A stretch of DNA of 64,000 bases from a phage. How positions within the stretch are numbered: position 1 is the stretch's first letter; each line of letters opens with the position of its first letter. Under the pieces are notes generated by a model. That model was not told the origin of the DNA and did no database searches. It worked only from the letters and a program-made list of their open reading frames with translations. This document shows positions 1 through 64,000 of this stretch, piece after piece. The translations under genes and the position numbers were made by a program. The stretch lies in NCBI GenBank assembly GCA_012338575.1, contig GCA_012338575.1_3616.1. The stretch is one strand, 5' to 3'.

Positions 1-13
1 AAAAAAAAAATTA

Positions 14-41
14 TTGACACGCTGCAAAATTAAAGTAAACT
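14..41 (+). promoter_or_regulatory. sigma70-like promoter (TTGACA, 16 bp, TAAACT)
   Basis: TTGACA 14-19, TAAACT 36-41; leader hairpin GGCGGGAA-tgtt-TCCCGCC precedes SD of CDS 90-485. Confidence 0.4.
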
Positions 42-89
42 AGACACAAAAGGCGGGAATGTTTCCCGCCAACACAAAGGAAAAAGATC

Positions 90-485
90 ATGAATAAGAA
101 CGTACGCCGCATCATGAACGAACTGGCAAACGATGAAAAAATTATTGATATGCATTTGGTCAACATTTGCCGCCGTTGTGTAACATATAACAACCGCGCC
201 GCAAAAGCGCGTGAGATGAACGCAAAAGGCACCTTAAAGCCCTTTCAGGTGGTTGTAAAATCTATAGCTAATGCAGCAGGCCAGGCGCATGACCACAACA
301 ACGAGAGCACTAATATTGATCCGTCTTACGTAATGAAACGGATCCGGACTTGCAAGAATAAAGAGCAGGTGTATAACGTCATAGATTGGCTGGACTCCAT
401 GGGCGATGTGGTTTATAATAGGTTTTCTGCAGCTATCGAGATCCAGCTTGACAGATTGGACGGGAAAGTACTGAAAACTTACTGA
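90..485 (+). CDS. hypothetical early protein (131 aa)
   Basis: ORF with SD AAGGAAAAAG 5-6 nt upstream of ATG; own promoter. Confidence 0.6.
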   Translation: MNKNVRRIMNELANDEKIIDMHLVNICRRCVTYNNRAAKAREMNAKGTLKPFQVVVKSIANAAGQAHDHNNESTNIDPSYVMKRIRTCKNKEQVYNVIDWLDSMGDVVYNRFSAAIEIQLDRLDGKVLKTY

Positions 486-486
486 G

Positions 487-530
487 TTTATTTTTAGATG
501 GCCTTGACTCCAGGGCCATCAATAAAGTAA
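487..530. repeat. conserved 44-bp intergenic element copy 1 (palindrome GATGGCCTTG-ACTC-CAGGGCCATC carrying TTGACT)
   Basis: Near-identical copies at 1106-1150 and 4861-4905, variant at 1444-1485; 10-bp stem hairpin; no U-tract after hairpin on either strand. Confidence 0.7.
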
Positions 531-564
531 CCTAACCACAGTTGAGCGGAAAGGGGGCTTAAAG

Positions 565-684
565 ATGAGTACTACACGCCAGCACACAAAGGTAACTATT
601 ATCGTTTGCATCATTGGTTACATCCTGGCGCAAATGTTGATGGGTAGCGCCAACGGTATCGCAAAATTTTTCTTAAACTTTTAA
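565..684 (+). CDS. small hydrophobic protein (39 aa, predicted single TM helix)
   Basis: ATG 565 preceded by AAAGGGGG; not in ORF track (below 60 aa); translation MSTTRQHTKVTIIVCIIGYILAQMLMGSANGIAKFFLNF. Confidence 0.4.
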   Translation: MSTTRQHTKVTIIVCIIGYILAQMLMGSANGIAKFFLNF

Positions 685-685
685 T

Positions 686-715
686 TGACAAGCTAACTTA
701 GATCAGTATACTAAC
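686..715 (+). promoter_or_regulatory. sigma70-like promoter (TTGACA ... TATACT)
   Basis: TTGACA 686-691 and TATACT about 17 bp downstream; followed by leader hairpin GGGAAAACTTCCC. Confidence 0.45.
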
Positions 716-762
716 CACATAAACGGGAAAACTTCCCAGAACACACAAAAGGAGAAAACACC

Positions 763-1104
763 ATGACTACTATGACCGCCGCAGATAAAGCTATGCAGAT
801 CGCCGCGCTGAAAAAACAGATCGCAGACCTTGAGAACAAGATCGATAACTTTGAAATCGACGAGGACAAGTACGACGAAAACTATGATGAATGGTTAGAC
901 GAGATCTACGGCGAAATTATGATCGGAAACATTTCTTTTCTTCCGTCGCGTATCCTCAAGGAGCTAGATCCTATCGCTTACCGCTGCGGATTTAGCGACT
1001 ACATCGACAGCCTGGATATTGAGGACGATGAAGAATACCAGGAATTACAGACAGAGTTGGAAGAAGCAAAAGAAGAGCTTGCGGAGCTGGAAGAAAACGA
1101 GTAA
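763..1104 (+). CDS. hypothetical acidic early protein (113 aa)
   Basis: ORF with SD AAAAGGAG; strongly acidic C-terminal half. Confidence 0.6.
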   Translation: MTTMTAADKAMQIAALKKQIADLENKIDNFEIDEDKYDENYDEWLDEIYGEIMIGNISFLPSRILKELDPIAYRCGFSDYIDSLDIEDDEEYQELQTELEEAKEELAELEENE

Positions 1105-1105
1105 G

Positions 1106-1150
1106 ATTATTTTTAGATGGCCTTGACACCAGGGCCATCAATAAAGTAAA
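1106..1150. repeat. conserved 44-bp intergenic element copy 2
   Basis: GATTATTTTTAGATGGCCTTGACACCAGGGCCATCAATAAAGTAAA. Confidence 0.7.
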
Positions 1151-1193
1151 CTTTATACTGTTAACACTGAACTAATGCATAGGAGTTAAAACC

Positions 1194-1439
1194 ATGGCCG
1201 CACTAATTACCAAATATTACGCCCCTACCAACACCAAAAGCGCCCGTATCATGGTAAAAGGCTTCGGACGTAAAAAGGTTTACACCTGGGATTATTCCCT
1301 AGACATGGAAGACAACTACACCAACGCGATGACCGATTTTATTAATGAACTAAATAAGCAGATCTTAACCAATTATAAGGTTACCGACATCGCCTATGTT
1401 GGGGAAGGTGGGATCTGTTTTGTCGGTATTGTCAAATAA
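1194..1439 (+). CDS. hypothetical early protein (81 aa)
   Basis: ORF with SD AGGAG upstream. Confidence 0.55.
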   Translation: MAALITKYYAPTNTKSARIMVKGFGRKKVYTWDYSLDMEDNYTNAMTDFINELNKQILTNYKVTDIAYVGEGGICFVGIVK

Positions 1440-1443
1440 GCTG

Positions 1444-1485
1444 TTTTTTCGGTGGCCCTGGTGGCAGGGCCATCTATAAAGATAG
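1444..1485. repeat. variant copy of intergenic palindromic element (GGCCCTG-gtgg-CAGGGCC)
   Basis: Same architecture (T-run, GC palindrome, ATAAAG) as the 44-bp element but diverged. Confidence 0.5.
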
Positions 1486-1515
1486 TTTATTAACACCATG
1501 AAAGGAGAAAGTAAC

Positions 1516-1869
1516 ATGATCAGCGGGGCTAGTTTTATTATTGGCGCTATTGCTACGGCTTTAATTGTAAACAAGATCCAATCTAAAAACGAGAAAGAGA
1601 GCAACGCGCTCACAGAATACCCATTTTGGGTATTCAACGACAATGAAGACTATATTATCAAGTACAAGGATGAGAAAGGAGACCAGGTAACACCGCGACC
1701 GATCCCGGCTTACAAGATGCAAGAAACACTATACCGCCTAAAGGCTGGAGGCGCAAAAATCGTAGACTTTTGGGGATATGATTGCAAGGATCAGGAGGTT
1801 ATAAAACGGCGTATCCGGGCGATTCAGGCAAATATTGAAGTTAGCAAGGGGGGAATATATGAAGATTAA
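1516..1869 (+). CDS. hypothetical protein with N-terminal hydrophobic segment (117 aa)
   Basis: ATG 1516 follows SD AAAGGAG at correct spacing; track ORF starts 18 nt earlier inside the SD. Confidence 0.55.
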   Translation: MISGASFIIGAIATALIVNKIQSKNEKESNALTEYPFWVFNDNEDYIIKYKDEKGDQVTPRPIPAYKMQETLYRLKAGGAKIVDFWGYDCKDQEVIKRRIRAIQANIEVSKGGIYED

Positions 1870-2056
1870 TTTTGAGAAGATTGTAAAGCGATCTCATGAT
1901 TCCGAGGAGTTGCCGGAACGCCGCCAGCGCAACAATAAACTGAATAAGCCAAAAAGATTTGGGAAGATCTGGCGGAATCATTATGATCGTAAATTGCCGG
2001 GCCTACTTTTGGAACGTGAACGACAAGCGGAACGATACCGCCACAAAGGCAAATAG
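1859..2056 (+). CDS. small basic protein (65 aa)
   Basis: ATG 1859 after GGGGGG; overlaps stop of upstream gene; Arg/Lys-rich. Confidence 0.45.
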   Translation: MKINFEKIVKRSHDSEELPERRQRNNKLNKPKRFGKIWRNHYDRKLPGLLLERERQAERYRHKGK

Positions 2057-2063
2057 CAACCAA

Positions 2064-2090
2064 CGCCCCGCCATTGTGCGGGGTTTTTTA
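2064..2090 (+). terminator. rho-independent terminator
   Basis: CCCCGC-cattgt-GCGGGG followed by TTTTTT. Confidence 0.7.
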
Positions 2091-2238
2091 TTTCTATCCT
2101 ACGAATAGCGCCCCTGGTTGGCCCCACAAACGCCACAAAAGCCCCTACCTATGCAATCCCCTTTATTAACCTGAAAACATCACCCAGGGCCGTTTTATGG
2201 TGTTAAAAAATATCATTGACAGTGATTTTATTTAAAGC

Positions 2239-2267
2239 TTGACACCTTGGAATAGTCCGGATATACT
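2239..2267 (+). promoter_or_regulatory. sigma70-like promoter (TTGACA, 17 bp, TATACT)
   Basis: TTGACA 2239-2244, TATACT 2262-2267. Confidence 0.5.
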
Positions 2268-2302
2268 AACCACATCAAAGCAAGAAGGAAGGAGTAAACG
2301 CC

Positions 2303-2563
2303 ATGCGTAAATTAAAAAATTTTGATAAAGTTGATGTTGTCCTGAATAATTTTTACTACTGCAATAACAAGGCCATTTGGTGGCGTGATAGTTCCACCGA
2401 TAAAGTCAAGGCGCGCTTTCTCCAGGGGCACTGGCAAGGCCGTCCAGTGATTAAAATCATGGGGCAATTGGTAGCGTTTAAAAATTGCCGCCGTGTTGAT
2501 GACGTTGAAGAGATTTTAAGCATTTTGCGCCACAATAATTTAAAAAATAGTGTTGACAAGTAA
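2303..2563 (+). CDS. hypothetical early protein (86 aa)
   Basis: ORF with SD GGAAGGAG. Confidence 0.55.
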   Translation: MRKLKNFDKVDVVLNNFYYCNNKAIWWRDSSTDKVKARFLQGHWQGRPVIKIMGQLVAFKNCRRVDDVEEILSILRHNNLKNSVDK

Positions 2564-2580
2564 ATCTCGATAAGTATACT
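2553..2580 (+). promoter_or_regulatory. sigma70-like promoter (TTGACA, 16 bp, TATACT)
   Basis: TTGACA 2553-2558 overlapping stop of upstream gene; leader hairpin GGCGGGAAAACTTCCCGCC follows. Confidence 0.5.
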
Positions 2581-2637
2581 TAAACACACAGGCGGGAAAA
2601 CTTCCCGCCACTAACAAAGAAAATAGGAGAAAATATC

Positions 2638-3261
2638 ATGACCACCGTTAACATTACCACAGGTTACAATTTATCTTTCGACGTGCTGACCGATGAACAA
2701 AAAGAAAAAGCTATTGAAATGGTCCGCGAAAGAGAAGAACACAGCGGGGATAACTTTTTTGCAGAAAGTGTAATTGAAGACTATAAAGAACATATCTTTC
2801 CAGAGTATGGCCTTGAAGATACCAAGGTACATTGGTCCGGATTTTGGTGCCAGGGTGACGGCGCGTCAATCAGTGCGGGAAACGTGGATTTAGAAAAATT
2901 CTTGCGTAAAGTCAAGTCTCTGACTAAATTCCGCTCAATTCGTCACTTGTTCGGCACAATGCACGATGGCGAACTATCCGCAAGTGTTGAGCGTGATCCA
3001 TATAGCCGCTATAGTCACGAAAACACTGTAAGCGGGTACATCGATACTACATGGCTAGATCTGACCGCCAAACAAGAAAACAAAGTGGAAGACCTGGAAG
3101 AACTGATCACCGAGACGGTACGGGAGCTATCCCGCAAGGTTTACGTAGACCTGGAGGAGGCCTATCTAGAACAGTTCACTACCGAAAACCTGATCGGCCT
3201 TATTGAGGCCAATGATTGGCGGTTTGATGTGGATGAATATGGAGAGATGAGTTTTTCATAA
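2638..3261 (+). CDS. hypothetical early protein (207 aa)
   Basis: ORF with SD ATAGGAGAAAA; largest early ORF, acidic. Confidence 0.6.
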   Translation: MTTVNITTGYNLSFDVLTDEQKEKAIEMVREREEHSGDNFFAESVIEDYKEHIFPEYGLEDTKVHWSGFWCQGDGASISAGNVDLEKFLRKVKSLTKFRSIRHLFGTMHDGELSASVERDPYSRYSHENTVSGYIDTTWLDLTAKQENKVEDLEELITETVRELSRKVYVDLEEAYLEQFTTENLIGLIEANDWRFDVDEYGEMSFS

Positions 3262-3269
3262 ATAAAGTG

Positions 3270-3297
3270 TTGCAATAATCTAAAAACCTGCTATATT
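3270..3297 (+). promoter_or_regulatory. sigma70-like promoter (TTGCAA ... TATATT)
   Basis: TTGCAA 3270-3275, TATATT about 16 bp downstream; leader hairpin GGGGGCAA-gacg-TTTGCCCC. Confidence 0.4.
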
Positions 3298-3351
3298 AAA
3301 ACTCAAGGGGGGCAAGACGTTTGCCCCACACAAAACAAAGAGGAAAACATT

Positions 3352-3732
3352 ATGAAAAACACTACTAAAGCTATTGACACCGTTATGTTTAACCTGGTTA
3401 CCTTTCGCGAGGATATGAAAGATCTTCCACGTGAAACAGTGTGCGATCACATTGAAAACTATCGCAAACTAATCAAAGAGTTGCCTTTAAAACGTGACCA
3501 GTATGCGGCTAACGCTATGCTCAACGCCATGATCAAAAAGATGATTCAGTGTGATTTAACCCTGGCCTATGATTATGCAGGTGGTCGTTTTGCAGTATAC
3601 AATCAGCCCGTGCCTGGTATGGGCACCACTGAAGAATTGCACGCGCTCAATCTAAAACAAGACGTGTGGGATAGTATGCCCCGCGTGGTGGTGTGGGCAG
3701 AAAGCGGAAAGATTTACGGCGATAATTTTTAA
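3352..3732 (+). CDS. hypothetical early protein (126 aa)
   Basis: ORF with SD AAGAGGAAAA. Confidence 0.55.
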   Translation: MKNTTKAIDTVMFNLVTFREDMKDLPRETVCDHIENYRKLIKELPLKRDQYAANAMLNAMIKKMIQCDLTLAYDYAGGRFAVYNQPVPGMGTTEELHALNLKQDVWDSMPRVVVWAESGKIYGDNF

Positions 3733-3742
3733 TCAGGTAACA

Positions 3743-3768
3743 GGCGGCATATTTGCCGCCTTATTGTT
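3743..3768 (+). terminator. rho-independent terminator
   Basis: GGCGGC-atattt-GCCGCC then TTATTGTT. Confidence 0.55.
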
Positions 3769-3796
3769 AAACAGAACTGCAAAAGAGGTACATAGA

Positions 3797-4168
3797 ATGG
3801 AATTTATTATTTTGGCCGTATTAGTTGCCTTGTTTAACGCCTGGATCGCTGGCAAGATGGGTAGATCCGCCTTTTTATGGTTTATTATATCTATTTTCCT
3901 GGGGGTGGTTGCAACTATTGTACTTGTTATCCTTGCAATTGTTGACAAAGGCGATAATAGAAAGGGTAAAGTATTTTCCGACCTGTATGACGCGCAAACA
4001 TTTGTCAACGCCTATTATAGTGATCTTCCAGTCTCCCTACGCTGCAGCCTTGCACAACAGGTTTTCGATGAAGCTAAAACCAGAGATCACGCCCATGAGA
4101 TTTGTTTAACTGAGGCGGATCGCCTATTTGAGAGGAATAGAAAATATGTGGGCCAGCCGTTTAAATAA
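3797..4168 (+). CDS. membrane protein (two predicted TM helices at N-terminus)
   Basis: ATG 3797 after AAAGAGG; MEFIILAVLVALFNAWIAG... hydrophobic. Confidence 0.5.
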   Translation: MEFIILAVLVALFNAWIAGKMGRSAFLWFIISIFLGVVATIVLVILAIVDKGDNRKGKVFSDLYDAQTFVNAYYSDLPVSLRCSLAQQVFDEAKTRDHAHEICLTEADRLFERNRKYVGQPFK

Positions 4169-4391
4169 TACCACGTTAATTAATCCCTTTGATGAAGATT
4201 TGAAGCCAGCCGCCTGGCGTGATGGATTCAATAACGAACGCTTTATTTTCAGGCCTGATCTTAAGGAATTTTGTAACAATGGATCGAACAACGACAGAGA
4301 TAATTTTTCTTGTGATGTGCGTGGTGATGGTACTCCTGGGGGCCATTGTAAACCACGTCACTACTACCAGGATGAAAGGGGGAGACGATGA
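4146..4391 (+). CDS. hypothetical protein (about 82 aa)
   Basis: ATG 4146 after GAGAGGAA; overlaps upstream stop. Confidence 0.4.
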   Translation: MWASRLNNTTLINPFDEDLKPAAWRDGFNNERFIFRPDLKEFCNNGSNNDRDNFSCDVRGDGTPGGHCKPRHYYQDERGRR

Positions 4392-4507
4392 CAACCAAGG
4401 ATAAGCCCCGCACCGATAAGGTGCGCCGGGTTATGGTATGGCTTGAGATCATCGCCCTTGAAATATTGTTAGGCGTAGGGATGTATTTTATCGCTGTAAG
4501 TAACTGA
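4388..4507 (+). CDS. small membrane protein (39 aa)
   Basis: ATG 4388 after GGGGGAGACG, ATGA-type overlap with upstream gene; not in ORF track. Confidence 0.4.
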   Translation: MTTKDKPRTDKVRRVMVWLEIIALEILLGVGMYFIAVSN

Positions 4508-4648
4508 TAACGGCCCCCGATCCCTGGGGTCCTAACTTTTTCAAAAAATTTTTCTTCCGGGGTGTTGCAATCCGGTCCGAAATATGGATAATAATAATCA
4601 ACGGGGAGCTAATCCCCACCAACACAAAAACCAGAAAGGAGAAACAAA

Positions 4649-4849
4649 ATGAGCAACAATATCCGCGTTATTAACTTCAAAAAAGAAGAAAAAATTGCCG
4701 TGCTGATTGACGGTCAAGAAATCTTCAAGGGCTATTATGAAGATCATCAAACTGCGATTAGTATCACTCGCGTGATCGGTTACCATAATTTCTACCCCCA
4801 AGGCGCTGAGGCAGCAGTAAAACGAATCAAAGAGATTGTAGGCCTGTAA
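4649..4849 (+). CDS. hypothetical early protein (66 aa)
   Basis: SD AGAAAGGAG; preceded by promoter-like TTGCAA..ATATGGATAATAA and leader hairpin GGGGAGCTAATCCCC. Confidence 0.55.
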   Translation: MSNNIRVINFKKEEKIAVLIDGQEIFKGYYEDHQTAISITRVIGYHNFYPQGAEAAVKRIKEIVGL

Positions 4850-4860
4850 AATTTATTTTT

Positions 4861-4905
4861 AGATGGCCTTGACTCCAGGGCCATCAATAAAGTAAATTTA
4901 AACCC
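4861..4905. repeat. conserved 44-bp intergenic element copy 4
   Basis: TTTATTTTTAGATGGCCTTGACTCCAGGGCCATCAATAAAGTAAA. Confidence 0.7.
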
Positions 4906-4942
4906 TGTTAAAATACCACGCAGTTAACAAGGAGTGATAGAC

Positions 4943-5242
4943 ATGTTTATCCAGGCTAATAATCTTTATTTCTTTGATGGTCAGATCGTAGATGGTGTGG
5001 AAGTGGAGATCACCGGGTGCCCTGGCGGTCAGGCTATGACTTTTCGGAATAATGCCTTTAATGATTCTCATATCGTTATGAGAATGGAAGTTACGAAGCT
5101 GGATGACAAGAAAACACTTATTGACTATTCTGTGAAAGATCATCCAGACTACCACATGATCTATGGTGATTTGTGCATTGTTGACCGTGACAAGGTGAGC
5201 GGCATTGTGATCGCTATTGTGAACGATGTTTTCTCAAACTAA
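4943..5242 (+). CDS. hypothetical early protein (99 aa)
   Basis: ATG 4943 after AAGGAG. Confidence 0.55.
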   Translation: MFIQANNLYFFDGQIVDGVEVEITGCPGGQAMTFRNNAFNDSHIVMRMEVTKLDDKKTLIDYSVKDHPDYHMIYGDLCIVDRDKVSGIVIAIVNDVFSN

Positions 5243-5259
5243 TTTCAACAGGTGATTTT

Positions 5260-5610
5260 ATGAAAGTTAAATTATATTACCTTAATGAGCTTAACCCCCT
5301 TGCCCAGGTCCGCGCCCTAGCTAATACCTTGATTTGTGAGAAATCTGTATATTGTGTTGAGCTTAACGCTATGCGTGAACGTCTCAAAGGTGGTTACTTT
5401 AATATCCATGCTGCAATCAACGGCCTGAATATGGAATTTATCCGTTTACGTAACAGCCGCCGGAATCTGGCAAGAATGGAACAAGATCCGGCCCACCTTC
5501 GTAAGCTGGTTATTGAAAATCATCTGATGTTTAATGCCGAGGGTGATTATTACCATTTTCACCGCAAACGCTGGTACCGTGGCGGCAATACAGGCAAGAA
5601 TGCAAAATAA
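5260..5610 (+). CDS. hypothetical early protein (116 aa)
   Basis: ORF with SD AGGTGA. Confidence 0.5.
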   Translation: MKVKLYYLNELNPLAQVRALANTLICEKSVYCVELNAMRERLKGGYFNIHAAINGLNMEFIRLRNSRRNLARMEQDPAHLRKLVIENHLMFNAEGDYYHFHRKRWYRGGNTGKNAK

Positions 5611-5646
5611 GGCCCCAGGCAGGGCCTACAGCGACCTAAACACTAG

Positions 5647-5680
5647 CAGGCTATGCAATCGCATAGCCTTTATTGTTTTG
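5647..5680 (+). terminator. rho-independent terminator
   Basis: AGGCTATGC-aatc-GCATAGCCT followed by TTTATTGTTTT. Confidence 0.7.
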
Positions 5681-5811
5681 ACGTTACAACGGCCCTAGGG
5701 CGCTTAAAAAATTTTTAAAGAAGTACTTGCATCATTCCCGACAATATGGATAATAAGAGTTGTCGAGGGGGAGGCCTCCAATCATTGACCAGATAGATAG
5801 GAGTTAAAATC

Positions 5812-6096
5812 ATGGCTATTGTTACCGCTGGCGATGTAGTAGAAATGGAAGCAAAATACTTAAAAGCGGGTATGCATATCCTACGGAATGATCAAGAGTT
5901 ATTATTAACGATGGTTGACTATAATCACGGCCAGGATTATCCAAGCATCGACTACTTTTTTGAGTATGTTGATGAAGAGTTGAAAGAGGATGAGGCCTAT
6001 TGCGGTGAGTTCTGCAACTTCTTTTGTCCTGATGAGGTTGTAAAGGTTATTTATCAACCTGGCGTAGCTTTCCCGCTGCACGCTATCAATAAATAA
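5812..6096 (+). CDS. hypothetical early protein (94 aa)
   Basis: SD ATAGGAG; upstream promoter-like TTGCAT..ATATGGATAATAA. Confidence 0.55.
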   Translation: MAIVTAGDVVEMEAKYLKAGMHILRNDQELLLTMVDYNHGQDYPSIDYFFEYVDEELKEDEAYCGEFCNFFCPDEVVKVIYQPGVAFPLHAINK

Positions 6097-6160
6097 ACCT
6101 GGCGGGGCCGAAAAGGCCCCTACAGCATAAAATTATGAAAATAAAGAGAGGTAAATCATC

Positions 6161-6394
6161 ATGATGGAACAAATTAAACGCACCGAGGCTATTAATGGCA
6201 ATGTGATCTATTTTGTTAGCAAAAACGAAAAAGGCGTACCATATGCGGCGGTAATAGTACAACCTGACGGCGATTATTGGTTTACTGTGTACGGCGCTTA
6301 TTCTTTTGGGCGTCCAGTGCATGATAAAATTTTGAAAGTAGCGAACCCTACCGGGAAGAATATCACAGCAGAAAAATTTTTTGAAAATAGTTGA
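6161..6394 (+). CDS. hypothetical early protein (77 aa)
   Basis: SD AAAGAGAGG. Confidence 0.55.
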   Translation: MMEQIKRTEAINGNVIYFVSKNEKGVPYAAVIVQPDGDYWFTVYGAYSFGRPVHDKILKVANPTGKNITAEKFFENS

Positions 6395-6469
6395 CATGAC
6401 CATATAAGACTGTAATATATAAATCAGAGGGGGCAACGAACCCCACCAACTACAAAGAGGATAAAAATC

Positions 6470-6649
6470 ATGGCTATTATTGCAAAGACTGAGATCGTAG
6501 GCTTAGATTCTATTCTCCTCGCATATGAGGAAGCTATAGAAATGTATGTGGTTTCCTATGGTGAGTATATCCGTGAATATAAATCTATTGATCTGGCTTT
6601 TGAATGTTATATCCGCCAGGTTAATAAAGCGTACGATGATTATCGTTAA
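6470..6649 (+). CDS. small protein (59 aa)
   Basis: ATG 6470 after ACAAAGAGGATAAAAATC; own promoter TTGACA..TAATAT; below track threshold. Confidence 0.45.
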   Translation: MAIIAKTEIVGLDSILLAYEEAIEMYVVSYGEYIREYKSIDLAFECYIRQVNKAYDDYR

Positions 6650-6735
6650 AATAGTTTGACAACAGCCATCTTACAAAGCATAATACATAAGGCGGTGGAA
6701 TGGTCCGCCACCTGGAACAAAGAGAGGTAAAAATC

Positions 6736-7011
6736 ATGGCTATCATCGAAAAAGTAAACGTTCCGACTACTTACAATAAAGGCTATAACGGCTATAAAAA
6801 CTATAATCAGTGGAACGTTGCACTGTGGATCAATAACGACGAAAGTTTATACTTCTTTGCCCTGGGCCTGATTAATGAGTGTGGCAATAAAGACGCGGCA
6901 GCTGATTTGATGGTTTACCGCTTGAAAGAAGATGGGATCACTCATACGCCTGATGGGGTGCCTTACAATAAAACTAACATCCGCGCCGCTATGGTTGGAA
7001 TGCCTCACTAA
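6736..7011 (+). CDS. hypothetical early protein (91 aa)
   Basis: ATG 6736 after AGAGAGG; promoter TTGACA 6655-6660 with CATAAT. Confidence 0.55.
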   Translation: MAIIEKVNVPTTYNKGYNGYKNYNQWNVALWINNDESLYFFALGLINECGNKDAAADLMVYRLKEDGITHTPDGVPYNKTNIRAAMVGMPH

Positions 7012-7081
7012 TAGCCGCCTTACCCTGGGGCTGTGGTAGCGGCCCCATGAATAAGGTTACTAACAGAAGAGAATAAACACC

Positions 7082-7186
7082 ATGAAACAGAAATTAATCG
7101 ATGCAGTGATCTTGGTTATTGCCCTGGGTATTGGCCTGATTGCAACCATGTCTAATATGATCTTGTCTTCCAACGGTATCGGGTGA
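7082..7186 (+). CDS. small membrane protein (34 aa)
   Basis: Hydrophobic mini-ORF MKQKLIDAVILVIALGIGLIATMSNMILSSNGIG; weak SD; speculative. Confidence 0.3.
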   Translation: MKQKLIDAVILVIALGIGLIATMSNMILSSNGIG

Positions 7187-7195
7187 GGTTGGCAA

Positions 7196-7411
7196 ATGAT
7201 CACTAACAAAACAGGCAAAACAGAATTTTTACGCAACTTACAGATCGGCAAGCCTGAGATCTGGTACTGCACTAAAACACCGCGTGACGAAATGAAAGAC
7301 TTCACCGCCACGCTGCAACGGGTAAAGATATCTATCACGCAGAAAAAGGCCTTACTAGTGGTGGAAGGGGAGATCCCCCAAACCGTTGTTATAGTTGAGC
7401 GTACCGCATAG
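7196..7411 (+). CDS. hypothetical protein (71 aa)
   Basis: ORF with SD GGTGAGG. Confidence 0.45.
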   Translation: MITNKTGKTEFLRNLQIGKPEIWYCTKTPRDEMKDFTATLQRVKISITQKKALLVVEGEIPQTVVIVERTA

Positions 7412-7502
7412 TTTAATTTATACCGATACCCGAAAATTAACCAACAAATCATAAACAGGCGGTTACCGCCGCCTTAAACGTAGCAGAAAGAGGATAGACA
7501 CA

Positions 7503-7793
7503 ATGAAAAAGATGATCGCAGTGGTTGCCCTGGTTGTTGGACTTAGTGCGCCTGCAATGGCTAATGAGCTGGCAAAAGAGGTTAATCTAACGGATATTCA
7601 TGCCGTCAATCGAATCGGGGTTACTTATCGCTTATGCCTTGCCACTAAAACTTTTAATGACGGTACAACAGAGTACTACGGATTCGAGGGTATCCGGTGC
7701 GGTGAACTTGCTCGCGACCTTAAGGAAGATCCAGACCTGGAAGATTTGCCGATGACGGTAAACGGTAAAGCTTACGTAAACCGCCAACAATAA
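7503..7793 (+). CDS. secreted/periplasmic protein with signal peptide (96 aa)
   Basis: N-terminus MKKMIAVVALVVGLSAPAMA is a classic signal peptide with AxA cleavage motif; SD AGAGGA. Confidence 0.6.
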   Translation: MKKMIAVVALVVGLSAPAMANELAKEVNLTDIHAVNRIGVTYRLCLATKTFNDGTTEYYGFEGIRCGELARDLKEDPDLEDLPMTVNGKAYVNRQQ

Positions 7794-7809
7794 GTAAGGG
7801 CGATGTAAA

Positions 7810-8001
7810 ATGAATACTGAACAAGTTAGAAAGGTATTGGCGGTACTGCGTTATCATAATCATAAAAAGGTGATAGACGATCCTGATTATGTAGATTCAA
7901 GCCTGGAAGAAGACACGCTACAAGCTATAGGCCATATGCAAGAATTGCTTAAACGCATGACAGAGAAAAACCGACCGGACTACATAGGGGGTAAAATATG
8001 A
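7810..8001 (+). CDS. hypothetical protein (63 aa)
   Basis: ORF with SD AAGGG. Confidence 0.45.
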   Translation: MNTEQVRKVLAVLRYHNHKKVIDDPDYVDSSLEEDTLQAIGHMQELLKRMTEKNRPDYIGGKI

Positions 8002-8309
8002 TCGCTATTACGCCAACCGTTTTAGATTGGTATCGGCAACGCATAGCGCCTCCACTGGCTATCTTCAAAGATGCGGAAGCAAAACAACGCCGGATCTCAA
8101 TACATGAGATCATCAACCTTAACGCTGGAGGCACACCATACCGCCCAGGGCCTGGCCGTGAGATGGACAATACATTGGCGATCCTGAAGATACGCCGTAA
8201 ACGGTCCTCCCTTACGCTGGATTCATTACACACAATGCAGTCTCCGTTCCAGGTGACTGGGAAACGGATCGCCAGGTCCTGGACAAAGGCCAATGACCGG
8301 ACCGTATAA
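7998..8309 (+). CDS. hypothetical protein (103 aa)
   Basis: ATGA overlap with upstream gene; SD GGGGG. Confidence 0.45.
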   Translation: MIAITPTVLDWYRQRIAPPLAIFKDAEAKQRRISIHEIINLNAGGTPYRPGPGREMDNTLAILKIRRKRSSLTLDSLHTMQSPFQVTGKRIARSWTKANDRTV

Positions 8310-8527
8310 ATAAAAAGTGTTTTGGTACTGATTTTGGGGTTGACTTGTTCGGCCCCTTTTGCTATTCTTATTAAACGGGCGGCACTTGGGAACAGGGGGA
8401 GACAATCACCAGGCCTGCCTGTCATATAAGAACTATAAAAACCGTTGACATCTGCCAGGGGGTGGGGTAACATTTATCTTGAAGGGGCAAAGGTGCCCAC
8501 ACAACAACCAGAAGAGAGGAAAACACT

Positions 8528-8800
8528 ATGTCAAGCTGGATTAATCAAGAAGTCGAATCACGTTTTAATGCTATTTGGGATCTCATCGAAAAAGAAGACG
8601 GCACATCAAGCCCCTACCTCAACAATTTGGAATTCCATTTTGTGGAAGCGATGAACGCAGAACATGATCACGAAGGTGGTGCGGACGAGTTCGCTAAAGG
8701 GTATGGCTTCAACAATGCCAACGAAATGATCGAGGCGGTTGTACTCCAGGCTGAGGAAGATTATCAATTAAAAACGCTTGAATTCTGCCGCCGTAAGTAA
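8528..8800 (+). CDS. hypothetical acidic protein (90 aa)
   Basis: SD AGAGAGGAAAA; two upstream TTGAC(T/A) promoters. Confidence 0.55.
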   Translation: MSSWINQEVESRFNAIWDLIEKEDGTSSPYLNNLEFHFVEAMNAEHDHEGGADEFAKGYGFNNANEMIEAVVLQAEEDYQLKTLEFCRRK

Positions 8801-8860
8801 TAAGATAATGACACGGGCCGGGAGGCCCACTAATCAGAACCACACAAAGAGGTAAACATC

Positions 8861-9124
8861 ATGAAACGTCTTGATCAGCTTAAACTAGTTCAGTACATGG
8901 CCTACAAAGTTCTTGAAGTCCAAAAAGGTAGCAAAAAAGAGGTTTGCGAGAAAGCATATAAGATCTTTACCCGTAAAAAAGATGATTGGATGTTACGCCA
9001 GACCAAAAAAGCCGATATCCTGGGATACCTGGAAGAAGAGATCCGACTTGAAGAACAAGAAGAGATCCGCCGTAGTGAGGCAGATTATCAGGCAGCTTGG
9101 GAAAACTGGATGAGCAACAAATAA
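8861..9124 (+). CDS. hypothetical protein (87 aa)
   Basis: SD AAAGAGGTAAA; leader hairpin GGGCCGGGAGGCCC. Confidence 0.55.
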   Translation: MKRLDQLKLVQYMAYKVLEVQKGSKKEVCEKAYKIFTRKKDDWMLRQTKKADILGYLEEEIRLEEQEEIRRSEADYQAAWENWMSNK

Positions 9125-9190
9125 TACAACAAGTTACATGGTCAGGGGCAATAAAGCCCCTTGATCGCATAAAAATTATGCTATCCTTGG

Positions 9191-9219
9191 TTGACAAGGA
9201 TCGGCAGTTTTGCTATATT
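9191..9219 (+). promoter_or_regulatory. sigma70-like promoter (TTGACA, 17 bp, TATATT)
   Basis: TTGACA 9191-9196, TATATT 9214-9219. Confidence 0.55.
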
Positions 9220-9267
9220 CTTTTTGAAGGGAAGTTGTAAGAAAATTAACTAAGAGGTAAAAACACC

Positions 9268-9687
9268 ATGAACATTAAATCTAATAATCCGGCATATAGC
9301 TTTGATAACGCTTTTTGTCACGGTCCGGCGGCGAAAGGATTCGAAATCGATGGTAAACTAATTATTGTCAATGTTGACGGGGAAGAGGTTGCAGTATATC
9401 CGGTGGCAGACGTAAAAAGCCGTTTACAATGCCGCATTGATGTTACCGCCTATCAGCTTGATCCGGTCCGCATAGTTGCCCTGGTCTTGGAAGAAGAAAT
9501 TAAAGCCATGCACCATAGCAACAGATTTATTGGTGACGCGCAGGATAATATGAAAGTATGCCGCCATAAAGTTAATGAAGTGCTTAAAGAGTACGGCTAT
9601 AAAGATCTTATGATCAAACGTGAGGAAAAATTCCGCTACCGTAACGACCTGGCAAATCGAATCTATGAAATATACGAATCATTATAA
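9268..9687 (+). CDS. hypothetical protein (139 aa)
   Basis: SD AAGAGGTAAAA. Confidence 0.55.
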   Translation: MNIKSNNPAYSFDNAFCHGPAAKGFEIDGKLIIVNVDGEEVAVYPVADVKSRLQCRIDVTAYQLDPVRIVALVLEEEIKAMHHSNRFIGDAQDNMKVCRHKVNEVLKEYGYKDLMIKREEKFRYRNDLANRIYEIYESL

Positions 9688-9705
9688 TTTCTTAACTAAA
9701 CTATC

Positions 9706-9733
9706 AGGGGCTTTAAAAGGCCCCTTTCTTTTT
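9706..9733 (+). terminator. rho-independent terminator ending the rightward early block
   Basis: AGGGGC-tttaaaag-GCCCCT followed by TTCTTTTT. Confidence 0.65.
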
Positions 9734-10329
9734 GTCTGTATTTCTCCTACCACAAACGGCCCAGCCTGGCAAGTGGAATAATTGACTAGCCATCAATCCC
9801 ACACACTGTACAAATATACATGGAAAATAACTATTGCATAATTTTTCATTGTGTGGTAGCAAGTCCATTTTTACCCGTTTTCTCTCTCAAAATTGCACGT
9901 AATGCCGCTATTGCACAAAATTTAACCTGATGCACATCTTCAATATCTTGTCAACAACTAAAAATCTTTATAAGTCATACACTTACACACTCACAAAAGC
10001 GTGTTCTACGTGAAAAATCGAGTATAACTATAGCCGCCAGATCTCAGAATTTACGTACGCTCACCATTCTATAGTCTGCTAAGTATTTATTCCAACCATG
10101 GAATAACGGAATAGTCAATACCTGCATAAAATAATTATTCGTGTAAACTGCATAACATAAATCAGCTTATGTGTCAACATTCTTGGTAAACAGTCCGAAA
10201 TTGTAACGGTAAGTTATAATAAACAGAGAAATCTTTAGTCGTCTAATGTTTACTGTACATAACTATACTGACTGGAATCATTAGATGACTAAGAGAAAGA
10301 TAAGAAATAATTAACAATACAATTATTTT

Positions 10330-10520
10330 ATCTGTAACAATAAGGCAACTATGCAAACGAATATTATGGCGCGACGGAGTCGCGACATAATATAAAAGCA
10401 GTAACCATCACCCCCGTGATAGTTTGTCTGCAATCTATTAATCAGATCATAGTTGCCTTGTATTCAGTTAATCATGACATAACAAGCAAGGCAACTATAG
10501 ATCTGCTAATAGTTGCCCTG
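10330..10520. repeat. four copies of 12-bp motif ATAGTTGCC(T/C)TG in alternating orientation
   Basis: aaggcaactatg (10334), atagttgccttg (10451), caaggcaactat (10489), atagttgccctg (10509). Confidence 0.6.
10362..10392. repeat. 31-bp near-perfect palindrome
   Basis: TATTATGGCGCGAC-gga-GTCGCGACATAATA. Confidence 0.6.
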
Positions 10521-11359
10521 CTTTTATATTATGTCATAGGAACGCCCGAAGGGGTGACCTAGTCACCTGGCATAGCCAGCGAAAGATTATTAACTTGTTA
10601 ATTGTTAACTTGCTAATTGTTTTCATGCAAACGAATGTCATGGCTTATCCTATCTGTGTAAACAGTTAAGGTGTAAACTATCCAGGCGTAAACAGTCTAT
10701 GCGGGAACAATCTATACGTGAACAGTGAAACATGAAATAATAACAGTCGTTATTGTGTCGAAAGTGTATAAGGTGTATAAGGTGTCAGACAAGTTTTTCT
10801 CCTCTTTGTCAAGTGCTGCATGAAAATTTACAAACTGGTATGGTAGCATTTTTGCGGCCCTGTTTACATTCAGCGATGTATGTATAACCCTTGTTGTGTG
10901 GGCGTTTAGACGTCTGGACGGTCAGAAGTCCGCAGGTTAATATCTAATCTATTGGCTGCTAACTATATCCCACACAAATAGTAAGAAATATAATTGTTAT
11001 GTGCGTAAACGGTAACTCATGTTATCAATCCCTGTATGTATCGCCAGTGGTGCGCATAATGGGTATTATGTTAAATTGCCCGTAATGATAACTATTCTCA
11101 CAATGATAGGTATTCTCATTCAACCACATCAGATAGCTTGCAAATGTTGTGCCACTGTGTGAACGGCCTCGCCTATTAATTTGCCTCACTACCTCGATAT
11201 TTGAGAATTGTTATAAGAATGAGAAGTATTCCCATTCCGTCCGCCTGGCAGCACTCCTGTAGGTCCTGCAAGGACTCTAGCTGAAAGCTAGACCCTTCGG
11301 GCCTCCCTGTAGGTCAGGTCAAAATCGGGGTAGAACTGGGCCTATTTAGATATTTCTGG

Positions 11360-11505
11360 CTGGCTCTTCAGACATGTGTGGGAAAAGCCGACCCCTCCGG
11401 CGGCGGGGAGGGGGTCAATTAAAAAATTTACGTGGTGTATGAAGCGCTCTTCAGGTAAGGCATGTATTATGGGATGAAACCCTCTTCAGGTAAGGATATT
11501 TGTGG
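11360..11505. repeat. repeated CTCTTCAGG(TAAGG) motif cluster with GC hairpins
   Basis: ctcttcagac (11367), ctcttcaggtaagg (11447, 11487), more copies at 11883 and 12543; hairpin GACCCCTCC-ggcggc-GGGGAGGGGGTC. Confidence 0.5.
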
Positions 11506-12254
11506 GTGTGATATTTGCTGGAAAGCCAGATATGACGGGACTCCCGGCGGGGCAGGGGTAGTACAGACAGGGAAAATATGGGGGATGTAGTTGGGTGAAT
11601 TGATCAGACAGGTAGGGTATGGAATATGTTACAAGTATGTTAAATATGGAGGTCGAATATCTGTAGGATTTGTGTGTAAAATCAAAGACTTAAGTGGTGT
11701 TGTGGTATTTTCTATAAATAATTCAAGTTTAATAGGTAATATTTGCCTCTATCCACTTTGTGTGGTAAACAGATTCAGATGAGATTGGTTTACAAGTGTA
11801 TACATAATATACAAATTAAAGATACAAGAAACCCCCCTCCCCCTTCGGCTACCATTCACCTTTTCCTCTGACTGGTACTTAAACACTTATTCAGACTCTT
11901 CAGGTTATCACCCATATATCATATGGCAGTGACTGGTGTCCTCCGGCCCCTCTTTCGTCACCCGTCCGCTTCGCCATGCTAATGCCATAGCCAATGGTTC
12001 GGTTGTTCACCCTGTTCACTCAGGTGTATCTCCATACCCCTTCAAACCGAAGAGAACAGAAAACCCGAATTACTCGGTAAAAGAAAAGAGAAGAACTTAA
12101 TTTTATCAGGATAGGCAAGAATGTCAAGGCATGACTGCTCACTAAACAAGCAAACAGTCATGTGTGGGAGGTAAGTGATTGTGGTGGTAGGAAATTTAGT
12201 TGAAAGATGTGTTATAGGTGCTTCCAGCACTTTAGCCGGGCAGCTAATTGTGTG

Positions 12255-12470
12255 TCAGTCCAGCGGTTCATCCTCTACTTCACTGAAATCAATGTTCATG
12301 GTCTCTTCCCAACCATCGATCTCAGCACAAGAGTGGAGTTCTTTAGGGTTTACTCCCAAAGCCTCAGCAACAGAGTCTATATTTAACACCTCTGGCAGGT
12401 ATGATTCATCGAATTCAAGGTAAATCAGGCCACGAGTGTTGTCAGCTCCACCAAATATTTCTATCTTCAT
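12255..12470 (-). CDS. hypothetical acidic protein (71 aa), last gene of leftward block
   Basis: ORF with SD GAGGAG before ATG. Confidence 0.5.
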   Translation of the reverse strand: MKIEIFGGADNTRGLIYLEFDESYLPEVLNIDSVAEALGVNPKELHSCAEIDGWEETMNIDFSEVEDEPLD

Positions 12471-12591
12471 GAAATCTCCTCTGGAAATGAGAGTGTGAAC
12501 TGGGTTTTATACGTTCCAATGCACAGGAATTATGCACGTTTGCCTCTTCAGGCCATGCTTTAGCATGAGGAACCTGTGTGGGCTCGGTGCT

Positions 12592-12903
12592 TCATAGTCT
12601 ACCACCTCTGAACTCTTCGTGCTCAGGCATAATAGAGAACCAGATATCTACGATGTCTTCCCACGTTAGGTCATCAGCCTCAGGATCTACCTGGAGCGGG
12701 AGCGAAGATGGAGAACCTTCAGAATCGAAGTTTTCCTCTTGCACTGGCTCAGTCAAGGGACATATAGTCACTCCTTTGGATGTCTCTTCAGATGCATGTG
12801 TGTTTATCATGTTCCACCCGTGAGTATTCCGGCAACAGCCGCTATGGACGTAATGATCATCAGGATCACCACCAAAACTTCGGACAATGTTTTCATTGTG
12901 CAC
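12592..12903 (-). CDS. hypothetical protein (103 aa)
   Basis: ORF in leftward array. Confidence 0.4.
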   Translation of the reverse strand: MHNENIVRSFGGDPDDHYVHSGCCRNTHGWNMINTHASEETSKGVTICPLTEPVQEENFDSEGSPSSLPLQVDPEADDLTWEDIVDIWFSIMPEHEEFRGGRL

Positions 12904-13057
12904 TCCATATTCTCCAGACTATGTGTGGATACTATCACTGGAGCGGCAATGTGTCAACAGAAACGCCGCGAGGGTTTGGTTAAAATCCGAGCGTATGGTG
13001 ATTTGGGTCAAAACGGACGTGCGTTCTCGCTACGCTCGAAATGAAAAATATATACAC

Positions 13058-13378
13058 TTAGAGCTTTTTGCGGTCCAGAACCTGCTTACGTTGAATAAAG
13101 TGCATAAACGTCTCAGCCCATGAGCAATTCTGATACTCTCGGTACTTATGCATTGCCTGACGGCTCACACCGTATTCTGCAGCAAATGTGGAGACACGTA
13201 GAAAATCTGGCAGATCATCATCTTCAAAATATACAGTGCTGAGAGCAATATCGTTATCGTCGTATAGAACAATTTTCATAGATGATACCTCAAGATGTTG
13301 GTGGTTTAGGAAAACAGCCAAATTCTTTCTAAAGCGCTCTATAATGAGATTATCTGTACAAGGTATGCAATCGTGCAC
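13058..13378 (-). CDS. hypothetical protein (106 aa)
   Basis: ORF in leftward array. Confidence 0.4.
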   Translation of the reverse strand: MHDCIPCTDNLIIERFRKNLAVFLNHQHLEVSSMKIVLYDDNDIALSTVYFEDDDLPDFLRVSTFAAEYGVSRQAMHKYREYQNCSWAETFMHFIQRKQVLDRKKL

Positions 13379-13434
13379 CAGATAAAGAAAAGGACGCCAC
13401 AGAGCGTCCTAGGTGTCTTAAATTTGATATTTTG

Positions 13435-13746
13435 CTATACCCATGAGGGCTTATCAAGGTTGGAGTAGCTGAAAGGTGTCAAAAGGTGACTGTCAAAATC
13501 TCTCAAACTATCCAGATCTTTTTCCTCGTCCTGACACCATCTGTGCCTACATTTATTGTTGTAGTGCATGGAATGCATAGCGTTCTGCAACTTAACAGGC
13601 ACAAGTGATTCAGGGGTAGATAGTATTGTTGGGTATGCCAGAACCACCTCAAACAGTGGAAACACATCGAAACTAAAGTCTACCTCTGCAGAGGTTGATG
13701 GCATGTAGGAGTATTTAGCCGCCTTTGTAGACATAATCCACCCCAC
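13435..13746 (-). CDS. hypothetical protein (start uncertain)
   Basis: ORF overlapping 3' end of upstream gene; start may be internal Met. Confidence 0.3.
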   Translation of the reverse strand: MGWIMSTKAAKYSYMPSTSAEVDFSFDVFPLFEVVLAYPTILSTPESLVPVKLQNAMHSMHYNNKCRHRWCQDEEKDLDSLRDFDSHLLTPFSYSNLDKPSWV

Positions 13747-14069
13747 ACAGGTTTGATAATACCTTCACCGAATAACTCTTCATATCTAATCTTATCCGGA
13801 TCCCACTCCTGGATAATTTCGAAGACAATATCCAACCCTGGGATAATCACTTCTCCAGTGTCAAGTTTGGCAAGAACAAAACCAGAAGGCTGAATGGTTT
13901 CCCAGTTTCTACGATTGGAATAGAAGACCTCGAAAATATCACCGACCTTGATCTGTTGATCAAGATGCTCAAGGTTCTCTTTCATACGGATGCAGCGGAT
14001 TTTTCGTGCAGGCCATAGACCACCTGCATCACGTTCATTCAATTCTTTTACAGTGATCGGTATACCCAT
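13680..14069 (-). CDS. hypothetical protein (129 aa)
   Basis: ORF in leftward array. Confidence 0.45.
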   Translation of the reverse strand: MGIPITVKELNERDAGGLWPARKIRCIRMKENLEHLDQQIKVGDIFEVFYSNRRNWETIQPSGFVLAKLDTGEVIIPGLDIVFEIIQEWDPDKIRYEELFGEGIIKPVWGGLCLQRRLNTPTCHQPLQR

Positions 14070-14091
14070 CTCAAATCTCCTTCATAGATAG

Positions 14092-14116
14092 TAAAAAGAG
14101 GGGCCCAAGCCCCTCT
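14092..14116 (-). terminator. hairpin terminator (leftward)
   Basis: GAGGGGC-ccaa-GCCCCTC flanked by A-run/T-run. Confidence 0.5.
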
Positions 14117-14124
14117 CTTTGTCA

Positions 14125-14430
14125 TTATTCTACAGAGCGTTTGAACAGAATGTCTGCCTCGGACATGTGCTCAACCTCTTCTTCGATTTTAGCTCGACGT
14201 TTTTCAGCCTCATATCGAATATCGAACTCGGTAGCCACCAGAGATTTGATGAATTTAGGAGAATACAGATGATCCTGCTTCTCAACAAGAATGATATCCT
14301 TGATGGCATCTTTCAGATCTTTAATCTGAAGTTGGAGTTCCACCAGTTCTTCGATTGTTTTGCGAAGGCGATCACGCTCTGCAGTGTCAGAAGGAAGAGA
14401 GGTGAACAGTTCAACTTTAGATTTAGCCAT
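14125..14430 (-). CDS. coiled-coil protein (101 aa)
   Basis: ORF; heptad-like charged sequence. Confidence 0.45.
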   Translation of the reverse strand: MAKSKVELFTSLPSDTAERDRLRKTIEELVELQLQIKDLKDAIKDIILVEKQDHLYSPKFIKSLVATEFDIRYEAEKRRAKIEEEVEHMSEADILFKRSVE

Positions 14431-14458
14431 AGTAAGAGTCTCCTTATGTTGTTTTAAA

Positions 14459-14710
14459 TTAACGTTCTACAAAAATACCGTTCAGTTCAATAACCAGGAA
14501 TTTCTGGTCTTCACTATCGTCTCGTGCCAGCACCTCACAGACGTATCGGTCATCCCCATCATCATCGCAGTCAAATACAAGACTGAGGACTTTATCATGA
14601 TAAACCTTCGCCACTACCGCCTCGTAAGTATTGCCGATTGTGAATCCAAGATAATCTCCGATGCATTTGACAACAACATGGTCGCCAGCATTCAAGTCAA
14701 TCTTCGTCAT
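14459..14710 (-). CDS. hypothetical protein (83 aa)
   Basis: Start at internal ATG preceded by AAGGAG. Confidence 0.45.
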   Translation of the reverse strand: MTKIDLNAGDHVVVKCIGDYLGFTIGNTYEAVVAKVYHDKVLSLVFDCDDDGDDRYVCEVLARDDSEDQKFLVIELNGIFVER

Positions 14711-14865
14711 TACTGCGCTCCTTGGGTAATAATACTGTATGTAAAACTTTAACCAGAGATGTGAATAACGCCCCAAAACACACCGACAGCGCTAAAACAG
14801 ACAAGGCCATCATTAAAGCTTCAGTAAAATCAGTCACTCCTCACCTCTTGTTAGTCACTATACTG

Positions 14866-15129
14866 TCATTTATCCTTGCCGTCAAGAACTTTTTTAAATC
14901 TTTCAGGTATATCGCCTGTTCTTAGATAGTTCATGACCTCACAAGGTTCCCACTTGAATTTCTTACAGAGCAGGGCGGCTGAGATTGTTTCATTGCGAAA
15001 AGAAAGGATATTAATATCCCACTCTGAGAACCCCAACTTCCGAAGGGTAGCTACAGAAATCCTCACCGCAACCCAGCAGCAAAAACATGCAACAAACGCC
15101 ACTGCTACAACCCACATCAGTATGTTCAT
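14866..15129 (-). CDS. membrane-anchored protein (87 aa)
   Basis: N-terminal hydrophobic helix MNILMWVVAVAFVACFCCWVAV. Confidence 0.45.
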   Translation of the reverse strand: MNILMWVVAVAFVACFCCWVAVRISVATLRKLGFSEWDINILSFRNETISAALLCKKFKWEPCEVMNYLRTGDIPERFKKVLDGKDK

Positions 15130-15218
15130 ACAAGCACCTCACTGAAATACAAGACACAGTGTTAAGGTTACAGACCAGCAAATAATTAACAGTGCCGTTG
15201 CAACCTTGGCAAGATTTA

Positions 15219-15506
15219 TCATAGTGCCTCTAAGATTTCATACCCTTCGGGTCGGAATACAAGCCACTCCGTGGCTCCGTTTGGTCGATACGCTTTATAC
15301 AGAACAACCTGATCTCGGCACATGCACATAGCTACATAGTTTTCATCCACACCTGCAGCCTGCATTGCAGCTTCTTCTCCGGCAACTGCTTTGCTTACAA
15401 CCTCCTTAGTTGGCAGGTGTGCGATCAGCTCGTCACCATCATTAATTCCAAAATGGCTGAGTTCTCCATTGGTATCTTTAATCTTAATCTTAACCAGATC
15501 TTTCAT
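15219..15506 (-). CDS. hypothetical protein (95 aa)
   Basis: ORF in leftward array. Confidence 0.45.
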   Translation of the reverse strand: MKDLVKIKIKDTNGELSHFGINDGDELIAHLPTKEVVSKAVAGEEAAMQAAGVDENYVAMCMCRDQVVLYKAYRPNGATEWLVFRPEGYEILEAL

Positions 15507-15835
15507 TAGTCTTCCTCCAGGTTCAAAGGCCCTAAGATTTCATATGCCAGATTAGAAGTTACCAGAGGGTCTTCTGCATCTTTAGTATTGTACCACCCAT
15601 GAATAACCAGAGTCCCACTTTGTTTCATGTCCAACTGGAACTCTTCTGCCGTTTCCTCATCCAGCTCCAAGATTTCCATAAGGTATTTGATGTTAGGAAG
15701 GTATGCAGCTGTTACAGTTCCCTCCACCAAACCTTCGGGCCAACCTACATCTGGATGACAAGTAGGAACCAGGTTGGTCAGCTTAATGGTGTACGCTTTT
15801 TCTGCACGAGCCTTCAGTAACGGGTCAATCTTCAT
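15506..15835 (-). CDS. hypothetical protein (109 aa)
   Basis: ORF, start/stop overlap with neighbours. Confidence 0.45.
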   Translation of the reverse strand: MKIDPLLKARAEKAYTIKLTNLVPTCHPDVGWPEGLVEGTVTAAYLPNIKYLMEILELDEETAEEFQLDMKQSGTLVIHGWYNTKDAEDPLVTSNLAYEILGPLNLEED

Positions 15836-16185
15836 TATTCGTTCTCCTCTGTGGTGCCTGCTTCCAGTAACAAGTTAAGAATATCTTCTGCACAAGGCTC
15901 ATAGAACTCTTGGCCTTCATTATCAATGATTCGGTAGTCATCCCCGCGAATAATCAGAGGATCACTCTCAAAATTATCGAGACCTTTAACAACGACAACA
16001 CGATCGATTGCCATCATTGTAAGAACTTTATCGACATCTTCCTCTGCTACACCGTACTGCAGCAGAATGTCTTTAGTAGGAGGAACAGCATCCACCACAA
16101 CACCGTTACCAAAACCTTCCGGAAGTTCAGCTAAAATATCTTCCGGAACCACATTAACATCAAAACCAGTAATTTCTACTTTCAT
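15835..16185 (-). CDS. small acidic protein, possible distant member of paralog family A (116 aa)
   Basis: N-terminus MKVEITG...; acidic. Confidence 0.45.
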   Translation of the reverse strand: MKVEITGFDVNVVPEDILAELPEGFGNGVVVDAVPPTKDILLQYGVAEEDVDKVLTMMAIDRVVVVKGLDNFESDPLIIRGDDYRIIDNEGQEFYEPCAEDILNLLLEAGTTEENE

Positions 16186-16446
16186 TTACAGCACCTCTTC
16201 GTCAACTACTTCATAAAAATGGCCTGGGATTGCAATAGCGTTCTCACCTTCACCTACAAACACAGTTCCGTCAAGAATCAACATCATAAGAATTTCTGGA
16301 ATATCCTCTTCCGGAACGTTGCCAAAACCTTTAATCAGCGTGTAGGTTGGAAGATTTACCTCTAAGATGTCACCATCTTTAGAGCGGAAATCAACACCAT
16401 CCTGAATCTCTGCCATTTCAAGGTTTTTCAGTTTAATCTTCATCAA
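16186..16446 (-). CDS. small acidic protein, paralog family A (86 aa)
   Basis: MMKIKLKNLE... ends FYEVVDEEVL. Confidence 0.5.
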   Translation of the reverse strand: MMKIKLKNLEMAEIQDGVDFRSKDGDILEVNLPTYTLIKGFGNVPEEDIPEILMMLILDGTVFVGEGENAIAIPGHFYEVVDEEVL

Positions 16447-16522
16447 TCAGTCTCCTGTCTTGTTAAGATGAAGGTATTATTTCACACAGGGTTGGTGTTG
16501 TCAACACCTGTGTGCAAGAAAA

Positions 16523-16918
16523 TTACTGAAACAGTGCGGATAAATTACCTTCTGGTGGGAACTTATCTGCCAAAAACGGTGTTAGCACAGTAGCCTTCTG
16601 AAGATCTGGGGTCCACTCGTTGTTCAGAACATCCCAGTAGTACGCAATGTTGCTGTGTGGGTGCCGCATTACGAACTTTTTCCCTTCGTAATCATCTGAA
16701 ACCTCTACAGAAGAAATAACAACAGAATCTTCAAGGGTTTCTTCATAGAAAGATCCGCCTTCAAATTTCCAACGAGATGCAAGAGCCCCTGCCTTGAACG
16801 CTGCAGATAAAGGACTGTCGGCAAGAACATACATTTCTTGCACTCTGTCGCTGCGATCTTTGCTTCTTACATTGTATACAGTATCTGAGCTATACTCAAC
16901 ACGGTATAGTCTTACCAT
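16523..16918 (-). CDS. hypothetical protein, paralog family B (131 aa)
   Basis: Shares KKFVMRHPHSNIAYYWDVLNNEWTP motif with 18725-19123 (VFVIVHPDSRVKHYWNARTKTWTP). Confidence 0.5.
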   Translation of the reverse strand: MVRLYRVEYSSDTVYNVRSKDRSDRVQEMYVLADSPLSAAFKAGALASRWKFEGGSFYEETLEDSVVISSVEVSDDYEGKKFVMRHPHSNIAYYWDVLNNEWTPDLQKATVLTPFLADKFPPEGNLSALFQ

Positions 16919-17250
16919 TACCGCACCTCCTCAATAACTTCCACATCTGAACCTACCACAAATGCAAAAGGACAGGTTTCATGAAAGACATCCGGATCGC
17001 CGCCAAGCTTGCTAACAATCTCTCCACCACTAATAAACACAAGCTCACCGATATTCATAAGATTGCTGAAATAGTACCCATAATGATTAAAGAATGCAGC
17101 AGGGTCAGGTAGACTAGTGGCCTCAAGCACTACATCGGTTGAGGTTACTTTCTTATCATAACCTCTCGCCTTTTGAGATGCGAGATCTGCAGAATCCTCA
17201 GGCGACCGGAGATGCACAGGAATTGTTTCACCAATAAAGCGTACTTTCAT
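16918..17250 (-). CDS. small acidic protein, paralog family A (about 110 aa)
   Basis: Starts MKVRFIGE (internal ATG after GGTGA), ends SDVEVIEEVR. Confidence 0.45.
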   Translation of the reverse strand: MKVRFIGETIPVHLRSPEDSADLASQKARGYDKKVTSTDVVLEATSLPDPAAFFNHYGYYFSNLMNIGELVFISGGEIVSKLGGDPDVFHETCPFAFVVGSDVEVIEEVR

Positions 17251-17254
17251 ATTA

Positions 17255-17518
17255 TCACCCAACAACCATAACTTCAAAAGGGGTCATGAACGAATAAACG
17301 GCATCATCATCTGCTTCAAGGAATGCTCCCAAAGACTTCATGTCTGAGCCCTTGACAAATACAAGGTTTTGATCAAAAGCTTCTTGAGGATCAATCCGAT
17401 ACATATTTCGTAGAATATCGCTTATCTCCTCATCAAGAGGTGAGTATGCTGTGCACGTTTTTCCGATCAAGCTTTGAGAATCAGGGTATCCACCTGAAGT
17501 TTTAAAATAAACAATCAT
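17255..17518 (-). CDS. small acidic protein, family A-like (87 aa)
   Basis: LVFVKGSDMKSLGAF resembles family A core. Confidence 0.45.
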   Translation of the reverse strand: MIVYFKTSGGYPDSQSLIGKTCTAYSPLDEEISDILRNMYRIDPQEAFDQNLVFVKGSDMKSLGAFLEADDDAVYSFMTPFEVMVVG

Positions 17519-17609
17519 ATAGTATCACCTCTGGTAAGAGATTGGGATTCCTTTCCCACAAATAATTACAAACCTTCCTTATCGAGGAAGTATGCTAATC
17601 CAAGCAGGA

Positions 17610-17879
17610 TTATTCCTCTACAATCTCATACACATCCGGAGTTACAATCAACTCTTCTCCGTTACCCGGTGCAACAAACACCACCATTCCTTCAGGTGTG
17701 TGCTTTTTAGCCATCTCGATAACATCTTCTCGCAGAGCTGGCTCCATCAGATCAAAACCTTCACCTAGGGCATCACGAACCACCTTCATATAGTCAACTG
17801 GTTGTGCTTCGACAATCATGCCTTCAACCAGTCCACAGTTTTTGTCTGCCAGCTCAGTTTTGAATAATTTAATTTTCAT
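17610..17879 (-). CDS. small acidic protein, paralog family A (89 aa)
   Basis: MKIKLFKTELAD... ends DVYEIVEE. Confidence 0.5.
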   Translation of the reverse strand: MKIKLFKTELADKNCGLVEGMIVEAQPVDYMKVVRDALGEGFDLMEPALREDVIEMAKKHTPEGMVVFVAPGNGEELIVTPDVYEIVEE

Positions 17880-18016
17880 TTAGAGGTCTCCTCAATTATT
17901 TGATATTAATAGCCGTAACCTAACACATTAACTACAACTGCGATTGCAAACATAATTTCAAAGCATGCAATCTCTACATTCGGGACTAATTTCTTAATCA
18001 TGCCCATTGTAGCACC

Positions 18017-18334
18017 TCATTCTCCAAAGTCAATCTTTACTTTGCCTTTCCCTTTACCTTTCTTTCCACCGCATTTAGCCAGCTGACGTGCTGCAACATC
18101 TACCATACGGTCAGTTGCCTCGTAAGCATCACTACCTTTAGCCTTGGCAATAACTTCTTTTCCAGAATTGTCAAAAATGAGCGCCATAACTTCCTGGTGA
18201 TCATTTTCAACTTTTACACTCACACGTGCATAGTTGGCAGAGGGGTGCAAACGCTCCAGCTTAGACATTTTGTGGGAAATGAAAGACACCATACCTTCAG
18301 TGATTTCTACGTTGCCAGTGATTTCAATTTGCAT
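18017..18334 (-). CDS. hpf: ribosome hibernation promoting factor / RaiA-family homolog
   Basis: MQIEITGNVEITEGMVSFISHKMSKLERL...VKVEND...DAYEATDRMVDVAARQLAK matches recalled E. coli HPF (MQLNITGNNVEITEALREFVTAKFAKLEQY...VLKVEK...DMYAAIDGLIDKLARQL) along its length. Confidence 0.7.
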   Translation of the reverse strand: MQIEITGNVEITEGMVSFISHKMSKLERLHPSANYARVSVKVENDHQEVMALIFDNSGKEVIAKAKGSDAYEATDRMVDVAARQLAKCGGKKGKGKGKVKIDFGE

Positions 18335-18416
18335 AACGTGTTCCTTTTAAAGAAGAGGGAACCAAACCCTCTTTGAAAACAATGATACTAAATCTGAAGC
18401 GTTGTGTCAACAGTTT

Positions 18417-18707
18417 TTACAGCTTGTTGTCGATAGTTTTTAAAATATCCACAGCAAGATCTGCCATTTTTCGAACATACTCTGCAAACTCAACAGGATC
18501 CTTGATCAAAGAATTCACAGGGTCGTACCCTAGAGCGTTTAAAATGGCTGCAGCATCTACAACCTTCTCATCATTTGCGAAGATCTCTCCGTCAAACTTG
18601 TAGGTCCATTTTGAGTCAACCTTAGCAGAGCAGGGTTTGTCCATGCTTGTTACACCATCGTCTTTAAACTCTCCTGCGTTATCAATATTTAGAATTAAAT
18701 CCATCAT
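18417..18707 (-). CDS. hypothetical protein (96 aa)
   Basis: ORF in leftward array. Confidence 0.45.
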   Translation of the reverse strand: MMDLILNIDNAGEFKDDGVTSMDKPCSAKVDSKWTYKFDGEIFANDEKVVDAAAILNALGYDPVNSLIKDPVEFAEYVRKMADLAVDILKTIDNKL

Positions 18708-18724
18708 GGTGACACCTCACTGTT

Positions 18725-19123
18725 TCAGTTTAGCCTTTCTTCAACAACCCCATAACTTGGGGCAGAGTCAAGAGCTTTCTGGTTTAAAAGTGGAGTAGCA
18801 GAATCTGCAAACGGTGTCCAAGTTTTTGTTCTGGCATTCCAGTAATGCTTCACTCTGGAATCTGGATGCACTATAACAAAAACTTTTTCACTTGTCAACA
18901 CATTAATTTCTTCTACACCCTTGCTGATAATTTCTCCGTCATAGCCCCCAGTCTGGTATCCTTCGTACCAGGTTCTTGCATAGGCATAGCCAGCCTGCCA
19001 GCATGCAGCCTCCTCCGAGGTGGAGACTACGTAGAAGTCTTTCTCAAATTCTGGAATACGCCCTTGCTTTACGCTCCAAGCCCCGCGAATTTTCATTGTA
19101 ACTTTAAACAGTTTATTTTTCAC
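18725..19123 (-). CDS. hypothetical protein, paralog family B (132 aa)
   Basis: See 16523-16918. Confidence 0.5.
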   Translation of the reverse strand: MKNKLFKVTMKIRGAWSVKQGRIPEFEKDFYVVSTSEEAACWQAGYAYARTWYEGYQTGGYDGEIISKGVEEINVLTSEKVFVIVHPDSRVKHYWNARTKTWTPFADSATPLLNQKALDSAPSYGVVEERLN

Positions 19124-19135
19124 AACGGTTACCCA

Positions 19136-19390
19136 TCACAGCTCTACAATATCTGCATCTGACCCTACCCCAAAGGCATAGTAGGACTCTTCCCCGAAAT
19201 AATATTCAGGTGCACCAGCGGTGATCAGGTCTGATCCCAAGATAAACACCACGTTGTGGCCTACATAACCGTGATGTTGCCGCACAGGATCATCCCACGG
19301 CAACCCTTCAAAGTATACCGCAGGAACGACCTTTCCATTCAGGAAGGATTGTCCCAAGTAGACGTTAGAATCAAGAATTTTAACCTTCAT
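19136..19390 (-). CDS. small acidic protein, paralog family A (84 aa)
   Basis: MKVKILDSNVYLGQ...GSDLITAGAPEYY...DADIVEL. Confidence 0.55.
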   Translation of the reverse strand: MKVKILDSNVYLGQSFLNGKVVPAVYFEGLPWDDPVRQHHGYVGHNVVFILGSDLITAGAPEYYFGEESYYAFGVGSDADIVEL

Positions 19391-19607
19391 GATCGTCCTC
19401 CACTACCTCTACATCCTCACCTAGGGCAAAGTTGTAGGTCCACTGACTGTCAAAGCATTCCTGAGATGCACCAGCGGCAATAAGATCTGCTCCTTTTATT
19501 TTTAAAAGGTCAGGGTAATCTTCGTTAGGGACAGCAGTAAACACTTTTCCTACTAAAGGCTCCTGACCAATATAGAAGCTTGAATCTAAAACTTTAACTT
19601 TCATCAA
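19380..19607 (-). CDS. small acidic protein, paralog family A (75 aa)
   Basis: MMKVKVLDSSFYIGQ...GADLIAAGASQE...DVEVVEDD. Confidence 0.55.
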   Translation of the reverse strand: MMKVKVLDSSFYIGQEPLVGKVFTAVPNEDYPDLLKIKGADLIAAGASQECFDSQWTYNFALGEDVEVVEDDHEG

Positions 19608-19891
19608 CGGTCTCCATCAGGTGGTTGTGGGACGTAAACACTGTTACGAATATCGTCCGCAGTATAGTAATAAGTGTCTCCAACCCTATCTCTGGCTGCA
19701 ATGTACTCTGCTATACCAATAAGTGCCATTGATTTGGTGGCGTATCTTCCCAACTCGTTAGCTCCCCAGTAGAATTTAGACCAATAGGGAATAAGACCGA
19801 ACAAATATACCTTTTGACGAACTTCCCAGTAAGTGCCTTTCCCGACAAGTTTAAACTCAACTTCACCACTGTTAATCTTTTTCATTATCAA
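19604..19891 (-). CDS. hypothetical protein (95 aa)
   Basis: ORF, overlapping stops/starts. Confidence 0.45.
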   Translation of the reverse strand: MIMKKINSGEVEFKLVGKGTYWEVRQKVYLFGLIPYWSKFYWGANELGRYATKSMALIGIAEYIAARDRVGDTYYYTADDIRNSVYVPQPPDGDR

Positions 19892-20184
19892 TCTCCCTCT
19901 ACCGTGGTCGGATTGTCAGTAAGAAATTGAGCATTAGCTGGAGGCACGCCTGACATTTTCCACACAACCATAAGTTTGTAACCAGGCACTCTATTAAGCG
20001 CAGATCGAGTAGAGTTTGTGCACGTATACTTTCGCTTTCCAAACCCGTTCTCCATCATAATCCAGTACCCAGTATCTTTGTCACCAGGTATTGGTAGACC
20101 ACCTTCATCAACCCACTGAATGGACCACGGCACGATGGCTACAGCTTTATATTTAAACTTTTTAAACCACTCAAAAAGTTTCAT
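19888..20184 (-). CDS. hypothetical protein (98 aa)
   Basis: ORF in array. Confidence 0.45.
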   Translation of the reverse strand: MKLFEWFKKFKYKAVAIVPWSIQWVDEGGLPIPGDKDTGYWIMMENGFGKRKYTCTNSTRSALNRVPGYKLMVVWKMSGVPPANAQFLTDNPTTVEGD

Positions 20185-20279
20185 AATTCAGCCTCGCATA
20201 GACATAATCACTATAAACAGGCAAACAATGAATCCGAATGCCACGCCACCCATAAACGTTAATATTGATGCAATCATAG

Positions 20280-20465
20280 TCAATCAGCCTCGCTTGGCAA
20301 CTCTTCTACCTTAACATGCCGAAAAGTGTTACCGTAATGGTTGATCCAGGACATCAGCTCACTTTCTTGCTCTTCCTCTGAGATGGACTCTCGAATGCTG
20401 ACAAGTTTTAAGAAAACCCAATCACAATCTGCACCCATTCTACCAGACAGACAATAATGCTTCAT
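20280..20465 (-). CDS. hypothetical protein (61 aa)
   Basis: ORF in array. Confidence 0.35.
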   Translation of the reverse strand: MKHYCLSGRMGADCDWVFLKLVSIRESISEEEQESELMSWINHYGNTFRHVKVEELPSEAD

Positions 20466-20484
20466 AAAAACCCTCCACCCTGGT

Positions 20485-20685
20485 TTAGAATACTGCCTCT
20501 TTTAATGATCCAAGGAGCAGCAGGTGTGAAATCTGATCCACATTCATGGTAGATTCAATCTCCTCTTTTTTGAAAGGTTCTCGGCAAAACAGAACTACAT
20601 TTGGGTTTTCGCTACGCACTATATAATACAGATCGTTCAAATCATTCTCATAGTAGGTATTAAATTTAAGAATTTTGTCACTCAT
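20485..20685 (-). CDS. hypothetical protein (66 aa)
   Basis: ORF in array. Confidence 0.4.
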   Translation of the reverse strand: MSDKILKFNTYYENDLNDLYYIVRSENPNVVLFCREPFKKEEIESTMNVDQISHLLLLGSLKEAVF

Positions 20686-20969
20686 TTTCTAATCCTCTTC
20701 TTAGATTTTTGGGGAGAAACGCTTTCTGCAATACGAGACAAACGTTCTTCTGAAGCCTTGCCTATTCCAGGTTTTTTGAGTGGATTATCTTTATGACCAC
20801 AATCCAATTGGATATTGGATACCTCTCCAACCTTGTAAGTTAATTCTAGCAAAAGGTTGTCGTCCTTGTCAAATGTTCTTACGATAAATTTTTTATCGTT
20901 CTCCTGAACTTCATATCTGGTACCTGCAGTATACAGCATGGTGCCATCAGTGTAGGATATCCAAATCAT
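20682..20969 (-). CDS. hypothetical protein (95 aa)
   Basis: ORF in array. Confidence 0.45.
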   Translation of the reverse strand: MIWISYTDGTMLYTAGTRYEVQENDKKFIVRTFDKDDNLLLELTYKVGEVSNIQLDCGHKDNPLKKPGIGKASEERLSRIAESVSPQKSKKRIRK

Positions 20970-21313
20970 TGCACCTCCTTCTGCTGCAACAGCATTAACT
21001 CTTTGTTGGAAATCTTTACTGCTGTCTTTATTGTTCCATCTTCACGGAACCACGACCAGAATTCTACAGTGTCACCACTATCAAGCAAGGCATGACCATG
21101 GTAAAAATCCTTGTCCTTAGACAGTTTCTCATCTATATCTGCATCGACACATTCGTGATCCATAGCATTTTGCCTGAATGCATCGGTTATGCCAATGCAT
21201 GCCTTGCTCTCAAGACTAGTATATCCAATATCTTTTAATTCAGTTTCCCAAGTCCAGTATCCTACAAAAGCTACAACAGCTACCCACATTAATATCGATT
21301 TAATCTTTGGCAT
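20966..21313 (-). CDS. membrane-anchored/secreted protein (115 aa)
   Basis: N-terminal hydrophobic segment ILMWVAVVAFVGYW. Confidence 0.45.
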   Translation of the reverse strand: MPKIKSILMWVAVVAFVGYWTWETELKDIGYTSLESKACIGITDAFRQNAMDHECVDADIDEKLSKDKDFYHGHALLDSGDTVEFWSWFREDGTIKTAVKISNKELMLLQQKEVQ

Positions 21314-21373
21314 TCTCTCTACCTCTTTCTTAGTTTATTTAGTTATGGCACATCCTTTGTGCCTTATTGCACA

Positions 21374-21835
21374 CTACTTAAACAACAGTTCAAGATAGTG
21401 CAAAATTAACAGAAGTTGAATTACGCCTAGCACAACGGCAAGTATGTTAATCTTAGAATCAAAAAACTTCTTAACTTTTACCCTAAAAGGCTCCTTAATG
21501 TCCTTTACGATCCTATTTATAGATGATTTCATATCCCTGATTACCATCCTGAACATTAGAGACGGATCTTCCTTCTCTGTAACAGAATCGAAAACATACT
21601 CTCTTCGGTCATAAGGACCTCCAGATCTGCGTATTAACCTCTCCACAGAGACCTCGTACGACACACCTGTAACGTAATCATCTATGACAAGGAGTGACGG
21701 GTCTTTATCGTCCAAGGGTATCAAAGTTATCTTTCCAGATTTTGTTAAAATTTCTCCTTTTTCAAGCAAGGTGTACCAATGCTCTCTACCAAGATTGTTG
21801 AGGCACGTTTTTACATATTTAACAAACATCGTCAC
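21374..21835 (-). CDS. hypothetical protein with C-terminal TM helix (153 aa)
   Basis: C-terminus INILAVVLGVIQLLLILHYL. Confidence 0.45.
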   Translation of the reverse strand: MTMFVKYVKTCLNNLGREHWYTLLEKGEILTKSGKITLIPLDDKDPSLLVIDDYVTGVSYEVSVERLIRRSGGPYDRREYVFDSVTEKEDPSLMFRMVIRDMKSSINRIVKDIKEPFRVKVKKFFDSKINILAVVLGVIQLLLILHYLELLFK

Positions 21836-22035
21836 CCCTCATCGCACGTCTGATATAACCACTCTATAAAATCTTGATACCATTCGCCCTCAGAGCGCTC
21901 CGTAGGCCAATAATCTTCACCCTCTCGTGCATTAAAATCTGAGTATTCAACTTTCCACTCCTTTACCAGCTCGTGGAGAAGGTTTTCAGCCTGCTCTAAA
22001 GATTTATTTTTTACCATTGCTGTCTCCTTTTTCAA
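21832..22035 (-). CDS. hypothetical protein (67 aa)
   Basis: ORF in array. Confidence 0.4.
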   Translation of the reverse strand: MKKETAMVKNKSLEQAENLLHELVKEWKVEYSDFNAREGEDYWPTERSEGEWYQDFIEWLYQTCDEG

Positions 22036-22236
22036 GATAGTTATACATCAGAACTACACCACCTAAGATGGCTACCAGTAACAATACCCCAGATAGCATC
22101 TCAATAAACATGGCTTGAAACACTGGAAGGTCTCCCTAAGTTAACGCACCATTTTAAATACATGCTCTTTTCCCATAAAGGTGCCTGGCTAAGATCTGCG
22201 TAGAACGCAATCTCTTTAAGAACAGTATAAACAGTT

Positions 22237-22473
22237 TTAGGTGCGGTCTCCATCCCTACTCTCCTTTTTCTCCTTACGAATATTCTTGTAGTAATCAACT
22301 AGGCACATTATTACGATGAAGATAACAATAGGCCAAAAAGGTGCAGCAGTGATGATGGTGATAAAATCATCAAACTTCACCTTTCGTCTAGACACGATGC
22401 ATATACCTGTCAAGAATACCGCTGTTATAACGGCTATTACCAGGTAACCTATTAGCACAACATTTATACTCAT
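22237..22473 (-). CDS. small membrane protein (78 aa, two predicted TM helices)
   Basis: Hydrophobic segments VVLIGYLVIAVITAVFLTGICIV and ITAAPFWPIVIFIVIMCLV. Confidence 0.45.
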   Translation of the reverse strand: MSINVVLIGYLVIAVITAVFLTGICIVSRRKVKFDDFITIITAAPFWPIVIFIVIMCLVDYYKNIRKEKKESRDGDRT

Positions 22474-22491
22474 TAGCCCTCCCTTTGTAGG

Positions 22492-23037
22492 TTAAATTGT
22501 ATACTGCAGATGGTTGCTGATGGTGTCAAGAAAATTATCCCGTTCTTTCTCAGAGTTTTCACGGGTGTATCTGAAAAACATATCGAGAATAACCTTATTG
22601 ATATATTCCAGCTCCTCTGTGTTCAGGTACTTAGCAGGGTCTACAATGACATCCCAAGTCTCATACAGACCGCACTCATGATACCCCCAACGCTGCTCAA
22701 TTGTCAAGCTGAGTGGCAAATCTTTACCGTCACAAACAACCTTCCATCTACAAATGCTGGTATCTGGGCGTATCTGTGCACGGTATACCTGTACAAAATC
22801 CAGTTTGAATTTGAGGTACTCGTCATACAATTTAAGCACAAAGCTCTCGATTTGGGGAGACACTTTTGCAGCAAACTGTGCGTATTTATACTTGCACTGG
22901 ATGATCTTTCTGCGTTTTGCAGTTAAATTTTTTGCAGCCAGTTGTTCTTCAGTATATCTCCATCTACGATCAACAAACGCAACAGGGTCTTTGTCCCCAT
23001 AGAGGTCTTCCCAGTTAATCAGAAGCATACCTGTCAC
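22492..23037 (-). CDS. hypothetical protein (181 aa)
   Basis: ORF in array. Confidence 0.5.
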   Translation of the reverse strand: MTGMLLINWEDLYGDKDPVAFVDRRWRYTEEQLAAKNLTAKRRKIIQCKYKYAQFAAKVSPQIESFVLKLYDEYLKFKLDFVQVYRAQIRPDTSICRWKVVCDGKDLPLSLTIEQRWGYHECGLYETWDVIVDPAKYLNTEELEYINKVILDMFFRYTRENSEKERDNFLDTISNHLQYTI

Positions 23038-23267
23038 TCCTCCACAACTTCAAGGCCTTTGCCGCCTCGTTCTGGTAGATTACTTAAAGACAGGTAATAC
23101 GTATAGTCAGGAGAGATCCTGCCAGACTCTGCACCTGCAGCTAATAAATCTTTTCCCTTAACCATGACAACATTCTCGTTTGCAGATAGCTGTTTTGCTT
23201 CCACAATTTTACCAACACAGTCAACCAAGGAAGGGTACCCTAAATCTGTAAGAAATTTAACTTTCAT
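23034..23267 (-). CDS. small acidic protein, paralog family A (77 aa)
   Basis: MKVKFLTDLGYP...GKDLLAAGAESG...GLEVVEE. Confidence 0.55.
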   Translation of the reverse strand: MKVKFLTDLGYPSLVDCVGKIVEAKQLSANENVVMVKGKDLLAAGAESGRISPDYTYYLSLSNLPERGGKGLEVVEE

Positions 23268-23306
23268 GCTACCTCCTACTTATACCGTCCCTGGTAAGAT
23301 AAATTA

Positions 23307-23705
23307 TTACTGAACAGAGCGCGGAGCTGGGAAGGATAACTCTTCTAAAGAGAAGATTTCATTTCCCACAATCCATGTTGCCGGATCATCTGGGTTGACT
23401 GGATAGATAATCATCACCTCGTCCGTGTTACATACCCGCTTTTTACCTGTGGAGTTATCAGCAACCAGCATACGAGGTTCTTCAGAAATACACAGGTAGC
23501 CTCCTCGGCCCACTGTTCCTTCCACAGGGTCTTGTCCTTTGATCACGATGATTATCTTCTCTCCTGAGGTGATATTACCTTGCACACTCACCGTTTGACC
23601 AACTTTAGATGTGCCGAACTTGGTGGTTTCAAACATTAAATCTCGAATTACTGTTGCATAGTCTCCAGACACTTTCTTACCTTCTTTAGTGATCTCAATC
23701 TTCAT
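23307..23705 (-). CDS. hypothetical protein (132 aa)
   Basis: ORF in array. Confidence 0.45.
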   Translation of the reverse strand: MKIEITKEGKKVSGDYATVIRDLMFETTKFGTSKVGQTVSVQGNITSGEKIIIVIKGQDPVEGTVGRGGYLCISEEPRMLVADNSTGKKRVCNTDEVMIIYPVNPDDPATWIVGNEIFSLEELSFPAPRSVQ

Positions 23706-23968
23706 ACACTGGGCTCCTTAAATGAATCTATGTAATCAATTAAATCCCAAGCATCCCTATGACCTGTCAGAGGGTATACTTCTCCAAGAGGGATCATAGC
23801 AATAAGTCTATCAAAAACCCAATCTGGGCGCAACATTTTATGGTGATACTCCCACTCACCTTCTACAGATTTTTTCTGAGTAATCAGGATCTCTGTGTAG
23901 TGTTTCGCCTGTCTTGAGTAAATTGAAAATGACTTGTACATAAATGACCCCCTTGTTGAGAACAACAA
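23702..23968 (-). CDS. hypothetical protein (88 aa)
   Basis: ORF in array. Confidence 0.45.
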   Translation of the reverse strand: MLFSTRGSFMYKSFSIYSRQAKHYTEILITQKKSVEGEWEYHHKMLRPDWVFDRLIAMIPLGEVYPLTGHRDAWDLIDYIDSFKEPSV

Positions 23969-23975
23969 TACATAA

Positions 23976-24260
23976 CTACCAGGTTACTGTCAAGTAGGCA
24001 ACCGTGTTATTTTTCTCTGGAGAGATGCCAACAACATCTACCTGCAGACCTCCTGCCCTCAAATCCCCAACAATATGCGGGAAGTAATCTGAGAGATGTG
24101 AGGGTAGATTTATCGAAAATCCGCATCCCAGAAAGCCTGCTAACGCTTTATTTTGTATCTCCCCTACAATCGCATCATAAATGGAGTTAAGCTCGTCAGG
24201 GAGCGTTACAGGACGTTTTAGCGCTAACTGGTGCAACTTGTCCTTAGCACTCATTTTCAT
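23976..24260 (-). CDS. hypothetical protein (about 94 aa)
   Basis: Internal ATG preceded by GAGG chosen as start. Confidence 0.4.
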   Translation of the reverse strand: MKMSAKDKLHQLALKRPVTLPDELNSIYDAIVGEIQNKALAGFLGCGFSINLPSHLSDYFPHIVGDLRAGGLQVDVVGISPEKNNTVAYLTVTW

Positions 24261-24790
24261 TTCAAATCTGCCTCTGGTGGTGCCAACCACATAAACGGCG
24301 GCAAGTCTAAACGGTTTTTCTTATCCCACACAAAATATGCATATGCTTGCCCGTCAGTTCTGCCGTTTGATTGAAATGATGGACGCTTAGATATTGTGAT
24401 CACAGTAGTAGGTGCATTATCAAGCCACCATTCAAATCTGGCTTTGCTTTCCAGAAAATTAAGACGCAAAAGCATAATAACTACGTCAGCATCTTTCAAC
24501 GCCTTGTCTACAAACTCACGAGCCAGGCTGTATGGTGGGTTGGTGATAATACAGTCAACATGGTTGTATTCTGTATTCAGATAGTCAACACCTTCTTGTA
24601 TTTCTCCCCATGCAGATCCTAACGGCATACGGGAGTAGAACACACCTGAGGCACTATTCCTGCAAGGCTCTAAGTAGGTCCAGTCTTCTGGGAACGGAAT
24701 AAGGTCATACAGCCCTTCTGCACACCACTCCGGTGTCACATACTCATCGTAGGCGTTACGTTGTTCATCAGGTTTTCTAGCACAAGTCAT
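24257..24790 (-). CDS. DNA N6-adenine methyltransferase-like (NPPY motif)
   Basis: IITNPPY catalytic motif and upstream acidic SAM-region; 177 aa. Confidence 0.55.
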   Translation of the reverse strand: MTCARKPDEQRNAYDEYVTPEWCAEGLYDLIPFPEDWTYLEPCRNSASGVFYSRMPLGSAWGEIQEGVDYLNTEYNHVDCIITNPPYSLAREFVDKALKDADVVIMLLRLNFLESKARFEWWLDNAPTTVITISKRPSFQSNGRTDGQAYAYFVWDKKNRLDLPPFMWLAPPEADLK

Positions 24791-24807
24791 GCAAATCTCC
24801 AGATCAT

Positions 24808-24830
24808 AAAAGCCCTCCGAAGAGGGCTTT
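24808..24830 (-). terminator. hairpin terminator (possibly bidirectional)
   Basis: AGCCCTC-cgaa-GAGGGCT flanked by AAA and TTT. Confidence 0.5.
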
Positions 24831-24841
24831 AGAATTAATGT

Positions 24842-25891
24842 TTAAGCTTCTTCGACAATTCCTGCACCCAGGATTTTTTCATTGAGCTCTTTTGCTGTTT
24901 TAATAATATTGTCCACCAGACGCTTGCGAGTCTTATCTTTCACCTTAACCTCTTCACCGCCGTTCAGAGTAGTCTTCAATTGAGACAGAATATCCTGAAG
25001 TTCGACGACAGAGAATCGCTGCAGATCTTCTGAAGTAATTTCACCCAGGGCGATCCGGACGGTCTCGCCACTTTCCATCTGCAGATTCAGGAACACAGTG
25101 TGAACATCATCTTTCATACCATTTGCTTTTGCAGACTCAACAGCATGAACTAACTCATCTAAAGATGTGCATTGGTGAACCTCTGGCAGGCCTGCTTCGC
25201 CTAGCACACCCTCTTCATCACTTTTTGCCAAAAGCTTTTTCGGTTTCTGTCCATTCTGAATGCGCTGAATGTTTTCATCGTCCAGAATGATAGCACCAGT
25301 TCTAGATGCCAGCTCTTCTCCATCTAACCACACTTCACCGCCAGCTGTGATGGATGCGATCTCATCTTCTGTCAGCACCCCACCGTAGTATTTTTCGATC
25401 AGGCGTTCAAAACGTTTTTTCCAGTAGCTGACTTGAGTATTCATGTTCACACCGTTACCATAAGTGCCACCTTGATAGTAGTGGAACATAAACTCTGTGT
25501 CCGGAGCCACAGTACGTTCTTTACAACCAAGCCATAAGATTGTTCCAGCAGAGCAGCACATCCCTTCAGCATGTGCAACAACGCTTGCCTGAGACTCTCG
25601 GAATGCCTGCAGATAAGCCATTGCAATGTGCACGCAACCCCCAGGGCTATTGATGATCACCCTAATGCTTTCTTCCGGCTGAGCCATACGGATCGTCTGC
25701 AGACGAGACATATGATCTTGTAAGTCTTCCAAATCGTCGATATAAAGAACGTGGTCAACAACAGGTGTTGGGTAGCTGTATGTTTCCATGATACCGCCCG
25801 GCATACCAAACATTTTATTACTCATAGGTTCGAAACCGTTCTGTTTTTCTTTCATGCCGTGTACCATGGTGCTGCGAGGTGTTAAATTCAT
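24842..25891 (-). CDS. ClpP-family serine protease homolog with long C-terminal extension
   Basis: INSPGGCVHIAMAYLQAF...GMCCSAG...MFHYYQGG aligns with recalled ClpP INSPGGVITAGMSIYD...GQAASMG...MIHQPLGG (Ser and His conserved); 349 aa vs about 207 for ClpP. Confidence 0.65.
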   Translation of the reverse strand: MNLTPRSTMVHGMKEKQNGFEPMSNKMFGMPGGIMETYSYPTPVVDHVLYIDDLEDLQDHMSRLQTIRMAQPEESIRVIINSPGGCVHIAMAYLQAFRESQASVVAHAEGMCCSAGTILWLGCKERTVAPDTEFMFHYYQGGTYGNGVNMNTQVSYWKKRFERLIEKYYGGVLTEDEIASITAGGEVWLDGEELASRTGAIILDDENIQRIQNGQKPKKLLAKSDEEGVLGEAGLPEVHQCTSLDELVHAVESAKANGMKDDVHTVFLNLQMESGETVRIALGEITSEDLQRFSVVELQDILSQLKTTLNGGEEVKVKDKTRKRLVDNIIKTAKELNEKILGAGIVEEA

Positions 25892-25951
25892 GAGAAATCC
25901 TTAATATTGGAAGTTGAAAGCTATTTATTTAAACCTGATTCACATTTACCT

Positions 25952-26263
25952 TTATTTAGCAATCACTATAGAGTACTTACGATTGTCAGAAGCATCACAG
26001 CTCAATGATTGCCAGTCTACCACATACCACGTATCATTGTCAACAATTACTTTATCGCCTGTTCTGTAGCAGGTGCTGCTTTCAATAATCCGAGACTCGA
26101 TAAAGAATCTGTGTCGGCGCTCACGTAGCAACGCTAAGTTGATTATATTACCACCACTGTCCTTGATCCATACATTCTTGGATCCTTTATATGCCAAAAT
26201 TGTCTCGCCGTTATAGACAAACAGGCAGTATATTTTATTCAGTCTCTCTTGTATTGTAGCCAT
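25952..26263 (-). CDS. hypothetical protein (103 aa)
   Basis: ORF. Confidence 0.45.
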   Translation of the reverse strand: MATIQERLNKIYCLFVYNGETILAYKGSKNVWIKDSGGNIINLALLRERRHRFFIESRIIESSTCYRTGDKVIVDNDTWYVVDWQSLSCDASDNRKYSIVIAK

Positions 26264-26361
26264 ACTATCTCCCTCTCTTGTCAGATAATAATATCTAAAG
26301 CTTTACCTGTTTGTCAACAACTGTTTTAGATATTTAAGGGTGGAATAACCACCCTTCTGCA

Positions 26362-27150
26362 TTACTCGGAAACAGGGGTCCAAATATGATTTGCACGATC
26401 CTCAATAAGATTGAGTGCGATCTGACGGCCCAACCCGGAACGAACGACATCGTCTGGACTATCAAAGCTGATCATTCCAACCTCAGGATCTGGATGACGA
26501 GTAAAGAAATCCGTCACCCATGCAAGGCCAGATTTACCAGGGATGTCACGTTGGCTATTATCGCCCATAATTACAAGGGTGGCCTGATCAGAGATCCTTG
26601 TGATAATTGACAACATTTCTTCAGGGTTAGTTTGCTGTGCCTCGTCAATCAGGACAAAGCACCGCTCATCGAAACTACGACCACGAATGCTTTCAACTTC
26701 ACAAATCTCGATACGGCTGTTCTGACCGTCTCCCAGCATTGCGGCAAAAGCACCTTTGCCAACACGACGACAAATCGTGTCCATCATGCTACGAAGGTAA
26801 GGCCAAAGCTTCTGCATTGACGTTCCCGGTTTGTATCCGCTTGATTTTCCGGTCTGTACATAAGGACGTGCAACAATGATCTTATCAATCTCATTCTTAC
26901 GCAGAAGATCACCTGCATATGCAGATGCCATGAATGTCTTACCGGATCCAAACACACCGTTTACAATAATAATCTTACGTGACCCTAGATAATCAAGATA
27001 CTTTTGCTGCTTTTTATTCATCGGTCGGAGAGCTGGAGCGGTGTGCTCTCGTTCGTCAGCAAATTTCTCAGCAGCTTTACGCAGGCGATCAGATTTGCGA
27101 GCCTCTTTAGCTTCATCACGCATGCGTTTTGTTTCTTTAGCTCGACCCAT
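26362..27150 (-). CDS. phoH: PhoH-like ATPase
   Basis: Walker A GVFGSGKT, RGRSFDERCFVLIDEAQ and GDNSQRD motifs typical of PhoH. Confidence 0.7.
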   Translation of the reverse strand: MGRAKETKRMRDEAKEARKSDRLRKAAEKFADEREHTAPALRPMNKKQQKYLDYLGSRKIIIVNGVFGSGKTFMASAYAGDLLRKNEIDKIIVARPYVQTGKSSGYKPGTSMQKLWPYLRSMMDTICRRVGKGAFAAMLGDGQNSRIEICEVESIRGRSFDERCFVLIDEAQQTNPEEMLSIITRISDQATLVIMGDNSQRDIPGKSGLAWVTDFFTRHPDPEVGMISFDSPDDVVRSGLGRQIALNLIEDRANHIWTPVSE

Positions 27151-27188
27151 GTTGGGACTCCTTTCAGATTGAGATGTGTCTGGAACTT

Positions 27189-27539
27189 TTACTGCAACAG
27201 TTTTTCAATAGCCGCTTCCATGCTGCTTGCAACAGCCTGAACTCGGATATTCATCTCTTCTTGGTGGATCAGCTCCTTAAGCTCTTTAATGGTAAATTCT
27301 TTAGAGAAACCCTCCACCATAATCTTGTGCAAGGCTTCTTGCGTGTCTACTTGCAAGAACTTTTCCAGTTTGTTGGCAGAGGCTTCTAAATCAGCCCGAA
27401 TACGAGGGTCATCTGTGCGATTCAGCATTAGGCGTAAACCATCAAGATTAGTGGAAATAGCGTCTGCATGTTGAGTAACTAACCGTGGCAAAATGAGATC
27501 TACAAACTTATTAGCCAAATCGATACGTTCTTGTGTCAC
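27189..27539 (-). CDS. hypothetical protein (116 aa, GTG start)
   Basis: ORF. Confidence 0.45.
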   Translation of the reverse strand: MTQERIDLANKFVDLILPRLVTQHADAISTNLDGLRLMLNRTDDPRIRADLEASANKLEKFLQVDTQEALHKIMVEGFSKEFTIKELKELIHQEEMNIRVQAVASSMEAAIEKLLQ

Positions 27540-27649
27540 TGTTGCACCCCCTCTTCATCTTCATGATGTTTCTTTTCACGCTTGTGTTTTTTCTTAAGCT
27601 CAAGCGCAATCTCTTTCTTGTACGCCTTCTTCAAGGCTTTTTTAGCCAT
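27536..27649 (-). CDS. small lysine-rich protein (37 aa)
   Basis: ATG after AGGAGG (6-nt spacer); MAKKALKKAYKKEIALELKKKHKREKKHHEDEEGVQQ; stop overlaps downstream GTG; not in ORF track. Confidence 0.45.
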   Translation of the reverse strand: MAKKALKKAYKKEIALELKKKHKREKKHHEDEEGVQQ

Positions 27650-27711
27650 TTGGCACCTCCTCTGCTTTCATTACGACAATTATAACCAACTTAACAAAGC
27701 TTTGTCAACAA

Positions 27712-28185
27712 CTAGTCTACCTGAACCCAACCGCCTGATACTTTTTTAAACATTCTTTGGTTATCACTACCTCGGAACGGTTTCTTGGTTGGTAAATCTT
27801 TTACATACTTACCGTCAATGATGATATCAGCCAGTTTAAGAACATCACTAGAGATATGGTCAAATGTGAACCCAGTATATACAAGAATAGTTTTCTTGTC
27901 ACCAAATTTTTCCTTAATTTTCTCCATCAGGCTAATAATATCTGGCTCATTATAGTATGCTAAGGGTTCTCCACCCAGCAGAGAGATACCGCACACAGAC
28001 GGGTTATCTAAATCTGACAAGATTTTTTGCAAGTCTTCTTCAGTGAACTCCCTCCCCTTATCTTTTGACCAAAATGCCTGATTAAAGCAACCAGGGCAAG
28101 CGTGTGGGCACCCAGATACCCACAAGGCAGTTCTAATACCTGGCCCTTCGGTGTAAGATATTTCTGTGTATCCGACAATGTTCAT
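27712..28185 (-). CDS. nrdG: anaerobic ribonucleotide reductase activating protein (radical SAM)
   Basis: GPGIRTALWVSGCPHACPGCFN matches recalled E. coli NrdG GPGTRCTLFVSGCVHECPGCYN (CxxxCxxC cluster). Confidence 0.8.
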   Translation of the reverse strand: MNIVGYTEISYTEGPGIRTALWVSGCPHACPGCFNQAFWSKDKGREFTEEDLQKILSDLDNPSVCGISLLGGEPLAYYNEPDIISLMEKIKEKFGDKKTILVYTGFTFDHISSDVLKLADIIIDGKYVKDLPTKKPFRGSDNQRMFKKVSGGWVQVD

Positions 28186-28298
28186 AGATACTCCGCATCA
28201 CATTTAGGGCAATGCCAGATAAAATCGTCTAGTGCCTTGCACCAACGAAGATTGCAACTACAGCCGCACTTGCAAATTTTATAAATACCTGTAGACAT
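28182..28298 (-). CDS. small Cys-rich zinc-ribbon-like protein (38 aa)
   Basis: ATG after AGGAGG; MSTGIYKICKCGCSCNLRWCKALDDFIWHCPKCDAEYL (8 Cys); stop overlaps nrdG start (ATGA); not in ORF track. Confidence 0.5.
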   Translation of the reverse strand: MSTGIYKICKCGCSCNLRWCKALDDFIWHCPKCDAEYL

Positions 28299-28350
28299 AC
28301 TGTACCTCCTTAGTTTATAGCATGTTTAAGATATGTGTATCTTTCTACGA

Positions 28351-29283
28351 TCATTTACCACAAATCTTCTTGTATACCTCTTCTACCGTGTCAAACACTT
28401 CAGGCCTGTAGTAGAAAAACTCAGTGCTACCGTCAAATTTTACAGGAAAGTTTATTTTATACTTGCTGAAGGCCTTATGCACAGATTTTTCTAAATCTAC
28501 CATGTTTTGAGTTGATCCGCTCCACGTTTTTACTACGTGAAGAGTGTGGACACCTGCGCCAGATTTACGAGCACTGTTAAGCACCTCATTTTTCCTCCTG
28601 TGCATTTTAACGCATACACCGATTTTCATAAGTGTTGGCACTTCTAAGTCATCAACCATAATGTAGAGTTTACCGTACTCATGAGATAAGAATCCATTTT
28701 GTGCGCATTTACAGCAGCCACGACCACTTTTTAGGTTATTAGGTTTAGCAGACCACTTATACCCACAAATTTTGCACCTACATTGCACTTTTGTGTTATC
28801 ATTGGTAATTTTCTCTAATATTTCTATGTCTGGGTTGGCTTTGTGGATAATTGCAGCATGCTCCTTATGGGTTAACGCTTGACTTTGCCCACGTCTTAAG
28901 TCATAGCACTCTGGGCAGCCGTTTCTTTGGTATAAGTGGTTTTCAGGGTATTGTTCAAACACACCGTGTTCAGGGCAAACAATTTTTACAGGCGTTCTCA
29001 TGTTCGCATATTTGACTAATGAGTAATCGTACTTGTCCCCATGAGCAGCCATAGCCTCTTTTATGAACTCTTCAGTGTTCTTTTTCGCTGACCCACCACA
29101 CCTTGGACAACCATGCTTCTTGAAAGCATGTGCCACAGGGGTTTGCCAGAACTCACCGTGCTCAGGACAAATTATACACACAGGTGTCTTGTTGTTTTTA
29201 TACTCCACTTTGAAGTAATCATATTTGTCACCATGTATAGTCTGAGCTTTTTCTATAAACTCTTCGGTTGTTAGTCTCCTCAT
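28351..29283 (-). CDS. free-standing homing-endonuclease-like protein (GIY-YIG/T5orf172-like C-terminal domain, duplicated N-terminal zinc-ribbon repeats)
   Basis: Two tandem repeats of HGDKYDY...CPEHG.F...GCP.C; C-terminus GKLYIMVDD..LMKIGV...GSTEFFYY resembles GIY-YIG-like T5orf172 pattern (family assignment from memory). Confidence 0.5.
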   Translation of the reverse strand: MRRLTTEEFIEKAQTIHGDKYDYFKVEYKNNKTPVCIICPEHGEFWQTPVAHAFKKHGCPRCGGSAKKNTEEFIKEAMAAHGDKYDYSLVKYANMRTPVKIVCPEHGVFEQYPENHLYQRNGCPECYDLRRGQSQALTHKEHAAIIHKANPDIEILEKITNDNTKVQCRCKICGYKWSAKPNNLKSGRGCCKCAQNGFLSHEYGKLYIMVDDLEVPTLMKIGVCVKMHRRKNEVLNSARKSGAGVHTLHVVKTWSGSTQNMVDLEKSVHKAFSKYKINFPVKFDGSTEFFYYRPEVFDTVEEVYKKICGK

Positions 29284-29323
29284 TACCAGACCAGACCCTT
29301 CCGCTATTCACTTTATATTGCAT

Positions 29324-29350
29324 ACTATAGAAAAGAGGAATAGAAGTCAA
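29324..29350 (-). promoter_or_regulatory. sigma70-like promoter for the endonuclease-like gene (TTGACT, 15 bp, TATAGT)
   Basis: On minus strand TTGACT (29350-29345) and TATAGT (29329-29324). Confidence 0.4.
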
Positions 29351-29382
29351 TAAAAACAAAAAATGAGAGCATCCTTGCTCTC
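29351..29382 (-). terminator. rho-independent terminator after nrdD
   Basis: GAGAGC-aaggat-GCTCTC followed by ATTTTTTGTTTTT on minus strand. Confidence 0.65.
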
Positions 29383-29393
29383 AATCTCTTTCC

Positions 29394-30671
29394 TTATTTA
29401 CTCAACGGACACCAGTCTACATTCCCAACATGTTTAACACGTTCGATAACCTCTGCTTGTTTACCTGTGTTATACGGTCTACTGTTCGGGCTGGAGAGAT
29501 AGCCAGACACTCTTCGGATCACTGAGATATATTGTTCATCGTGGCATCCGCACGCAGGGCAGCAGAACCCTTTAGCTGTTGCACTGAACTCACCAGAGAA
29601 ACCACACTTAAGACATTTATCCACAGGTTGGTTAATACCAAAATACATAATGTGTTTATACCCGAAGTCAACAAGAGCCTCTAAAGCATCTAAGTTGTTT
29701 TTCAGATTTGGTGTCTCTACATATCCGATGTTGCCACCAGAGGAGATCATAGCAAAACCTTCCTCATACGCCCACTTATCAAAAGGAGAGCTATTGATCC
29801 ATACTGGCTGATGGAAACTGTTGGTGAGATATTCATGCTCGTGCTTCAACACTTCAGGATATTCACGATCCAGACAGGTTGCAGCTTTATAGCATAGACT
29901 CTCAGAAGGGGTGCCGTACAAGCTAAACGCTAGTCTACTTTCCTTCTTGTATCGCTCACAAGCATCTCTCATGTGCTGAAGGATTCCAAGAGCTAAAGCC
30001 TTGTCACCCTCTCTGCCCAAAATCTGACAGGTTTCATACACACCGATATACCCAATACTGATGGAAGCGTACCCGTCATAGAAGAGTTTATCAATACTCT
30101 CTTCAGGATCCAGGCGGGCAAGAGCGCCTTCACACCACATGATGGGGTTCTGCCCTGCCTTTGTTCCTTTTAGACGGTTAACCCTTACAAGGTGAGCCTC
30201 GTATGCAAGATCCAAGTATTCGTCAAGAACCGCAAAGAAATCAACACCTTCCGTCTTAGCTTTTGCCGCAATCATTGGCAGGTTAAGGCTAACAACACCC
30301 AAGTTGAATCTGCCAAGGTATTTCTCCTCACCTGTTTCCAAGTCATTGTATTTGCTAAGAAAACTCCGGCAACCCATGCTCGTTACTTTGCCATCTGTCG
30401 AGCCTGTCACTTTTCTATTTAGTGGTACAGATACGAAGTCAGGGTAGATACGTTCTGCACAGCATTCCAGAGCTAATCGTTTCAAATCATAGTTAGGATC
30501 CCCAGGGTTCATGTTGACACCCTCTTCCAGGAAGAACAGCACTTTAGGGAACACAGGTGTAATACGTTCTTCACCAAGACCCATTTTGTGGACTTTCAAG
30601 TAGTTTTTGGTAATCATTCTACCAAAGACCGAGGTATCCAGTCCTAAACTTAATGTGATAAAAGGGGTTTG
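29394..30671 (-). CDS. nrdD: anaerobic ribonucleoside-triphosphate reductase, exon 2 (glycyl-radical domain)
   Basis: Begins QTPFITLSLGLDTS (cf. recalled E. coli QTPFVTFGFGLGTS); contains GDPNYD, C-rich zinc site and RVSGYL glycyl-radical motif. Confidence 0.8.
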   Translation of the reverse strand, partial: QTPFITLSLGLDTSVFGRMITKNYLKVHKMGLGEERITPVFPKVLFFLEEGVNMNPGDPNYDLKRLALECCAERIYPDFVSVPLNRKVTGSTDGKVTSMGCRSFLSKYNDLETGEEKYLGRFNLGVVSLNLPMIAAKAKTEGVDFFAVLDEYLDLAYEAHLVRVNRLKGTKAGQNPIMWCEGALARLDPEESIDKLFYDGYASISIGYIGVYETCQILGREGDKALALGILQHMRDACERYKKESRLAFSLYGTPSESLCYKAATCLDREYPEVLKHEHEYLTNSFHQPVWINSSPFDKWAYEEGFAMISSGGNIGYVETPNLKNNLDALEALVDFGYKHIMYFGINQPVDKCLKCGFSGEFSATAKGFCCPACGCHDEQYISVIRRVSGYLSSPNSRPYNTGKQAEVIERVKHVGNVDWCPLSK

Positions 30672-30928
30672 CGGTCCCCACCCTTATGTTTCCACAAGGC
30701 CAGACTATCTCTTGCCTGAAATCACACCGTGTGATTCTTAATCAGACCTCTGCGTTTCGGAATCTTCCATAATCCCTACACCAAAAGGTTAGTCGTTACA
30801 ACCGCCTCACTCCTTGTGAAGCTAGTCACGGGATTGGCATAGCTTTCGCCTTAGCGTTCCCCGTTAGCCAGCGATCAGCTGACCCCTCATACTGAGGTTA
30901 GCAGAGTTTTAAAACGGCCAGTTTGTTA
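30672..30928 (-). mobile_element. group I intron (ORF-less, td-like core) interrupting nrdD
   Basis: 257 nt with no ORF; exon 1 ends in T, intron ends in G; contains AACGGGGAAC, CAATCCCGTG, AACGACTA, CCGAAACG, GATAGTCTGG strings recalled from the T4 td intron core; splicing restores a 712-aa NrdD. Confidence 0.75.
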
Positions 30929-31789
30929 ACCGTTGACAGAAGTTAACGTATTGATTTGATAGAGCAAAGTCTGCATGCTGTCAAATACGTCTTTATCTGT
31001 CATTTGCATTGCAACAGTTTCGGCATCTGGCAACCAATGTTCCTGGCAAAATTTAAGGTTCTTCTCATAGGTTGCTTCAACATACTGTGCCAGATAATGA
31101 TCAATATGGCTCATAGTCTGACCACCATATTGAGCACTAGCTACCGCACTGGAGATTTGGCTAAGGATTGTTGTTGCAACCCCTATTGACTTCGGCTTAC
31201 TGACATGAGCGTTACCAATGTTGAATCCGTTTTCCAACATATCTGGATAGTTTACCAAACAACAGTTTGTTAACGGACTGATCAAGTAGTCAAGATCATG
31301 CACATGGATGAAGCCTTTATTGTGCTCTTCTGAGACACGGTCTGGCAGGATCTGTGTTGATGCAAGGTGTTTGCTAAGGATGCCTGCAAGCAGGTCACGA
31401 TGAGTGTGTACATGATTGGTAGGCTTATTTGCGTTTTCTTTTGTAAATTCATCACAAGTGCGATCCAAGAAGCCACTAATATCTGCAAGCAGTTTTCCAC
31501 CTGCCTCTCTGTTATTATCTCTTGTCTGCCTATACTGGATGTATTCTCTGGCTGCACATTTTAAACCCATATCCATAAGAGCGTCTTCAACAAGGATATG
31601 GATATTTTTTACAGAGATCGTGCACTGGTCGGTTGGTAGATTGTTAGCAACAACTTCATTAACCGCGCAGGCGATCCGGTAAGCTTCTTCTTCAGTATGT
31701 CCAGACTCAAGTAAGGCGGACTCTGCCGCCTTGATCACCTTAATTCCGTTATAGACCTCTTCTCTGCCGTCCCGTTTTACAACTTTCAC
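30929..31789 (-). CDS. nrdD: anaerobic ribonucleoside-triphosphate reductase, exon 1 (ATP-cone and N-terminal half)
   Basis: MKVVKRDGREEVYNGIKV ATP-cone; HDLDY, GFNIGNAHVSKPKSI; ends ...NTLTSVNG as in recalled E. coli ...NTLHTANG. Confidence 0.8.
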
Positions 31790-32064
31790 TTTTTCTCTCC
31801 AAAATCATTCTTAACAAAAGAGATGAAATCGTCGGCACCACCTACATGGACACTATCAAGATCGCTTTCTAAGAAGATCTGCGGTAACGTTCTTGGGACG
31901 ATTGGACTACACTTCTCAATAAGCTCTTCTTTTGTGTATCCATCTCCAAGTGTCTTATATACAAAAGGCAGACCTTTACTGACTGCAAATTCTTTTGCTC
32001 TTACACAATGTGGGCAGTCATCTTTACCGTAAATAATAAAGAAAAAAGATTTTTCACAGCTCAT
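31786..32064 (-). CDS. glutaredoxin-like protein (CPHC active site)
   Basis: YGKDDCPHCVRAKEF thioredoxin-fold motif; ATGA overlap with nrdD start. Confidence 0.65.
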   Translation of the reverse strand: MSCEKSFFFIIYGKDDCPHCVRAKEFAVSKGLPFVYKTLGDGYTKEELIEKCSPIVPRTLPQIFLESDLDSVHVGGADDFISFVKNDFGEKK

Positions 32065-32067
32065 ATA

Positions 32068-33156
32068 TTAAAACTCCCAAATTTCTTCTTCAGCGTCGTT
32101 AACAGTTGTGTTGACTCGGTAGTCGGTGTTCGACATTTCCTGGTTAGCCGTCTGTTGCAATGAAGGTTTCATCCACACCTGCATAAACGGTAGCGGGTCC
32201 TTTGTTGGCGGCACAAAATCTTTGTCGATGTCGTAGTAATCATAAATCGGTGAGCAGTTATAGTCAACCCATTCTTTAAGCAACGGTGAGTTAAGACCTA
32301 TAATCGCTCTTCCTTCGCTGAAAATATAGTCACTCCAACCGTACTCCTTGGTTCGTACTTCATCAAGAATCTCTTTTAACTCTCCCTTTATCTCAAGGAA
32401 GCTTTTCTCCCATGCTGGATCATTAAGCAGGATATCAATGATGGCAAAATCACCTTTCGAATGCAGCATTTCGTCAAGCATGATTTTTTGAACAAGCTGC
32501 GCCACCTGAACAAAAATACCCTGTTCAGCTACTGCGAAAGTGCATGCAAAACTTGCAATAAACTCAATACTTTCTAGAGCTAAAAGTGCAAAAAGCGCTC
32601 TAAGAATGCATTTCCGCACAGTATCTTCTTCAACACTAGAAGGATCCAGTCGATATTTTGCACCAATAATCTCAAGCTCTTGCATGTATTTGACAATAAC
32701 TCCAGATCTGCTCAGTACGTTCTGGTTTTCCTGAATCTCTTCTATAATCTCCCGAGCATTAGGAAGGCATTGTCTAACAATCTCTGAGTAGGTTAGTGCG
32801 TGAAGAACTTCAATCTCTGACTGTTTCATCAATAGAGTGAAAAGCTCACTATTAGTGATGAATGGTGAAAAGAGGCAGATGATCGATCTTGCCGCAACGC
32901 TATCAGCCTCCCATTGCCACATCAAGGTCTGCACCATCACGTCATAAGTTGACTTGGAGCATGTTACAAAATCTGAAATAGATTGCGACAAATCCACTTC
33001 ATCCTCTGCCCAGTCTTGTTCTTTTTGTTTTTTGTACAGTTCGAACAGTTGTGGATATTTTTTGTTAATAGAGTCGTACATACCCATTTGCTGTCCTAAA
33101 AACAGCGGATAGTCACCAGTTTTATGAGCAGTGTTCTCAGCATTAAATACAGCCAT
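32068..33156 (-). CDS. nrdB: ribonucleotide reductase class Ia beta subunit
   Basis: 362 aa; position after nrdA; di-iron/tyrosyl radical protein-like composition and C-terminal EEEIWEF tail. Confidence 0.7.
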   Translation of the reverse strand: MAVFNAENTAHKTGDYPLFLGQQMGMYDSINKKYPQLFELYKKQKEQDWAEDEVDLSQSISDFVTCSKSTYDVMVQTLMWQWEADSVAARSIICLFSPFITNSELFTLLMKQSEIEVLHALTYSEIVRQCLPNAREIIEEIQENQNVLSRSGVIVKYMQELEIIGAKYRLDPSSVEEDTVRKCILRALFALLALESIEFIASFACTFAVAEQGIFVQVAQLVQKIMLDEMLHSKGDFAIIDILLNDPAWEKSFLEIKGELKEILDEVRTKEYGWSDYIFSEGRAIIGLNSPLLKEWVDYNCSPIYDYYDIDKDFVPPTKDPLPFMQVWMKPSLQQTANQEMSNTDYRVNTTVNDAEEEIWEF

Positions 33157-33195
33157 TATTCTACCTCTAAGACAGGGGCCGAAGCCCCTTTAAAA

Positions 33196-35511
33196 TTACA
33201 GTGCACAGCTTTCGCAATACGGATCTTCAACTGAACTATCTGCAATCAAAGGATAGTTCTTTCTGGTTTCATCTTCAGCTTGTTTCTTGGCATGAAGTTC
33301 CTCTGCCAAGGAGTCACCAGCACCAACTCTGGAGTTTAAATAATACCATGTCTTCATCCCGAATTTAGTGGCACGGATAAGGTACCCTAGCTGCTCCTTC
33401 ATTGAAATTTTACCATCTTTCAACTTGGTGTAGTCTATGTATAAATCCGCGCTGATTGCCTGGCCTGTGAATTTTTGAATCACAGCGTACATATCGATCA
33501 TATCGTTAGTATCAACGTCCCAAGCCGAAGTGTAATACTCTTTCAGCTCATCGTATTCAGGAACGATAAACAGCACCTGCCCTTGTGGCGATTTTTTAAA
33601 GATAATGTGCTCACGGACAGGATAAACCCCGTTAGTGGTGTTTGTTGCCAGCGAAGAGCTTTCATTAGGCATATATGCTTCAAGAACGCTATTACGTAGC
33701 CCACCGTTTTCAATGATTTCTTTACGTAACCCTTCCCAATCCTGTTTAAGAGAAGGATCTTTCACCACGCTATCGACCTCTTTGTTATAGGTGTCGATTG
33801 GTAACCAACCTTCTGGATATTTTGTTTTATGCATCCACTCGCAGACACCACGCTCTTTTGCCAACCGTAAACTTGCCTTATGCAAGCTGTAGCTGTGAAG
33901 TTCTGCAAGATCGTGAACAAGCTGTTTACTTTCAGGAGATCCGTAAGTAATCTTGTGGCTGGCAATAAAATGTGCAACGTTGGTAAGGCCAACCCCGATG
34001 GATCTGCGTTTTTTAACAGTGCTCTCCATATTTTCATACGGATATGTCATGATTTCCATAACATTGTCAATCATAAGCACCGTGTAGTATGCAACATCCT
34101 CATACTCTTCTGGAGTAACCCTTCCAGCTACAAGGGATGACAGGAAGCACAATGCAACTTCGCCGTCATCAACATCGTGCTTGAAGATATTACGCATATC
34201 TGAATAGCCTTTTGTCGGGAGGGCTATTTCTGCACACAGGTTACTTGAATAGATCACATCTTTAAAAGGTGTATGTCTATTCATCTCGTCTGTCCAGTAT
34301 ACGTACAGCCTTCCAACCTCAGTACGCTGCGTGATCAGCTCAACAGCAAGATCTCTAGCTCGGATCCATGTTTTAGGAATACTATCATCTTTAGCTATAC
34401 GATCAACCTCTGCATCAAACTCCTCCATAGACATGGTGAAGATACCTTCATGCAGTTGAGGCGCGTGCTTATAAGAAACAAGCATCCAATCTAAATTCTT
34501 AGCCACACGGTTGATAAACGACCTATTAATACCTATAGAGTAGTCCATGGTGTTGATTCTTTTTGAAGCAACAGTCATAGGGTTTCTCAAACGGATTAGC
34601 TCATCAATCTGCGGGTCTAGTGCAAGAAATGATACTGTTGCAGAACCGCCACGTGATTGTTGTCTGTTCTCCTTAACCCCAGCATCAATACCTCGATAAT
34701 ATGGAATCTTACCCATATGTTTAATAGTGTTACCACGAACACCATCGCCTGCAGATCTTGATGATAAATAGTAGCCGATACCTGCTTGGTTAACCGTCAT
34801 TGTGTACGCAACTTCACGTGCCACACCAATAGATTTTGCTGTATCGTCAGCTTTTATTACACAACAAGATGCATACCCTGTCTTACCTGTGCGCAGCCCG
34901 TTTAAGTACGGTGTCGGGGCATTGATCTTTAAGTCGGACAGATAAGTGTATAATTTTACAACATCGTTGATACGACGTTCTTTCGGCATATTCTTCATGA
35001 CAGCCATTGCTATCCCCATAAACATCATCTGAGGAGATTCAAACAAGGTGTCTTTAAGAGTATCCTTGATCCCGTATTTGTCGCGAAACTGTTTAAGGAC
35101 TGCATAGCCATAACCGAGATCTTTACTGTGATCAATAACAGTGCCTAAAGTGTTTAACTCGGTAAAGCTATAACCCATATCCTCCCAATACCCTTTCTCA
35201 ACCATGTCGTTGTAAAATGATGGTAAGGAAGGGATCTTTGTAAACCCTCCAAAAGCCTCTTTATAAATCTGACCAATAAGAACACGACCAGCCATACGGG
35301 AATGTGCTTCGTCTTTACGGCTAACACAGGAGTCTATAATAGCTTGGTTAACTTCTTTGGTTGTACATCCATCATACAGTCGTTTGTATGCATCCAGTGC
35401 AATATGTGACCAATTGCCGTTACCGTCGTCACCGAAAATAGCTGCCTTATTTAAACGTTCTGGATCGAATGCCACTTCACATCCGTTACTTTTAATTACC
35501 TTGGTGATCAA
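33196..35511 (-). CDS. nrdA: ribonucleotide reductase class Ia alpha subunit
   Basis: 771 aa; N-terminal ATP-cone (VIKSNGCEVAFDPERL); catalytic NLCAEIALPT motif. Confidence 0.85.
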   Translation of the reverse strand: MITKVIKSNGCEVAFDPERLNKAAIFGDDGNGNWSHIALDAYKRLYDGCTTKEVNQAIIDSCVSRKDEAHSRMAGRVLIGQIYKEAFGGFTKIPSLPSFYNDMVEKGYWEDMGYSFTELNTLGTVIDHSKDLGYGYAVLKQFRDKYGIKDTLKDTLFESPQMMFMGIAMAVMKNMPKERRINDVVKLYTYLSDLKINAPTPYLNGLRTGKTGYASCCVIKADDTAKSIGVAREVAYTMTVNQAGIGYYLSSRSAGDGVRGNTIKHMGKIPYYRGIDAGVKENRQQSRGGSATVSFLALDPQIDELIRLRNPMTVASKRINTMDYSIGINRSFINRVAKNLDWMLVSYKHAPQLHEGIFTMSMEEFDAEVDRIAKDDSIPKTWIRARDLAVELITQRTEVGRLYVYWTDEMNRHTPFKDVIYSSNLCAEIALPTKGYSDMRNIFKHDVDDGEVALCFLSSLVAGRVTPEEYEDVAYYTVLMIDNVMEIMTYPYENMESTVKKRRSIGVGLTNVAHFIASHKITYGSPESKQLVHDLAELHSYSLHKASLRLAKERGVCEWMHKTKYPEGWLPIDTYNKEVDSVVKDPSLKQDWEGLRKEIIENGGLRNSVLEAYMPNESSSLATNTTNGVYPVREHIIFKKSPQGQVLFIVPEYDELKEYYTSAWDVDTNDMIDMYAVIQKFTGQAISADLYIDYTKLKDGKISMKEQLGYLIRATKFGMKTWYYLNSRVGAGDSLAEELHAKKQAEDETRKNYPLIADSSVEDPYCESCAL

Positions 35512-35738
35512 TTTGCTTCCTCCACTTCATTAACGTATTTATCAAGGCAGGTATCAGTATCTTGCTGGATAAAGGTATCCTCTTCTACAGAGATATTTAT
35601 AATTTTACCTGTATACTCGTCATAATAAACATCATCATACATTTTAATATCGTTTGTCAGACCGTTGAACCAAAGCCAACCAACATATTCTGCCCGACTT
35701 GCAAAACCAAGATCCTTCCACTTGGAGTTATGACTCAT
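35508..35738 (-). CDS. hypothetical protein (about 76 aa) coupled to nrdA
   Basis: Internal ATG after AAGGTGG; stop overlaps nrdA ATG. Confidence 0.45.
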   Translation of the reverse strand: MSHNSKWKDLGFASRAEYVGWLWFNGLTNDIKMYDDVYYDEYTGKIINISVEEDTFIQQDTDTCLDKYVNEVEEAN

Positions 35739-35748
35739 CTTCACCACC

Positions 35749-36249
35749 TTAGCTTTCAATACCGAATAATTTTTCCAGGCGATGCAGATCTTCAAAATTG
35801 AAAGGTTCATCAACAATATGAATATCTTCAGCCTTTTCAGATTGTTTTGTATACTTTCTTACATTAACACGATCCTCTACAGGGATATCATACGGAAGAT
35901 CTTGAACAAGCATTGCCTCACCGGGTGCTTTATCTACATCTAAAATATCTACACCGTTATACATTTGTGGGTATCTAAAGTCTGCACGCATGACACCAGC
36001 AAATACATCTGCCTTTCGATAATGTGTTGGCTTATTTCTGCATCGAACGTTTTTTCCACGAAGAACATCAATACTTTTTAAATCAAACCCTACGGCAAAG
36101 AGTGCAGCTCGGAGACCGTTTCGTGTGCGAACGTTAAACCCGGGAACGGTAGATAGGAAATCTAAAGTAACTGAAATAAATGTCTTTTTAGGAATCATAA
36201 CATTACTCATATCTGTCTCCATTTCTGGCTCACCAACAAAGTGAGCCAT
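35749..36249 (-). CDS. hypothetical protein (166 aa) in nucleotide-metabolism operon
   Basis: ORF; no family recognised. Confidence 0.45.
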   Translation of the reverse strand: MAHFVGEPEMETDMSNVMIPKKTFISVTLDFLSTVPGFNVRTRNGLRAALFAVGFDLKSIDVLRGKNVRCRNKPTHYRKADVFAGVMRADFRYPQMYNGVDILDVDKAPGEAMLVQDLPYDIPVEDRVNVRKYTKQSEKAEDIHIVDEPFNFEDLHRLEKLFGIES

Positions 36250-36308
36250 TATTATAGATTATCTGATAGTATTAGTCAACACAGAAGTTACCTATCGCTG
36301 TGATAGGA

Positions 36309-37292
36309 TTAACCTTTCACGAAGTGGTTATTAAGCAGTTGTCTGTGCTGAACCCACCCACAAAAGTTGGCAGACCAGAATTTACCATCACGGTCTTGAT
36401 GGGTTACACCTTCCTGCCAAACACAGCTGTCTTGTGTGATTTCACATGAAGATAGATAGTAGTTTAAACGTTCCATTGCGTTATCGTGATCCATAGGTGT
36501 TGCCTGGTGCTCGTAAGGGCTTGCATGAATACGATCCCCACCAATCAATTTTTTAGCCACACTGTCTGCCTTTTCAAACGTGCTGTCAATATTTCGATAA
36601 GATACTTGTGCACAGCAACTAGCACTGATAGACAGAGCTTCTTTAGTATCGAGGATGCAGAGCTTTCCTTCTGTGTCACGTACAGCGTAGTTAAACTCTC
36701 CGTCCAAATAAACGTGCTCTACATATGGGGTGTGCCATTGACCCGGTTTAAGGATCTCAGAGGTGCTATTCACAAGAGCTTCCCACATGCAATTAGCCAA
36801 CATCTGAATCGTAGGATCCGCATCGTGCCAGCAACGGAGGTGGAAAAAATTATTCCACTCGGTGCTTGTTACAACTGTTTTCATGCGTTGAAAAGGCTCC
36901 ACTAAGCGGTTACATACTTGCTTATGGTAACCAGCAAGGGCGAACTTCTCTGCATGCCAAGCGGCGTTTTTTGCAGCTTCTTTCCAAAATTCTTCAGGAG
37001 TTAACTCCATGTCAGTGTACTCTACACGGATCTTTTGATCGTGTTCCCCACCATCTTCCATCCCTCGCTTATTTGCACCGAAGCGAACTGGCATTGCAGG
37101 ATTCTCCACAATCTGTTGCAGCATCTTGCCGACAGGAACTGCACGGGAAGACATGGCGTTTCGGCTGAATACTCGATGCGTCATAAGCTCTGAGTGAATA
37201 ATTCGAGGATACTCTAGCTCAAAAGTGGTGATGCGCTTACCTTTCTCGGAAATGCTGTCAGCAATGATCTTTGCAGTGCACAGTTTTAGCAT
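36309..37292 (-). CDS. putative flavin-dependent thymidylate synthase (ThyX-like, divergent)
   Basis: ELMTHRVFSRNAMSSRA resembles ThyX RHRx7S signature but with T in first position; 327 aa is longer than typical ThyX. Confidence 0.4.
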   Translation of the reverse strand: MLKLCTAKIIADSISEKGKRITTFELEYPRIIHSELMTHRVFSRNAMSSRAVPVGKMLQQIVENPAMPVRFGANKRGMEDGGEHDQKIRVEYTDMELTPEEFWKEAAKNAAWHAEKFALAGYHKQVCNRLVEPFQRMKTVVTSTEWNNFFHLRCWHDADPTIQMLANCMWEALVNSTSEILKPGQWHTPYVEHVYLDGEFNYAVRDTEGKLCILDTKEALSISASCCAQVSYRNIDSTFEKADSVAKKLIGGDRIHASPYEHQATPMDHDNAMERLNYYLSSCEITQDSCVWQEGVTHQDRDGKFWSANFCGWVQHRQLLNNHFVKG

Positions 37293-37492
37293 TATTTAGC
37301 TCTCCTTGTTTTAATTTTGGAAATTTCGTCTGGGTTTATGTTGGCCTTAAATGCAAGGTATCTGTTGAACATATCGGAGCACATGTCTTGGGTGATCCTG
37401 GAGGCATACACCAGCTTACCTCCCAGATCATACACCTCTAGCCAGTCACCGTATCTGACTACAGGATCGCCACCTTTAGAACATCTGCCCAT
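37292..37492 (-). CDS. hypothetical protein (66 aa)
   Basis: ORF; stop overlaps downstream start. Confidence 0.45.
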   Translation of the reverse strand: MGRCSKGGDPVVRYGDWLEVYDLGGKLVYASRITQDMCSDMFNRYLAFKANINPDEISKIKTRRAK

Positions 37493-37493
37493 T

Positions 37494-38087
37494 TCAAATA
37501 CCTTCTAAAAACTTTCCTATTTTATACCAGCTGTTAGCGGTATAGTCAACACTGACCTTTAACTCCTCGAATTGCTCATAAGGCGTATCTTTTAGGATTT
37601 TAATAACTTCAGGTCGTGAAGCGAATTGGTTCAGGTATTCATGCCTGTCGTCAATTATAACATCTACAGCCACATTTCCTTTGAAATGTGTGGCGTAGAA
37701 GCCGTGACCCTGGGTGTGATCGTCCAGATCCATAAAATCACTGGTCCAACGCTTTAAGAACCTTGATTTAGATGCAAGGTGACCTTTCTTGCATACCGAG
37801 ATAAATGCAAGCTTGTGACCACGAGCCACCAAATCTTTCATAACCTCAATAGCCCCCTCTTCGGGCTTAAGAAAGTCGTAGAGGAACGGGTCACTCCAGA
37901 AATCAAAAGGCCCTATGATGTTTTCTTTGGGGCGATCAGGCCAATACTTTGACAGATCGTAATACATTAACCCATTAGAAGGTTTAGCGACTGTCTTACT
38001 GGCTGGACCATACAAACGCTCCAACCACTCCCACCATGCTGTTCCTGAGTCTACCAGTGTCAGATCTACATCAATTCCGATTAACAT
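37494..38087 (-). CDS. HAD-superfamily phosphatase (possible 5'(3')-deoxyribonucleotidase)
   Basis: N-terminal IGIDVDLTLVDSG matches HAD motif I (DxDxT). Confidence 0.45.
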   Translation of the reverse strand: MLIGIDVDLTLVDSGTAWWEWLERLYGPASKTVAKPSNGLMYYDLSKYWPDRPKENIIGPFDFWSDPFLYDFLKPEEGAIEVMKDLVARGHKLAFISVCKKGHLASKSRFLKRWTSDFMDLDDHTQGHGFYATHFKGNVAVDVIIDDRHEYLNQFASRPEVIKILKDTPYEQFEELKVSVDYTANSWYKIGKFLEGI

Positions 38088-38698
38088 TCTTCTTGGGCCT
38101 CTTTAGCATCAATATACTTGCACACAATCTCCGATGCACACTCCCAAGGTGCACCTTCAGGGTTTACAACATCAAACTCAACCCCTTTTATTCCGTTATT
38201 TTCCAGACTTAGATAGGTTCTGGAATCATTTCCCCAGTCATATCCGACACGGTGAATACGGAACAACAACAGATCTCCACCTGTGCTGTATGCGTACTCA
38301 CTAAGGCATGCCAGCTCCTCTTTGAATCCACCATCGGAGTAAACAACAACCCCTTTACCTTTAGGGAAATCTTTCTTCAAGGATGTGACTGCGGCCTTAC
38401 CGAAAGCATCTTCACCAAAGATAGGTTTAATCAGATTTTCACTACAATGGATCATCCATTCTCGCGGAGAAACATGCTTGCCGTCTATCATTAAGAAAGG
38501 GCAAGGATCTTCTTTGTAGTGGCGGTCATAAAGTGCATTCCAGAGTTGAGGAGTTACACCAGCTGCCTTAATTGCCACACTGAAGAGCATCTCCTTAACC
38601 TCACGGTGGTGTGAGTTAGGAATAGCTTCCAACAAGAGATCTGCAATGTGGTCCTTACCACTGCTTGGTGGGGCGTTAAGAACAATAATATCCATCAA
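38081..38698 (-). CDS. deoxynucleoside monophosphate kinase-like P-loop protein
   Basis: IIVLNAPPSSGKDHIADLL resembles recalled T4 gp1 IFLSGVKRSGKDTTADFI. Confidence 0.5.
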   Translation of the reverse strand: MMDIIVLNAPPSSGKDHIADLLLEAIPNSHHREVKEMLFSVAIKAAGVTPQLWNALYDRHYKEDPCPFLMIDGKHVSPREWMIHCSENLIKPIFGEDAFGKAAVTSLKKDFPKGKGVVVYSDGGFKEELACLSEYAYSTGGDLLLFRIHRVGYDWGNDSRTYLSLENNGIKGVEFDVVNPEGAPWECASEIVCKYIDAKEAQEEC

Positions 38699-38898
38699 AA
38701 ACCTCCGTGGTATTCTTCAACTGCATCAATAATACTTTTACACTTATCTACCAGCTCGTTAGCCACTACAGCATCGTCTTCCCAAACAGCCTCTTCAATC
38801 TGATCAAGCAATGATCGCATTTTATCCATCATTTCTGGGATAAAGTTTTCTGAAAAGCTGTCTGGAACTGTTAACTTTAGTGTCATTGCGGTCTCCAA
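38695..38898 (-). CDS. hypothetical acidic protein (67 aa)
   Basis: ORF. Confidence 0.4.
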   Translation of the reverse strand: METAMTLKLTVPDSFSENFIPEMMDKMRSLLDQIEEAVWEDDAVVANELVDKCKSIIDAVEEYHGGF

Positions 38899-38913
38899 TC
38901 ATACTATTCGTTA

Positions 38914-39372
38914 TTAGAAGTTTGTTTTTACACGTCCCTTTTCATCTACCTCATTGTTAGCTAAAAGCGTTACAAAGTCTGTGAAACGGACATGAAGAAC
39001 TCTTTTCTTGTCAAGGTATCCTAAAGCCACCCCTGAAAAATTTAGCATCAAGGGGGCTAAAGAAGCTCTAGCACTGAAATGCTGTTGTTCTACTCTTCCA
39101 ACACCTTTAGTGTAGGATGGGTTAAGATTGTAAGTTCTGAATCCCAGTTTTGTTGGAGCTTTAGAATTAAAAACAACTTTATAGCGTTTCTTACTCAACT
39201 TATGCTCCAGGATAATAATTCCCTTATCACCCTTGATAAGTTGAAAATCTGTAAAGTGCTCTTTTAAGACGAAAGGTAGTGCCAGTCCCATAGCCTGGCC
39301 TCTTTGTACCGCTGTCTCACCAAAAGCTTTTGCATCAGTAAGTTCTTTGGTCAAGTCTATGCTTTTGATCAT
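38914..39372 (-). CDS. hypothetical protein (152 aa; start uncertain)
   Basis: ORF overlapping 3' end of upstream methyltransferase gene. Confidence 0.4.
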   Translation of the reverse strand: MIKSIDLTKELTDAKAFGETAVQRGQAMGLALPFVLKEHFTDFQLIKGDKGIIILEHKLSKKRYKVVFNSKAPTKLGFRTYNLNPSYTKGVGRVEQQHFSARASLAPLMLNFSGVALGYLDKKRVLHVRFTDFVTLLANNEVDEKGRVKTNF

Positions 39373-40153
39373 ACCGGGTCTCCAAAATGTATTGTAGTTC
39401 TTTCTTGCCTATACTCTTCATTCCAGCAGTCTTACCTGCTTCTTCTTGAAAAGAAGAATAGCATTCAGCAAACACTCTGTCAACACCGTCAACTAAAGAT
39501 TTTATGAAATATGTAGATTCTTCAGATTTTGGATCATCATCACCCAATACTTTTCCAGCGTTATACCCAACACGTCTTACACAGAAGTCGTAGTCATCCG
39601 GTGTGCTAAAAGAAAATAACTTATTCTCTCCAATATCTACAGGATCCCTATTGCACTCCTTCTTCTCCCAAATTTGGAAAACACATGGCACGTCATAAGG
39701 TTTGCCATTAAGTAAAAACGAGTTCTTAGGGCACCTTTCGCTGTAGACAAGGTGCATAGACATGTCCAGTTTGTTTGAAAAAAATATTTTTTCAAATGTC
39801 CGTGGCAAGATGAAGGCTATAGCCCCGCCAAGCTCTAGCAATGATGCACAATGGTTAAAGAATTTGCAAGCTAAAGATGAATTCTTACCAAACGGTGGGT
39901 TACCTATGAAGACATCTGCCTTGGGGTGCACCTCCAAGAAGTTTGCCTGGATGCACGGTGTTGGTCCTTCAAATTCAGGATCTGGTACTAAATCGTACGA
40001 CAGTATCTCTGAAAATAGTTTTGAAAAAGAACCTCTTCCAGCAGAAGGCTCAACGTATGCACAATTCCCATACTTATCTTTTACTTTACCAACAAGATAT
40101 TCTGCATACTCAGGGTTTGTGTAATATTTGTCGTTGGACTCTTTCTTACTCAA
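39335..40153 (-). CDS. DNA adenine methyltransferase (gamma-class-like, NPPF motif)
   Basis: SAM-binding EPSAGRGSF and catalytic VFIGNPPFG motifs. Confidence 0.65.
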   Translation of the reverse strand: MSKKESNDKYYTNPEYAEYLVGKVKDKYGNCAYVEPSAGRGSFSKLFSEILSYDLVPDPEFEGPTPCIQANFLEVHPKADVFIGNPPFGKNSSLACKFFNHCASLLELGGAIAFILPRTFEKIFFSNKLDMSMHLVYSERCPKNSFLLNGKPYDVPCVFQIWEKKECNRDPVDIGENKLFSFSTPDDYDFCVRRVGYNAGKVLGDDDPKSEESTYFIKSLVDGVDRVFAECYSSFQEEAGKTAGMKSIGKKELQYILETRYDQKHRLDQRTY

Positions 40154-40162
40154 AGTGCCTCC

Positions 40163-40190
40163 AAAAGGAAAAGGGAGGCTTGCGCCTCCC
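40163..40190 (-). terminator. rho-independent terminator (leftward)
   Basis: GGGAGGC-gcaa-GCCTCCC followed by TTTTCCTTTT on minus strand. Confidence 0.65.
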
Positions 40191-40198
40191 TATACTTG

Positions 40199-41182
40199 TT
40201 AGATTATCTGAATCAGGGTGTTTTTCATCTCTTCTCTGGTACGGATGTTGTTACGATCACGAACAACAGATCCACAACCTTCACAGCGGTATGTTTTAAA
40301 TGCACTCAGCTGAGTATATGCCAAAGCTTCTTCCTCGTGAAGGTGTTCTCCACCACAGCGTGGGCAACGAACCTTTGGCTCCTCGTCCTGGTAGTACAAT
40401 GACATGTTTGGGTGCTGCTTAGCAAACGGGCGAGCCAGCAAATACAGTCCTTCCAGAGACAGGATATCACCAACATTATACTCCCGCATCTGTTTAAATG
40501 CCTCAAGATCACCATGGACACACTTGATCCACATTTCAAATGTGTGATCAATCAGTTTCTGTCGGGCCAGTTGGAAGTATTTGCATGCATACTCCAAAGT
40601 GTTTGCATTCAAACGAAATGCCTTTTTGATCATTTTAAGGGTGTCAACATCTTTGTAGGGGCTTGTTGGAGGCAACCCGTGAAATGCAAATCGTTGGTTG
40701 GCCCACCCGCAGTCAAAACCTGAATTGTGGGCTACTGCGACATCGCATTTATCCAGATAATACCACAAATCCTGAATCAATTCGAGATCATTGTGAATAT
40801 CCTCATCCCACATTTTGTAATCTGGAAGAGCGCAATCAACCACACTAGGGCTGTCTAACCACTTACCTGCGAAAGTTAGCATATAGGGCATAACTTCAAT
40901 ACCACAGGTTTGAATGTTGGTCTTATAGTGCCCAAAGAACCAGCCGTTTGTTGGGGATGTCTCTGTATCATACACCCAAACTTTAGCACCTTTGTGCTCT
41001 TCAAGGAAGCGCTCCGTTGCCTCTCCTACAATCTCTGACATATTCTCTTGTGCACGTTTAAGCTGTAGTCGGATCCAGCTCTCACGTGACTCACGGCCTA
41101 AAAATTCACGAGCAATTTGTCTATTAGTGTATCCCTGTTGCTTTAGTGTTAAAATTTGCTCAAGAGTTAACTTTGTCATCAT
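40199..41182 (-). CDS. putative DEDD-type 3'-5' exonuclease with N-terminal HTH and C-terminal zinc ribbon
   Basis: VWVYDTETSP and HNSGFD exonuclease-like motifs; N-terminal LKQQGYTNRQIAREF HTH-like; C-terminal CPRCGG...CEGCG. Confidence 0.45.
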   Translation of the reverse strand: MMTKLTLEQILTLKQQGYTNRQIAREFLGRESRESWIRLQLKRAQENMSEIVGEATERFLEEHKGAKVWVYDTETSPTNGWFFGHYKTNIQTCGIEVMPYMLTFAGKWLDSPSVVDCALPDYKMWDEDIHNDLELIQDLWYYLDKCDVAVAHNSGFDCGWANQRFAFHGLPPTSPYKDVDTLKMIKKAFRLNANTLEYACKYFQLARQKLIDHTFEMWIKCVHGDLEAFKQMREYNVGDILSLEGLYLLARPFAKQHPNMSLYYQDEEPKVRCPRCGGEHLHEEEALAYTQLSAFKTYRCEGCGSVVRDRNNIRTREEMKNTLIQII

Positions 41183-41194
41183 CGTTAAGATTCC

Positions 41195-41416
41195 TTAGTA
41201 AAACTGAAGAATGTCTTTTAAAGCGAAGTCACGATATTCGCCCTTGTCTACATCGAAGGCACGCATCAACCACTGCTCTTCTTTATGATACTCTGTAGAG
41301 CCAAACCATAAATTAGGCTCAGTAACGCAGCGATCTGCAACAACACCTTTCCAGTTACGGTATTTCATCCTGATCAGGACTGAGTCGCAAGGATTGAATA
41401 CCTTTTTCATCCCCAT
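41195..41416 (-). CDS. hypothetical protein (73 aa)
   Basis: ORF. Confidence 0.4.
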   Translation of the reverse strand: MGMKKVFNPCDSVLIRMKYRNWKGVVADRCVTEPNLWFGSTEYHKEEQWLMRAFDVDKGEYRDFALKDILQFY

Positions 41417-41960
41417 AGAAATCTCTCTCCTCAGTTTTCTTTATAAACTCTTGCATGTAGAACTCAATAGCCTCATGCTTGGTGCACTCCGGATCAATGA
41501 CAAGATTGAGATCTGATTCTGCTCGTGCAATAATCGTAGCTTTAGAGCATCTCCTCAAGAACTTTGTCATATCATCTCTGTAGTTTTTGTGGAGCGGGAA
41601 GTCGCTGTAGTCTTTCTCCAAATAGTCAGCCATCCGGCGCAACGCCTCTGATAAACTGCAATCTGTATACTCGTTACAGTATTTCATCCAGTATTTAAGC
41701 ACATACCCCTCAAAGGTATTAGTGCATTGAGACAAAACACCCCTGCAACGACCAGTCAGATGATCATGATCTAAACAAGGCTTACGAAGTGGCTCGCACA
41801 AGATCGGATCAAGACCATCCTGCTCCTCTGACAATTCTTTTCGAAAGTTGGCTATGTCCTTAGAATCTTTTAACCACCCGTTATGAACTGGAGCTTTGAC
41901 AGCTTTCTTTCTTATTTTACGCTTTGCGATAATCCCTCCAGATGAGCCCTGCCTATCCAA
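41355..41960 (-). CDS. endonuclease VII-like (HNH-related) nuclease
   Basis: CLDHDHLTGRCRGVLSQCTN matches Endonuclease-7 signature (DHDH.TG..RG.LC..CN). Confidence 0.6.
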   Translation of the reverse strand: MDRQGSSGGIIAKRKIRKKAVKAPVHNGWLKDSKDIANFRKELSEEQDGLDPILCEPLRKPCLDHDHLTGRCRGVLSQCTNTFEGYVLKYWMKYCNEYTDCSLSEALRRMADYLEKDYSDFPLHKNYRDDMTKFLRRCSKATIIARAESDLNLVIDPECTKHEAIEFYMQEFIKKTEERDFYGDEKGIQSLRLSPDQDEIP

Positions 41961-42541
41961 TAAGCATCTGCGAGATCGGCCTTACCTTGTACCAAATTGA
42001 TCCCGTCTAGGAACCCAGGTTCAGATACTTCGCAGGCCTTAACCATCAACTTTTTATCCATTGTAACAGGTTTCTTCACAGTATGCTCTTTACCTGTCTT
42101 TTTGTCAAGCTTTTTCTTCTCCTCAAAAGCAAGTTCTTCAGGAAGATGACTACGAGCAAACTTTTTGGCAGTTGTTGGTGTCACTGTGTGGACCTTAAAC
42201 AGGCCGTCATTTTCACAATCAGCTAAGGCATCCCAAAGCATAATTTCAAGACCGTAAAACAACCCAGCCAGTTCACGTGTGGCATCCCCGCGTGATCCAA
42301 AGGAAAGCCCTTCCATAACCACGGTGTCAACGTGATGCGTGTGGATATAATATCTGACCTGTTTGCAGATCCAGTCAATACGCTCAGCAGCTGTTGCAAA
42401 AGAAACCGTCCCTGGTTTCTTCTCTTTTGCAGATGAGCTTTGAGTTCGTAACACAACCTTATGAACAGGCTTTCCATCGTCCCATACAACGCAAGCTGTG
42501 TGTGTCAACGACTGGTCTATGGATAATAGACGCTCTCTCAT
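41912..42541 (-). CDS. putative RuvC-like Holliday junction resolvase
   Basis: N-terminal LSIDQSLTHTACVVWD and internal EGLSFGS, C-terminal DAYWIG resemble RuvC catalytic acidic motifs (weak). Confidence 0.4.
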   Translation of the reverse strand: MRERLLSIDQSLTHTACVVWDDGKPVHKVVLRTQSSSAKEKKPGTVSFATAAERIDWICKQVRYYIHTHHVDTVVMEGLSFGSRGDATRELAGLFYGLEIMLWDALADCENDGLFKVHTVTPTTAKKFARSHLPEELAFEEKKKLDKKTGKEHTVKKPVTMDKKLMVKACEVSEPGFLDGINLVQGKADLADAYWIGRAHLEGLSQSVK

Positions 42542-42873
42542 GCTTCCTCATCCTCCTCTCCTTCATCAGGAGCATAAGCCTTATCTTTGAACAAGACGAG
42601 AGAGCAAAGCTTAACATCTGTTTCCACACTGGTGAACATGCATAACCGCTCGCCCTCAATCAGTTCACAATCCTCTTTTAAAACAGCAGACCATACACGG
42701 TCATCTGCGTAATCATCAGTGTACAGGATGTATGAAATGGTGTCATCTTCATACAACCGCCACATACCTGTGGCAACAACGAATGTATTTTTTGTTTTAA
42801 GTGTCCCTGTTGTATGATCATCCTCAAAAACAGCTTCCATAATTGCACTATCTACAGAATTTTTAGTCATCAA
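42538..42873 (-). CDS. hypothetical acidic protein (111 aa)
   Basis: ORF. Confidence 0.45.
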   Translation of the reverse strand: MMTKNSVDSAIMEAVFEDDHTTGTLKTKNTFVVATGMWRLYEDDTISYILYTDDYADDRVWSAVLKEDCELIEGERLCMFTSVETDVKLCSLVLFKDKAYAPDEGEEDEEA

Positions 42874-44009
42874 ATTGCTCCAACATTTCTAAGAACGTTA
42901 ACAAGTTTTGTTTGATCATTGAATGTTCGCTTCATATACAAACAGTCAAAAATTATACTCATCCATTGACCTACGGAAATTCTACGATCAACACCATTGA
43001 AGTCAGTATACTTAACAACACCTTTCGGGAACCACTTCTTGTACTGATCAATAATAGCCACCCACATCTCCTTTGGAGTGCTGCACTGAGACAGCAGGTA
43101 GAATGCTGAGGCATCCCCGAACTTACCCTTACCGATAAGTCCTTGATACGGCTTAATATTGTCGGCAGAGTCACCACACAGCATTTGGTATCCGAAGAAC
43201 AGCATTCCGTAACCACCAACCTCTCCATTAGGCTTCATGAAGATGTTCCCCATACCGTTATCGATCAGCATAGGGGTTTCCCTTACAAAATCTCCCTTAT
43301 CGTTTCGCATGGGATCGAACACAAGCCCCGGTAGTGTTCTTTGGTCCTTATCAATAGAGATAATAAACTTGTTGAACTTACCTGTTTTTTGGTAGTGGTT
43401 CCAACCTTCAAATTGCTGGATAGCTAACCAGTCGTCAGCCTCGATACCGTTGATCACTTGAGCATTGTACTGCTTTTGGAGATACTGTCTTGCATCTCCA
43501 AGCAGCAGTGGTCGAAGAGTATTGTTACGGTTGGCTTTATATCTTTCCGGCATTGGGAGATCTAGTCTGAAGTTACCTGTGCCTCCCAGCACCCCAACGC
43601 ACCGATCTTCCGGAATACCGAGATAATTAAGGACTGCATTAGCTTTACACTTAATTGTGTGCAAGCAGTTCTCTACAGGATCTGGGGTTTGGATATCCAA
43701 GACATCGAAATCTTCTCGTGTCCACGGAATAAACTCCTTGCCAGCCTTTTTACATGCAGCTTCACGGTTGGTATTCTCAGCTTTTAACCAACCACCAACG
43801 GTGTTCTTCTGCCGCCCCCAGAACTCTGTTCGTGTTTTAAACATCTTCTTACGTCCGGAGGCTTTGTGTGTTACCTCAATTGTCCTTTTTTCACAACTTG
43901 CTGCAGCTTGATATGCAACCTGATCGAAGTCATAATAAACTATAGCGTCAGGTTCAAGAAGATCAGTCAGACAATCTATGGACTCAATAAGTGGATATTC
44001 TCTACTCAA
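42870..44009 (-). CDS. 5'-3' exonuclease / flap endonuclease (FEN-like)
   Basis: GIEADDWLA, IISIDKDQRTL and GDSADNIKPYQGLIGKG motifs typical of the 5' nuclease family. Confidence 0.6.
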   Translation of the reverse strand: MSREYPLIESIDCLTDLLEPDAIVYYDFDQVAYQAAASCEKRTIEVTHKASGRKKMFKTRTEFWGRQKNTVGGWLKAENTNREAACKKAGKEFIPWTREDFDVLDIQTPDPVENCLHTIKCKANAVLNYLGIPEDRCVGVLGGTGNFRLDLPMPERYKANRNNTLRPLLLGDARQYLQKQYNAQVINGIEADDWLAIQQFEGWNHYQKTGKFNKFIISIDKDQRTLPGLVFDPMRNDKGDFVRETPMLIDNGMGNIFMKPNGEVGGYGMLFFGYQMLCGDSADNIKPYQGLIGKGKFGDASAFYLLSQCSTPKEMWVAIIDQYKKWFPKGVVKYTDFNGVDRRISVGQWMSIIFDCLYMKRTFNDQTKLVNVLRNVGAI

Positions 44010-44310
44010 AGACCCTCCTGTTAGTTATTCTGCAAGATGGTTGGATGCTGTAATGGAATGCATCATCACTCTCTGCAATAAGTGACTCAACATCCCAATA
44101 CTTTTCAAAAAGGAACGGATTAGACCCCCAGTGGTAGGTTATTTTCATCAAGGAGTCTGGTATCATATAACCACAGATCTTAATTACATCGCCCGGTTGA
44201 ATTGTGTTTTCATGAAGGTTTTTTGCCTTCTTCAGAATCATACCTTTGTGATTCTCATTTGCATACAACTGGACGATATCTTTATCTTCAACAATGAAAA
44301 TTTTAAGCAT
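44002..44310 (-). CDS. hypothetical protein (102 aa)
   Basis: ORF. Confidence 0.45.
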   Translation of the reverse strand: MLKIFIVEDKDIVQLYANENHKGMILKKAKNLHENTIQPGDVIKICGYMIPDSLMKITYHWGSNPFLFEKYWDVESLIAESDDAFHYSIQPSCRITNRRVFE

Positions 44311-44369
44311 ACCTAGTTCTCCTAGTTAATAAATAGTTAACTGATAATATCAGATCAGAGACTCATTTG

Positions 44370-44663
44370 TCAAGACTTTTTAGTCTTTCTCGGAGAGCTT
44401 TTTGTTGATCTTTTTCTTTTGTGGTAAATTCCAAGTGCAGCATTTTCTTGGGCACACGTTTTAACGGTTTTTAGATCAGATCTTTCAGCTTTAGGTAGAT
44501 TAAGCTCCCACCAACCCAACCAGTAAAGCTCTGATTCTGACAGCTGCTCAGATTCAGCCTTCCGATACAAGGCTTGCATACCTCTGATGATATCGTCCAA
44601 AGGTGTATCGAATACAAAAGCTGTCTTATCAAATTTCTCTTTTACAGGTTTCTTAGCCATCAA
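44370..44663 (-). CDS. hypothetical protein with basic C-terminal tail (97 aa)
   Basis: ORF. Confidence 0.45.
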   Translation of the reverse strand: MMAKKPVKEKFDKTAFVFDTPLDDIIRGMQALYRKAESEQLSESELYWLGWWELNLPKAERSDLKTVKTCAQENAALGIYHKRKRSTKSSPRKTKKS

Positions 44664-45117
44664 GGTAACCCTCTATCCACGAAAAGTCAGTCTTCCATTC
44701 TGGAACTTTACTAAGCTCACGCCACTCTGCAAAGCAGTCTCGGTAATAGGCCTCTGCCATACCCTTGGTGATCTTATTCACCTTAGCTAACTGACTAACT
44801 GCCTGAGCATACTTCCCACGGATATTTGCTAACCCAGGATGCACCGATGTGTGACAATCCGGGCACAACGCTATCAGTCCGACAAGCCGGATCACTCCCT
44901 CTTCGAAAGTGTAAAGTTCATGACACTCCACTGGGTGTTTGCTTCCTTTACCGCCGCACACCTCACAGGTGTAGTTGGCTTCTCTATAGCACTTCTTGCG
45001 GATCTTATCCCACTCACTCTTCTTCACAGCGTTTCGGAGGTTATTATACCAAGCTGTTTCTGGGATCAGTTGCACAATAAGCCTGCGTTCAGACTTCATT
45101 AAACGTCCGTCTTCCAC
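44653..45117 (-). CDS. zinc-binding protein (HNH-like Cys/His cluster)
   Basis: CEVCGG...HPVECHE...CPDCH arrangement. Confidence 0.35.
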   Translation of the reverse strand: MEDGRLMKSERRLIVQLIPETAWYNNLRNAVKKSEWDKIRKKCYREANYTCEVCGGKGSKHPVECHELYTFEEGVIRLVGLIALCPDCHTSVHPGLANIRGKYAQAVSQLAKVNKITKGMAEAYYRDCFAEWRELSKVPEWKTDFSWIEGYLDG

Positions 45118-45126
45118 GTATTCTCC

Positions 45127-45333
45127 TCACTCAAAGAAATGGGTGCGAGGACAAGATCCAGCCTCGCCTTGTTTCACAAGCTCGTAGAGCTCACCTTGAC
45201 TTGTCTCATAAAGGCAAATACGTTTACCATTGTCCCGATATACATCGACAAGATACGCTGTTTCACCTGCAAACACGACACCACAGGCCAGACATGCTGC
45301 CATGAACAAAATTGCCAACAGAAAGTCTTTCAT
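45127..45333 (-). CDS. small secreted protein (68 aa, signal peptide)
   Basis: MKDFLLAILFMAACLACGVVFA hydrophobic leader. Confidence 0.45.
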   Translation of the reverse strand: MKDFLLAILFMAACLACGVVFAGETAYLVDVYRDNGKRICLYETSQGELYELVKQGEAGSCPRTHFFE

Positions 45334-45396
45334 GGTTAAACCCTCCTAAACATTTTATGAGGTAACAATACCACGTCCGTGTGGTTATGTCAATGA

Positions 45397-45867
45397 TCAA
45401 TCAAGGACAACACCGCCTGACTTTTTAAACACCTCGATCAACTTCTCAATCTTCTGTTCATGCTGACCATATCCAGCACCAGGCAACGAAGCCCAGCGGG
45501 AACGGCATTTATGGATAGCCTCGTGGATACGCCCTTCGTCAATGTCGGCGAGAGCCTTGCACTCACGGATCAGTTGCAACGCAATCTTGTCCTGACTGGC
45601 AGGGCCAAAATCTGGCAATCCTAACTGTTCCATGTAGTGTTTAGCAAACTTCTCCAAAACCTGGTAACGCCCAGCAGCGGAGGAGGTAAGTTTAGCATTT
45701 AGCTTAACGTAAACACCGGGATGCTTGCTGTAATCGCTGAACAGCTTGCCTCCGACTATGACATCGTATCCCCGATCCTTGGTAGGTTGTCTACCATTAT
45801 CTGTGCCTTCCGAATATGCGATCATATCCAAGAAAGCCTTTCGTTGAACATTTTTATCAAGTTTCAT
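45397..45867 (-). CDS. endolysin, lambda R-like lytic transglycosylase
   Basis: QRKAFLDMIAYSEGTDNGRQ...YDVIVGG...AGRYQ...WASLPGAGYGQHE is near-collinear with recalled lambda R (QRKAFLDMLAWSEGTDNGRQ...YDVIVGG...AGRYQ...WASLPGAGYGQFE). Confidence 0.85.
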   Translation of the reverse strand: MKLDKNVQRKAFLDMIAYSEGTDNGRQPTKDRGYDVIVGGKLFSDYSKHPGVYVKLNAKLTSSAAGRYQVLEKFAKHYMEQLGLPDFGPASQDKIALQLIRECKALADIDEGRIHEAIHKCRSRWASLPGAGYGQHEQKIEKLIEVFKKSGGVVLD

Positions 45868-46009
45868 TTTTCATACTCTCCAGTTCACTCATAACGAGCC
45901 CCGATCAGCACCACTGTGTGGTGTGGCTAGGTTGCACAGTTCATACATCAGGGCATATGTAGGTGCAAATTGAAAACACTTATTCAATTGGCTACTAAAC
46001 ATACCTAAA

Positions 46010-47293
46010 TTATTCCAGCACCTCCCAAGTGTCTGGGTTAACATTTCGGACGCAGATACCGACAGGGAATTGGTAGTTGTTGTCTTCTGTCCTTGCTTGA
46101 TATTTGAAGGTGACAAACTTGCCGATCATTTCCTGCATTCTGTCATAGCTACGCTCCTCGTGCGTACCTTTCATCTTCATTTTAACAACAATACCTTCCT
46201 TGTCAACACAGATAAGAACACCTTCATCATTCTTATCTTTCTCAACGTCAATAACTTTCACCTCTGCGTCGTTGAACTTTTTCCATTTCAATGCTTCAGA
46301 TGTTCGCTGACCGTACTCGTATTTACCGCAGAAATTACGCATGATAGTACCTTCATATCCTTCGGACATGAATATACCAACAGATTCTTCGCAATGATCA
46401 ACTGTGTACGCAAGCTCTGCGTCAACAACCTTGATATGGTCAAGCATCAGAGTGGTAACGGTATCCTCTGCATCCATAAGATCCTTGCAGCGTCCAGACT
46501 CTGTTTCTGGATCCCACCACACCTTGTCGCTAGGAATATCAAAAATGTGATACTCAAGATCGTAGCTACAGTACCCACCGTAACGCAAATCATCACGAAC
46601 AGGCTCAACATCGACAGGAATATCTACCTTGTTGAAGTTTTTGTATGTTGATAAGCCTGCCTTAATTGCGGCATGACGGCGTTTTTTATCTGCCTCATAG
46701 TCTTTATCGATCTCGGCCTGAATCTCTTCCTGTGTGCGCCACCGTTTAGCAAGAGACACTATTTTCTGCAAAGGAAGACCATGAATGTATAGTTCCCCAT
46801 CAAGTTGTTTAATCCCAGTGGTAGAATGGAAAGAACGAAGTTGCTCTAAAAGCTTTCCTTGAATAGGGTAGGACTTATTACCACGGGAAATAAATTTAGG
46901 CTCACCATTTTGGAAAACAACAAGCAGACGAAGGCCATCTAACTTACGCAAGATCCAGCAAGGTAGTTTAAGTGCCTTGCCACGCTTCAGGTAGTCATGC
47001 ACCAGCATGGGTAAAAGATCAACACCCTGCTCGCAATCTTCCATGTTTTCAACATACCCCAGACGGACTTGTTTTTCCCACTTGCTGATAGCCTCAAGCT
47101 CGGCCTGTTGCTCAGCGGTAGTCTCATTGGCACGACCTACGTTCTTAGGTGTGCATACCGTCTCTTTGTACTGCAATTTACCGTCAAGCTTGCCAAACTC
47201 TACGATAACCTTTTCGCCATCAGTGAATACTTTCCACTGTTGGTAGCTGCCATCTTTGTTCAGTGCGTACAGTGTTGTTTTGATTTGATGCAT
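46010..47293 (-). CDS. ATP-dependent DNA ligase-like nucleotidyltransferase
   Basis: Motif I RKLDGLR (KxDGxR), motif IV EGTIMR, motif V LKWKKF. Confidence 0.6.
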   Translation of the reverse strand: MHQIKTTLYALNKDGSYQQWKVFTDGEKVIVEFGKLDGKLQYKETVCTPKNVGRANETTAEQQAELEAISKWEKQVRLGYVENMEDCEQGVDLLPMLVHDYLKRGKALKLPCWILRKLDGLRLLVVFQNGEPKFISRGNKSYPIQGKLLEQLRSFHSTTGIKQLDGELYIHGLPLQKIVSLAKRWRTQEEIQAEIDKDYEADKKRRHAAIKAGLSTYKNFNKVDIPVDVEPVRDDLRYGGYCSYDLEYHIFDIPSDKVWWDPETESGRCKDLMDAEDTVTTLMLDHIKVVDAELAYTVDHCEESVGIFMSEGYEGTIMRNFCGKYEYGQRTSEALKWKKFNDAEVKVIDVEKDKNDEGVLICVDKEGIVVKMKMKGTHEERSYDRMQEMIGKFVTFKYQARTEDNNYQFPVGICVRNVNPDTWEVLE

Positions 47294-47562
47294 TACTCGG
47301 CCTCTTCCTTAAAAATTTTAAACATCTCTTCTTTACTCATTACCAACCAGTCTCCCATAAAGTCAACTAGCCAATCTCCCTGGTACAAGACAAGGTTACC
47401 AAAAGGCTCGACAAGCTCACACATGCGACGAAGATCTCTGGTCCGAACAGGTGACGATGTAAACACACCTGTATCAATCCACCGTTGCAGATCAGATACT
47501 GATGAAGAGCTTCCGTCAAACTGGTGGGCTTCTACAGGTTTAGCAAGATTAAATAACGGCAT
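47293..47562 (-). CDS. hypothetical protein (89 aa)
   Basis: ORF. Confidence 0.45.
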   Translation of the reverse strand: MPLFNLAKPVEAHQFDGSSSSVSDLQRWIDTGVFTSSPVRTRDLRRMCELVEPFGNLVLYQGDWLVDFMGDWLVMSKEEMFKIFKEEAE

Positions 47563-47857
47563 TGCAGTCCTCCTTCTGTAGTAGGTCTTTTATAGGATAA
47601 ACAAGTAAGTGTGGATCGGAATAACGTATAGTCTTATTCTGCCACACTATGAACTTTATTACAACCAAATTTACAATATCTTTATCACCATGTAGCCCAA
47701 CACACACATTTGTCCATATTTTGTGGTTGAAGATCTTGCTATCGATGTAGATTTTAGTGTCAAACTTATCTTCCATTCTACCTATAAGTTTGATCAGCTC
47801 CTTCATCTGGTCGCCAAACACAGCATCTTTTTCAAGATCTCTGGAATGCTTGTACAT
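47549..47857 (-). CDS. hypothetical protein (102 aa)
   Basis: ORF. Confidence 0.45.
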   Translation of the reverse strand: MYKHSRDLEKDAVFGDQMKELIKLIGRMEDKFDTKIYIDSKIFNHKIWTNVCVGLHGDKDIVNLVVIKFIVWQNKTIRYSDPHLLVYPIKDLLQKEDCNAVI

Positions 47858-47887
47858 AACTAACTACCTCGCTGCATACTTTCCATA

Positions 47888-47912
47888 ATAAGTAAAGCCG
47901 GGATCACCCGGC
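47888..47912 (-). terminator. hairpin terminator (leftward)
   Basis: GCCGGG-tgat-CCCGGC followed by TTTACTTATT on minus strand. Confidence 0.5.
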
Positions 47913-47919
47913 TATGTTG

Positions 47920-48633
47920 TCAAATATACTCTGTTACATCCTTGAAGCTCGAAGGCTTCATAATCTTACCTTTGCTGTCAAGGAATATAATAACTTTATT
48001 GCCGTTGTAGAACTCCTCTTTAGCAACGAAACCTTCGTAGCGACCACCAAAACGACGCTCAAGATCTTTAATCTCCAACTCGATGAGTTGTTCAGCAGGC
48101 ATATCTGCACTGGCACCGTGTGAATGCCGTAGATGGTTGATCCGCGCAAACTTACTGTCATTAGATTTGAGAACCTTCCGCATCATCCCACACACATCCC
48201 CGCTAAGCTGGAACAGCAAAGCTGTTGATAACTCCGCTAGTCGGTAAGCAGACGCTTTTTGCTTTGGTGTGTTTTTAGCAGCGATCAGTGTATCATAGAA
48301 CTCCCCAATCTTAAACTTAATATCTCGCGAATTATCAAACAGACTTGTCCACTTTTCGTAGTTATCGTTGACAAGATAAGCGGCATAACTTGTAACAACG
48401 TGCAGATCACAGGCCTCTTTTAGCAGGTGATCTCCACCATCACCTTTCTCCAACTCTTCAAGAACCTCATTAAACTCTTCTTCAATAAAACTGAGCTGGA
48501 GTTCGAATGGTGTGTATGATTTTTTCACTTTAGCTGCTACACGGTTCCAATTTTCCACCCAACTGGCAGACCAAAGGTAGTTTTCTGGCTGAGACAGTTT
48601 TTCCAGGTTGTCGATCAGTTTAGTATTTAGCAT
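47920..48633 (-). CDS. possible MazG-like nucleotide pyrophosphohydrolase
   Basis: FIEEEFNEVLEELEKGD...LKEACDL acidic helix pattern reminiscent of MazG EExxE motifs; weak. Confidence 0.35.
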   Translation of the reverse strand: MLNTKLIDNLEKLSQPENYLWSASWVENWNRVAAKVKKSYTPFELQLSFIEEEFNEVLEELEKGDGGDHLLKEACDLHVVTSYAAYLVNDNYEKWTSLFDNSRDIKFKIGEFYDTLIAAKNTPKQKASAYRLAELSTALLFQLSGDVCGMMRKVLKSNDSKFARINHLRHSHGASADMPAEQLIELEIKDLERRFGGRYEGFVAKEEFYNGNKVIIFLDSKGKIMKPSSFKDVTEYI

Positions 48634-48647
48634 TAAAAGGTCACCTC

Positions 48648-49409
48648 TTACAGTTCCATAAAGTTTTCTACAGTTTCAATAAATGCTTTATCAGAGAAAG
48701 CGTCAACAGCACCGTTAAACCATACAGGGATCCCGCGATCCTCATATTGATAAAGGTCGCTACGTGAAATGCCACTTCCATCTGCACTCTGCGAATCATA
48801 CTTGTTTACAATCAGCAGTTTTGTGCCTTTACAAGTAGCAGGAAACAATTCCCAGTTAAAATTAATAACTGTGTTAGAACAACCTACCAGGATCACCATA
48901 TCATTGCTGGTAAGAGATGTCAACAGGTCATACATGTCTGTATACTTAGGAGCAACCTCACCGAAGAACACTACATTGGGCTTAACCCAGGTATACTTGC
49001 CTGTATCTACCTCCGTGTACCCTATATTTTTAATTACATCATTACCTTCAGCATCTTCATAGGTGATTTCAGGCAAATACCCGTGGACATGTAAAATATC
49101 TTCATGTTTTACACCAGCACGCTCCAGCAAATCATCTACATTGGTGGTCAGGTTGATCACACGACCAGACCAGCGGGAATACCACTCAGCGATCCGGAGA
49201 TGTGCAAGGTTAGGATCAACACTGCCCAGAGCTACACGACGTGCATTGTAAAAGTCATGCACCTTATAGTAGTTCTTGGCGAAGGTGTGGATGTTGCACA
49301 CCTCATCTATGCTGAAATTCTCCCACATTGCAGTACTACCAGATCGGAAAGTGGGAATACCAGATTCAGCGCTCAAACCAGCACCGGAGATAATAATCAG
49401 TCGTCGCAT
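48648..49409 (-). CDS. Sir2-family NAD-dependent deacylase-like protein
   Basis: ISGAGLSAESGIPTFR (GAGxS..GIPxFR), TTNVDDL (cf. TQNxDxL) and HVHG motifs. Confidence 0.7.
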   Translation of the reverse strand: MRRLIIISGAGLSAESGIPTFRSGSTAMWENFSIDEVCNIHTFAKNYYKVHDFYNARRVALGSVDPNLAHLRIAEWYSRWSGRVINLTTNVDDLLERAGVKHEDILHVHGYLPEITYEDAEGNDVIKNIGYTEVDTGKYTWVKPNVVFFGEVAPKYTDMYDLLTSLTSNDMVILVGCSNTVINFNWELFPATCKGTKLLIVNKYDSQSADGSGISRSDLYQYEDRGIPVWFNGAVDAFSDKAFIETVENFMEL

Positions 49410-49417
49410 AAGTGCCC

Positions 49418-49768
49418 TCAGTAGATGTTTTGTTTAATCTCTATTCCAAACTTTTTAAACGAGTCAGCTGCAAGCATGAATTTACGAGCCGCTGATGGAT
49501 TAGAAGTATGTACGAAAATCTTCACGTTGTCAACCACGGGAGGCTTACCGAATACAAATTTTTCCTCCAACATGGATAGGCAATCGTATCCTTCGAATAC
49601 TTCTCCTAGGTCGTTGTCCATATGCCACTCAGAAACGCGTCTGTAGAGCTTTCCCTTATCGTTAATAAAATCCATAAACTCGGAGGAATTCTTCAGCCAA
49701 ACAGCGTCTGGGAGCCCGTAATTTGACGGATCTCTTAAGTCATCTAGCCACACAATCAACTTCTTCAT
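49418..49768 (-). CDS. hypothetical protein (116 aa) between Sir2-like and ligase-like genes
   Basis: ORF; no family recognised. Confidence 0.45.
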   Translation of the reverse strand: MKKLIVWLDDLRDPSNYGLPDAVWLKNSSEFMDFINDKGKLYRRVSEWHMDNDLGEVFEGYDCLSMLEEKFVFGKPPVVDNVKIFVHTSNPSAARKFMLAADSFKKFGIEIKQNIY

Positions 49769-50700
49769 TGCATATAGTTCTCGTTGTGGAAATAGTAATC
49801 AAGTATCTCACGGCGTTCCTGCTCCAGGAGGCAGTTCCACACATCCTCTGTGTAATTGCTACGAATGAAGTTTACCATGCCGTAAAACTCTTCGTCAACA
49901 CGTTTAAAGATATCATCATCCCAAATCTTCCAAGCTTTACCCCTCATTACGGCCTTCCGTGCCAGATAGTATGGAGACTTGATCTTCAGCTGCAGATCAT
50001 AAGGGTAGTAAGGCTTACGAATCATATACCCTTCACCTCTTGTTTCTGCAGCTAATTCTTTTGCATAGCTGAACGGAATTTCACGCACAGTGTGAGGACG
50101 TTTTGCACCAAGGTATTTGGCAATCCCATCTAAAGCTGCTTCTGGTAGCATTATTCCAGAATCATTATATCTGCAACCTATCAAATATGCGCCATGATCT
50201 TCCTGAACAATATGCGGATCTGAAGGGTGACAAATTTCAAACATGAATGTCATGTTTTCATTGCCCATAACCTTCTTGATAAGATCTAAATTACCACATT
50301 GCTCTTGGATGGTTTCCTTTGCAAGGTTACAATATGGAGAATCAAGAGACCCGGTTGTTGAGAACAATAGTTCACCTTTATGAGATGATACCACACCGAG
50401 GAATCCGTTCTTTTTCTCTACCGCAGTAACAAGTTTACTGTCCGGTAGGTTGGTGGAGTTTTCTCCTAAGTTGAATACTTTTGTGAAAGGCCATGCCACA
50501 ACATTCCCCTCATTGCCAACAACAATACCTCGGCACTCCAGTAAACGCGGAGACAAATGCCACAGATTGTTGTAGAATACTTTTCTGGCATATTTATAGA
50601 TCTTTAATCCAAGATCTGGATAATACCGACTGGTTACAAGACCTTTGTCTACTAGGTCATCTGCATTAAAATACTTCATCATACGTTCCTCATTTGTCAT
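49765..50700 (-). CDS. RNA-ligase-like nucleotidyltransferase (Rnl2-like motifs)
   Basis: Motif I EKKNGFLG (KxNG), motif IV GEGYMIRKPYYPYD (cf. recalled T4 Rnl2 EGYVLKPCYP), motif V LKIKSPYY. Confidence 0.5.
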   Translation of the reverse strand: MTNEERMMKYFNADDLVDKGLVTSRYYPDLGLKIYKYARKVFYNNLWHLSPRLLECRGIVVGNEGNVVAWPFTKVFNLGENSTNLPDSKLVTAVEKKNGFLGVVSSHKGELLFSTTGSLDSPYCNLAKETIQEQCGNLDLIKKVMGNENMTFMFEICHPSDPHIVQEDHGAYLIGCRYNDSGIMLPEAALDGIAKYLGAKRPHTVREIPFSYAKELAAETRGEGYMIRKPYYPYDLQLKIKSPYYLARKAVMRGKAWKIWDDDIFKRVDEEFYGMVNFIRSNYTEDVWNCLLEQERREILDYYFHNENYMQ

Positions 50701-50800
50701 TTTGTCAGTCTATCCTGCCACACAAATAACCTAGTGTCAACACTTGAAATTAACAAAACAGTTAGGTATACTATCATTAAAATTAAAACGGAGGATTGCT

Positions 50801-51211
50801 ATGTCTAAAATGCTATATATCGTGCGTGGTCTGCCAGGGTCTGGCAAATCAACACTGGCAAATGCGCTATCTTTAGAAGGTCTGTATCCACATTTTGAGA
50901 ACGACATGTTCTGGTATGACGATGACGGCAATTACAACTGGGATGCAAGTAAAGTAACACTCGCAGCAAAATGGTGCAAAGATAACGTAGAAGATATGAT
51001 GCGTATGGGATACGACCGTATCGTGGTAAGTAATACGTTTACAAAAGAAAAACATGTGCAGGAATATGTTGACATGGCAATCAGTCACGGGTATAGTTAT
51101 ACCGTGATCGTGGTTGAAAACCGCCACGGTAATAAAAGCATTCATGATGTTCCAGACAAGGTTGTGGATCGTATGGAACGCCAGCTTAAAAACTGCATTA
51201 AACTTAAATGA
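50801..51211 (+). CDS. P-loop polynucleotide-kinase-like kinase
   Basis: ATG 50801 after GGAGG; LYIVRGLPGSGKSTLAN resembles recalled T4 Pnk kinase IILTIGCPGSGKSTWA. Confidence 0.5.
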   Translation: MSKMLYIVRGLPGSGKSTLANALSLEGLYPHFENDMFWYDDDGNYNWDASKVTLAAKWCKDNVEDMMRMGYDRIVVSNTFTKEKHVQEYVDMAISHGYSYTVIVVENRHGNKSIHDVPDKVVDRMERQLKNCIKLK

Positions 51212-51218
51212 GGAATGT

Positions 51219-51773
51219 ATGAAATACTTTGTAACAAGCGACACACACTTTCTCCACCAGCGGGTCATGGAGTTTGATTCATGTCAAAAACACAGATCTC
51301 AGTATGATCACAATCTTGACAGTATGAATGCGGGAATCATCGCCGAGTGGAACTCTGTTGTGTCACCTGCAGACACTGTGTTTCACTTGGGAGATATTGC
51401 GTGCACTAATGATAAGAATATCAACAAATTGCTCCCAGATGTTCTAAATATGTTGAACGGACATATTATTCTTGTTCGTGGTAACCATGACACAAGGACG
51501 ACTGTCAGAATTATGAAAGAGTTCGGTCATGATGTTGTAGATTATTACGAGCTTCGCCACAACAAGAATTTGATCTGTATGAGCCATTACCAGTTTGCAA
51601 AGTGGAACAGAAAGCCTCACGGATCAGTCCAACTGTTCGGTCATGCTCACGGAACCACACAGCAGTTGTTTGGCAGGCAGTTTGATGTCGGTTGGGATGT
51701 GTGGGGGAGACTCTTACCATTAGAAGAGGCATACCGTATTGCAATGAGTCTTGCTATTGACAGCGGGGAGTAA
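51219..51773 (+). CDS. calcineurin-like metallophosphoesterase
   Basis: ATG 51219 after GAGGAA; motifs SDTHF, HLGDI, LVRGNHD, GHAHGT. Confidence 0.6.
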   Translation: MKYFVTSDTHFLHQRVMEFDSCQKHRSQYDHNLDSMNAGIIAEWNSVVSPADTVFHLGDIACTNDKNINKLLPDVLNMLNGHIILVRGNHDTRTTVRIMKEFGHDVVDYYELRHNKNLICMSHYQFAKWNRKPHGSVQLFGHAHGTTQQLFGRQFDVGWDVWGRLLPLEEAYRIAMSLAIDSGE

Positions 51774-51820
51774 TCCCTGCTATTTTAAAGAAAATTGCCA
51801 CACAAGGAGAATCAGGAGAT

Positions 51821-52171
51821 ATGAAAGATGGGGATAAGCTGCTATATCTTAAAGTCCCCCTTGAAATACTGTCTATGTCAAAAGTTTTGAATGACACAAC
51901 TGGGGAGGCTGTTGTTCTTGACTTATATGACAAGATCGTATACTGCTACCTGCACAACTGGTATAAGCTTGGAGGAAATTCACGCTTCACACCAAGCACA
52001 AGGAAAATTGCAGCAGATGTTGGGATAAAGAAAACAAAAGCAGCAGCGTGCGTTAAAACTTTAGAATGTGCAGGAGTGGTTGAAATATCCACACAAGGGA
52101 GAGGTAAAAGATGTACATTTTCCAAAGTTTTGCCACCAGAAGAGGTTATTCGAATGTCAACAACTGGTTAG
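51821..52171 (+). CDS. putative DNA-binding protein (HTH-like)
   Basis: TRKIAADVGIKKTKAAACVKTLECAGVV helix-turn-helix-like segment; adjacent to tandem palindromic repeats. Confidence 0.4.
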   Translation: MKDGDKLLYLKVPLEILSMSKVLNDTTGEAVVLDLYDKIVYCYLHNWYKLGGNSRFTPSTRKIAADVGIKKTKAAACVKTLECAGVVEISTQGRGKRCTFSKVLPPEEVIRMSTTG

Positions 52172-52242
52172 ACCAGTAAAAACTTAAATATCTGTACTAT
52201 AAGGATTCGTATGTTTTATGTTCGCTCTGGAACAGAGGTCAG

Positions 52243-52286
52243 TAACTGTCCGTGATACGGACACTAACTGTCCGTGATACGGACAC
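52243..52286. repeat. perfect tandem duplication of 22-bp unit TAACTGTCCGTGATACGGACAC (each with palindrome GTCCGT-gat-ACGGAC)
   Basis: Two identical adjacent copies; followed by AT-rich GTAC-repeat region 52320-52410. Confidence 0.8.
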
Positions 52287-52429
52287 ATAAAGAATATAAC
52301 TAAAATAACTAAATAATAAAAAATAAAAGATCTAGTACTTATGGTACTAAGTACATATACTTAACTTATGTAGAATATACTAGATCCTAAGTACCATGTT
52401 TTAAAATTATTACTTACTATAGGTAGTGT

Positions 52430-52700
52430 CGGCCCTTCATTGGCACTCGCCTACGAGGGGCGAGATGCCGGGCCTCCTTGGTGCACACAATAACAGAAGT
52501 GCATACATGCAGGTCTGTTAACATGTGTGGGAGCGAAGCGATAGCGCAGGCCAAAGGCCGAGCACTGATGTGGACCACCGACGAAAGCTTGCCAGCTCCG
52601 TAAGGAGTCGGTTGAGAGTCTCCCGCGCGAGCTTGGATGAAGTTTATGTGTGGAAACTGACAAGAAGGCCCCTAAATCGCTCCACAGCTATATGAACTAT
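52430..52700. other. GC-rich hairpin-dense non-coding region (candidate structured RNA)
   Basis: No plausible ORF; long hairpin GGCCC..GGCA-CTCGCC-tacgagg-GGCGAG-a-TGCC-GGGCC and several palindromes in otherwise AT-rich DNA. Confidence 0.35.
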
Positions 52701-52789
52701 ACCAGGTAATGCAATCGCACCAGTTTGATAGAAAAGCTCGTTACAAAGTGATACAGTGAGTTTTTCTATAACTTGAAGAGGAGGCAGCT

Positions 52790-53368
52790 ATGGGTTCACG
52801 CAAAGATGACCGTGAAAAGATTGCAAAACGTTATCAGAATGAAGAACAGATGGAGAAAACTTTCAAGTGGAAGCCTGGTTTCCAGCGTAATCATTCTAAC
52901 GCTCGTGATCGTAAGCATCCGGATAAGTGGCTAACACCGCCAAATGATGGCATGCAGGTTGGTGATGAGAAGGAGATGTCACCTGGAAAAGATGGCAACT
53001 ACATTCGCACTAAGGAAGCTGGTCCAAAGGATGACAGCTATCTTGTAGATAAGGTTCTTAATGGTATTGATGTAGATGTTGACACTGCACGAAACCTTTT
53101 TCTTGGTTGGTATCGTACAGGGTTTTTCGACATCAAGGCTATTCGTCGTGTTTGCGATATTAAAAAGTCTGCCTATGATGATGACTCCCTACATCGCACT
53201 CTGAGACAATACTCAGAGAGATACGGTCATCCAGTTATCACTCTTGACGATATTAACGAAGTGATGTATCATGCAGAGGTTGTTGCAGGTAGATTCGGTG
53301 ATGCATATCTAGATATCCTTTCTGCAAAGGATGAGGTAATGTTAAATAAGATTTACTATGAACGCTGA
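52790..53368 (+). CDS. hypothetical protein (192 aa)
   Basis: Strong SD GAAGAGGAGG. Confidence 0.6.
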   Translation: MGSRKDDREKIAKRYQNEEQMEKTFKWKPGFQRNHSNARDRKHPDKWLTPPNDGMQVGDEKEMSPGKDGNYIRTKEAGPKDDSYLVDKVLNGIDVDVDTARNLFLGWYRTGFFDIKAIRRVCDIKKSAYDDDSLHRTLRQYSERYGHPVITLDDINEVMYHAEVVAGRFGDAYLDILSAKDEVMLNKIYYER

Positions 53369-53567
53369 GGGGTGCTTAATGAACAATCCGGTAGCAAAGA
53401 ACTGTACTAAGTTTAATAAGTCTGCGATTCACACTGACAGGAAAAAGGGCTGGTCTCCTGACATTGACGAGGAGCTTGAGAGTTACTTTGAAGACCTGGT
53501 CACTAATGCAGATGAGGTTGCGATTAAAGAATACGCAGACAGGAAGGATAAGGCCGGAATCTGTTGA
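53358..53567 (+). CDS. hypothetical protein (69 aa)
   Basis: ORF overlapping upstream stop. Confidence 0.4.
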   Translation: MNAEGCLMNNPVAKNCTKFNKSAIHTDRKKGWSPDIDEELESYFEDLVTNADEVAIKEYADRKDKAGIC

Positions 53568-53643
53568 CAAAAATAGTGTTACCTGATAAGATCTGCAATA
53601 TGATGTGATGCAATTTTAACTTACGAGGTCTACAGGTAATGCT

Positions 53644-53886
53644 ATGTTTAAGGTTAAGCTCGTTTTTCGTTCCATGAATGAGGATTATTTAGAAGATGAA
53701 GGTGAATTTCGTGCACTGGATGATGCAATAGATTTTGCCAACGACTTAGCTTGTATGAATACAGGTTATGGGCTATGTTGTTGGGATGGTGGTGTTCAGA
53801 TCGGTGATAGCAAGATCTTCTACTTCTACCCTGAGCCTGATAACAAACAAATTAAGTATGTTTTATTTATTTGTGCTTTACAATGA
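53644..53886 (+). CDS. hypothetical protein (80 aa)
   Basis: ORF. Confidence 0.45.
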   Translation: MFKVKLVFRSMNEDYLEDEGEFRALDDAIDFANDLACMNTGYGLCCWDGGVQIGDSKIFYFYPEPDNKQIKYVLFICALQ

Positions 53887-54176
53887 GGTTGTTTTCGTGT
53901 ATCATGATGAATATCCAATTTAAAGATGAATTTGATGGCTTTATCTCCGGATGCTTTGAAACAGGGTTCGGAGAAGACTGAGTTCCCTTAGAGGGCTTGA
54001 TAGTGCACCACACTTAAAATGGTAGGGGCAGCCAGCACATGACGATGTGACCCCAGCCAACCTGTAATAAGGTCGAGCCTGAGCGCGGTAATGGGTATAG
54101 CTGGAAAACCCACTTGTTGGGTCTTGCTGGTCCAGGACGCTGGACAAGTCGCAGGGAATACCACCCTGCGGCGAAC

Positions 54177-54205
54177 TTGACAATCAGTATTTGCTATGAT
54201 AAAAT
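54177..54205 (+). promoter_or_regulatory. sigma70-like promoter (TTGACA, 17 bp, TAAAAT)
   Basis: TTGACA 54177-54182, TAAAAT 54200-54205. Confidence 0.5.
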
Positions 54206-54233
54206 CCACCTATCACGTGATAATGGAGGAAAC

Positions 54234-54572
54234 ATGGCGGATACAACTAAAAAGCGTCGCCGTAGAGGCAGACCTCTGAAAGAGGAGTCCAACGCCATTC
54301 AGCTAGAGAAGAACATCCTTGATATGAAGGAATCTTTTATAGCGATGGTTCCAGAAGCTCACAAAGTTTTAAGAGAGCTGATGTTGGACCCGAAAACCAA
54401 ACAAAATATTCGTCAAAGCATTGCAGAGTATGTTCTTGATAAGGCAGACCGAATGCAGGAAGAATATGATGAGATGTTTGGTGAAGAGGAAGAGGTGGTA
54501 GTAGAAGAGGCTGAAAAACCAGCACCTTTTATGCCATTTACCACAGAAATACAGCCTGTTGGCAATAGTTAA
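54234..54572 (+). CDS. hypothetical protein with basic N-terminus and acidic C-terminus (112 aa); possible DNA-binding/small terminase-like
   Basis: ATG 54234 after GGAGG; KKRRRRGRPLKEE N-terminus. Confidence 0.45.
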   Translation: MADTTKKRRRRGRPLKEESNAIQLEKNILDMKESFIAMVPEAHKVLRELMLDPKTKQNIRQSIAEYVLDKADRMQEEYDEMFGEEEEVVVEEAEKPAPFMPFTTEIQPVGNS

Positions 54573-54581
54573 AATATTTTC

Positions 54582-54610
54582 TTGACAAACTTTGCTTAAC
54601 AGTGTAATAT
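54582..54610 (+). promoter_or_regulatory. sigma70 consensus-like promoter upstream of tRNA cluster
   Basis: TTGACA 54582-54587, 17-bp spacer, TAATAT 54605-54610. Confidence 0.6.
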
Positions 54611-54668
54611 TGTAAACATGGTCTCCCACCTTTTCTGGCGGCTAAGGTGTAAAAGAAAGCCACCCAGT

Positions 54669-54743
54669 GCCCTGTTAGCTTAGTGGATAAAGCAGCGGCC
54701 TTCTAAGCCGTTGACACTGGTTCGAGTCCAGTACGGGGTGCCA
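54669..54743 (+). tRNA. tRNA-Arg (anticodon TCT)
   Basis: Manually folded cloverleaf: acceptor GCCCTGT/ACGGGGT, D-arm GCTT-AGTGGATA-AAGC, anticodon loop CTTCTAA, T-arm ACTGG-TTCGAGT-CCAGT, CCA encoded. Confidence 0.8.
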
Positions 54744-54873
54744 AGTTCTTTTTAATGTAGCTTACTTTAGCAGAGTAAATCTTCGGCAAGTGGCGGTAAC
54801 CACTTTACCGATACCTCATAGTTAGTGGTGAGAACACTAGCTATTTTAAAAAGAATTTAAATATTAGTATTTA

Positions 54874-54961
54874 GGTGAGTTAATTCCGTAGGGGTAGCGG
54901 GGCAGACTGTAAATCTGTTATCATTGCGATTCGGGTGGTTCGACTCCATCACTCACCACCA
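54874..54961 (+). tRNA. tRNA-Tyr (anticodon GTA), long variable arm
   Basis: Acceptor GGTGAGT/ACTCACC, anticodon loop CTGTAAA, T-loop GGTTCGACTCC, CCA encoded; 85 nt plus CCA. Confidence 0.8.
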
Positions 54962-55075
54962 AATTTATATTTTTAAATGCATAAATCATACAGGTAATGG
55001 CATTGATATTTATCGTCGTTTATACTAGTCACTAACTGCTCGAAAATCAGTGTCATTATCAGTATTGTTTATAAA

Positions 55076-55166
55076 AGAGGGTAGGGAGCAATGGTGCTCA
55101 AGCGGTCTTGAAAACCGTCCCGTTGAGGATGACTCGATGATGGTTCGATTCCATTATCCTCTGCCA
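55076..55166 (+). tRNA. tRNA-Ser (anticodon TGA), long variable arm
   Basis: Acceptor AGAGGGT/ATCCTCT, anticodon loop CTTGAAA, T-arm GATGG-TTCGATT-CCATT, CCA encoded. Confidence 0.75.
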
Positions 55167-55264
55167 TATTGTTGACCTTGTAATTAAGCGAAAGCCGGAA
55201 GCAGAACCGGATTATCAAATGTTACAGTCGTCATCGCCGACTAGCAACATGGTCAACATACTGA

Positions 55265-55361
55265 GCTAGGTAAGCCCTTTGGCAAGGGCGAGGATTTTTA
55301 ATCCTGAAAATAGACGAGGTAGTCGTTGAATACATAGGTGGTTCGATTCCATCACCTAGCA
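55265..55361 (+). other. aberrant tRNA-like element (canonical acceptor, D- and T-arms; anticodon region replaced/expanded)
   Basis: Acceptor GCTAGGT/ACCTAGC, D-arm GCCC-TTTGGCAA-GGGC, T-arm GGTGG-TTCGATT-CCATC, but middle is AGGATT-TTT-AATCCT hairpin plus about 30 extra nt; no encoded CCA. Confidence 0.4.
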
Positions 55362-55368
55362 CCTTTTT

Positions 55369-55444
55369 GCTGATGTAGCACAATTGGTAGTGCAATTGAT
55401 TTGTAATCAATAGGTTGCAGGTTCAAGTCCTGCCATCAGCACCA
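55369..55444 (+). tRNA. tRNA-Thr (anticodon TGT)
   Basis: Acceptor GCTGATG/CATCAGC, D-arm GCAC-AATTGGTA-GTGC, anticodon stem ATTGA/TCAAT loop TTTGTAA, T-arm GCAGG-TTCAAGT-CCTGC, CCA. Confidence 0.85.
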
Positions 55445-55445
55445 T

Positions 55446-55520
55446 GGCCCTGTAGCTGGAAGGTTCAAGCAAGCGACTCATAATCGCCAGACGGTGGTTC
55501 AATTCCACCCAGGGCCACCA
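55446..55520 (+). tRNA. tRNA-Met (anticodon CAT; elongator or Ile2-type)
   Basis: Acceptor GGCCCTG/CAGGGCC, anticodon loop CTCATAA, T-arm GGTGG-TTCAATT-CCACC, CCA; paired 1:72 argues against initiator. Confidence 0.75.
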
Positions 55521-55531
55521 AATAGTAAATA

Positions 55532-55608
55532 CTCCGCGTAGCTCAGCTTGGTAGAGCGCCTGATTTGGGATCAGGAGGTCGAGTGTTCGAATCACTCCGT
55601 GGAGACCA
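55532..55608 (+). tRNA. tRNA-Pro (anticodon TGG)
   Basis: Acceptor CTCCGCG/CGTGGAG, D-arm GCTC-AGCTTGGTA-GAGC, anticodon stem CCTGA/TCAGG loop TTTGGGA, T-arm GAGTG-TTCGAAT-CACTC, CCA. Confidence 0.85.
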
Positions 55609-55654
55609 CTTTCAGTTATACTTTAAACATATACAAACAAAAGGAACCTTTAAA

Positions 55655-55924
55655 ATGTATACACTTAAAATTGTAGAGCGTGTAAATCCAACCCATACCG
55701 TAGATTTTCGTGACGATTTCAATCCTCTGGCTGTAAATCTTCGAGAGTCATATCATGAACTCAGCTGCGATGCAGTGGTGGTCTTTTTTGAAGACAACTC
55801 TGAAGGGGCAGTAGCTTGTGTTGTTGATAGTGAGCAGAAGTTTTATATTTACAGAGATGTAGATGCATACTTGATGAATGAAAATGCAGTTACTGTTAGA
55901 ATCATCCACCGAGTGCCTCGATAA
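55655..55924 (+). CDS. hypothetical protein (89 aa)
   Basis: ATG 55655 after AAAGGAA; track ORF start lies inside tRNA-Pro. Confidence 0.5.
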   Translation: MYTLKIVERVNPTHTVDFRDDFNPLAVNLRESYHELSCDAVVVFFEDNSEGAVACVVDSEQKFYIYRDVDAYLMNENAVTVRIIHRVPR

Positions 55925-55977
55925 GTATTAGTCTCCTTTTAGTTAGTTTCGATCTATTTAGGTTACTCAATTTTAAC

Positions 55978-56011
55978 CCGCCCCGTTAGCTGTATAGCTG
56001 CGGGGTTTTTT
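55978..56011 (+). terminator. rho-independent terminator
   Basis: CCCCG..AGCTGTATAGCT..CGGGG followed by TTTTTT. Confidence 0.65.
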
Positions 56012-56029
56012 CGTTTCTGGAGCCTTAAA

Positions 56030-56428
56030 ATGATTTCAGGTTTAACATGGCTGAGTAGGTATAGAGGGATCATAAAAGGTTTAGTTTTTGCAGCGGCTAT
56101 AGGTACAGCTTATCTTGGGGCCGTGTATTGGTTTAACTCTAAGCTTAATGATGCCTACCAAGAGGGTGTGTCAGCAACAGAGTTAAAGTGGGAACGGATC
56201 CTTGATCAGCAACAAAAGCAGGCCGACAAAATTAAAATGGGCCACGCAGAGGAGGTTAAAAACCTTGAAAAATCTCTTTCTGACCTACAGGATAAATTAA
56301 ACATGGCTGAGAAGGCAGGTAAAGAAAAGCAGATTATCTACCTCCAATCACCTGAAGGTAAGAAGTCAACACTCCCTGATCAGCTTATAGATATTTATAA
56401 TGAGAGTATCAATCAGGAGGATCGATGA
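56030..56428 (+). CDS. i-spanin (Rz-like inner-membrane spanin)
   Basis: N-terminal TM helix LVFAAAIGTAYLGAVYWF then periplasmic coiled-coil; immediately precedes lipoprotein gene. Confidence 0.55.
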   Translation: MISGLTWLSRYRGIIKGLVFAAAIGTAYLGAVYWFNSKLNDAYQEGVSATELKWERILDQQQKQADKIKMGHAEEVKNLEKSLSDLQDKLNMAEKAGKEKQIIYLQSPEGKKSTLPDQLIDIYNESINQEDR

Positions 56429-56712
56429 GAGTTGCTACACTGTTTATTGCGTGCTTGTTATTATGTGGGTGTGCAACCAGTGTTGAGAAAGAATACAAGA
56501 TTGACCCTCCAGATGTAGGAAGGTTGATTGTTAAACCCCCGGAAGGTGCCATGAAACCACCTGCTAAAGCTATACCTTTAAAGAAAGGTGCGCCAGATGC
56601 GGTGAATTCTGGCATTATGAGGGATAATAATCTGTCTTGTAGCAATGATAGAGCTAAATTGATCATTTTGCAAGACTATATTAGAACACTGTTTCCAAAG
56701 GAGAGAGGTTAA
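56425..56712 (+). CDS. o-spanin (Rz1-like outer-membrane lipoprotein)
   Basis: Signal peptide MRVATLFIACLLLCGC with lipobox Cys; Pro-rich mature part; ATGA overlap with i-spanin. Confidence 0.55.
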   Translation: MRVATLFIACLLLCGCATSVEKEYKIDPPDVGRLIVKPPEGAMKPPAKAIPLKKGAPDAVNSGIMRDNNLSCSNDRAKLIILQDYIRTLFPKERG

Positions 56713-57137
56713 TGTCTAAGATTTACGGACCGTGTTCTGAAAAGCAGAAGATGATCCTCGAAAACGATGCAGATATTTTGGTAATCGGCGGTGCCGCAGG
56801 GTCTGGCAAGTCGTTCCTTTTGCAGTTGATGCCGCTTAAAATTATTGATGACCCCCACAGCTCTGTGGTTATGTTCCGAAGAACAACTCCACAGTTGGAG
56901 GGTGAGGGTGGACTATGGCCTAAAGCAGTAGCTATTTATAGTGATCTGCCTGAAAACATTAAGCCAAAGTTCAGAGAGAAGGATCATAAGTTCATTTTTC
57001 CACGGTTTGATCCTAACACTGGTAAGTGGGATAGAAGCAAAAAGGGAGCTGTTGTAAAATACTGCCACATGGAGTATGTACAAGATAAGCTTAACCATCA
57101 AGGGCTTGAGTACACCATGGTTTGCTTCGATGAGGGT
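56712..57137 (+). CDS. terminase large subunit, exon 1 (ATPase Walker A/B)
   Basis: Walker A GGAAGSGKS, Walker B MVCFDEG; reading frame hits stop at 57138-57140 inside intron. Confidence 0.75.
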
Positions 57138-57456
57138 TAATTTGTAGCTCTCGTAAAACCTCCCTAATTGCGGGGAAATCTTTATTATTGACACCACCAA
57201 CCTGTTATGGTAACATGATAGAGGCTTCGAAGAGAGATCGAAGGTATGGTAACAGTGTGTTAATTTAGATAATCCGCAGCGAAGCATCCGAGGGGATGAA
57301 CGTTCAACGACTAGTCGAAAGACGTAGAATCAAGCGATTCGAAACGGGAGGGTAAGCGGTTGTTGTCGCTTATAAGATATAGTCTGGTCTGCATGGAGAC
57401 ATGCAGCTGCCTGAAAATGGCGGGGCAAGACTAGCGACCTTGCCCGAACATAAACG
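57138..57456 (+). mobile_element. group I intron (ORF-less, td-like) interrupting terminase large subunit gene
   Basis: 319 nt without ORF; begins TAATTTG after exon T, ends ...GAACATAAACG; contains AGTCTGGTCTGCATGGAGACATGCAGCTG, AACGACTA, CGAAACG strings recalled from T4 td intron; splicing 57137/57457 is in frame. Confidence 0.75.
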
Positions 57457-58578
57457 ACACAATTCGAATGGGAGCAGATAGACTACCTGATGTCTCGTCT
57501 GCGATCTCAGTCAAAGTATCCATCAAGGATGGTTATCAGCTGTAACCCCGATTCAGAACACATGCTTGCCAAACTGGTTAGATGGTGGTTGGACGATGAA
57601 GGGTATCCAGATCCGGAGAAATGCGGTAAGAAAAGATATTTTATCCGACGCGACGGTGAATTTATTTGGGGAGACTCTAAGGAAGAGTTGATAGAGAAAT
57701 ACACCACGGTTAACGGACTGGGTGTAGAGATCAAGCCAAGACCGTTGTCATTCTCGTTCATAGGCGCAACAATATTCGATAATCCTGTCTGTTTGAGAGA
57801 CAACCCAGAATACCTTGCTTTCCTTGAAGGCCTGCCAGAACTTGAAAAAGCCCAGCTTCTTCATGGCAACTGGTTTGCAAAGCCTGAGGGTGCAAACTAT
57901 TTTCAAAGATCTTTCCTTCGTGATGCCGATAGAGTACCCCTTGGATCAGTATCTTGCAGGGCATGGGATAAGGCAGGAACCGAGAGAACTTCCGGTAATA
58001 AATTTCCTGACTTTACCGCCAGTGTTAAGGTAAGTAAAGATAGCGACGGCTTTTATTACCTGTCCGGTGATTATTGTCCTGAGAACGTGGATGACGGGAG
58101 GTATTCCACAGGTCTGGAAGGTAAGTTCTGTAAAAAGGCTGGTGAACGAGATGTGATCATCAGGAAACAGGCGCAGTTTGATGGTGATGATTGTATAATC
58201 GTATTCTCTGTGGACCCCGGTCAGGCAGGTAAGAGTGAGTTCTTAACATCCTCCAGATCCTTGCTTGCCGAAGGGTTTAGGGTTGAAGAAGACCCAATGC
58301 CTTCCAACAAATCTAAACTGACAAGGTTCTCACCTTTTGCCAATCTTGCCCAACAAGGAATGGTTAGGATTGTAAAATCCAGTTTCCATCCTGATACTCT
58401 GGAAGCATTTCTGACTGAACTTGAAAAATTCAACGGGGAAAGATCAACATTTAACAGGAAAGACGACTGGGCCGACTGTGTAGCTTCTGCGATTAATTTC
58501 CTGGAGAAAGAGGAGGTAGCACTTCCTTGTGTGATTCCATCAATCTCATCACCTTCTATGTTCAAGCGTTTTATCTAA
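57457..58578 (+). CDS. terminase large subunit, exon 2 (nuclease domain)
   Basis: Frame open from 57457 (TQFEWEQIDYLMSRL...); 373 aa C-terminal part; followed by terminator. Confidence 0.7.
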   Translation, partial: TQFEWEQIDYLMSRLRSQSKYPSRMVISCNPDSEHMLAKLVRWWLDDEGYPDPEKCGKKRYFIRRDGEFIWGDSKEELIEKYTTVNGLGVEIKPRPLSFSFIGATIFDNPVCLRDNPEYLAFLEGLPELEKAQLLHGNWFAKPEGANYFQRSFLRDADRVPLGSVSCRAWDKAGTERTSGNKFPDFTASVKVSKDSDGFYYLSGDYCPENVDDGRYSTGLEGKFCKKAGERDVIIRKQAQFDGDDCIIVFSVDPGQAGKSEFLTSSRSLLAEGFRVEEDPMPSNKSKLTRFSPFANLAQQGMVRIVKSSFHPDTLEAFLTELEKFNGERSTFNRKDDWADCVASAINFLEKEEVALPCVIPSISSPSMFKRFI

Positions 58579-58628
58579 GTGTTGCCAATCTTAATTAGAT
58601 GTGGTAGAATAGAGTAATCGGAGATACT

Positions 58629-58656
58629 AGCCCTCTAACACGAGGGCTATTTTGTT
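58629..58656 (+). terminator. rho-independent terminator
   Basis: AGCCCTC-taacac-GAGGGCT followed by ATTTTGTT. Confidence 0.6.
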
Positions 58657-58680
58657 ATACTGTTTTGAGGGGTAAAGCTT

Positions 58681-60237
58681 GTGTCCAAAAAGAACCGCAG
58701 GAAACACAACGCCACAGCCAAAACTGTGAATAAATCTGGGAACGCAGGCGCACCAACTCATAATGTTCGTATGAGTGAGATCGGTTCTGGCGCACTTTCC
58801 CAAATTATGGCAGAATCGCAATCTATGATGGTTGAGGAATTGCGTTGGCCTCAGCTGATTGCCACAGTGGAGACTATGAAATGTGATTCCACAGTTGCTA
58901 CTGCCTTAGATACAAAATATGTTTTCATCACGAAAGCATTCAATGATTTTAAGATCCTTTATAATGTTAAAAGTGAAGACTCTAAGAAAGCTGCCGAGCT
59001 TATAGAGTATTCTTTGCGTAATTTGGCAAACCAACAAACTCTTCGAGATATTGCAAGAAGCGCAGCTACCTTTAACGAGTATGGTTTTTCACTGTTTGAG
59101 AAAGTATACCGCAGAGAGAAAGAAGGTAAATATGCCGGGATGCTTCTTATTGATAAAATTGCATTCCGACCTCAGGCCAGTTTGTCCAGATCAGAGCCGT
59201 TTGTCTTTGACAAGAATAGTAGAACACTGACAGGTATTTATCAGTCACCTAATGCATTTCTAAACACTCAGAATGCACGCTGGGCTGGACCTCTTGCTGC
59301 AATGCCTTCAAAAGGCTTTAATGAGCCTGAAATTTTCATCCCTGCTAAAAAGCTTATGCTCATGACCCTGTCAGGAACAGAATCTAACCCTGCAGGTGTG
59401 TCACCTATGATAGGTTGCTACAGATCTTTCCGTGAGAAAGTTCTGATTGAAAACCTTGAGGTTGTTGGCTGTTCCAAAGACCTTGGTGGTGTGCTTGAGC
59501 TGAAAATTCCTTCCAATATTTTGAACAAGGCCAGCATTGACCCGAATTCAATGGAAGGGAGAATGGTTGCAGATCTTATGCTTGACGCAGCAAATGCCCA
59601 TAGTGGGGAGCAAAGTTTCTTTATACTTCCGTCTGATAGAGATAAGTCTGGTAAAGAGCTTTACTCCATGACCCTGAAGGGGGTTGATGGTATGGGTAAG
59701 CAGTATTCGACTAAAGATTTGATTGATGCCCGTAAGAAGGCGATTCTTGACCGTTTCGGTGCTGGCTTTATTAACCTCGGTAACGATAACGTTGGATCCT
59801 TCTCTCTGTCTGAGTCAAAACAGTCTATCCATGGTCATTTTGTTCAGCGTGATATAGATATTATCACTGAAGCCTTCAATAAGGATCTTATTCCACAGCT
59901 TCTGGCATTGAATGGTATCATCCTTGAAGATGATGATATGCCTAAACTGAAACCTGGTCTGATTGAAGAGGTGGACATGGAGAGCTTCTCCAAGTTTGTC
60001 CAGAGGATCGGTGCTGTAGGTTACTTGCCAAAAACTCCTGCAGTAATTAATAAGATTCTTGAAGTAGGCGGGTTTGATGAAAGATTTGACGAGGACATGG
60101 ATCAGGAAGAGCTGATGAAGCTCTTGGGCCAGGACATCAGTAGGGCTGGTGATGGAATGGCTGCAGGATCCACTGGTAACGGCACTTCTAAGATGTCATC
60201 AACCAGAGATAATTCCATATCCAACATGGAAAATTAA
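58681..60237 (+). CDS. portal protein (GTG start)
   Basis: 518-aa ORF immediately after terminase with SD GAGGGG; size and position typical of portal. Confidence 0.6.
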   Translation: MSKKNRRKHNATAKTVNKSGNAGAPTHNVRMSEIGSGALSQIMAESQSMMVEELRWPQLIATVETMKCDSTVATALDTKYVFITKAFNDFKILYNVKSEDSKKAAELIEYSLRNLANQQTLRDIARSAATFNEYGFSLFEKVYRREKEGKYAGMLLIDKIAFRPQASLSRSEPFVFDKNSRTLTGIYQSPNAFLNTQNARWAGPLAAMPSKGFNEPEIFIPAKKLMLMTLSGTESNPAGVSPMIGCYRSFREKVLIENLEVVGCSKDLGGVLELKIPSNILNKASIDPNSMEGRMVADLMLDAANAHSGEQSFFILPSDRDKSGKELYSMTLKGVDGMGKQYSTKDLIDARKKAILDRFGAGFINLGNDNVGSFSLSESKQSIHGHFVQRDIDIITEAFNKDLIPQLLALNGIILEDDDMPKLKPGLIEEVDMESFSKFVQRIGAVGYLPKTPAVINKILEVGGFDERFDEDMDQEELMKLLGQDISRAGDGMAAGSTGNGTSKMSSTRDNSISNMEN

Positions 60238-60304
60238 AAATTATCAACACAGGGGGTTGCAAAACCTCCTTTGGCGTGATAAAATAATCCACATGGGGAA
60301 TAAG

Positions 60305-60724
60305 ATGCCACAGGAAGAAATGATTTCCTACGAAATCATCTACGAACCTGACACTAAAGATGCTCACGGTGAGTGGATGAGTAAAGACACCATCAAAAAG
60401 GCTAAAGATAATTGGGACGCAGCATACGCCGCAGGCCTAGTTTCTGAAAACCTTTTTCACTTGACCTCTACAGATGCTTTCACTATTGAAAAGACGTGGA
60501 TTCAAGAAGAGTTTGATGTTGTAGTAATTGGCACTGAGCAGGTCATCAAGGCTGGCTCTTGGGTTGCTAAAGTTAAATACAATAATCCTGAACTATGGGA
60601 AGCTAAGAAGGCTGGCATTGTTGGTGGCCTAAGCATTCAGGCAACAGGTAATGTTGATGAAGAAACTGGTGAAATTACCAACGTAAACTTCGGGATCAGT
60701 GTTGTAGAAGAGGGCAATGAATAA
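60305..60724 (+). CDS. head morphogenesis protein (function unclear)
   Basis: ATG 60305 after GGGGAA; between portal and scaffold genes. Confidence 0.45.
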   Translation: MPQEEMISYEIIYEPDTKDAHGEWMSKDTIKKAKDNWDAAYAAGLVSENLFHLTSTDAFTIEKTWIQEEFDVVVIGTEQVIKAGSWVAKVKYNNPELWEAKKAGIVGGLSIQATGNVDEETGEITNVNFGISVVEEGNE

Positions 60725-61701
60725 TGTCTGAAAAAACGATTACTATTAAAGAGAAGGGGATTGCCCTGTGCCACAAGGCGCAAGGCTATAGCGCTAACAA
60801 TAGACCTGTATCTCTTTTGATGAAGAGTGATCTTAAGCCTGAGCAGTTAACAGACGATATTGTTAAGGCACTTCGCCAAGTTACTGTGGAGCTTAGTTTT
60901 GAAGAATACCTGCGTCGTTTCTTCGATATGTGGTATGATGATGCTAAAGCACTTGCACACATGCTTGGTTTTGAGATTGAAGAGGAGGCTTGGGCTAAAG
61001 AGCATCCTGATTGGGAATGGGCGCAAGCTGACGCAGAGTCTTGTATTGCATGGCTGGAAGAGCGTTGTGATAACGTGACCATTCATAAGGCTGCAAAAGA
61101 AGGCAAGCAGCTTAGTGTGGTAGATCAGTACAGCCTGTTAAAAACACAACAGATTTTTGAACAAGTAACCGCTGATCTCTTCGATAAAGAAGGGAACCTG
61201 ATCAAGGCGGTACAGGAACCTGCTGAGGTGGATAAAACTACCGAGGTGGATGATGTTGCAAAATCCGCAAATACCGAGGAGAATCCGGTGGACGTAACCA
61301 AAACTAAAGAGTATCTGGATCTGCTGAAGCAAGTAGAAGAGCTGAAAGCAACCCAGAGTAAAGCTGAAGAAATCATCAAGGCCCAGGTTGAAGTTGAAAA
61401 AGCTAAAATGCTGACTAAGGCTCAAGCTTTAAGCTTTGTTGGTGAAGAAGATCACGCAACCCTGGTTGACTTCATGCTGGAAAAAGCTAACGAACCTATC
61501 GTAGCTATGCTGGAGAAAGCTCAAGCAAAAATTGAAGAGCTGGAAGCAGAGGTGCATAAAACTAAAGAAGAGTTTGCCACCACTGAACATGGTAATGATG
61601 GCGAACCTGTTGTGGATGATATTGCAAAATCCGCAGAAGAAATTCTTGCTGAAAACGTTGCAAAAGCACTTGCTCGTGCACGTGCAGAATCTAACAAATA
61701 A
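60724..61701 (+). CDS. putative scaffolding protein (acidic coiled-coil, internal VDD(V/I)AKSA repeat)
   Basis: Ala/Glu/Lys-rich helical sequence; located directly upstream of decoration and capsid genes. Confidence 0.5.
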   Translation: MSEKTITIKEKGIALCHKAQGYSANNRPVSLLMKSDLKPEQLTDDIVKALRQVTVELSFEEYLRRFFDMWYDDAKALAHMLGFEIEEEAWAKEHPDWEWAQADAESCIAWLEERCDNVTIHKAAKEGKQLSVVDQYSLLKTQQIFEQVTADLFDKEGNLIKAVQEPAEVDKTTEVDDVAKSANTEENPVDVTKTKEYLDLLKQVEELKATQSKAEEIIKAQVEVEKAKMLTKAQALSFVGEEDHATLVDFMLEKANEPIVAMLEKAQAKIEELEAEVHKTKEEFATTEHGNDGEPVVDDIAKSAEEILAENVAKALARARAESNK

Positions 61702-61721
61702 GACATTAACGGGGGAAATAA

Positions 61722-62111
61722 ATGATTACCGCTCAATATTCTGATATCGTGCTCGGCAAAGTTGATTCTAGCGATGCTGGCTACAATTTTAAAGAGATGG
61801 AAATTACACTGACAGAGCACCATCATGCTGGTACTGTTGTAACAAAAACTGGCACTATCGCTAACGATGATGGCTCAGACGTTTATGGCGTTCTCGTAGA
61901 CCGAGCTCTGGTAAAAGATGCAGGAAAAGTTCATCTCGCTGAGCCTCTGCAAACAGGTCAGAAATATAAACTGGTTGTTGCAGTTCATGGTGTTACCTTT
62001 GCAAAAGATAAGCTGCTGGGGTCTAACGGTGAAGCAGCTAAGCAGGCTGTTCTTGAAAAGCTGGAAGCTCTGGGTAACAAAGTTCACGTCCAGACTCTTG
62101 GTGAAGAGTAA
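61722..62111 (+). CDS. putative head decoration protein
   Basis: 129-aa ORF between scaffold and major capsid genes (lambda D-like position); highly expressed codon usage. Confidence 0.4.
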   Translation: MITAQYSDIVLGKVDSSDAGYNFKEMEITLTEHHHAGTVVTKTGTIANDDGSDVYGVLVDRALVKDAGKVHLAEPLQTGQKYKLVVAVHGVTFAKDKLLGSNGEAAKQAVLEKLEALGNKVHVQTLGEE

Positions 62112-62159
62112 GTCCTAAATTGTTCGGGAAAATATTTAAGTTTTACTTTGGAGAAATAA

Positions 62160-63167
62160 ATGATTACTCGTAAAGATGAATTTGGCATTGTTGATTTAGG
62201 TGCTACTCTGGACCTTGTTCCGCGTCAATTCCGCCTGATTACTGGTATGGATCTGTTCGAAACTCGTCTCGGCACCTCAACAATTGCTCAGATCGAGCGT
62301 GTTGATGAAGTTGTAACAGACATTCCGGCACGCCGTCGTGGTGGTGAGCGTAACTACGTTGGTAATGAACGTGCTCAGGTTAAAAACCTGAACATCCCGT
62401 TCTTCCCTCTGGATAAAGGCATCACTGCTGCAGATGTTCAGAACTTCCGTCGTTACTTCACTCCTGATGCTCCGAAAACTGTTCAGGACGTAGTAACCCG
62501 CGTTGTTCGCCGTATCCGTGTTTCCCATGAAGCACTGCGTGAGAAAGCGCTGTTCCAGGCTATTCTGGGTAAATCCTATGCACCTGGTGACGCTACCTGC
62601 CAGTATGACTACTACACTCTGTGGGGTGTGGATCAGAAGTCTGTTGAGATTGACCCTGCAAAAGCAGATCAGGACCCTATGGAGGTTCTGGAAGAAGCTC
62701 GTCTGCACATCGCACTGCAAGCTGGTGATAACGCAGCTGGCTATCGCATCGTAGCCCTGTGCTCACCGGAGTTCTTCAGTGCTGTTACCCATCACCCGCT
62801 GGTAGAACTGGCATACACCTATTACGGCTCTGCTCAGGAACCTCTGCGTCGCCGTCTGGGTGCGGGTGGTCAAGACAGCGTATACCGTGTGTTTGAGCAT
62901 AAAGGTATCACCTTTATCGAAGATATCTCTGGCAATATTCCTAAGAAAGAAGCTCGCATTCTGCCGATGGGTATTGATCAGATGTTCCAGCTGCACTTTG
63001 CTCCGGCAGACGATGTTAACGAAGCAAACACTCCAGCACAGGAACTGTACATGTGGTATAAACACTCTGCATACCTGCGTGAAGAGAAGATTGAATCTGA
63101 AACTTCCATGCTGGCAGTTAACACCCGCCCAGAGCTGGTTGTTAAAGCAACTCTGAAAGGTGACTAA
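62160..63167 (+). CDS. major capsid protein (lambda E-like family likely)
   Basis: 335 aa (lambda E about 341); strongly biased high-expression codons (CTG, CGT, GGT); followed by the strongest terminator in the window. Confidence 0.6.
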   Translation: MITRKDEFGIVDLGATLDLVPRQFRLITGMDLFETRLGTSTIAQIERVDEVVTDIPARRRGGERNYVGNERAQVKNLNIPFFPLDKGITAADVQNFRRYFTPDAPKTVQDVVTRVVRRIRVSHEALREKALFQAILGKSYAPGDATCQYDYYTLWGVDQKSVEIDPAKADQDPMEVLEEARLHIALQAGDNAAGYRIVALCSPEFFSAVTHHPLVELAYTYYGSAQEPLRRRLGAGGQDSVYRVFEHKGITFIEDISGNIPKKEARILPMGIDQMFQLHFAPADDVNEANTPAQELYMWYKHSAYLREEKIESETSMLAVNTRPELVVKATLKGD

Positions 63168-63189
63168 TCACTAATGTGATTCATCCCAT

Positions 63190-63225
63190 ATGGGGAGGGG
63201 GTTCTCCCCCTCCCCTTTTTATTTA
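63190..63225 (+). terminator. strong rho-independent terminator
   Basis: GGGGAGGGGG-ttct-CCCCCTCCCC followed by TTTTTATTT. Confidence 0.85.
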
Positions 63226-63248
63226 TTAGGGTTTAACAGGAGTGTCCC

Positions 63249-64000
63249 GTGAAGAGAGCCGTATATCCAGTTGAGTATGATCCTCTATTAAGAGTTTTCA
63301 ACAATCAGTTAAGTTTTTATCAATTTTTAGCACAATATAACCCAGAAATCAATGTTGGTTTATCAGCCCTGCTGCCACCAACAGAATTCGTTATCGGCAG
63401 TGTTCACTATCCATGTAGAACGATTGTAGACTTCTTCGAGAAGATTGCAAAACACACAGGTCTGCCAATTGATACTGGTATTTCAACTATCCGTATGGGT
63501 GTTATTCTTCTGTTCTTCACAGAGAACCTTGATGAAAGCACTTTAACACTACAAAGCGGGGATGTCAATATCACACTCACCCCGTCGGTGTTTAAAGAGG
63601 TAGATGCTGCTTTCCAAGTTTCCGTGGCAGAGGGCCATTTATGGGACCCTGTAGGGATGCCTAAAAAAGTGACCATAAACGATGAGCAATGCAACATTGT
63701 TTATGAAGAAGATACCCAAACTTTCACCATTGAGTGGCCTAAGAAACGTTCTCAGGTTGTAAATCTTGGGCTGGTCTCTACGATAGCTCCACCGCCTGAA
63801 CCAGAGCCGGAGCCGCCTGTAGGTCCTACTGAACCTGGTGGTGACGGTGAAGTTACTGTAGCAGATCCTCAAGATGTGACTGTATCCTCTTCCTCATTTG
63901 TAGCCATTGAGAATAAGGATGAAATCCTTAAACAGGCTGCAGCTCTTAACAACGAAGATGACAAAAGTGGTTCAAAAGATGCACTCCAAACCTTCGCTAA
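63249..64000 (+). CDS. structural-module protein, 3'-truncated by window end (GTG start)
   Basis: Open frame from GTG 63249 after AGGAG to window end (over 250 codons), absent from ORF track because it has no stop; Pro/Glu-rich linker PPPEPEPEPPVGPTEPGG. Confidence 0.55.
   Translation, partial: MKRAVYPVEYDPLLRVFNNQLSFYQFLAQYNPEINVGLSALLPPTEFVIGSVHYPCRTIVDFFEKIAKHTGLPIDTGISTIRMGVILLFFTENLDESTLTLQSGDVNITLTPSVFKEVDAAFQVSVAEGHLWDPVGMPKKVTINDEQCNIVYEEDTQTFTIEWPKKRSQVVNLGLVSTIAPPPEPEPEPPVGPTEPGGDGEVTVADPQDVTVSSSSFVAIENKDEILKQAAALNNEDDKSGSKDALQTFA

Follow-up and report, generated by a model that had tools for sequence, protein, structure and literature searches.

The proteins closest to those described here are uncharacterised phage proteins of the PHROGs phrog_5009, 13367, 7345 and 8603; phrog_5009 and related PHROGs correspond to one of the two families reported below (family 1). 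Members F, G and H match phrog_5009 at 1e-32 to 1e-38, and 35 of 36 diverse family 1 members match it too, so this domain had already been clustered by others. Unlike F, G and H, the members C, D and all of family 2 fall in separate single-genus PHROGs. The PHROG entries give neither a function, a five-plus-five paralog structure and a fold nor a link to a transposon phenotype.

In phage RB49, the family 1 HMM recognises RB49p071, 073, 074, 076 and 080 (2e-8, 3e-5, 4e-4, 3e-3 and 2e-2, respectively). At least 3 family 1 paralogs are clustered there among small hypothetical genes beside g38, which indicates tandem expansion of the domain also in a large virulent phage that is unrelated. RB49 differs in belonging to the Straboviridae, in the genome location of the cluster and in having no family 2 or X-type genes (X1 and X2, Table 1).

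Two genes of Bas54, a phage of the same genus as the one studied here, are experimentally supported anti-DS-28 genes (bas54_0140 and bas54_0063). Both are classed as non-essential in E. coli K-12, and the clinical-isolate comparison in which C, D and X1 are lost shows them depleted as well. The bas54_0140 ortholog is an ORF at about 13435-13734, in the same leftward accessory block and 1.5 kb away from the genes analysed here. It differs from them in being matched by neither family HMM, and bas54_0140 has a known partner defence system. A more general likeness is found with Ocr, ArdA and Arn, which are also small, acidic, early phage or plasmid proteins, but these have a fold other than the predicted one and no sequence match, and charge is not conserved in family 1. 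Literature searches on rV5-like phages returned nothing relevant on these paralogs or on an SH3-like anti-defence protein.

Gene set and paralog families

The window, which is the whole stretch of 64,000 nucleotides analysed, comes from an rV5-like Vequintavirus and is 98% identical to phage FFH2. Vequintaviruses have a broad host range and are used for E. coli typing, biocontrol and therapy; the majority of their early genes carry no annotation. The original prediction had pointed to eight ORFs (A to H, with A and D as probable members) as genes of one family. As genes they were borne out, with the coordinates confirmed: all eight are conserved, lie on the minus strand and are annotated as hypothetical proteins in rV5. 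Two further members (I and J) had been missed, and the resulting ten genes encode acidic proteins of 74-116 aa forming two families of five (Table 1). They are clustered in tandem arrays, and the rest of the FFH2 genome contains no additional member of either family. B and G were listed as ORFs opened by TTG, but their translation probably begins 3 nt further in, at ATG codons (16443 for B, 19604 for G). With dN/dS between 0.05 and 0.19 and ORFs intact in 4-5 of 5 compared genomes, the ten genes are real and under purifying selection. A diverged metagenomic relative keeps all ten in identical order, with 29-74% amino-acid identity. The predicted acidity holds for every protein (pI 4.05-5.07, net charge -2 to -21), but it is not distinctive, since 43% of the small minus-strand ORFs of the block have a pI below 5.1.

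Table 1. Positions in the window of the ten paralogs, the two X-type genes and the promoters.
Feature	Position	Strand	Product	rV5	Bas54	Remarks
H, family 1	23034..23267	-	77 aa	gp122	bas54_0166	
G, family 1	19380..19604	-	74 aa	gp135	bas54_0159	modelled
F, family 1	19136..19390	-	84 aa	gp136	bas54_0158	11-nt overlap with G
X2, phrog_7379	18725..19123	-			bas54_0157	X1 paralog; directly downstream of G, F
Promoter, sigma-70-type	18382..18410	-		P144		before HPF gene; 11/12 consensus matches
E, family 2	17610..17879	-	89 aa	gp141	bas54_0153	
D, family 1	17255..17518	-	87 aa	gp142	bas54_0152	strand 2-3 insertion
C, family 1	16918..17250	-	110 aa	gp143	bas54_0151	two insertions
X1, third family phrog_7379	16523..16918	-	131 aa		bas54_0150	directly downstream of D, C
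Promoter, sigma-70-type	16476..16504	-		P150		before tandem B-A-J-I; 11/12 consensus, extended -10
B, family 2	16186..16443	-	85 aa	gp145	bas54_0149	modelled
A, family 2	15835..16185	-	116 aa	gp146	bas54_0148	pI 4.05, net charge -21
J, family 2	15506..15835	-	109 aa	gp147	bas54_0147	missed by original prediction
I, family 2	15219..15506	-	95 aa	two split ORFs	bas54_0146	missed by original prediction

Family 1 comprises C, D, F, G and H. BLASTP connects F with G (1.7e-13) and G with H (8e-7), and an HMM built from these three recovers D (2e-6) and C (4e-5) among the 392 ORFs of the window. The hhalign probabilities within the family range from 87 to 99.6% (F-G 99.6%, G-H 99.1%, C-F 95%, D-F and D-H about 90%). 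In leave-one-out HMMs, the scores of the left-out members lay between 19 and 65 bits, no shuffle out of 2000 exceeded 12 bits, and the profile and shuffle results together place all five in a phrog_5009-type family; H matches phrog_5009 at 6.7e-36 and D at 1.7e-4. The motif of the family is GxDL(I/L)xAGA, and six positions (Y12, G39, L42, G46, Y58 and F60 in G numbering) are kept in 89-97% of 36 diverse members. The central G.DL(I/L)AAGA segment, previously attributed to all copies, belongs to F, G and H, where the conserved positions including the G-x-D/E-L-x-x-x-G-A turn are complete; the turn is partly degenerate in C (GGEIVSKLGG) and D (GSDMKSLGA), and the segment is absent from A, B and E.

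Outside the genus, family 1 is spread across unrelated phages and prophages, its expansion in RB49 being independent. The closest relatives of H are in lambdoid prophages (P0032). Some temperate phages carry a family 1 gene between Q and the holin gene, and others in the early-left region beside NinX-like and MT-A70 genes, so that, judged by its location there, the family is accessory in temperate phages. Natural G/F fusion proteins exist (P0011). Proteins with two or three copies in tandem are found too (P0107, P0115 and P0122), which suggests that the domain is an autonomous module. No Pfam domain was found in the extra regions of the metagenomic tandem-domain relatives. In tblastn searches of phage genomes, G as query returned Vequintavirus records alone and the family consensus almost nothing, and no co-occurrence of X-type genes with family 1 was found outside Vequintavirus.

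Family 2 (A, B, E, I and J) is restricted to Vequintavirus. HMMs built with each ortholog group left out recovered A at 2e-8, B at 9e-7, I at 5e-5, J at 8e-4 and E at 1e-3, the next-best ORF having 0.4 or worse, which supports the membership of all five. None of the 2000 shuffles reached the real score of any left-out member (J 21.8 bits against at most 6.9; I 21.4 against at most 9.1; E 17.9 against at most 10.2). The hhalign probabilities are 90% for A-B, 83% for A-J, 49% for E-I over 85 columns and 36% for A-I, and E has the weakest family membership among the ten.

Similarity beyond chance was thus confirmed, within-family scores exceeding all 2000 shuffles, and the concern that it could be compositional only was settled for each family; it does not extend across the eight ORFs, which do not form one family (C, D, F, G and H versus A, B and E, joined by I and J). 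Against the family 1 HMM, A, B, E, I and J gave E-values of at least 1.5, with shuffle p between 0.02 and 0.25, and the scores of A, B and E were equalled by 34-267 of 2000 shuffles. Considering all cross-family HMM scores (-0.9 to 4.0 bits), 34-823 of 2000 shuffles reached them. The hhalign comparisons of the families gave 9% and 24% probability with only the first ~30 columns aligned. Sequence profiles therefore do not link the two families. An MK(V/I)K start and a (V/Y)E(V/I)VE end, close to the start and tail that had been proposed as shared features, do occur in both, but only M1 is invariant across all eight.

Predicted fold and genomic surroundings

AlphaFold models were obtained for G (pLDDT 93) and B (pLDDT 89), and both match SH3-like barrels, with a fold and strand order common to the two families. 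According to these models, families 1 and 2 are both predicted five-stranded SH3-like beta-barrels, in which the paralogs differ chiefly in the strand 2-3 loop, with 0 to about 35 inserted residues. Ten previously anonymous early genes are in this way sorted into two putative SH3-like families. Sequence identity with known small barrels of this kind (eukaryotic SH3 domains, the KOW domains of NusG, Spt5 and L24, and PsaE) is 6-24%. Compared with these, family 1 adds a helix and a long loop after strand 3, and family 2 adds two helices between strands 2 and 3. Searches of Pfam, NCBIfam and PDB sequences returned nothing for either family. Pfam SH3, KOW and PsaE models gave no match with E up to 1, the SH3 models matching 0 of the 10 proteins and 0 of 36 family 1 members, and no KOW assignment was obtained by sequence motif or Pfam match.

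Two sigma-70-type promoters are found in the block, and transcription from the one before the HPF gene would extend to E, D, C and X1, provided there is no intervening terminator. We infer the early timing of the ten genes from promoters only; a literature search found no transcriptome for rV5-like phages. The same block encodes a ribosome hibernation factor (HPF) homolog, a ClpP-like protease and a PhoH-like ATPase. We considered the SH3-like proteins as adaptors of the nearby ClpP-like protease and found no evidence for it.

Transposon phenotypes and possible explanations

The Bas54 orthologs of the ten genes are 95-99% identical, and their essentiality can be taken from published transposon sequencing of this phage (bioRxiv 10.1101/2025.11.20.689424). 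In E. coli K-12, none of the ten is classed as essential: C, D and E are rated intermediate and the other seven non-essential, and insertions in the X1 ortholog, as in C and D, are tolerated (bioRxiv 10.1101/2025.11.20.689424). In one clinical isolate, insertions in C, D and X1 disappear (log2FC -6.17, -7.16 and -6.77, respectively, with zero reads and adjusted p 0), X2 is partly depleted (log2FC -2.14, adjusted p 0), and about 7-8 of the ten genes have no phenotype, including F and G, whose insertions are not depleted although X2 is (bioRxiv 10.1101/2025.11.20.689424). C, D and X1 are thereby linked to an existing but undiscussed signal of conditional essentiality.

We give about even chances to the reading that the ten genes are diversified early accessory binding modules, host-specific and possibly acting in counter-defence. 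Each paralog would be a stand-alone binding module, expressed early and with its own host or phage partner, and together they would give the phage a host-specific repertoire for takeover or counter-defence. Target specificity may be set by the strand 2-3 loop; in family 1, Tyr12, the G-x-D-L-x-x-x-G-A turn and Tyr58 may provide a shared scaffold or contact surface. The suggestion of diversified binders, decoys or inhibitors of host factors, already made in the original prediction, agrees with a predicted fold that is a generic binding module, with the sigma-70-type promoters, with the accessory location in temperate phages and with K-12-dispensable C, D and X1 being essential in a clinical isolate. 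The genes are conserved within the genus rather than hypervariable, which is unlike a fast arms race. Nothing supports DNA mimicry specifically. Acidic mimics of the Ocr, ArdA or Arn type, blocking restriction enzymes or other DNA-binding defences, would agree with the negative charge of the ten proteins and the median pI of 4.5 in 36 diverse family 1 members, where net charge runs from +1 to -11; none of the listed fold matches of the models is a protein of this type, and we consider this explanation highly improbable. We regard it as very unlikely, too, that these are nucleic-acid-binding regulators of Sm, KOW or Tudor type controlling phage gene expression: the SH3-like fold is common to KOW domains and the OLE-RNA-associated protein OapB, but acidity, which all ten proteins share, is uncommon among nucleic-acid binders, the sequences have no visible basic patch and the genes are dispensable in K-12. 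The proteins could instead target conserved host machinery (RNA polymerase, ribosome or replisome) as general takeover factors and not strain-variable immunity. KOW and other SH3-like domains are frequent binders of ribosome or RNA polymerase surfaces, the block is shared with the HPF homolog, the protease and the ATPase mentioned above, and conservation of the genes across the genus is strong. Such a role is nonetheless unlikely, considering that none of the ten is essential in K-12 and the sole phenotype is strain-specific.

The D-C-X1 stretch is a concrete candidate for a host-specific counter-defence cassette. Carrying the accessory-module reading further, we suggest, as a rather doubtful proposal, that it is a hitherto unrecognised counter-defence system of several components, two SH3-like family 1 proteins and one phrog_7379 protein, letting Vequintaviruses infect certain clinical E. 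coli, with the ten paralogs as specificity modules that each neutralise a different immune or host-range barrier. If this is true, phages would have in this repertoire a counterpart to the multigene families that large eukaryotic DNA viruses carry. The same phenotype could belong to X1 alone, the C and D insertions merely disturbing its expression and the SH3-like proteins having another, possibly minor role. C, D and X1 adjoin one another in the same orientation. As the start of X1 overlaps the stop codon of C by 1 nt, these two may be translationally coupled, and an effect on X1 could then explain why C and D insertions are lost. The partial depletion of X2, a paralog of X1 (BLASTP 1e-11), fits this explanation, as do the stop codons that the transposon carries in all three frames (bioRxiv 10.1101/2025.11.20.689424). 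On the other hand, F and G lie directly upstream of the depleted X2 and yet their insertions are not depleted, which argues against strong polarity in an equivalent arrangement; the transposon has no terminator, and its authors report that the phage usually tolerates an insertion placed upstream of an essential gene (bioRxiv 10.1101/2025.11.20.689424). We consider it somewhat unlikely that X1 alone accounts for the phenotype.

The gene order G, F, X2 parallels D, C, X1. A simple duplication of a three-gene module was discarded, as by hhalign F resembles G far more than either resembles C or D; the closeness of F and G despite the matching order points to gene conversion or else to a different history.

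Two old families of paralogs in the minus-strand block

The eight ORFs of the original prediction (A to H) are all present on the minus strand, and two neighbors, I and J, were added here (see table). The surrounding segment (15800-23300) shares 98% identity with Escherichia phage FFH2 and 97% with rV5, its sole matches being 122 Vequintavirus records, even with a more sensitive blastn mode. Shine-Dalgarno sequences precede all ten genes, and all ten proteins are acidic (pI 4.05-5.07, net charge -2 to -21), a property that is not distinctive within the block.

Members of the two families and the associated paralog pair X1/X2, with rV5 and Bas54 counterparts
Gene	Family	Coordinates	Strand	rV5 counterpart	Bas54 gene	Remark
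I	2	15219-15506			bas54_0146	not in the original list
J	2	15506-15835			bas54_0147	not in the original list
A	2	15835-16185	minus	gp146, hypothetical protein	bas54_0148	
B	2	16186-16443	minus	gp145, hypothetical protein	bas54_0149	
X1		16523-16918	minus		bas54_0150	131 aa, phrog_7379
C	1	16918-17250	minus	gp143, hypothetical protein	bas54_0151	
D	1	17255-17518	minus	gp142, hypothetical protein	bas54_0152	
E	2	17610-17879	minus	gp141, hypothetical protein	bas54_0153	
X2		18725-19123	minus		bas54_0157	132 aa, phrog_7379
F	1	19136-19390	minus	gp136, hypothetical protein	bas54_0158	
G	1	19380-19604	minus	gp135, hypothetical protein	bas54_0159	
H	1	23034-23267	minus	gp122, hypothetical protein	bas54_0166	

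The eight are not a single family, as had been proposed; the alignment of all eight keeps only the initiator Met invariant. The G.DL(I/L)AAGA motif that they were said to share is a feature of family 1 (C, D, F, G and H): F, G and H have it in clear form and C and D in degenerate form, and A, B and E lack it. The five family 1 members are connected by BLASTP within the window (F-G 1.7e-13, G-H 8e-7, C-F 1e-3, D-H 1e-2), an HMM trained on F, G and H recovers D (2e-6) and C (4e-5) among 392 ORFs, and profile-profile comparison of the ortholog groups gives 99.6% for F-G, 99.1% for G-H, 95% for C-F and 87-90% for D against F, G or H. Neither the BLASTP nor this HMM search matched A, B or E to family 1 members, while the HMM from A, B and E recovers I and J; these five thus form family 2. 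In leave-one-group-out HMMs each of them ranks first among the ORFs outside the training set (A 2e-8, B 9e-7, I 5e-5, J 8e-4, E 1e-3), the next-best ORF being at 0.4 or above, and hhalign with diverged orthologs added gives 90% for A-B, 83% for A-J, 49% for E-I, 36% for A-I and 31% for I-J.

Within each family the similarity goes beyond composition, with left-out members scoring 18-65 bits versus at most 12 bits in 2000 composition-preserving shuffles. The two families are unlinked by the same control, cross-family scores of -0.9 to 4.0 bits being reached by 34-823 of the 2000 shuffles. Their profiles align by hhalign at 9-24% probability over the N-terminal ~30 columns only, the part that holds the MKxK and G-x-V-V-E-A strands.

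Against five genomes, with up to ~10% DNA divergence, dN/dS ranges over 0.05-0.19, and every reading frame is intact but that of I, which is split in rV5 (gp148/gp149). All ten genes recur in unchanged order in a diverged metagenomic relative, with amino-acid identities of 29-74%, and the FFH2 genome has no extra family member elsewhere. Taken together, these comparisons show an ancient expansion in which every copy was retained. Individual copies can be lost or recombined, as seen in the split I and in three natural variants: a G/F fusion with its junction at the AAGA motif (P0011), a shortened D from phage V18 (P0033) and a chimera of a DUF7399 N-terminus with the C-terminal half of J (P0086).

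The copies lie in clusters behind promoters of host type. A strong sigma-70-type promoter at 16504-16476 precedes I-J-A-B, which are packed in a tight tandem array, and D-C and G-F are tandem pairs, with X1 directly downstream of D-C and X2 directly downstream of G-F. X1 and X2 are themselves paralogs (BLASTP 1e-11), their PHROG having no known function.

Predicted fold and distribution in other phages

The AlphaFold2 model of G, based on a 36-sequence alignment (pLDDT 93.5, pTM 0.81), has strands at 2-6, 22-27, 34-38, 57-62 and 66-71 and a short helix at 39-44. The model of B, made on family 2 sequences (pLDDT 89.3), has five strands in the same order as G, with two helices inserted between strands 2 and 3. 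In these models both families are thus SH3-like small barrels, which supports the originally proposed single fold without proving common descent. The main difference among paralogs of both families is the strand 2-3 loop, with 6 residues in G and H and ~30-35 in C, D, E, A and B.

Searches of Pfam, NCBIfam and PDB sequences gave no match for either family. The PHROGs that correspond to family 1 are 5009, 13367, 7345, 8603 and others, none of them with a known function, and when 1.84 billion representative proteins were searched with a profile only 37 clusters came up at E <=1e-3, most of them of proteins of 63-87 aa, with the consensus MKVKLLNDGGY...GKVVEA...G.ELI.AGA...Y.F..G.E.EVIEE. In a few of these clusters two or three copies stand in tandem. 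The family 1 genes of E. coli lambdoid prophages are located between Q antiterminator and holin, and those in temperate phages of Morganella and other hosts occupy the early-left region near the integrase, adjoining NinX-like and MT-A70 genes. Structural matches in a viral model library were all uncharacterised proteins from diverse enterobacterial phages.

The unrelated T4-like phage RB49 carries its own run of at least three, possibly five, family 1 paralogs in neighboring small ORFs (RB49p073, 074, 071, 076 and 080; NC_005066, 41488-46580; family 1 HMM 2e-8 to 2e-2), which is an independent tandem expansion of the domain. Family 2 was seen in Vequintavirus-like genomes only. Clusters of the family 1 domain already exist in PHROGs, and runs of paralogous small early genes are familiar in large phages; the paralogy goes unmentioned in the rV5 genome paper, and we found no description of either family in the literature.

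Insertion tolerance in Bas54 and possible roles

A 2025 HIDEN-SEQ preprint reports transposon-insertion sequencing of Bas54 (Escherichia phage MaxBurger, MZ501093), whose genes were assigned to those of the window by BLASTP (95-99% identity). The ten genes are dispensable in the laboratory host: in E. coli K-12, I, J, A, B, F, G, H, X1 and X2 were called non-essential and C, D and E intermediate, with 69-73% of TA sites hit (bioRxiv 10.1101/2025.11.20.689424). In one clinical host, the D-C-X1 stretch is needed. On a clinical uropathogenic isolate, compared with K-12, reads from insertions in X1, C and D fell to zero (log2FC -6.77, -6.17 and -7.16; adjusted p 0), X2 was depleted in part (-2.14, adjusted p 0), E was lower without significance (-2.78), and the other seven family members were unchanged (-0.30 to +0.98) (bioRxiv 10.1101/2025.11.20.689424). 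We read this isolate as CFE311, because the spreadsheet command line names sample 311 and the sheet resampling_K-12_vs_CFE303 (supplementary file 9, Data S6) is identical in numbers to the next one. The preprint text does not mention bas54_0150, 0151 or 0152. It reports that bas54_0063 and bas54_0140 are needed against DS-28, a predicted defence system of E. coli CFE311 (bioRxiv 10.1101/2025.11.20.689424); the bas54_0140 ortholog (~13435-13734, minus strand, 99% identical) lies in the same block and belongs to neither family.

We suggest that the paralogs could be stand-alone binding modules, in which the variable strand 2-3 loop would set the target and which may serve host-specific takeover or counter-defence, a reading that we consider about evenly balanced between right and wrong. 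The chief alternative holds X1 alone responsible for the phenotype in the clinical isolate. The transposon has no terminator and ends with stop codons in all three frames (bioRxiv 10.1101/2025.11.20.689424), and the C stop codon overlaps the X1 start, so insertions in C and D may act on X1. However, insertions in F and G do not reproduce the X2 phenotype, and we regard X1 acting alone as rather unlikely. It is less probable still that the proteins bind conserved machinery, and we give very little credence to their being DNA mimics, or equally to their binding nucleic acids. Both families belong among the uncharacterised accessory small-protein families of phages, and they come with a specific, testable lead.

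Other features of the window

Between the two paralog groups, at 18017-18334 (minus strand), lies a homolog of the ribosome hibernation factor HPF/RaiA (Pfam Ribosomal_S30AE, 8.8e-13) with its own sigma-70-type promoter, non-essential in Bas54 (bioRxiv 10.1101/2025.11.20.689424). A region of ~2.5 kb without annotated genes (~9688-12254), located at the coding-strand switch, is the counterpart of a Bas54 intergenic region without any tolerated transposon insertion (bioRxiv 10.1101/2025.11.20.689424), and the sole features found in it were short repeats and a single perfect 18-nt inverted repeat (10384-10401 / 10518-10535). On the plus strand, a cluster of six tRNAs is predicted at 54669-55608, being Arg, Ser, Thr, Met, Pro and an odd one with a four-base anticodon.

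Follow-up and report, generated by a model that had tools for sequence, protein, structure and literature searches.

We found that two small genes of the 64,000-nucleotide stretch of phage DNA analysed here (hereafter designated the window), namely c1 (positions 16523–16918, minus strand, ATG start, 131 aa) and c2 (18725–19123, minus strand, GTG start, 132 aa), encode members of a single protein family (hereafter designated family B), and that the pair is, on the whole, best explained as the products of one old gene duplication (probability about 0.8). An earlier note, made from the letters alone, had proposed that these two ORFs are paralogs sharing an HP.S..YW..WTP motif, and the pairwise alignment on which that proposal depended gave a significant score: in BLASTP, c1 and c2 share 33 of 120 aligned residues (28%; 48% positives) at E=1e-11. 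The two peptide strings quoted in the note are both present, in motif segments that extend over c1 residues 80–116 (KKFVMRHPHSNIAYYWDVLNNEWTPDLQKATVLTPFL; 16571–16681, minus strand) and c2 residues 79–113 (EKVFVIVHPDSRVKHYWNARTKTWTPFADSATPLL; 18785–18889, minus strand).

The homology was further analyzed quantitatively by shuffling. The Smith-Waterman score of c1 against c2 was 113, as compared with 28.2 ± 5.0 in 2000 shuffles (z=16.8), and when the proteins were divided into halves, the N-terminal (z=5.3) and C-terminal (z=11.5) parts both showed similarity, so that the homology spans the full length and is not limited to the HP.S..YW..WTP motif. When all 466 window ORFs of at least 40 aa were searched, c1 and c2 were each other's sole match (E=3e-9 and 1e-7), the next-best match of either having E>0.7, and a family B profile run on the six-frame translation detected these two copies and no others in the 64 kb. 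The matches were confined to the protein level, with no similarity between c1 and c2 detected at the DNA level. An internal repeat relating the N- and C-terminal halves of family B was also considered and rejected (z about 0). Fourteen positions are invariant in 7/7 aligned sequences from four lineages (c2 numbering: Y31, A40, G45, R50, G55, F82, H86, P87, W95, W102, A109, T110, P122, and G125), seven of which (F82, H86, P87, W95, W102, A109, and T110) lie inside the motif segment. Pooled over eight Vequintavirus sequences, c1 gave a pS of 0.163 and a pN of 0.0098 (pN/pS 0.06), and c2 pairs not including the gene fusion of phage Bas59 (see below) behaved alike (e.g., pS 0.355 and pN 0.022 for rV5 versus Aya). 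Judged from these substitution patterns, c1 and c2 are real protein-coding genes under strong purifying selection. The small size of the ORFs and the absence of annotation might suggest that they are not genes or that their similarity arose by chance; this reading is refuted, with a practically negligible probability, by the shuffling statistics and the pN/pS ratio of ~0.06, together with the conserved orthologs in four lineages and a confident fold prediction.

Positions 16000–19500 align from end to end with E. coli O157 typing phage 14 (98.8% identity) and show 98.7% identity to FFH2; the region is matched by 121 phage records, nearly all of them from Vequintavirus (rV5-like myoviruses). 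By this sequence match, the window belongs to a Vequintavirus, an rV5/FFH2-like E. coli phage. The genes surrounding c1 and c2 all lie on the minus strand, in agreement with a GC skew that is strongly negative between ~14 kb and 50 kb, and both genes form part of an extended leftward series of small genes that lies downstream of those for PhoH, ClpP, and a methyltransferase. They are on the same strand, 1.8 kb apart, and are separated by, among others, a gene (18017–18334, minus strand) for a phage-encoded HPF/RaiA ribosome hibernation factor, matching PF02482 at E=8.8e-13. Two strong promoters of the sigma-70 type were recognized on the minus strand, one at 18382–18410 (TTGACA-17-TATCAT), corresponding to rV5 P144, and the other just downstream of c1 at 16476–16504 (TTGACA-17-AATAAT with an upstream TG), corresponding to rV5 P150. 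A further, promoter-like site was noted within c2 itself (18898–18870). According to the rV5 genome paper (PMC3606486), genes 82–163 form a single transcription unit read by the host polymerase; the promoter at 18382–18410, lying between c1 and c2, thus divides the leftward unit so that each of the two genes is in a promoter-delimited segment of its own.

The rV5 counterparts of c1 and c2 are gp144 (ORF149; YP_002003646) and gp137 (ORF142; YP_002003639), respectively, which are 96–99% identical to the window proteins. Both window proteins matched one and the same profile HMM, phrog_7379, over practically its whole length (c1, E=2.4e-66, residues 1–131 on profile positions 1–131; c2, E=8.8e-74, residues 2–132 on profile positions 1–131). 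PHROG 7379 and rV5 gp137 and gp144 therefore represent the same genes as c1 and c2, with no difference, and the relationship between the two is already implicit in this public catalogue, in which the group is assigned an unknown function. The rV5 genome paper (PMC3606486) does not discuss a paralogy of gp137 and gp144, the text of its supplementary tables does not list either of them, and our literature search found no paper naming the two genes, their accessions, or PHROG 7379. The two proteins differ in charge: c1 is acidic (pI 4.87, net charge −6.3) and c2 is near-neutral (pI 7.79, net charge +0.7), and the same division holds for the respective types (pI ~4.9 for the c1 type and 6.8–7.8 for the c2 type).

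The ATG of c1 overlaps the stop codon of the gene upstream (TAATG) and is preceded by the Shine-Dalgarno sequence GAGGAGG. For c2, several GenBank records (e.g., KP869112, V18) adopt instead the ATG at 19096, giving a protein of 123 aa. Across the genus, however, neither the GTG nor any of the first nine codons varies; in the alignment these codons correspond to the N-terminus of c1, and in the model they are part of the first strand (residues 4–17; see below). Moreover, the c2-type ortholog on contig L005, from a sister lineage described below, is also GTG-started, nine bases after a strong Shine-Dalgarno sequence, GAGGAGG. These results support the GTG start of c2 (132 aa) and indicate that the 123-aa records are probably truncated.

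Orthologs of c1 and c2 with 95–100% identity were found in 118–119 phage records (about 119 Vequintavirus genomes), c1 being retained in every record checked. A word-indexed search of 5.8 billion proteins with c1 and c2 as queries returned near-identical sequences only, and an exhaustive HMMER profile search added only two family B members, P0007 and P0008; four long repetitive proteins that also emerged from the latter search (P0010–P0013) were discarded as repeat-inflated chance matches. Altogether, about five clusters of family B were found in searches of the 5.8 billion proteins and of 1.84 billion representatives. When 50,697 phage records were searched by tblastn with the sister-lineage proteins as queries, matches were obtained in Vequintavirus only. 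As far as these sequence searches reach, family B is detectable only in Vequintavirus and in two sister lineages, both uncultured; the Seunavirus phage 4MG has a possible remote relative.

The two sister lineages were found to carry different types of the gene. In the identity matrix, c1 groups with P0007 and P0014 (38%) and c2 groups with P0008 (37%), each copy being 37–40% identical to its sister-lineage orthologs, as compared with 25–30% between the groups and 27% between c1 and c2. P0007 and P0014 are encoded on contigs L002 and L014, where the gene order is that of the window gene for gene; these contigs have the c1 type alone, which follows a family A gene (see below) in the c1 slot, and the c2 slot is occupied by an unrelated gene of 96–104 aa. 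P0008 comes from contigs L005 and L016–L019, which have the c2 type alone, located between the homologs of the genes at 19604 and 17610, upstream of the latter (on the c2 side), and in which the c1 slot is empty. The absence of a second copy from the sister lineages was directly checked for 5–10 kb around the gene and is deduced, beyond that distance, from the database searches, in which no further protein cluster appeared. ClpP of the two lineages is 69% and 62% identical to that of Vequintavirus, as compared with 48% for Seunavirus 4MG, indicating that the L002-type and L005-type lineages are the nearest (uncultured) relatives of Vequintavirus.

The duplication is old: the two copies are only 27% identical while each is 95–100% conserved in ~119 genomes. 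On the simplest reading of these sequence comparisons, an ancestral family B gene would have been duplicated before Vequintavirus split from its sister lineages, followed by reciprocal loss, in which the c2 type disappeared from one sister lineage and the c1 type from the other. The types have also diverged in charge (pI ~4.9 versus 7–8), and each is under strong purifying selection.

The earlier note had taken the pair to reflect local duplication. This is supported in part: c1 and c2 are paralogs, and each lies immediately downstream of a family A gene, but the event was neither recent nor demonstrably local. A recent tandem or segmental duplication inside this phage genome could account for two same-strand copies at a distance of 1.8 kb, each after a family A gene; it is nevertheless very improbable, and is refuted by the matrix of ortholog and paralog identities, in which the 27% between the copies stands against 95–100% within the orthologs of ~119 genomes. 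It is also at variance with the lack of DNA-level similarity and with the presence of a separate ortholog of each copy in a different sister lineage.

A less improbable alternative, to which we still give only a minor chance, is that one copy, most simply c2, was gained by recombination from a related L005-like phage, so that the pair would be xenologs. The unrelated gene in the c2 slot of L002 and L014 and the existence of L005-like phages having the c2 type only would fit such an acquisition, as would the mosaic of small replaceable genes in this region, exemplified by an additional PF27050 gene in L002 and a TnpB insertion in L005. The identity between c2 and P0008 (37%), however, is comparable to that between c1 and P0007 (38%), meaning that any transfer would be as old as the lineage splits, and the arrangement of a family A gene followed by a family B gene occurs at both sites of one genome. 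The same pattern is also explained by duplication and reciprocal loss.

The genes directly upstream of c1 and c2 belong to family A, a set of small proteins of the same region with the pattern MKVK...G.DVEVVE. A1 (16918–17250, minus strand; 110 aa from its ATG, in an ORF open from the TTG at 17277) precedes c1 with the TAATG overlap, and A2 (19136–19390, minus strand; 84 aa) precedes c2 with a 12-nt gap. A3 (19380–19607, minus strand; 75 aa) is in tandem with A2 (40% identity, E=2e-13), a further copy lies at 23034–23267, and a weaker one at 17255–17518. The interleaving with family A genes stated in the earlier note was thus confirmed, with copies at 16918–17277, 19136–19390, 19380–19607, and 23034–23267. 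A2 was the sole window paralog of A1 found by BLAST (33% identity, E=0.001), and their identity is close to the 28% between c1 and c2. A two-gene cassette of family A and family B may therefore have been copied as a unit, followed by the tandem duplication giving A2 and A3. The arrangement fits such a duplicated ancestral cassette but is not proof of it, and the idea is weakened by the presence of four to five family A copies nearby, by which the adjacency could be a coincidence, and by the L005 family B gene, which has no family A neighbour. Kinship between the two families themselves was rejected (hhalign probability 0.1%, E=0.42, 11 columns aligned).

An AlphaFold2 (AF2) model of family B built on seven sequences only reached a pLDDT of 81 and a pTM of 0.75, following an earlier, poor model of c1 from four sequences (pLDDT 41). 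The modelled elements are strands 4–17 and 21–34, helix 37–53, and strands 59–61 and 65–73 in the first part, and strands 81–85, 93–96, and 101–104, helix 115–119, and strand 126–130 in the second. Family B is thus predicted by the model to consist of an N-terminal beta-hairpin/helix/strand part and a motif-bearing C-terminal half, in which the HP.S..YW..WTP motif occupies the three short strands 81–85, 93–96, and 101–104. Presumably, the invariant F, H, P, W, and W residues form part of the core or a binding surface. The proteins are small (~15 kDa) and, judged from their negative GRAVY values alone, probably soluble and cytoplasmic.

Foldseek comparison of the model with the PDB gave no significant match; chains of the ribosomal protein eL20 ranked at the top, with E-values of 0.15 or higher. 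Structural alignments to eL20/L18a/archaeal LX (e.g., 4v6u_Bl and 9e6q_AR) showed 9–20% identity. We read this ranking as reflecting a simple alpha+beta topology that the model appears to share with eL20, and not membership, because there is no sequence signal and because the family B proteins are acidic or neutral in contrast to the basic eL20. Family B further differs from eL20 in its additional motif-bearing C-terminal half and in its origin from a bacterial virus, eL20 being restricted to archaea and eukaryotes. Small early proteins by which phages target host machinery were compared as well; for one such protein, T7 Gp2 (an RNA polymerase inhibitor; 2wnm), the scores were far below significance, and the family B proteins are twice its size.

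The same model pointed to 4MG gp155 (YP_008857410, 185 aa, Seunavirus), which ranked second in BFVD, behind the V18 ortholog (Foldseek E=0.017, TMq 0.54), and was also the top match when the family B profile was run on the ORFs from two-thirds of the 4MG genome (E=0.024). The alignment spans the Y-x-I-x-A...AG...R...G helix region, and the gene sits in an equivalent early block downstream of ClpP, like the family B genes. Unlike family B, gp155 has an at best degenerate motif (YIITDTP...KVWC...KWEE) and an extra basic C-terminal tail. It is a possible remote relative of family B, neither score being individually significant.

Information on the role of the c2 gene is provided by EduardKellenberger (Bas59), a BASEL phage isolated on K-12, which has a deletion equivalent to window positions 18811–22631, the two alignments that flank it sharing 15 nt where they meet. 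Missing from Bas59 are thus A2, A3, some ten further genes, and most of c2, of which the last ~25–33 residues are kept, fused to a 181-aa gene; BLASTP aligns c2 residues 100–132 to this remnant at 79%, and the exact c2-derived tail is ~25 aa. Because Bas59 grows without most of c2, this gene is non-essential in the laboratory.

Family B showed no match to an enzyme, defence, or structural family: neither c1 nor c2 hit any Pfam family, including Ribosomal_L18A and HPF/RaiA, at E up to 10, or any entry of NCBIfam or the PDB sequences, and c1, c2, P0007, and P0008 matched none of the PADLOC defence models at E up to 1. From the genomic context, size, dispensability, and lack of enzymatic signatures, a role in host interaction may be suggested. 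On this view, they would be accessory and non-essential, produced from an early/middle unit driven by host RNA polymerase, and c1 and c2 would bind different host (or phage) macromolecules and thereby modulate them. We tentatively propose, at somewhat less than even odds, that they are accessory binders for host take-over or counter-defence, the two types having different targets, and are neither enzymes nor virion parts.

Quite unlikely by comparison is an association with the ribosome, in which an N-terminal eL20/LX-type fold would act with the phage HPF in reprogramming host ribosomes. Its attraction lies in the eL20 chains ranking first, non-significantly, in Foldseek and in the HPF gene, found between c1 and c2 in Vequintavirus and, in L002 and L014, linked to c1. 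Those E-values (0.15 or higher) and the lack of a Pfam match nevertheless speak against it, and in the L005 lineage the family B gene is present but HPF was not found nearby. Furthermore, eL20 binds rRNA and is basic, unlike the acidic c1 (charge −6) and the neutral c2, and, to our knowledge, bacteria have no eL20 site. A bolder version, to which we attach a slightly smaller probability still, would make the family B proteins mimics of the eL20/LX fold on host ribosomes that, with the adjacent HPF, select translating ribosomes, the two paralogs addressing different ribosome states.

Collectively, the pair is real and statistically solid, yet ordinary, being already catalogued and belonging to one phage subfamily. 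Its significance is mostly that of housekeeping, and the paralogy alone makes no open question directly testable. Nevertheless, two separately annotated "hypothetical proteins" in ~119 rV5-like genomes turn out to be one family with two old conserved subtypes, the start codon of the c2 type is fixed (GTG, 132 aa), and a usable predicted fold is now at hand. Vequintaviruses are common therapy candidates and are members of the BASEL collection, and the Bas59 deletion and the single-subtype sister lineages offer ready material for probing these accessory genes.

The paralogs in the window extend beyond the pair formed by c1 (16523-16918) and c2 (18725-19123). Family A, which adjoins both genes, comprises four to five small paralogs (16918-17277, 17255-17518, 19136-19390, 19380-19607, and 23034-23267) with the consensus MKVK...GK..A...VF.KG.DL..G...Y.F..G.DVEVVE and no match in Pfam; its orthologs are also present in the uncultured sister-lineage contigs L002 (c1 type only) and L005 (c2 type only). 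A third, weak pair on the minus strand (12255-12470 and 13058-13378) aligns across 60 aa at 30% identity (E=1e-4), and each member matches one common L002 gene (14295-14516).

Some GenBank records annotate the c2 ortholog as a protein of 122–123 aa from an internal ATG, as against 132 aa from the conserved GTG, examples being KP869112 (L001 7726-8097) and KY683736 (phage V18; L008 3028-3396), the latter ortholog carrying an in-frame 3-nt deletion that changes EKV to KN. Within the c2 coding sequence also lies a near-consensus sigma-70 promoter-like site (18870-18898, minus strand; TTGACA-17-TATAGT with an upstream TG; 11/12 matches), which could drive the downstream gene 18417-18707. Its hexamers are kept in six other Vequintavirus sequences, a conservation that may be simply that of the coding sequence, and its spacer is shortened in V18 by a 3-nt deletion.

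Just past the c1 stop, a perfect 8-bp inverted repeat, CACACAGG ... CCTGTGTG (16478-16513, minus strand), encloses a 16-nt loop holding the -35 TTGACA of P150, the rV5 promoter matched there. A typical terminator was rejected because no T-run follows the repeat, which may serve as an operator or fold into a hairpin in the RNA.

A natural 3.8-kb deletion, corresponding to window 18811-22631, was found in the BASEL isolate EduardKellenberger/Bas59 (MZ501061), where it joins the homolog of the 181-aa gene (window 22492-23037) to the C-terminal ~25–33 residues of c2, with a 15-nt overlap between the two flanking alignments at the junction. This fusion ORF bears the annotation 'putative glycosidase'. 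Among the database records, 18 MG0656xx phages ('Campylobacter phage' C5, C7, C9, A112b, and others) carry a Campylobacter jejuni host label; these labels look doubtful from an identity of 97.8–98.5% to E. coli rV5-like phages across the c1/c2 region.

The window also encodes a ribosome hibernation factor, HPF/RaiA (18017-18334, minus strand; PF02482, E=8.8e-13), which has a strong promoter of its own and is also kept in L002 and its relative L014; no such gene occurs near the c2-type gene of L005. The early small-gene block of L005 contains an IS605 OrfB/TnpB (Cas12f-like) gene (13532-14644). The L002/L014 lineage has an unrelated gene of 96–104 aa at the c2 position (L002 8068-8358; L014 4081-4395) and, after its c1-type gene, an extra PF27050 (Phage_P22_Y8K6) gene (L002 10467-10763). 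From this comparison, small genes are exchanged freely in this block.

Follow-up and report, generated by a model that had tools for sequence, protein, structure and literature searches.

A conserved S30AE-family protein of rV5-like coliphages, its early-type promoter and its possible RaiA-like action on idle host ribosomes

Introduction

What would a coliphage do with a ribosome hibernation factor, and is the gene that raises this question still under selection to encode one? The question comes from a 64,000-nucleotide stretch of phage DNA (the window), in which an initial annotation, made from the letters alone, assigned the 105-aa product of an open reading frame (orf) at 18017..18334 to the HPF/RaiA family and suggested that it could silence host ribosomes or bias translation toward phage messages. 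The source is an rV5-like coliphage (Vequintavirus), with the 2.5 kb surrounding the gene 99.0% identical to O157 typing phage 14. The gene, referred to here as hpf, is the ortholog of rV5 gp139/ORF144 (ABI79209, YP_002003641); the two products are 99% identical, with one L/F difference at residue 52, and because gp139 has the same length, promoter (P144), and neighbours, it does not differ materially from the protein analysed here.

Much about this gene is on record. The rV5 entry noted gp139/ORF144 as similar to a Klebsiella sigma-54 modulation protein and placed P144 in front of it, and the annotation of the gene is credited to Kropinski (2013). Mizuno et al. (2019; Nat Commun 10:752, PMC6375957) reported that rV5 (ABI79209, 105 aa) and five related coliphages encode HPF, and their tree puts the coliphage HPFs among gammaproteobacterial HPFs. 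These authors also expressed the rV5 gene in E. coli from pBAD24 under arabinose induction, in cells that were not in stationary phase; mass spectrometry found the protein in the crude extract, it was absent from 70S/100S ribosomes that had been washed in high salt, the 100S peak was unchanged, and no toxicity was reported. They offered growth phase, a true loss of binding, and dissociation in the salt wash as possible reasons, and speculated that competition between viral and host HPF might prevent ribosome dimerisation. Mathieu et al. (2020; PMC6969025) then noted hpf in five rV5-like gut isolates. It is thus known that the gene exists and to which family it belongs, and a first test of ribosome association has been published; in view of these three reports nothing here is new as a discovery; the type of experiment that the initial annotation proposed has been published once, with a negative yet inconclusive outcome. 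Our literature searches found no functional work on phage HPF later than that of Mizuno et al., and no infection-time expression or ribosome-occupancy data for the protein. The additions made here are the strength of selection on hpf, the conservation of its promoter, a diverged sister lineage, three substitutions (V16, V80, and G89), and the features of the C-terminal tail.

Results

The hpf locus and its promoter

The orf at 18017..18334 runs from an ATG to a TGA stop on the minus strand, a detail missing from the initial annotation, and is identified as an hpf-like coding sequence by its matches to Pfam, TIGR00741, and phrog_12469. Its translation, MQIEITGNVEITEGMVSF...DAYEATDRMVDVAARQLAKCGGKKGKGKGKVKIDFGE, agrees with the one given before, Lys/Gly-rich tail included. 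A Shine-Dalgarno-like AAGGAA (18341..18346, minus strand) stands 6 nt 5' of the ATG and is kept in Vequintavirus orthologs. Further upstream, between the stop codon of the preceding gene and this ribosome-binding site, a promoter scan located the sigma-70-type promoter TTGACA-17-TATCAT (18382..18410, minus strand), which agrees with the consensus at 11 of 12 positions. It is the rV5 promoter P144, annotated 'Sigma70-type promoter; P144' in NC_011041. In the seven orthologous loci that were aligned, among them the 64%-identical sister lineage described below, neither the -35 box nor the AAAAACTG before it varies.

The gene sits in a long run of small same-strand orfs that have no assigned function and are equipped with consensus sigma-70 promoters; in the rV5 genome paper, 33 host-type promoters are described and hpf falls within a block of 88 mainly small orfs. 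Promoter and gene block together fit early transcription by unmodified host RNA polymerase, and the placement of the gene among early phage genes in the initial annotation is in keeping with this setting. The predicted 5' end of the hpf transcript contains a 7-bp stem-loop (AAGAGGG-N7-CCCTCTT, 18353..18373, minus strand) with a fold energy of -9.9 kcal/mol and a z-score of only -0.8, which is not significant. Conservation is lacking in the sister lineage and partial in the V18 and L005 loci; because it is weak and only partly conserved, the stem-loop is probably incidental, and it was dropped as a meaningful element. An Rfam scan gave no match in the hpf region.

Several other features of the neighbourhood deserve mention. 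Overlapping the 3' end of hpf is a second promoter-like site (18006..18033, minus strand; TTGACT-16-TACAAT, extended -10 TG), which is directed toward a 33-aa hydrophobic orf at 17906..18007. Two paralogous small early orfs, 16523..16918 and 18725..19123 (both minus strand), flank the hpf region; they are 28% identical (E=1e-11) and have an HPxS..YW...WTP motif in common, and neither belongs to a Pfam family. Two genes downstream of hpf, an 89-aa orf (17610..17879, minus strand) was considered as a second HPF and rejected, having neither a Pfam match nor similarity to HPF. It is labelled 'sigma 54 modulation factor' in APCEc02, nomo, ECP32, navn, and SophiaRose, which looks like a shifted annotation copied between records.

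Orthologs of hpf are present in 119 phage records, and the surrounding region is common to 121. GenBank labels for the product vary between 'hpf: ribosome hibernation promoting factor', 'ribosome-associated translation inhibitor RaiA', 'sigma 54 modulation factor', and 'hypothetical protein', and the RefSeq name is RaiA; the orthologs in OR062528, MT884009, and MT884011 carry the wrong label 'ATP-dependent protease La Type I'. Eighteen MG0656xx records named 'Campylobacter phage' (host C. jejuni) are 96-100% identical to the region 17000..19500, which suggests mislabelled hosts or contamination.

Outside the hpf region, the window holds a group I intron at 57128..57406 (plus strand; RF00028, 83.6 bits against an Rfam cutoff of 50) within 56712..58578. 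It splits the gene for the large terminase into an N-terminal exon orf with the Walker A motif (56712..57140) and a C-terminal orf (57490..58578); that the terminase gene has introns was already reported in the rV5 genome paper. A tRNA cluster at 54669..55608 (plus strand) comprises Arg, Ser, Thr, Met, and Pro tRNAs according to ARAGORN, which also called a 99-nt 'tRNA-???' with a four-base anticodon at 55265..55363, where the Rfam tRNA score was only 35.5 bits. The two programs differed at two further positions: a tRNA at 54874..54958 was found by Rfam and not by ARAGORN, and tRNA-Ser at 55076..55166 by ARAGORN and not by Rfam.

Phage HPF belongs to the S30AE family

The family assignment holds under profile searches. 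Pfam PF02482 (Ribosomal_S30AE) matched residues 3-88 of phage HPF over profile positions 1-83 of 88, with 49.2 bits against a gathering cutoff of 23.7 (E=8.8e-13), and NCBIfam TIGR00741 (HPF/YfiA family) scored 46.6 against a cutoff of 40.9; phrog_12469 was matched at E=2e-70. At the level of equivalogs, the E. coli-type HPF model NF007780 reached 55.8 bits, well below its cutoff of 125 yet the best score of any specific model, and the RaiA/YfiA model NF007654 only 17.7 bits against a cutoff of 158. The best sequence match in the PDB was E. coli HPF (2rql, E=4.3e-12), and residues 1-89 of the phage protein align with residues 1-89 of this structure with a single one-residue gap, so that the collinearity with E. 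coli HPF stated in the initial annotation is borne out.

The fold is backed by modelling. A single-sequence AlphaFold model (pLDDT 58) was discarded and the structure was rebuilt with a 62-sequence alignment. The resulting AlphaFold2 model has a mean pLDDT of 82, with values of ~79-94 over residues 1-90 and below 50 for residues 91-105, and shows the order beta1 (2-7), alpha1 (13-29), beta2 (33-43), beta3 (46-55), beta4 (60-67), and alpha2 (70-89). The S30AE core domain defined by this model and by Foldseek covers residues 1-88 (18071..18334, minus strand). When the model was compared with the PDB by Foldseek, all 36 matches with E <= 0.001 were HPF, RaiA, or pY structures, many of them ribosome-bound; the first was V. 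cholerae HPF (4hei, TM 0.93, rmsd 1.0 A) and the next was E. coli HPF in the 100S ribosome (6h4n_x, 41% identity, rmsd 1.1 A), and weaker matches included dsRNA-binding domains. The C-terminal dimerisation domain (~60-90 residues) of long HPFs, the Gram-positive and plastid type, is absent, as the phage protein stops at residue 105 with no second domain. Taken together, the profile scores, the match to 2rql, and the modelled fold establish that phage HPF is a true member of the S30AE family. It is nearer to short HPF than to RaiA, and the equivalog of neither.

Phage HPF has the fold of E. coli HPF (YhbH; 2rql, 6h4n chain x) at ~40% identity (40% in the sequence alignment and 41% in the structural alignment), and differs from it by one deletion in the beta1-alpha1 loop, one inserted residue (F54), and an additional 10 residues with a (GK)n tail. 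Their genetic settings also differ: the phage gene lies under a predicted early phage promoter, and E. coli HPF is expressed from the rpoN operon. With E. coli RaiA (YfiA, protein Y), phage HPF has in common the fold and a C-terminal extension after alpha2, which is 17 residues long in the phage protein, while RaiA is described as 18 residues longer than HPF; both extensions are basic first and have acidic and aromatic residues at the end. Nevertheless, RaiA is far less similar to phage HPF than HPF is (~21% identity; 17.7 bits for NF007654), and its tail has no sequence similarity to the phage tail and an unrelated composition. S30AE proteins are also encoded by jumbo phages (Cronobacter phage GAP32 and Escherichia phage PBECO4), but these are only 22-24% identical to phage HPF and belong to phrog_8990 rather than phrog_12469. 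The jumbo-phage and Vequintavirus HPFs are independent acquisitions, and the tree of Mizuno et al. (PMC6375957) likewise places the GAP32 HPF elsewhere.

Most family-conserved positions are kept, and three basic ones are lost

For a residue-by-residue comparison, phage HPF was set against 59 bacterial homologs, among which gammaproteobacteria are over-represented. Residues M1, T6, E10, T12, K22, K25, R28, A63, D69, Y71, A73, D75, D79, R83, Q84, K87, and K91 are retained, among them five positions (T12, Y71, Q84, K87, and K91) that are near-invariant in the family, and the motifs DxYxAxD and RQLxK are kept. Relative to E. coli HPF, phage K22 and K25 correspond to K23 and K26, and R83, Q84, K87, K91, and D69-x-Y71 are common to both proteins; in contrast, where E. 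coli HPF has R17, K80, and K89, the phage protein has V, V, and G. The first of these positions, residue 16 in the phage protein, is K or R in 97% of the 59 bacterial homologs and V in both phage lineages. At position 80, which is K in 57 of the 59 bacterial homologs (97%) and corresponds to K84 of S. aureus HPF, the phage protein has V and the sister lineage T, and at position 89 (K in 81% of the homologs) the phage lineages have G or S. Core hydrophobic changes found in both phage lineages are A14G, L40V, A49V, M70A, I74T, and L81A.

In an alignment with what we take to be the S. aureus HPF sequence, whose numbering agreed with the published residues, K27, R30, K84, and R87 fall on phage K25, R28, V80, and R83, so that three of the four are kept. 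Basu and Yap (2016; PMC4889938) assign these four residues to basic patches that are conserved and implicated in contacting 16S rRNA. In the same study, the K84A/R87A protein no longer dimerised, and ribosome binding was lost only in the quadruple mutant.

A Lys/Gly-rich C-terminal tail

The extra Lys/Gly-rich tail that had been described relative to E. coli HPF is real and is read in the translation as KKGKGKGKVKIDFGE. Residues 89-105 (GGKKGKGKGKVKIDFGE; 18020..18070, minus strand) are polybasic, Gly-rich, and predicted to be disordered; 17 residues follow alpha2, compared with ~6 in E. coli HPF, and the net charge is about +4 for the tail and about -2 for the core. The length is ordinary: many gammaproteobacterial HPFs reach 100-115 aa and have a tail that is first basic and then acidic, and according to a 2025 preprint the enterobacterial HPF is the shortened form. 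The (GK)n composition, in contrast, has no counterpart in the set of 59 bacterial tails, and no tail in that set exceeds 2 Gly. In the view set out by Prossliner et al. [quoted passage not shown]

Near its end, the tail has an aromatic residue at tail position 17 after K-x-D/E in both phage lineages, as in one bacterial subgroup, and a K-x-[DE]-[FYW] motif at tail position ~17 occurs in 13 of 50 bacterial tails, compared with 6.1 +/- 1.9 in shuffles. This gives a weak lead that the tail may be ancestral rather than a phage invention, weak because the bacterial matches are closely related to one another. Among phages, the tail is conserved in most orthologs, and some differ only in the last residues (IDFGE, IDFWD, IDFLD, or IDFE). 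It is frameshifted or truncated in L008 (APCEc02) and L009 (Murica), in each case within the A/G-rich repeat, and the A/G-rich sequence coding for (GK)n appears prone to indels. These truncations, in at least two records, could mean that the tail is dispensable, or they could be sequencing errors.

Purifying selection, a sister lineage, and the origin of hpf

Across Vequintavirus orthologs, pairwise Nei-Gojobori dN/dS was 0.04-0.07 at dS 0.17-0.74, and pooled pN/pS over the hpf core was 0.06. The core is nearly invariant across 12 orthologs sampled from the genus and intact in all 119 phage records. Phage hpf is under strong purifying selection.

A sister lineage (P0004), found on metagenomic contigs of 125-137 kb, encodes a 103-aa HPF that is 64% identical and occupies the syntenic position. 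The 12 kb around its hpf and the corresponding part of the window are collinear; a third of this stretch can be aligned, at a nucleotide identity of ~75%. Between Vequintavirus and this lineage synonymous sites are saturated and dN is 0.30. The sister-lineage gene has the same -35 promoter box and a different tail (KYSKSKGIDKRTAKWDY). Phage hpf is clearly functional and older than the split of the two lineages. The sister lineage, which includes contigs L002-L004 (44-126 kb, gene at 6001..6312), is not represented in the INPHARED collection.

When homologs were sought by word index from the single protein, phage orthologs alone were returned. A HMMER scan of 1.84 billion representative proteins gave only 27 matches at E <= 0.001; beyond the sister lineage, the next relative was an enterobacterial-HPF-like protein with 45% identity (E=2.8e-7), and there was no close bacterial donor among the proteins scanned. 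An IMG/VR scan added only 2 loci. With the next relative at 45% and E. coli HPF at ~40%, the source was a gammaproteobacterial short HPF, and either the transfer was not recent or the phage copy evolved fast. The distance of these bacterial relatives qualifies the wording 'relatively recent' used by Mizuno et al. (PMC6375957).

Discussion

Family membership, the fold, the selection on hpf, and the consensus and conservation of its promoter are observed; as to binding, its site, its outcome, and the role of the protein, we infer, with belief and doubt about evenly matched, that phage HPF is a working hibernation factor that, early in infection, attaches to the decoding channel of idle host ribosomes in the manner of RaiA. 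A phage ancestor would have captured a short-HPF-type gene from a gammaproteobacterium long ago, and Vequintavirus would have kept a working copy. On genome entry, host RNA polymerase would transcribe hpf from its near-consensus sigma-70 promoter, and the protein would occupy vacant host 30S/70S in the channel between the 30S head and body, a site that would cover the A- and P-site tRNA and mRNA positions. Contacts would probably be made by the retained basic residues K22, K25, R28, R83, K87, and K91 together with the polybasic tail. Idle ribosomes would be parked as protected 70S monomers rather than driven to 100S dimers, and those freed by host mRNA decay may be kept intact for late phage translation, a benefit that would be felt especially in slow-growing or starved gut E. 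coli.

The RaiA-like outcome, 70S rather than 100S, is most likely on account of the tail that follows alpha2 and of the RMF homolog that tblastn failed to find in the 64-kb window. Protection of ribosomes is plausible because the hibernation factors of E. coli shield 16S rRNA from YbeY and RNase R. High-salt washes strip the bacterial factors HPF and RaiA from ribosomes, so a negative ribosome result is expected even for a true binder. Counting against a ribosome-binding reading are the loss of the R17- and K80-type residues and of K89, the equivalog score of 55.8 against 125, the truncation of the tail in at least two records, and the published negative result on the rV5 protein (PMC6375957). 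Short HPF of the E. coli type converts RMF-induced 90S particles to 100S dimers. With the rV5 protein, no promotion of 100S was observed (PMC6375957).

Of the other readings, the one that survives best is the proposal of Mizuno et al. (PMC6375957) that the phage protein works against hibernation, which in the form considered here we regard as unlikely. Weak, reversible binding at the HPF/RaiA site, with the tail blocking RMF, would leave ribosomes available to phage mRNAs; with the site taken and RMF blocked, host RMF/HPF would therefore be unable to lock 100S dimers. The loss of two conserved basic core residues fits weaker and more displaceable binding, and the tail is placed like the RaiA extension thought to interfere with RMF. 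Gut E. coli, the natural hosts of the phage, are often nutrient-limited, which also suits this proposal. Nevertheless, the early sigma-70 promoter carries no hint of stationary-phase specialisation, and any protein at the HPF/RaiA site also blocks tRNA and mRNA, so it must leave before translation proceeds. The small 100S peak was moreover unaffected when the rV5 protein was expressed, though in cells that were not stationary (PMC6375957).

A loss of ribosome binding, with the fold turned to a new function, seems to us distinctly unlikely, even though the rV5 protein was not found in washed ribosomes (PMC6375957). The R17 and K80 equivalents are lost in both phage lineages, and these lineages stand isolated, with the next relative after the sister clade only 45% identical among 1.84 billion proteins. 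That an S30AE protein can have other partners is indicated by S. aureus HPF, which has a second protein partner, YwlG, and the weaker Foldseek matches to dsRNA-binding domains could be read in the same sense. On the other side, most family-conserved positions are kept, including DxYxAxD, RQLxK, and three of the four basic residues defined by mutagenesis. The salt-wash negative, as set out above, is what a true binder would be expected to give as well.

Host shut-off or translational bias, the idea of the initial annotation, whereby host ribosomes are silenced globally or translation is shifted to phage messages, we consider very improbable. The gene is early and has a strong promoter, and S30AE proteins block the A and P sites; yet binding in the decoding channel is blind to mRNA identity, so phage messages would be blocked too. 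HPF-family proteins, moreover, bind vacant ribosomes and not translating ones. A precedent for bias exists in S. aureus HPF, which represses translation differentially (PMC4889938), but arabinose-induced expression of the rV5 protein left ribosome profiles normal and no toxicity was reported (PMC6375957).

The selection analysis effectively disposes of the idea that hpf is a decaying passenger gene without function, which the frameshifted tails in some records might suggest. Its dN/dS lies at 0.04-0.07 with synonymous sites substantially diverged, 119 of 119 records have an intact core, the promoter is conserved, and the gene is retained in a sister lineage in which synonymous sites are saturated.

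A working, RaiA-like hibernation factor thus remains our preferred reading. Within it, a more particular version is possible, and we put it forward tentatively: phage HPF may be a weakened, tail-anchored mimic of RaiA, in which contacts of the R17 and K80 type have been lost and a flexible polylysine tail gives fast-on/fast-off binding. Such a protein could shield idle ribosomes from the host RNases YbeY and RNase R or from ribosome-targeting abortive-infection toxins, block RMF-driven 100S formation, and yield to phage initiation. The V16, V80, and G89 substitutions and the tail are concrete mutants to test. Phage genes that act on the ribosome are rare, and a hibernation factor made early in lytic infection raises the question of whether ribosomes are parked, protected, or un-parked, which matters for phage therapy against slow-growing gut E. 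coli. If the weakened mimic of RaiA is true, the protein would serve the phage to counter translational dormancy or defence in its host.

What the first reader, a model, noticed from the sequence alone, without database searches (positions are those of the whole stretch)
24257..40153. Two different DNA adenine methyltransferase-like genes (NPPY and NPPF types)
24257-24790 carries IITNPPY; 39335-40153 carries FxGxG-like EPSAGRGSF plus NPPF. Two orphan methyltransferases of different classes suggest protection against more than one host restriction specificity.
Basis: partly seen in the sequence, partly recalled or inferred. Interest (0 to 1): 0.35.

Follow-up and report, generated by a model that had tools for sequence, protein, structure and literature searches.

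The report
Two phage DNA adenine methylase genes
The window comes from an rV5-like E. coli phage with two real adenine methyltransferase genes: one is identical to an enzyme already shown to methylate GATC on phage DNA, and the other probably makes the GTAC methylation seen on the same DNA, so the finding is correct but largely known.

Summary
Both ORFs exist as described, on the minus strand. ORF-A is 24257-24790 (177 aa, IITNPPY). ORF-B is 39335-40153 (272 aa, VEPSAGRGSF + GNPPF). The window is a Vequintavirus (rV5-like) genome.

ORF-A is 177/177 identical to bas51_0176 of phage Bas51. A 2025 PLoS Biology paper showed this enzyme methylates GATC on virion DNA: 1405 methylated adenines in wild type against 35 in a T83P mutant. 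It is toxic in E. coli and triggers two retron defence systems.

The same data show about 510 methylated adenines at GTAC in both wild type and mutant. I count 258 GTAC sites (516 adenines) in Bas51, so GTAC is essentially fully methylated and independent of ORF-A.

ORF-B is my favoured GTAC enzyme (about 0.65). In bacteria its family sits in two-gene cassettes with an uncharacterised, possibly nuclease, partner. The rival is a type III Mod-like methylase (bas51_0070) outside the window.

Both proteins have motif I before motif IV (gamma/N12 order), and NPPY/NPPF varies within ORF-A's own family. A protective role is untested, and these phages are reported as very restriction-sensitive.

Verdict: real, ordinary, largely already known.

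The parts
24257..24790 (-). ORF-A: a 177-aa minimal N6-adenine DNA methyltransferase with no separate target-recognition domain, specific for GATC
   Evidence: ORF. It hits phrog_799 'DNA methyltransferase' at 5e-67. It is 177/177 identical to Bas51 bas51_0176, whose T83P mutant loses GATC methylation. AF2 pLDDT is 90. Foldseek matches HsdM, PacII, BseCI and CamA, and also Dim1.
24638..24676 (-). ORF-A motif I (SAM-binding loop), YLEPCRNSASGVF, residues 39-51
   Evidence: It aligns to TaqI LEPACAHGPF in the profile search against PDB. E41 and P42 are nearly invariant in the family. Relatives read EPCRASGRF or EPCAGDGAI.
24530..24550 (-). ORF-A motif IV (catalytic), IITNPPY, residues 81-87; T83 is the residue mutated in the published loss-of-function phage
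   Evidence: N84, P85 and P86 are invariant. T83P abolishes GATC methylation in Bas51.
39335..40153 (-). ORF-B: a 272-aa gamma-type N6-adenine methyltransferase, the candidate GTAC (GTm6AC) enzyme
   Evidence: ORF. It hits phrog_5172 (function unknown) at 7.5e-129 and phrog_799 at 3.5e-13. AF2 pLDDT is 93. Foldseek matches TaqI, StySJI M, BseCI and CamA, and also the RNA enzymes TrmN and PH1948. It is 269/272 identical to bas51_0200.
40025..40054 (-). ORF-B motif I, VEPSAGRGSF, residues 34-43
   Evidence: E35, P36, G39, G41 and F43 are invariant in 64 sequences. It aligns to TaqI LEPACAHGPF.
39890..39904 (-). ORF-B motif IV, GNPPF, residues 84-88
   Evidence: G84, N85, P86, P87, F88 and G89 are invariant. 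All 120 listed homologues have NPPF.
39338..39646 (-). ORF-B C-terminal domain (residues about 170-272), the presumed target-recognition domain
   Evidence: It is confidently modelled, but PDB matches cover only the N-terminal domain (TM-score on the query 0.40-0.49). Family-wide conserved residues are R193, R194, G196, G200, S247 and E252. These are kept in bacterial cassette members.
40158..40191 (-). Terminator-like hairpin (40172-40191) followed by a GGAGG ribosome-binding site (40158-40162), just upstream of the ORF-B TTG start
   Evidence: Sequence; terminator scan.

Best explanation
The window comes from an rV5-like Vequintavirus. It carries two orphan SAM-dependent N6-adenine DNA methyltransferases of the same (gamma, motif I then motif IV) architecture but different sequence specificity.

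ORF-A is a minimal 177-aa enzyme with no separate recognition domain. During infection it methylates essentially every GATC in phage DNA. This is shown for the identical protein of phage Bas51. Host Dam does not substitute for it.

ORF-B is a 272-aa enzyme with a TaqI-like catalytic domain plus a conserved C-terminal recognition domain. I infer that it methylates the adenine of GTAC. Both marks end up on packaged DNA.

The most likely benefit is immunity to restriction enzymes that cut unmethylated GATC or GTAC. This is inferred, not shown. A known cost is that the GATC methylase is sensed by retron defence systems.
For: **Identity of the phage**
- The window is 97-99.7% identical to many Vequintavirus genomes.

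**ORF-A**
- It is 177/177 identical to bas51_0176. Of the four methyltransferase genes of Bas51, only this one has D69, D79 and T83, the three residues mutated in the paper.
- Nanopore 6mA counts in PMC12548924 are: wild type GATC 1405, GTAC 509, other 576; T83P mutant GATC 35, GTAC 511, other 349.
- Bas51 has 703 GATC sites (1406 adenines) and 258 GTAC sites (516 adenines). Both motifs are therefore about 99-100% methylated, and GTAC methylation does not depend on ORF-A.

**ORF-B as a methyltransferase**
- All family-invariant SAM-binding and catalytic residues are present.
- The model is confident and has an adenine-methyltransferase fold.
- The profile hits TaqI and Ta1320.

**ORF-B as a DNA enzyme with a palindromic target**
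- In 16 of 80 bacterial loci, a homologue is followed, mostly with overlapping or closely abutting reading frames, by a conserved protein of about 210 aa with conserved E, D and SxK residues.
- Two look-ups that started from the partner protein again found an ORF-B homologue upstream with an 8-nt overlap. The pair sat as a two-gene island between housekeeping genes.
- The only other adenine methyltransferase in Bas51, bas51_0070, is type III Mod-like (PDB Mod 1.4e-28, EcoP15I Mod 2e-24). From established knowledge, that group typically targets asymmetric sites on one strand.
- The characterised GTAC enzyme M.HpyAXII is likewise a TaqI-like gamma enzyme with motif IV at N87, against N85 in ORF-B (PMC2588503).
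Against: - No experiment links ORF-B to GTAC. The paper does not assign the GTAC mark, and bas51_0070 remains a possible source.
- The best solved-structure sequence match of the ORF-B profile is an RNA-methylase-like protein (Ta1320, 2e-4; METTL5, 0.04). Some homologues are labelled 'predicted RNA methylase' by JGI.
- The bacterial partner protein has no detectable similarity to any known nuclease, so calling the cassette a restriction-modification system is an inference.
- A test for GTAC avoidance in loci with and without the partner showed no difference (observed/expected 0.78 against 0.76).
- An anti-restriction benefit is untested, and Vequintavirinae are reported as highly restriction-sensitive.
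Confidence: 0.7

Rival explanations
1. GTAC methylation is made by the type III Mod-like beta-class methyltransferase (bas51_0070 homologue, outside this window). ORF-B then has another DNA target, contributing to the 349 'other' methylated adenines, or is weakly active.
For: Bas51 encodes a third intact adenine methyltransferase with a strong PF01555 hit at 4e-42. 349 methylated adenines outside GATC and GTAC remain in the T83P mutant, so at least one further activity or caller noise exists. Nothing experimental ties ORF-B to GTAC.
Against: From established knowledge, Mod-type enzymes normally recognise asymmetric 5-6 bp sites and methylate one strand. GTAC is a palindrome methylated on both strands at about 99%. 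About 275 sites would be expected for an asymmetric 5-bp motif in 140 kb, which is close to the 'other' class. ORF-B-type enzymes pair with a small candidate nuclease in bacteria, as type II enzymes for short palindromes do.
Confidence: 0.22
2. ORF-B is an RNA (rRNA or tRNA) N6-adenine methyltransferase of the METTL5/Ta1320 kind rather than a DNA enzyme.
For: The best PDB profile hit is Ta1320 at 2e-4, and METTL5 scores 0.04, both sharing NPPF. Foldseek hits include TrmN, PH1948 and Dim1. JGI labels several homologues 'predicted RNA methylase', and one homologue passes the Pfam RrnaAD threshold.
Against: DNA methyltransferases (TaqI, StySJI M, BseCI, CamA) score equally well. ORF-B has an extra conserved C-terminal domain absent from the roughly 200-aa Ta1320. 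The gene lies in the DNA replication, recombination and nucleotide-metabolism block. Bacterial homologues form mobile two-gene cassettes typical of restriction-modification. An unassigned DNA mark, GTAC, needs an enzyme.
Confidence: 0.06
3. The methylases serve the phage's own DNA transactions, such as blocking MutH nicking of new DNA, or marking DNA for packaging or replication control, rather than evading restriction.
For: In the T83P mutant almost no GATC adenines pass the 60% methylation threshold, so host Dam evidently does not fully methylate phage DNA. The phage enzyme therefore makes a real difference to GATC status. Vequintavirinae get no visible protection from the restriction systems tested. 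Both genes sit among replication and nucleotide-metabolism genes. The retron paper's statistics table lists significant differences between wild type and each methylase point mutant on the retron-free host, and the tabulated titres are roughly two-fold lower.
Against: The methylase point mutants are viable and still plate on E. coli K-12, so the function is not essential there. The lower titres may simply reflect different phage stocks. The restriction systems tested do not cut at GATC or GTAC, so they say nothing about cognate protection. ORF-B relatives sit in restriction-modification-like cassettes.
Confidence: 0.25

Closest known systems
Bas51 (Escherichia phage WalterGehring, MZ501111) N6 adenine methyltransferase bas51_0176, characterised in PMC12548924
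   Same: Its amino-acid sequence is identical to ORF-A (177/177). It methylates GATC on phage DNA, is toxic in E. coli, and triggers Retron-Asa1 and Retron-Squ1.
   Different: Nothing at the protein level. The window is a different isolate, about 92-98% identical in DNA to Bas51.
Small phage Dam methylases (Pfam PF05869 'Dam', NCBIfam TIGR01712; T1/HP1-type)
   Same: They are about 170 aa, have no separate recognition domain and are phage-borne. They are GATC-specific from my own knowledge of the T1 and HP1 enzymes. ORF-A gives co-linear weak matches (E 0.001), and a family member gives 1.6e-5 over profile positions 9-129 of 169.
   Different: ORF-A scores below both curated thresholds (19.2 against 28.1 bits; 16.1 against 97 bits). 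It belongs to a separate PHROG, phrog_799.
M.TaqI and other gamma-class N6-adenine DNA methyltransferases
   Same: The motif order is the same, with motif I before motif IV. Motif I is EPxxxxG-type and motif IV is NPP(Y/F). The fold is the same.
   Different: ORF-A lacks the large C-terminal recognition domain of TaqI. The C-terminal domain of ORF-B is about 100 aa and has no structural match. Sequence similarity is marginal (E 1e-5 and 0.03).
M.HpyAXII of Helicobacter pylori (GTAC, m6A; PMC2588503), also M.PabI and M.CviQI
   Same: It is a TaqI-like gamma enzyme with its catalytic domain at the N-terminus and motif IV at residue 87, against 85 in ORF-B. It makes GTm6AC, which blocks RsaI.
   Different: It is 331 aa and is paired with a PabI-type 'half-pipe' enzyme. 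The partner of ORF-B relatives shows no match to PabI-family structures. Homology to ORF-B could not be tested because no sequence was available here. Known GTAC methylases are only 8-18% identical to each other.
E. coli Dam (alpha class)
   Same: It has the same target, GATC, and makes the same product, N6-methyladenine.
   Different: It has a different architecture and family. No D12-class Pfam hit is listed for ORF-A. ORF-A is less than two-thirds the size, going by the length of E. coli Dam as I recall it.

Membership tests
Gamma-class (N12) N6-adenine DNA methyltransferases | SAM-binding motif I lies N-terminal to catalytic motif IV, (D/N/S)PP(Y/F/W) | tested here: met
   ORF-A has motif I at residues 39-51 and NPPY at 84-87. 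ORF-B has motif I at 34-43 and NPPF at 85-88.
Gamma-class (N12) N6-adenine DNA methyltransferases | Class I Rossmann-like methyltransferase fold | tested here: met
   AF2 pLDDT is 90 and 93. Foldseek gives probability 1.00 to TaqI, HsdM, BseCI, CamA and PacII.
Gamma-class (N12) N6-adenine DNA methyltransferases | C-terminal target-recognition domain after the catalytic domain | tested here: inconclusive
   ORF-B has a conserved C-terminal domain of about 100 aa with no structural match. ORF-A ends at residue 177 with no extra domain.
Gamma-class (N12) N6-adenine DNA methyltransferases | Site-specific N6-adenine methylation of DNA | not testable with these tools
   For ORF-A this is met through published work on the identical protein, with target GATC. 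For ORF-B it is only inferred, with target GTAC.
Pfam PF05869 / NCBIfam TIGR01712 small phage Dam | Score above the curated threshold | tested here: not met
   ORF-A scores 19.2 bits against 28.1 (PF05869) and 16.1 against 97.05 (TIGR01712). It works like this family but is not filed in it.
Alpha-class Dam (E. coli Dam / T4 Dam type) | D12-class methyltransferase domain, with the recognition domain between motif I and DPPY | tested here: not met
   No such Pfam hit is listed for either protein at E up to 1. Motif IV follows motif I by only about 45 residues.
METTL5/Ta1320-type RNA m6A methyltransferases (considered for ORF-B) | Significant similarity over the whole protein, which is a single domain of about 200 aa | tested here: inconclusive
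   The profile hit to Ta1320 is 2e-4 over residues 4-110 only, and METTL5 scores 0.04. ORF-B has an additional C-terminal domain.
Type II restriction-modification system | Cognate restriction endonuclease gene adjacent to the methyltransferase | tested here: not met
   In the phage, the flanking ORFs are a DnaQ-like exonuclease and a phrog_9938 protein. Neither is related to the bacterial partner family. No partner homologue is found in the window or in Bas51. Both genes are orphans here.

The most novel reading that the evidence does not exclude
ORF-B represents an uncharacterised family (phrog_5172, function 'unknown') of GTAC-specific m6A methyltransferases. Its bacterial members, found mainly in Sphingomonadales, Rhodobacterales and marine or sponge-associated MAGs, form a previously undescribed type II restriction-modification system. 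The partner is a family of about 210 aa (628 proteins, all annotated as hypothetical; phrog_6892) that would be a new restriction endonuclease family. The phage copy would be an orphan antidote to that system.
Probability: 0.4. Interest if true: 0.3.

Novelty: already known. Interest (0 to 1): 0.15.

Why it matters
The finding itself adds little. Many GenBank records of rV5-like phages already annotate both genes as putative adenine methyltransferases, and the activity of ORF-A was demonstrated in 2025.

Two modest points remain useful:
- Published nanopore counts, combined with my site counts, show that every GTAC in a Vequintavirus genome carries m6A from an enzyme nobody has named. ORF-B is the leading candidate, and a single knockout would settle it.
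- Knowing that these abundant, therapy-relevant phages carry fully GATC- and GTAC-methylated DNA matters for predicting which hosts restrict them, and which methylation-sensing defences (retrons, DpnI-like enzymes) they trigger.

Tried and rejected
- **Direct sequence searches against PDB:** both proteins gave nothing useful. Profiles were needed.
- **NCBIfam:** no hit for ORF-B.
- **PF26055:** it is precomputed for some ORF-B homologues. The local Pfam scan did not report it and no paper mentions it, so I could not use it.
- **GTAC avoidance:** I compared bacterial loci with and without the candidate nuclease partner, using a Markov observed/expected ratio. The values were 0.78 and 0.76, which is uninformative.
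- **Identifying the partner protein:** Pfam, NCBIfam, a PDB profile search and source names all gave nothing.
- **Foldseek against viral structures:** I hoped for a named GTAC methylase such as M.CviQI. Only uncharacterised phage proteins and DarB-like large proteins came up.
- **The ORF downstream of ORF-B as a degenerate partner homologue:** rejected, hhalign probability 0.2%.
- **The small ORF downstream of ORF-A as a conserved partner:** there is no detectable similarity between the window's 94-aa ORF and the 88-aa ORF in a related phage contig.
- **The rV5 genome paper:** it contains nothing on methylation or restriction.


Full report
**What is there**

- ORF-A is 24257-24790 (ATG start, 177 aa, IITNPPY at residues 81-87).
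- ORF-B is 39335-40153 (TTG start, 272 aa, VEPSAGRGSF at residues 34-43 and GNPPF at 84-88).
- ORF-B starts behind a GGAGG ribosome-binding site. That site follows a terminator-like hairpin at 40172-40191.
- ORF-A starts behind a GGAG, which follows a hairpin after the ClpP-like gene.
- No other ORF of at least 100 aa in the window carries a [DNS]PP[YFWH] motif.

**Where the window comes from**

- Both regions are 97-99.7% identical to about 120 phage records of the rV5 group, genus Vequintavirus.
- Many of those records already annotate ORF-A as "DNA N-6-adenine methyltransferase" and ORF-B as "putative DNA N6-adenine methyltransferase".
- The 14.5 kb between the two genes holds PhoH, anaerobic and aerobic ribonucleotide reductases, thymidylate synthase and a dNMP kinase. 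ORF-B sits next to a DnaQ-like exonuclease and recombination nucleases.

**Are they methyltransferases, and of what kind?**

- *Curated libraries.* All Pfam hits are below threshold: EcoRI_methylase, Dam and Eco57I for ORF-A; Eco57I and MTS for ORF-B. NCBIfam gives nothing significant.
- *PHROGs.* ORF-A falls in phrog_799 "DNA methyltransferase" (5e-67). ORF-B falls in phrog_5172, "unknown function" (7.5e-129), with a weaker hit to phrog_799 (3.5e-13).
- *Family size.* Homologue searches found 312 (ORF-A) and 793 (ORF-B) proteins.
- *Conserved residues.* T19, N84, P85 and P86 are invariant in ORF-A's family. D8, T12, E35, P36, G39, G41, F43 and G84-G89, plus a set of C-terminal residues, are invariant in ORF-B's family.
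- *Profile searches against PDB.* ORF-A's family reaches M.TaqI (1.4e-5), PacII, HsdM subunits and ErmC. ORF-B's family reaches Ta1320 (2e-4), TaqI (0.03) and METTL5 (0.04).
- *Structure.* AlphaFold2 models are confident (pLDDT 90 and 93). Foldseek matches adenine methyltransferases acting on DNA (TaqI, StySJI M, BseCI, CamA, PacII) and on RNA (Dim1, PH1948, TrmN).

Both proteins have motif I before motif IV, the gamma or "N12" order. Within ORF-A's own family, 92 of 120 homologues read NPPY and 28 read NPPF.

ORF-A is a bare catalytic domain. ORF-B adds a conserved C-terminal domain of about 100 residues that has no structural match.

**Experimental evidence from the literature**

A search for Vequintavirinae plus 6mA found PMC12548924 (PLoS Biol 2025).
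- *What the authors did.* They selected escape mutants of phage Bas51 on two retrons. All mapped to an "N6 adenine methyltransferase". They rebuilt D69G, D79G and T83P in a clean background.
- *What they showed.* Wild-type virion DNA carries m6A at GATC, and T83P almost abolishes it. The enzyme is toxic in E. coli and triggers the retrons.
- *The counts, from their source-data table.* Wild type: GATC 1405, GTAC 509, other 576. T83P: GATC 35, GTAC 511, other 349.

Bas51 is Escherichia phage WalterGehring, MZ501111. I fetched its genome.
- It has four methyltransferase genes.
- Only bas51_0176 has D, D and T at positions 69, 79 and 83, and it is 177/177 identical to ORF-A.
- bas51_0200 is 269/272 identical to ORF-B.
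- Bas51 contains 703 GATC sites (1406 adenines) and 258 GTAC sites (516 adenines).

Both motifs are therefore methylated almost to completion. GATC methylation depends on ORF-A, and GTAC methylation does not.

From my own knowledge, E. coli K-12 has no GTAC adenine methylase (it has Dam, Dcm, EcoKI and the normally silent YhdJ). The GTAC mark must therefore be made by the phage.

**Who makes the GTAC mark?**

The candidates are ORF-B and bas51_0070.
- bas51_0070 is a 441-aa beta-class enzyme (PF01555, 4e-42). It is most similar to type III Mod subunits (H. pylori Mod 1.4e-28, EcoP15I Mod 2e-24).
- It lies outside this window. The window corresponds to Bas51 84.7-140.6 kb plus 1.9-8.4 kb.
- Mod-type enzymes normally mark asymmetric sites on one strand (established knowledge). 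That fits the residual "other" class better than a fully methylated palindrome.

Three observations favour ORF-B.
- Among 80 bacterial and archaeal loci encoding relatives, 16 have a conserved ORF of about 210 aa immediately downstream, mostly with overlapping or closely abutting reading frames.
- That partner has invariant H10, G11, E15, K19, D41, P53 and K57. It has no match in Pfam, NCBIfam or PDB, and all 628 relatives are "hypothetical".
- Starting from the partner, two chromosomal examples again showed an ORF-B homologue upstream with an 8-nt overlap. The pair formed a two-gene island between housekeeping genes.

This is the layout of a type II restriction-modification cassette, though the nuclease activity is only inferred. 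The recognition-domain motifs of ORF-B (RRVG..AG, YF, TAG..S..K.E) are kept in the cassette methylases. The phage has no partner homologue.

The characterised GTAC enzyme M.HpyAXII is also a TaqI-like gamma enzyme with motif IV at residue 87, and GTm6AC blocks RsaI (PMC2588503).

I put ORF-B as the GTAC enzyme at about 0.65, the Mod-like enzyme at about 0.22, and an RNA target for ORF-B at about 0.06.

**Function**

That the marks protect against restriction is plausible but untested.
- None of those cuts at GATC or GTAC (my own knowledge of their sites). The result is therefore compatible with site-specific protection, but it shows there is no general shield.
- In the T83P mutant almost no GATC adenines pass the 60% methylation threshold. 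Host Dam evidently does not fully methylate phage DNA.
- In the window, GATC occurs at the expected frequency (374 sites, observed/expected 1.09). GTAC is under-represented (116 sites, 0.60).
- The GATC methylase has a demonstrated cost, because it triggers retrons.

**Verdict**

One is already characterised and both are already annotated. The only new element is the inference that ORF-B, a PHROG of "unknown function", makes the unassigned GTAC mark and that it belongs with an undescribed bacterial partner family.

Noticed in passing
L033:5788-6444, L012:5690-6289, L093:4001-4642, L094:4001-4669 and 12 other loci: A conserved protein family of about 210 aa lies immediately downstream of bacterial homologues of ORF-B, in most cases overlapping or abutting the methylase gene. 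It has 628 relatives, all 'hypothetical', and matches phrog_6892. Invariant residues are H10, G11, E15, K19, D41, P53 and K57, plus a QRRLQCS motif. It is a candidate new restriction endonuclease family with no hit in Pfam, NCBIfam or PDB.
   Followed up: partly
outside the window; L091:14456-15781 and L091:17042-17806 (Bas51 64456-65781 and 67042-67806): Vequintavirus genomes carry two more methyltransferase genes not covered by this window. One is a type III Mod-like beta-class adenine methylase of 441 aa. The other is annotated 'Dcm-like C5 cytosine methyltransferase' and has no Pfam hit.
   Followed up: partly
window 23976-24260 (-): A 94-aa ORF (phrog_12158, function unknown) overlaps the end of ORF-A by 4 nt, so it may be translationally coupled. 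A related phage contig also has a small ORF in this position, but with no detectable sequence similarity.
   Followed up: partly
window 38914-39372 (-): A 152-aa ORF (phrog_9938, function unknown) overlaps the 3' end of ORF-B by 38 nt. It is not related to the bacterial partner family (hhalign probability 0.2%).
   Followed up: yes
whole window: GTAC is the second most under-represented 4-bp palindrome (116 sites, observed/expected 0.60, after CTAG at 0.58), even though it is fully methylated in the related phage. GATC is at expectation (374 sites, 1.09). CGATCG occurs only once.
   Followed up: no
GenBank records MG065635-MG065690 (hits H7, H8, H11, H12, H16, H17 and others): About 20 unannotated records named 'Campylobacter phage', with host listed as C. 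jejuni, are 97-99.7% identical to this E. coli rV5-like phage. This looks like mislabelling or contamination of those records.
   Followed up: no
window 27823-30788 and 54744-57372: These stretches have no long match to Bas51, while the flanks are 95-98% identical. The first lies in the anaerobic ribonucleotide reductase region, where relatives carry HNH or homing endonuclease insertions. The content probably differs by mobile endonuclease genes.
   Followed up: no
LR597654.1 (phAPEC8_ev052) 107665-108438: One record annotates the 54%-identical ORF-B homologue as 'DarB-like anti-restriction'. Foldseek also matched ORF-B to the methylase segment of phage proteins of 1000-1400 aa that contain a helicase domain. 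This suggests the catalytic domain is shared with DarB-type proteins.
   Followed up: no
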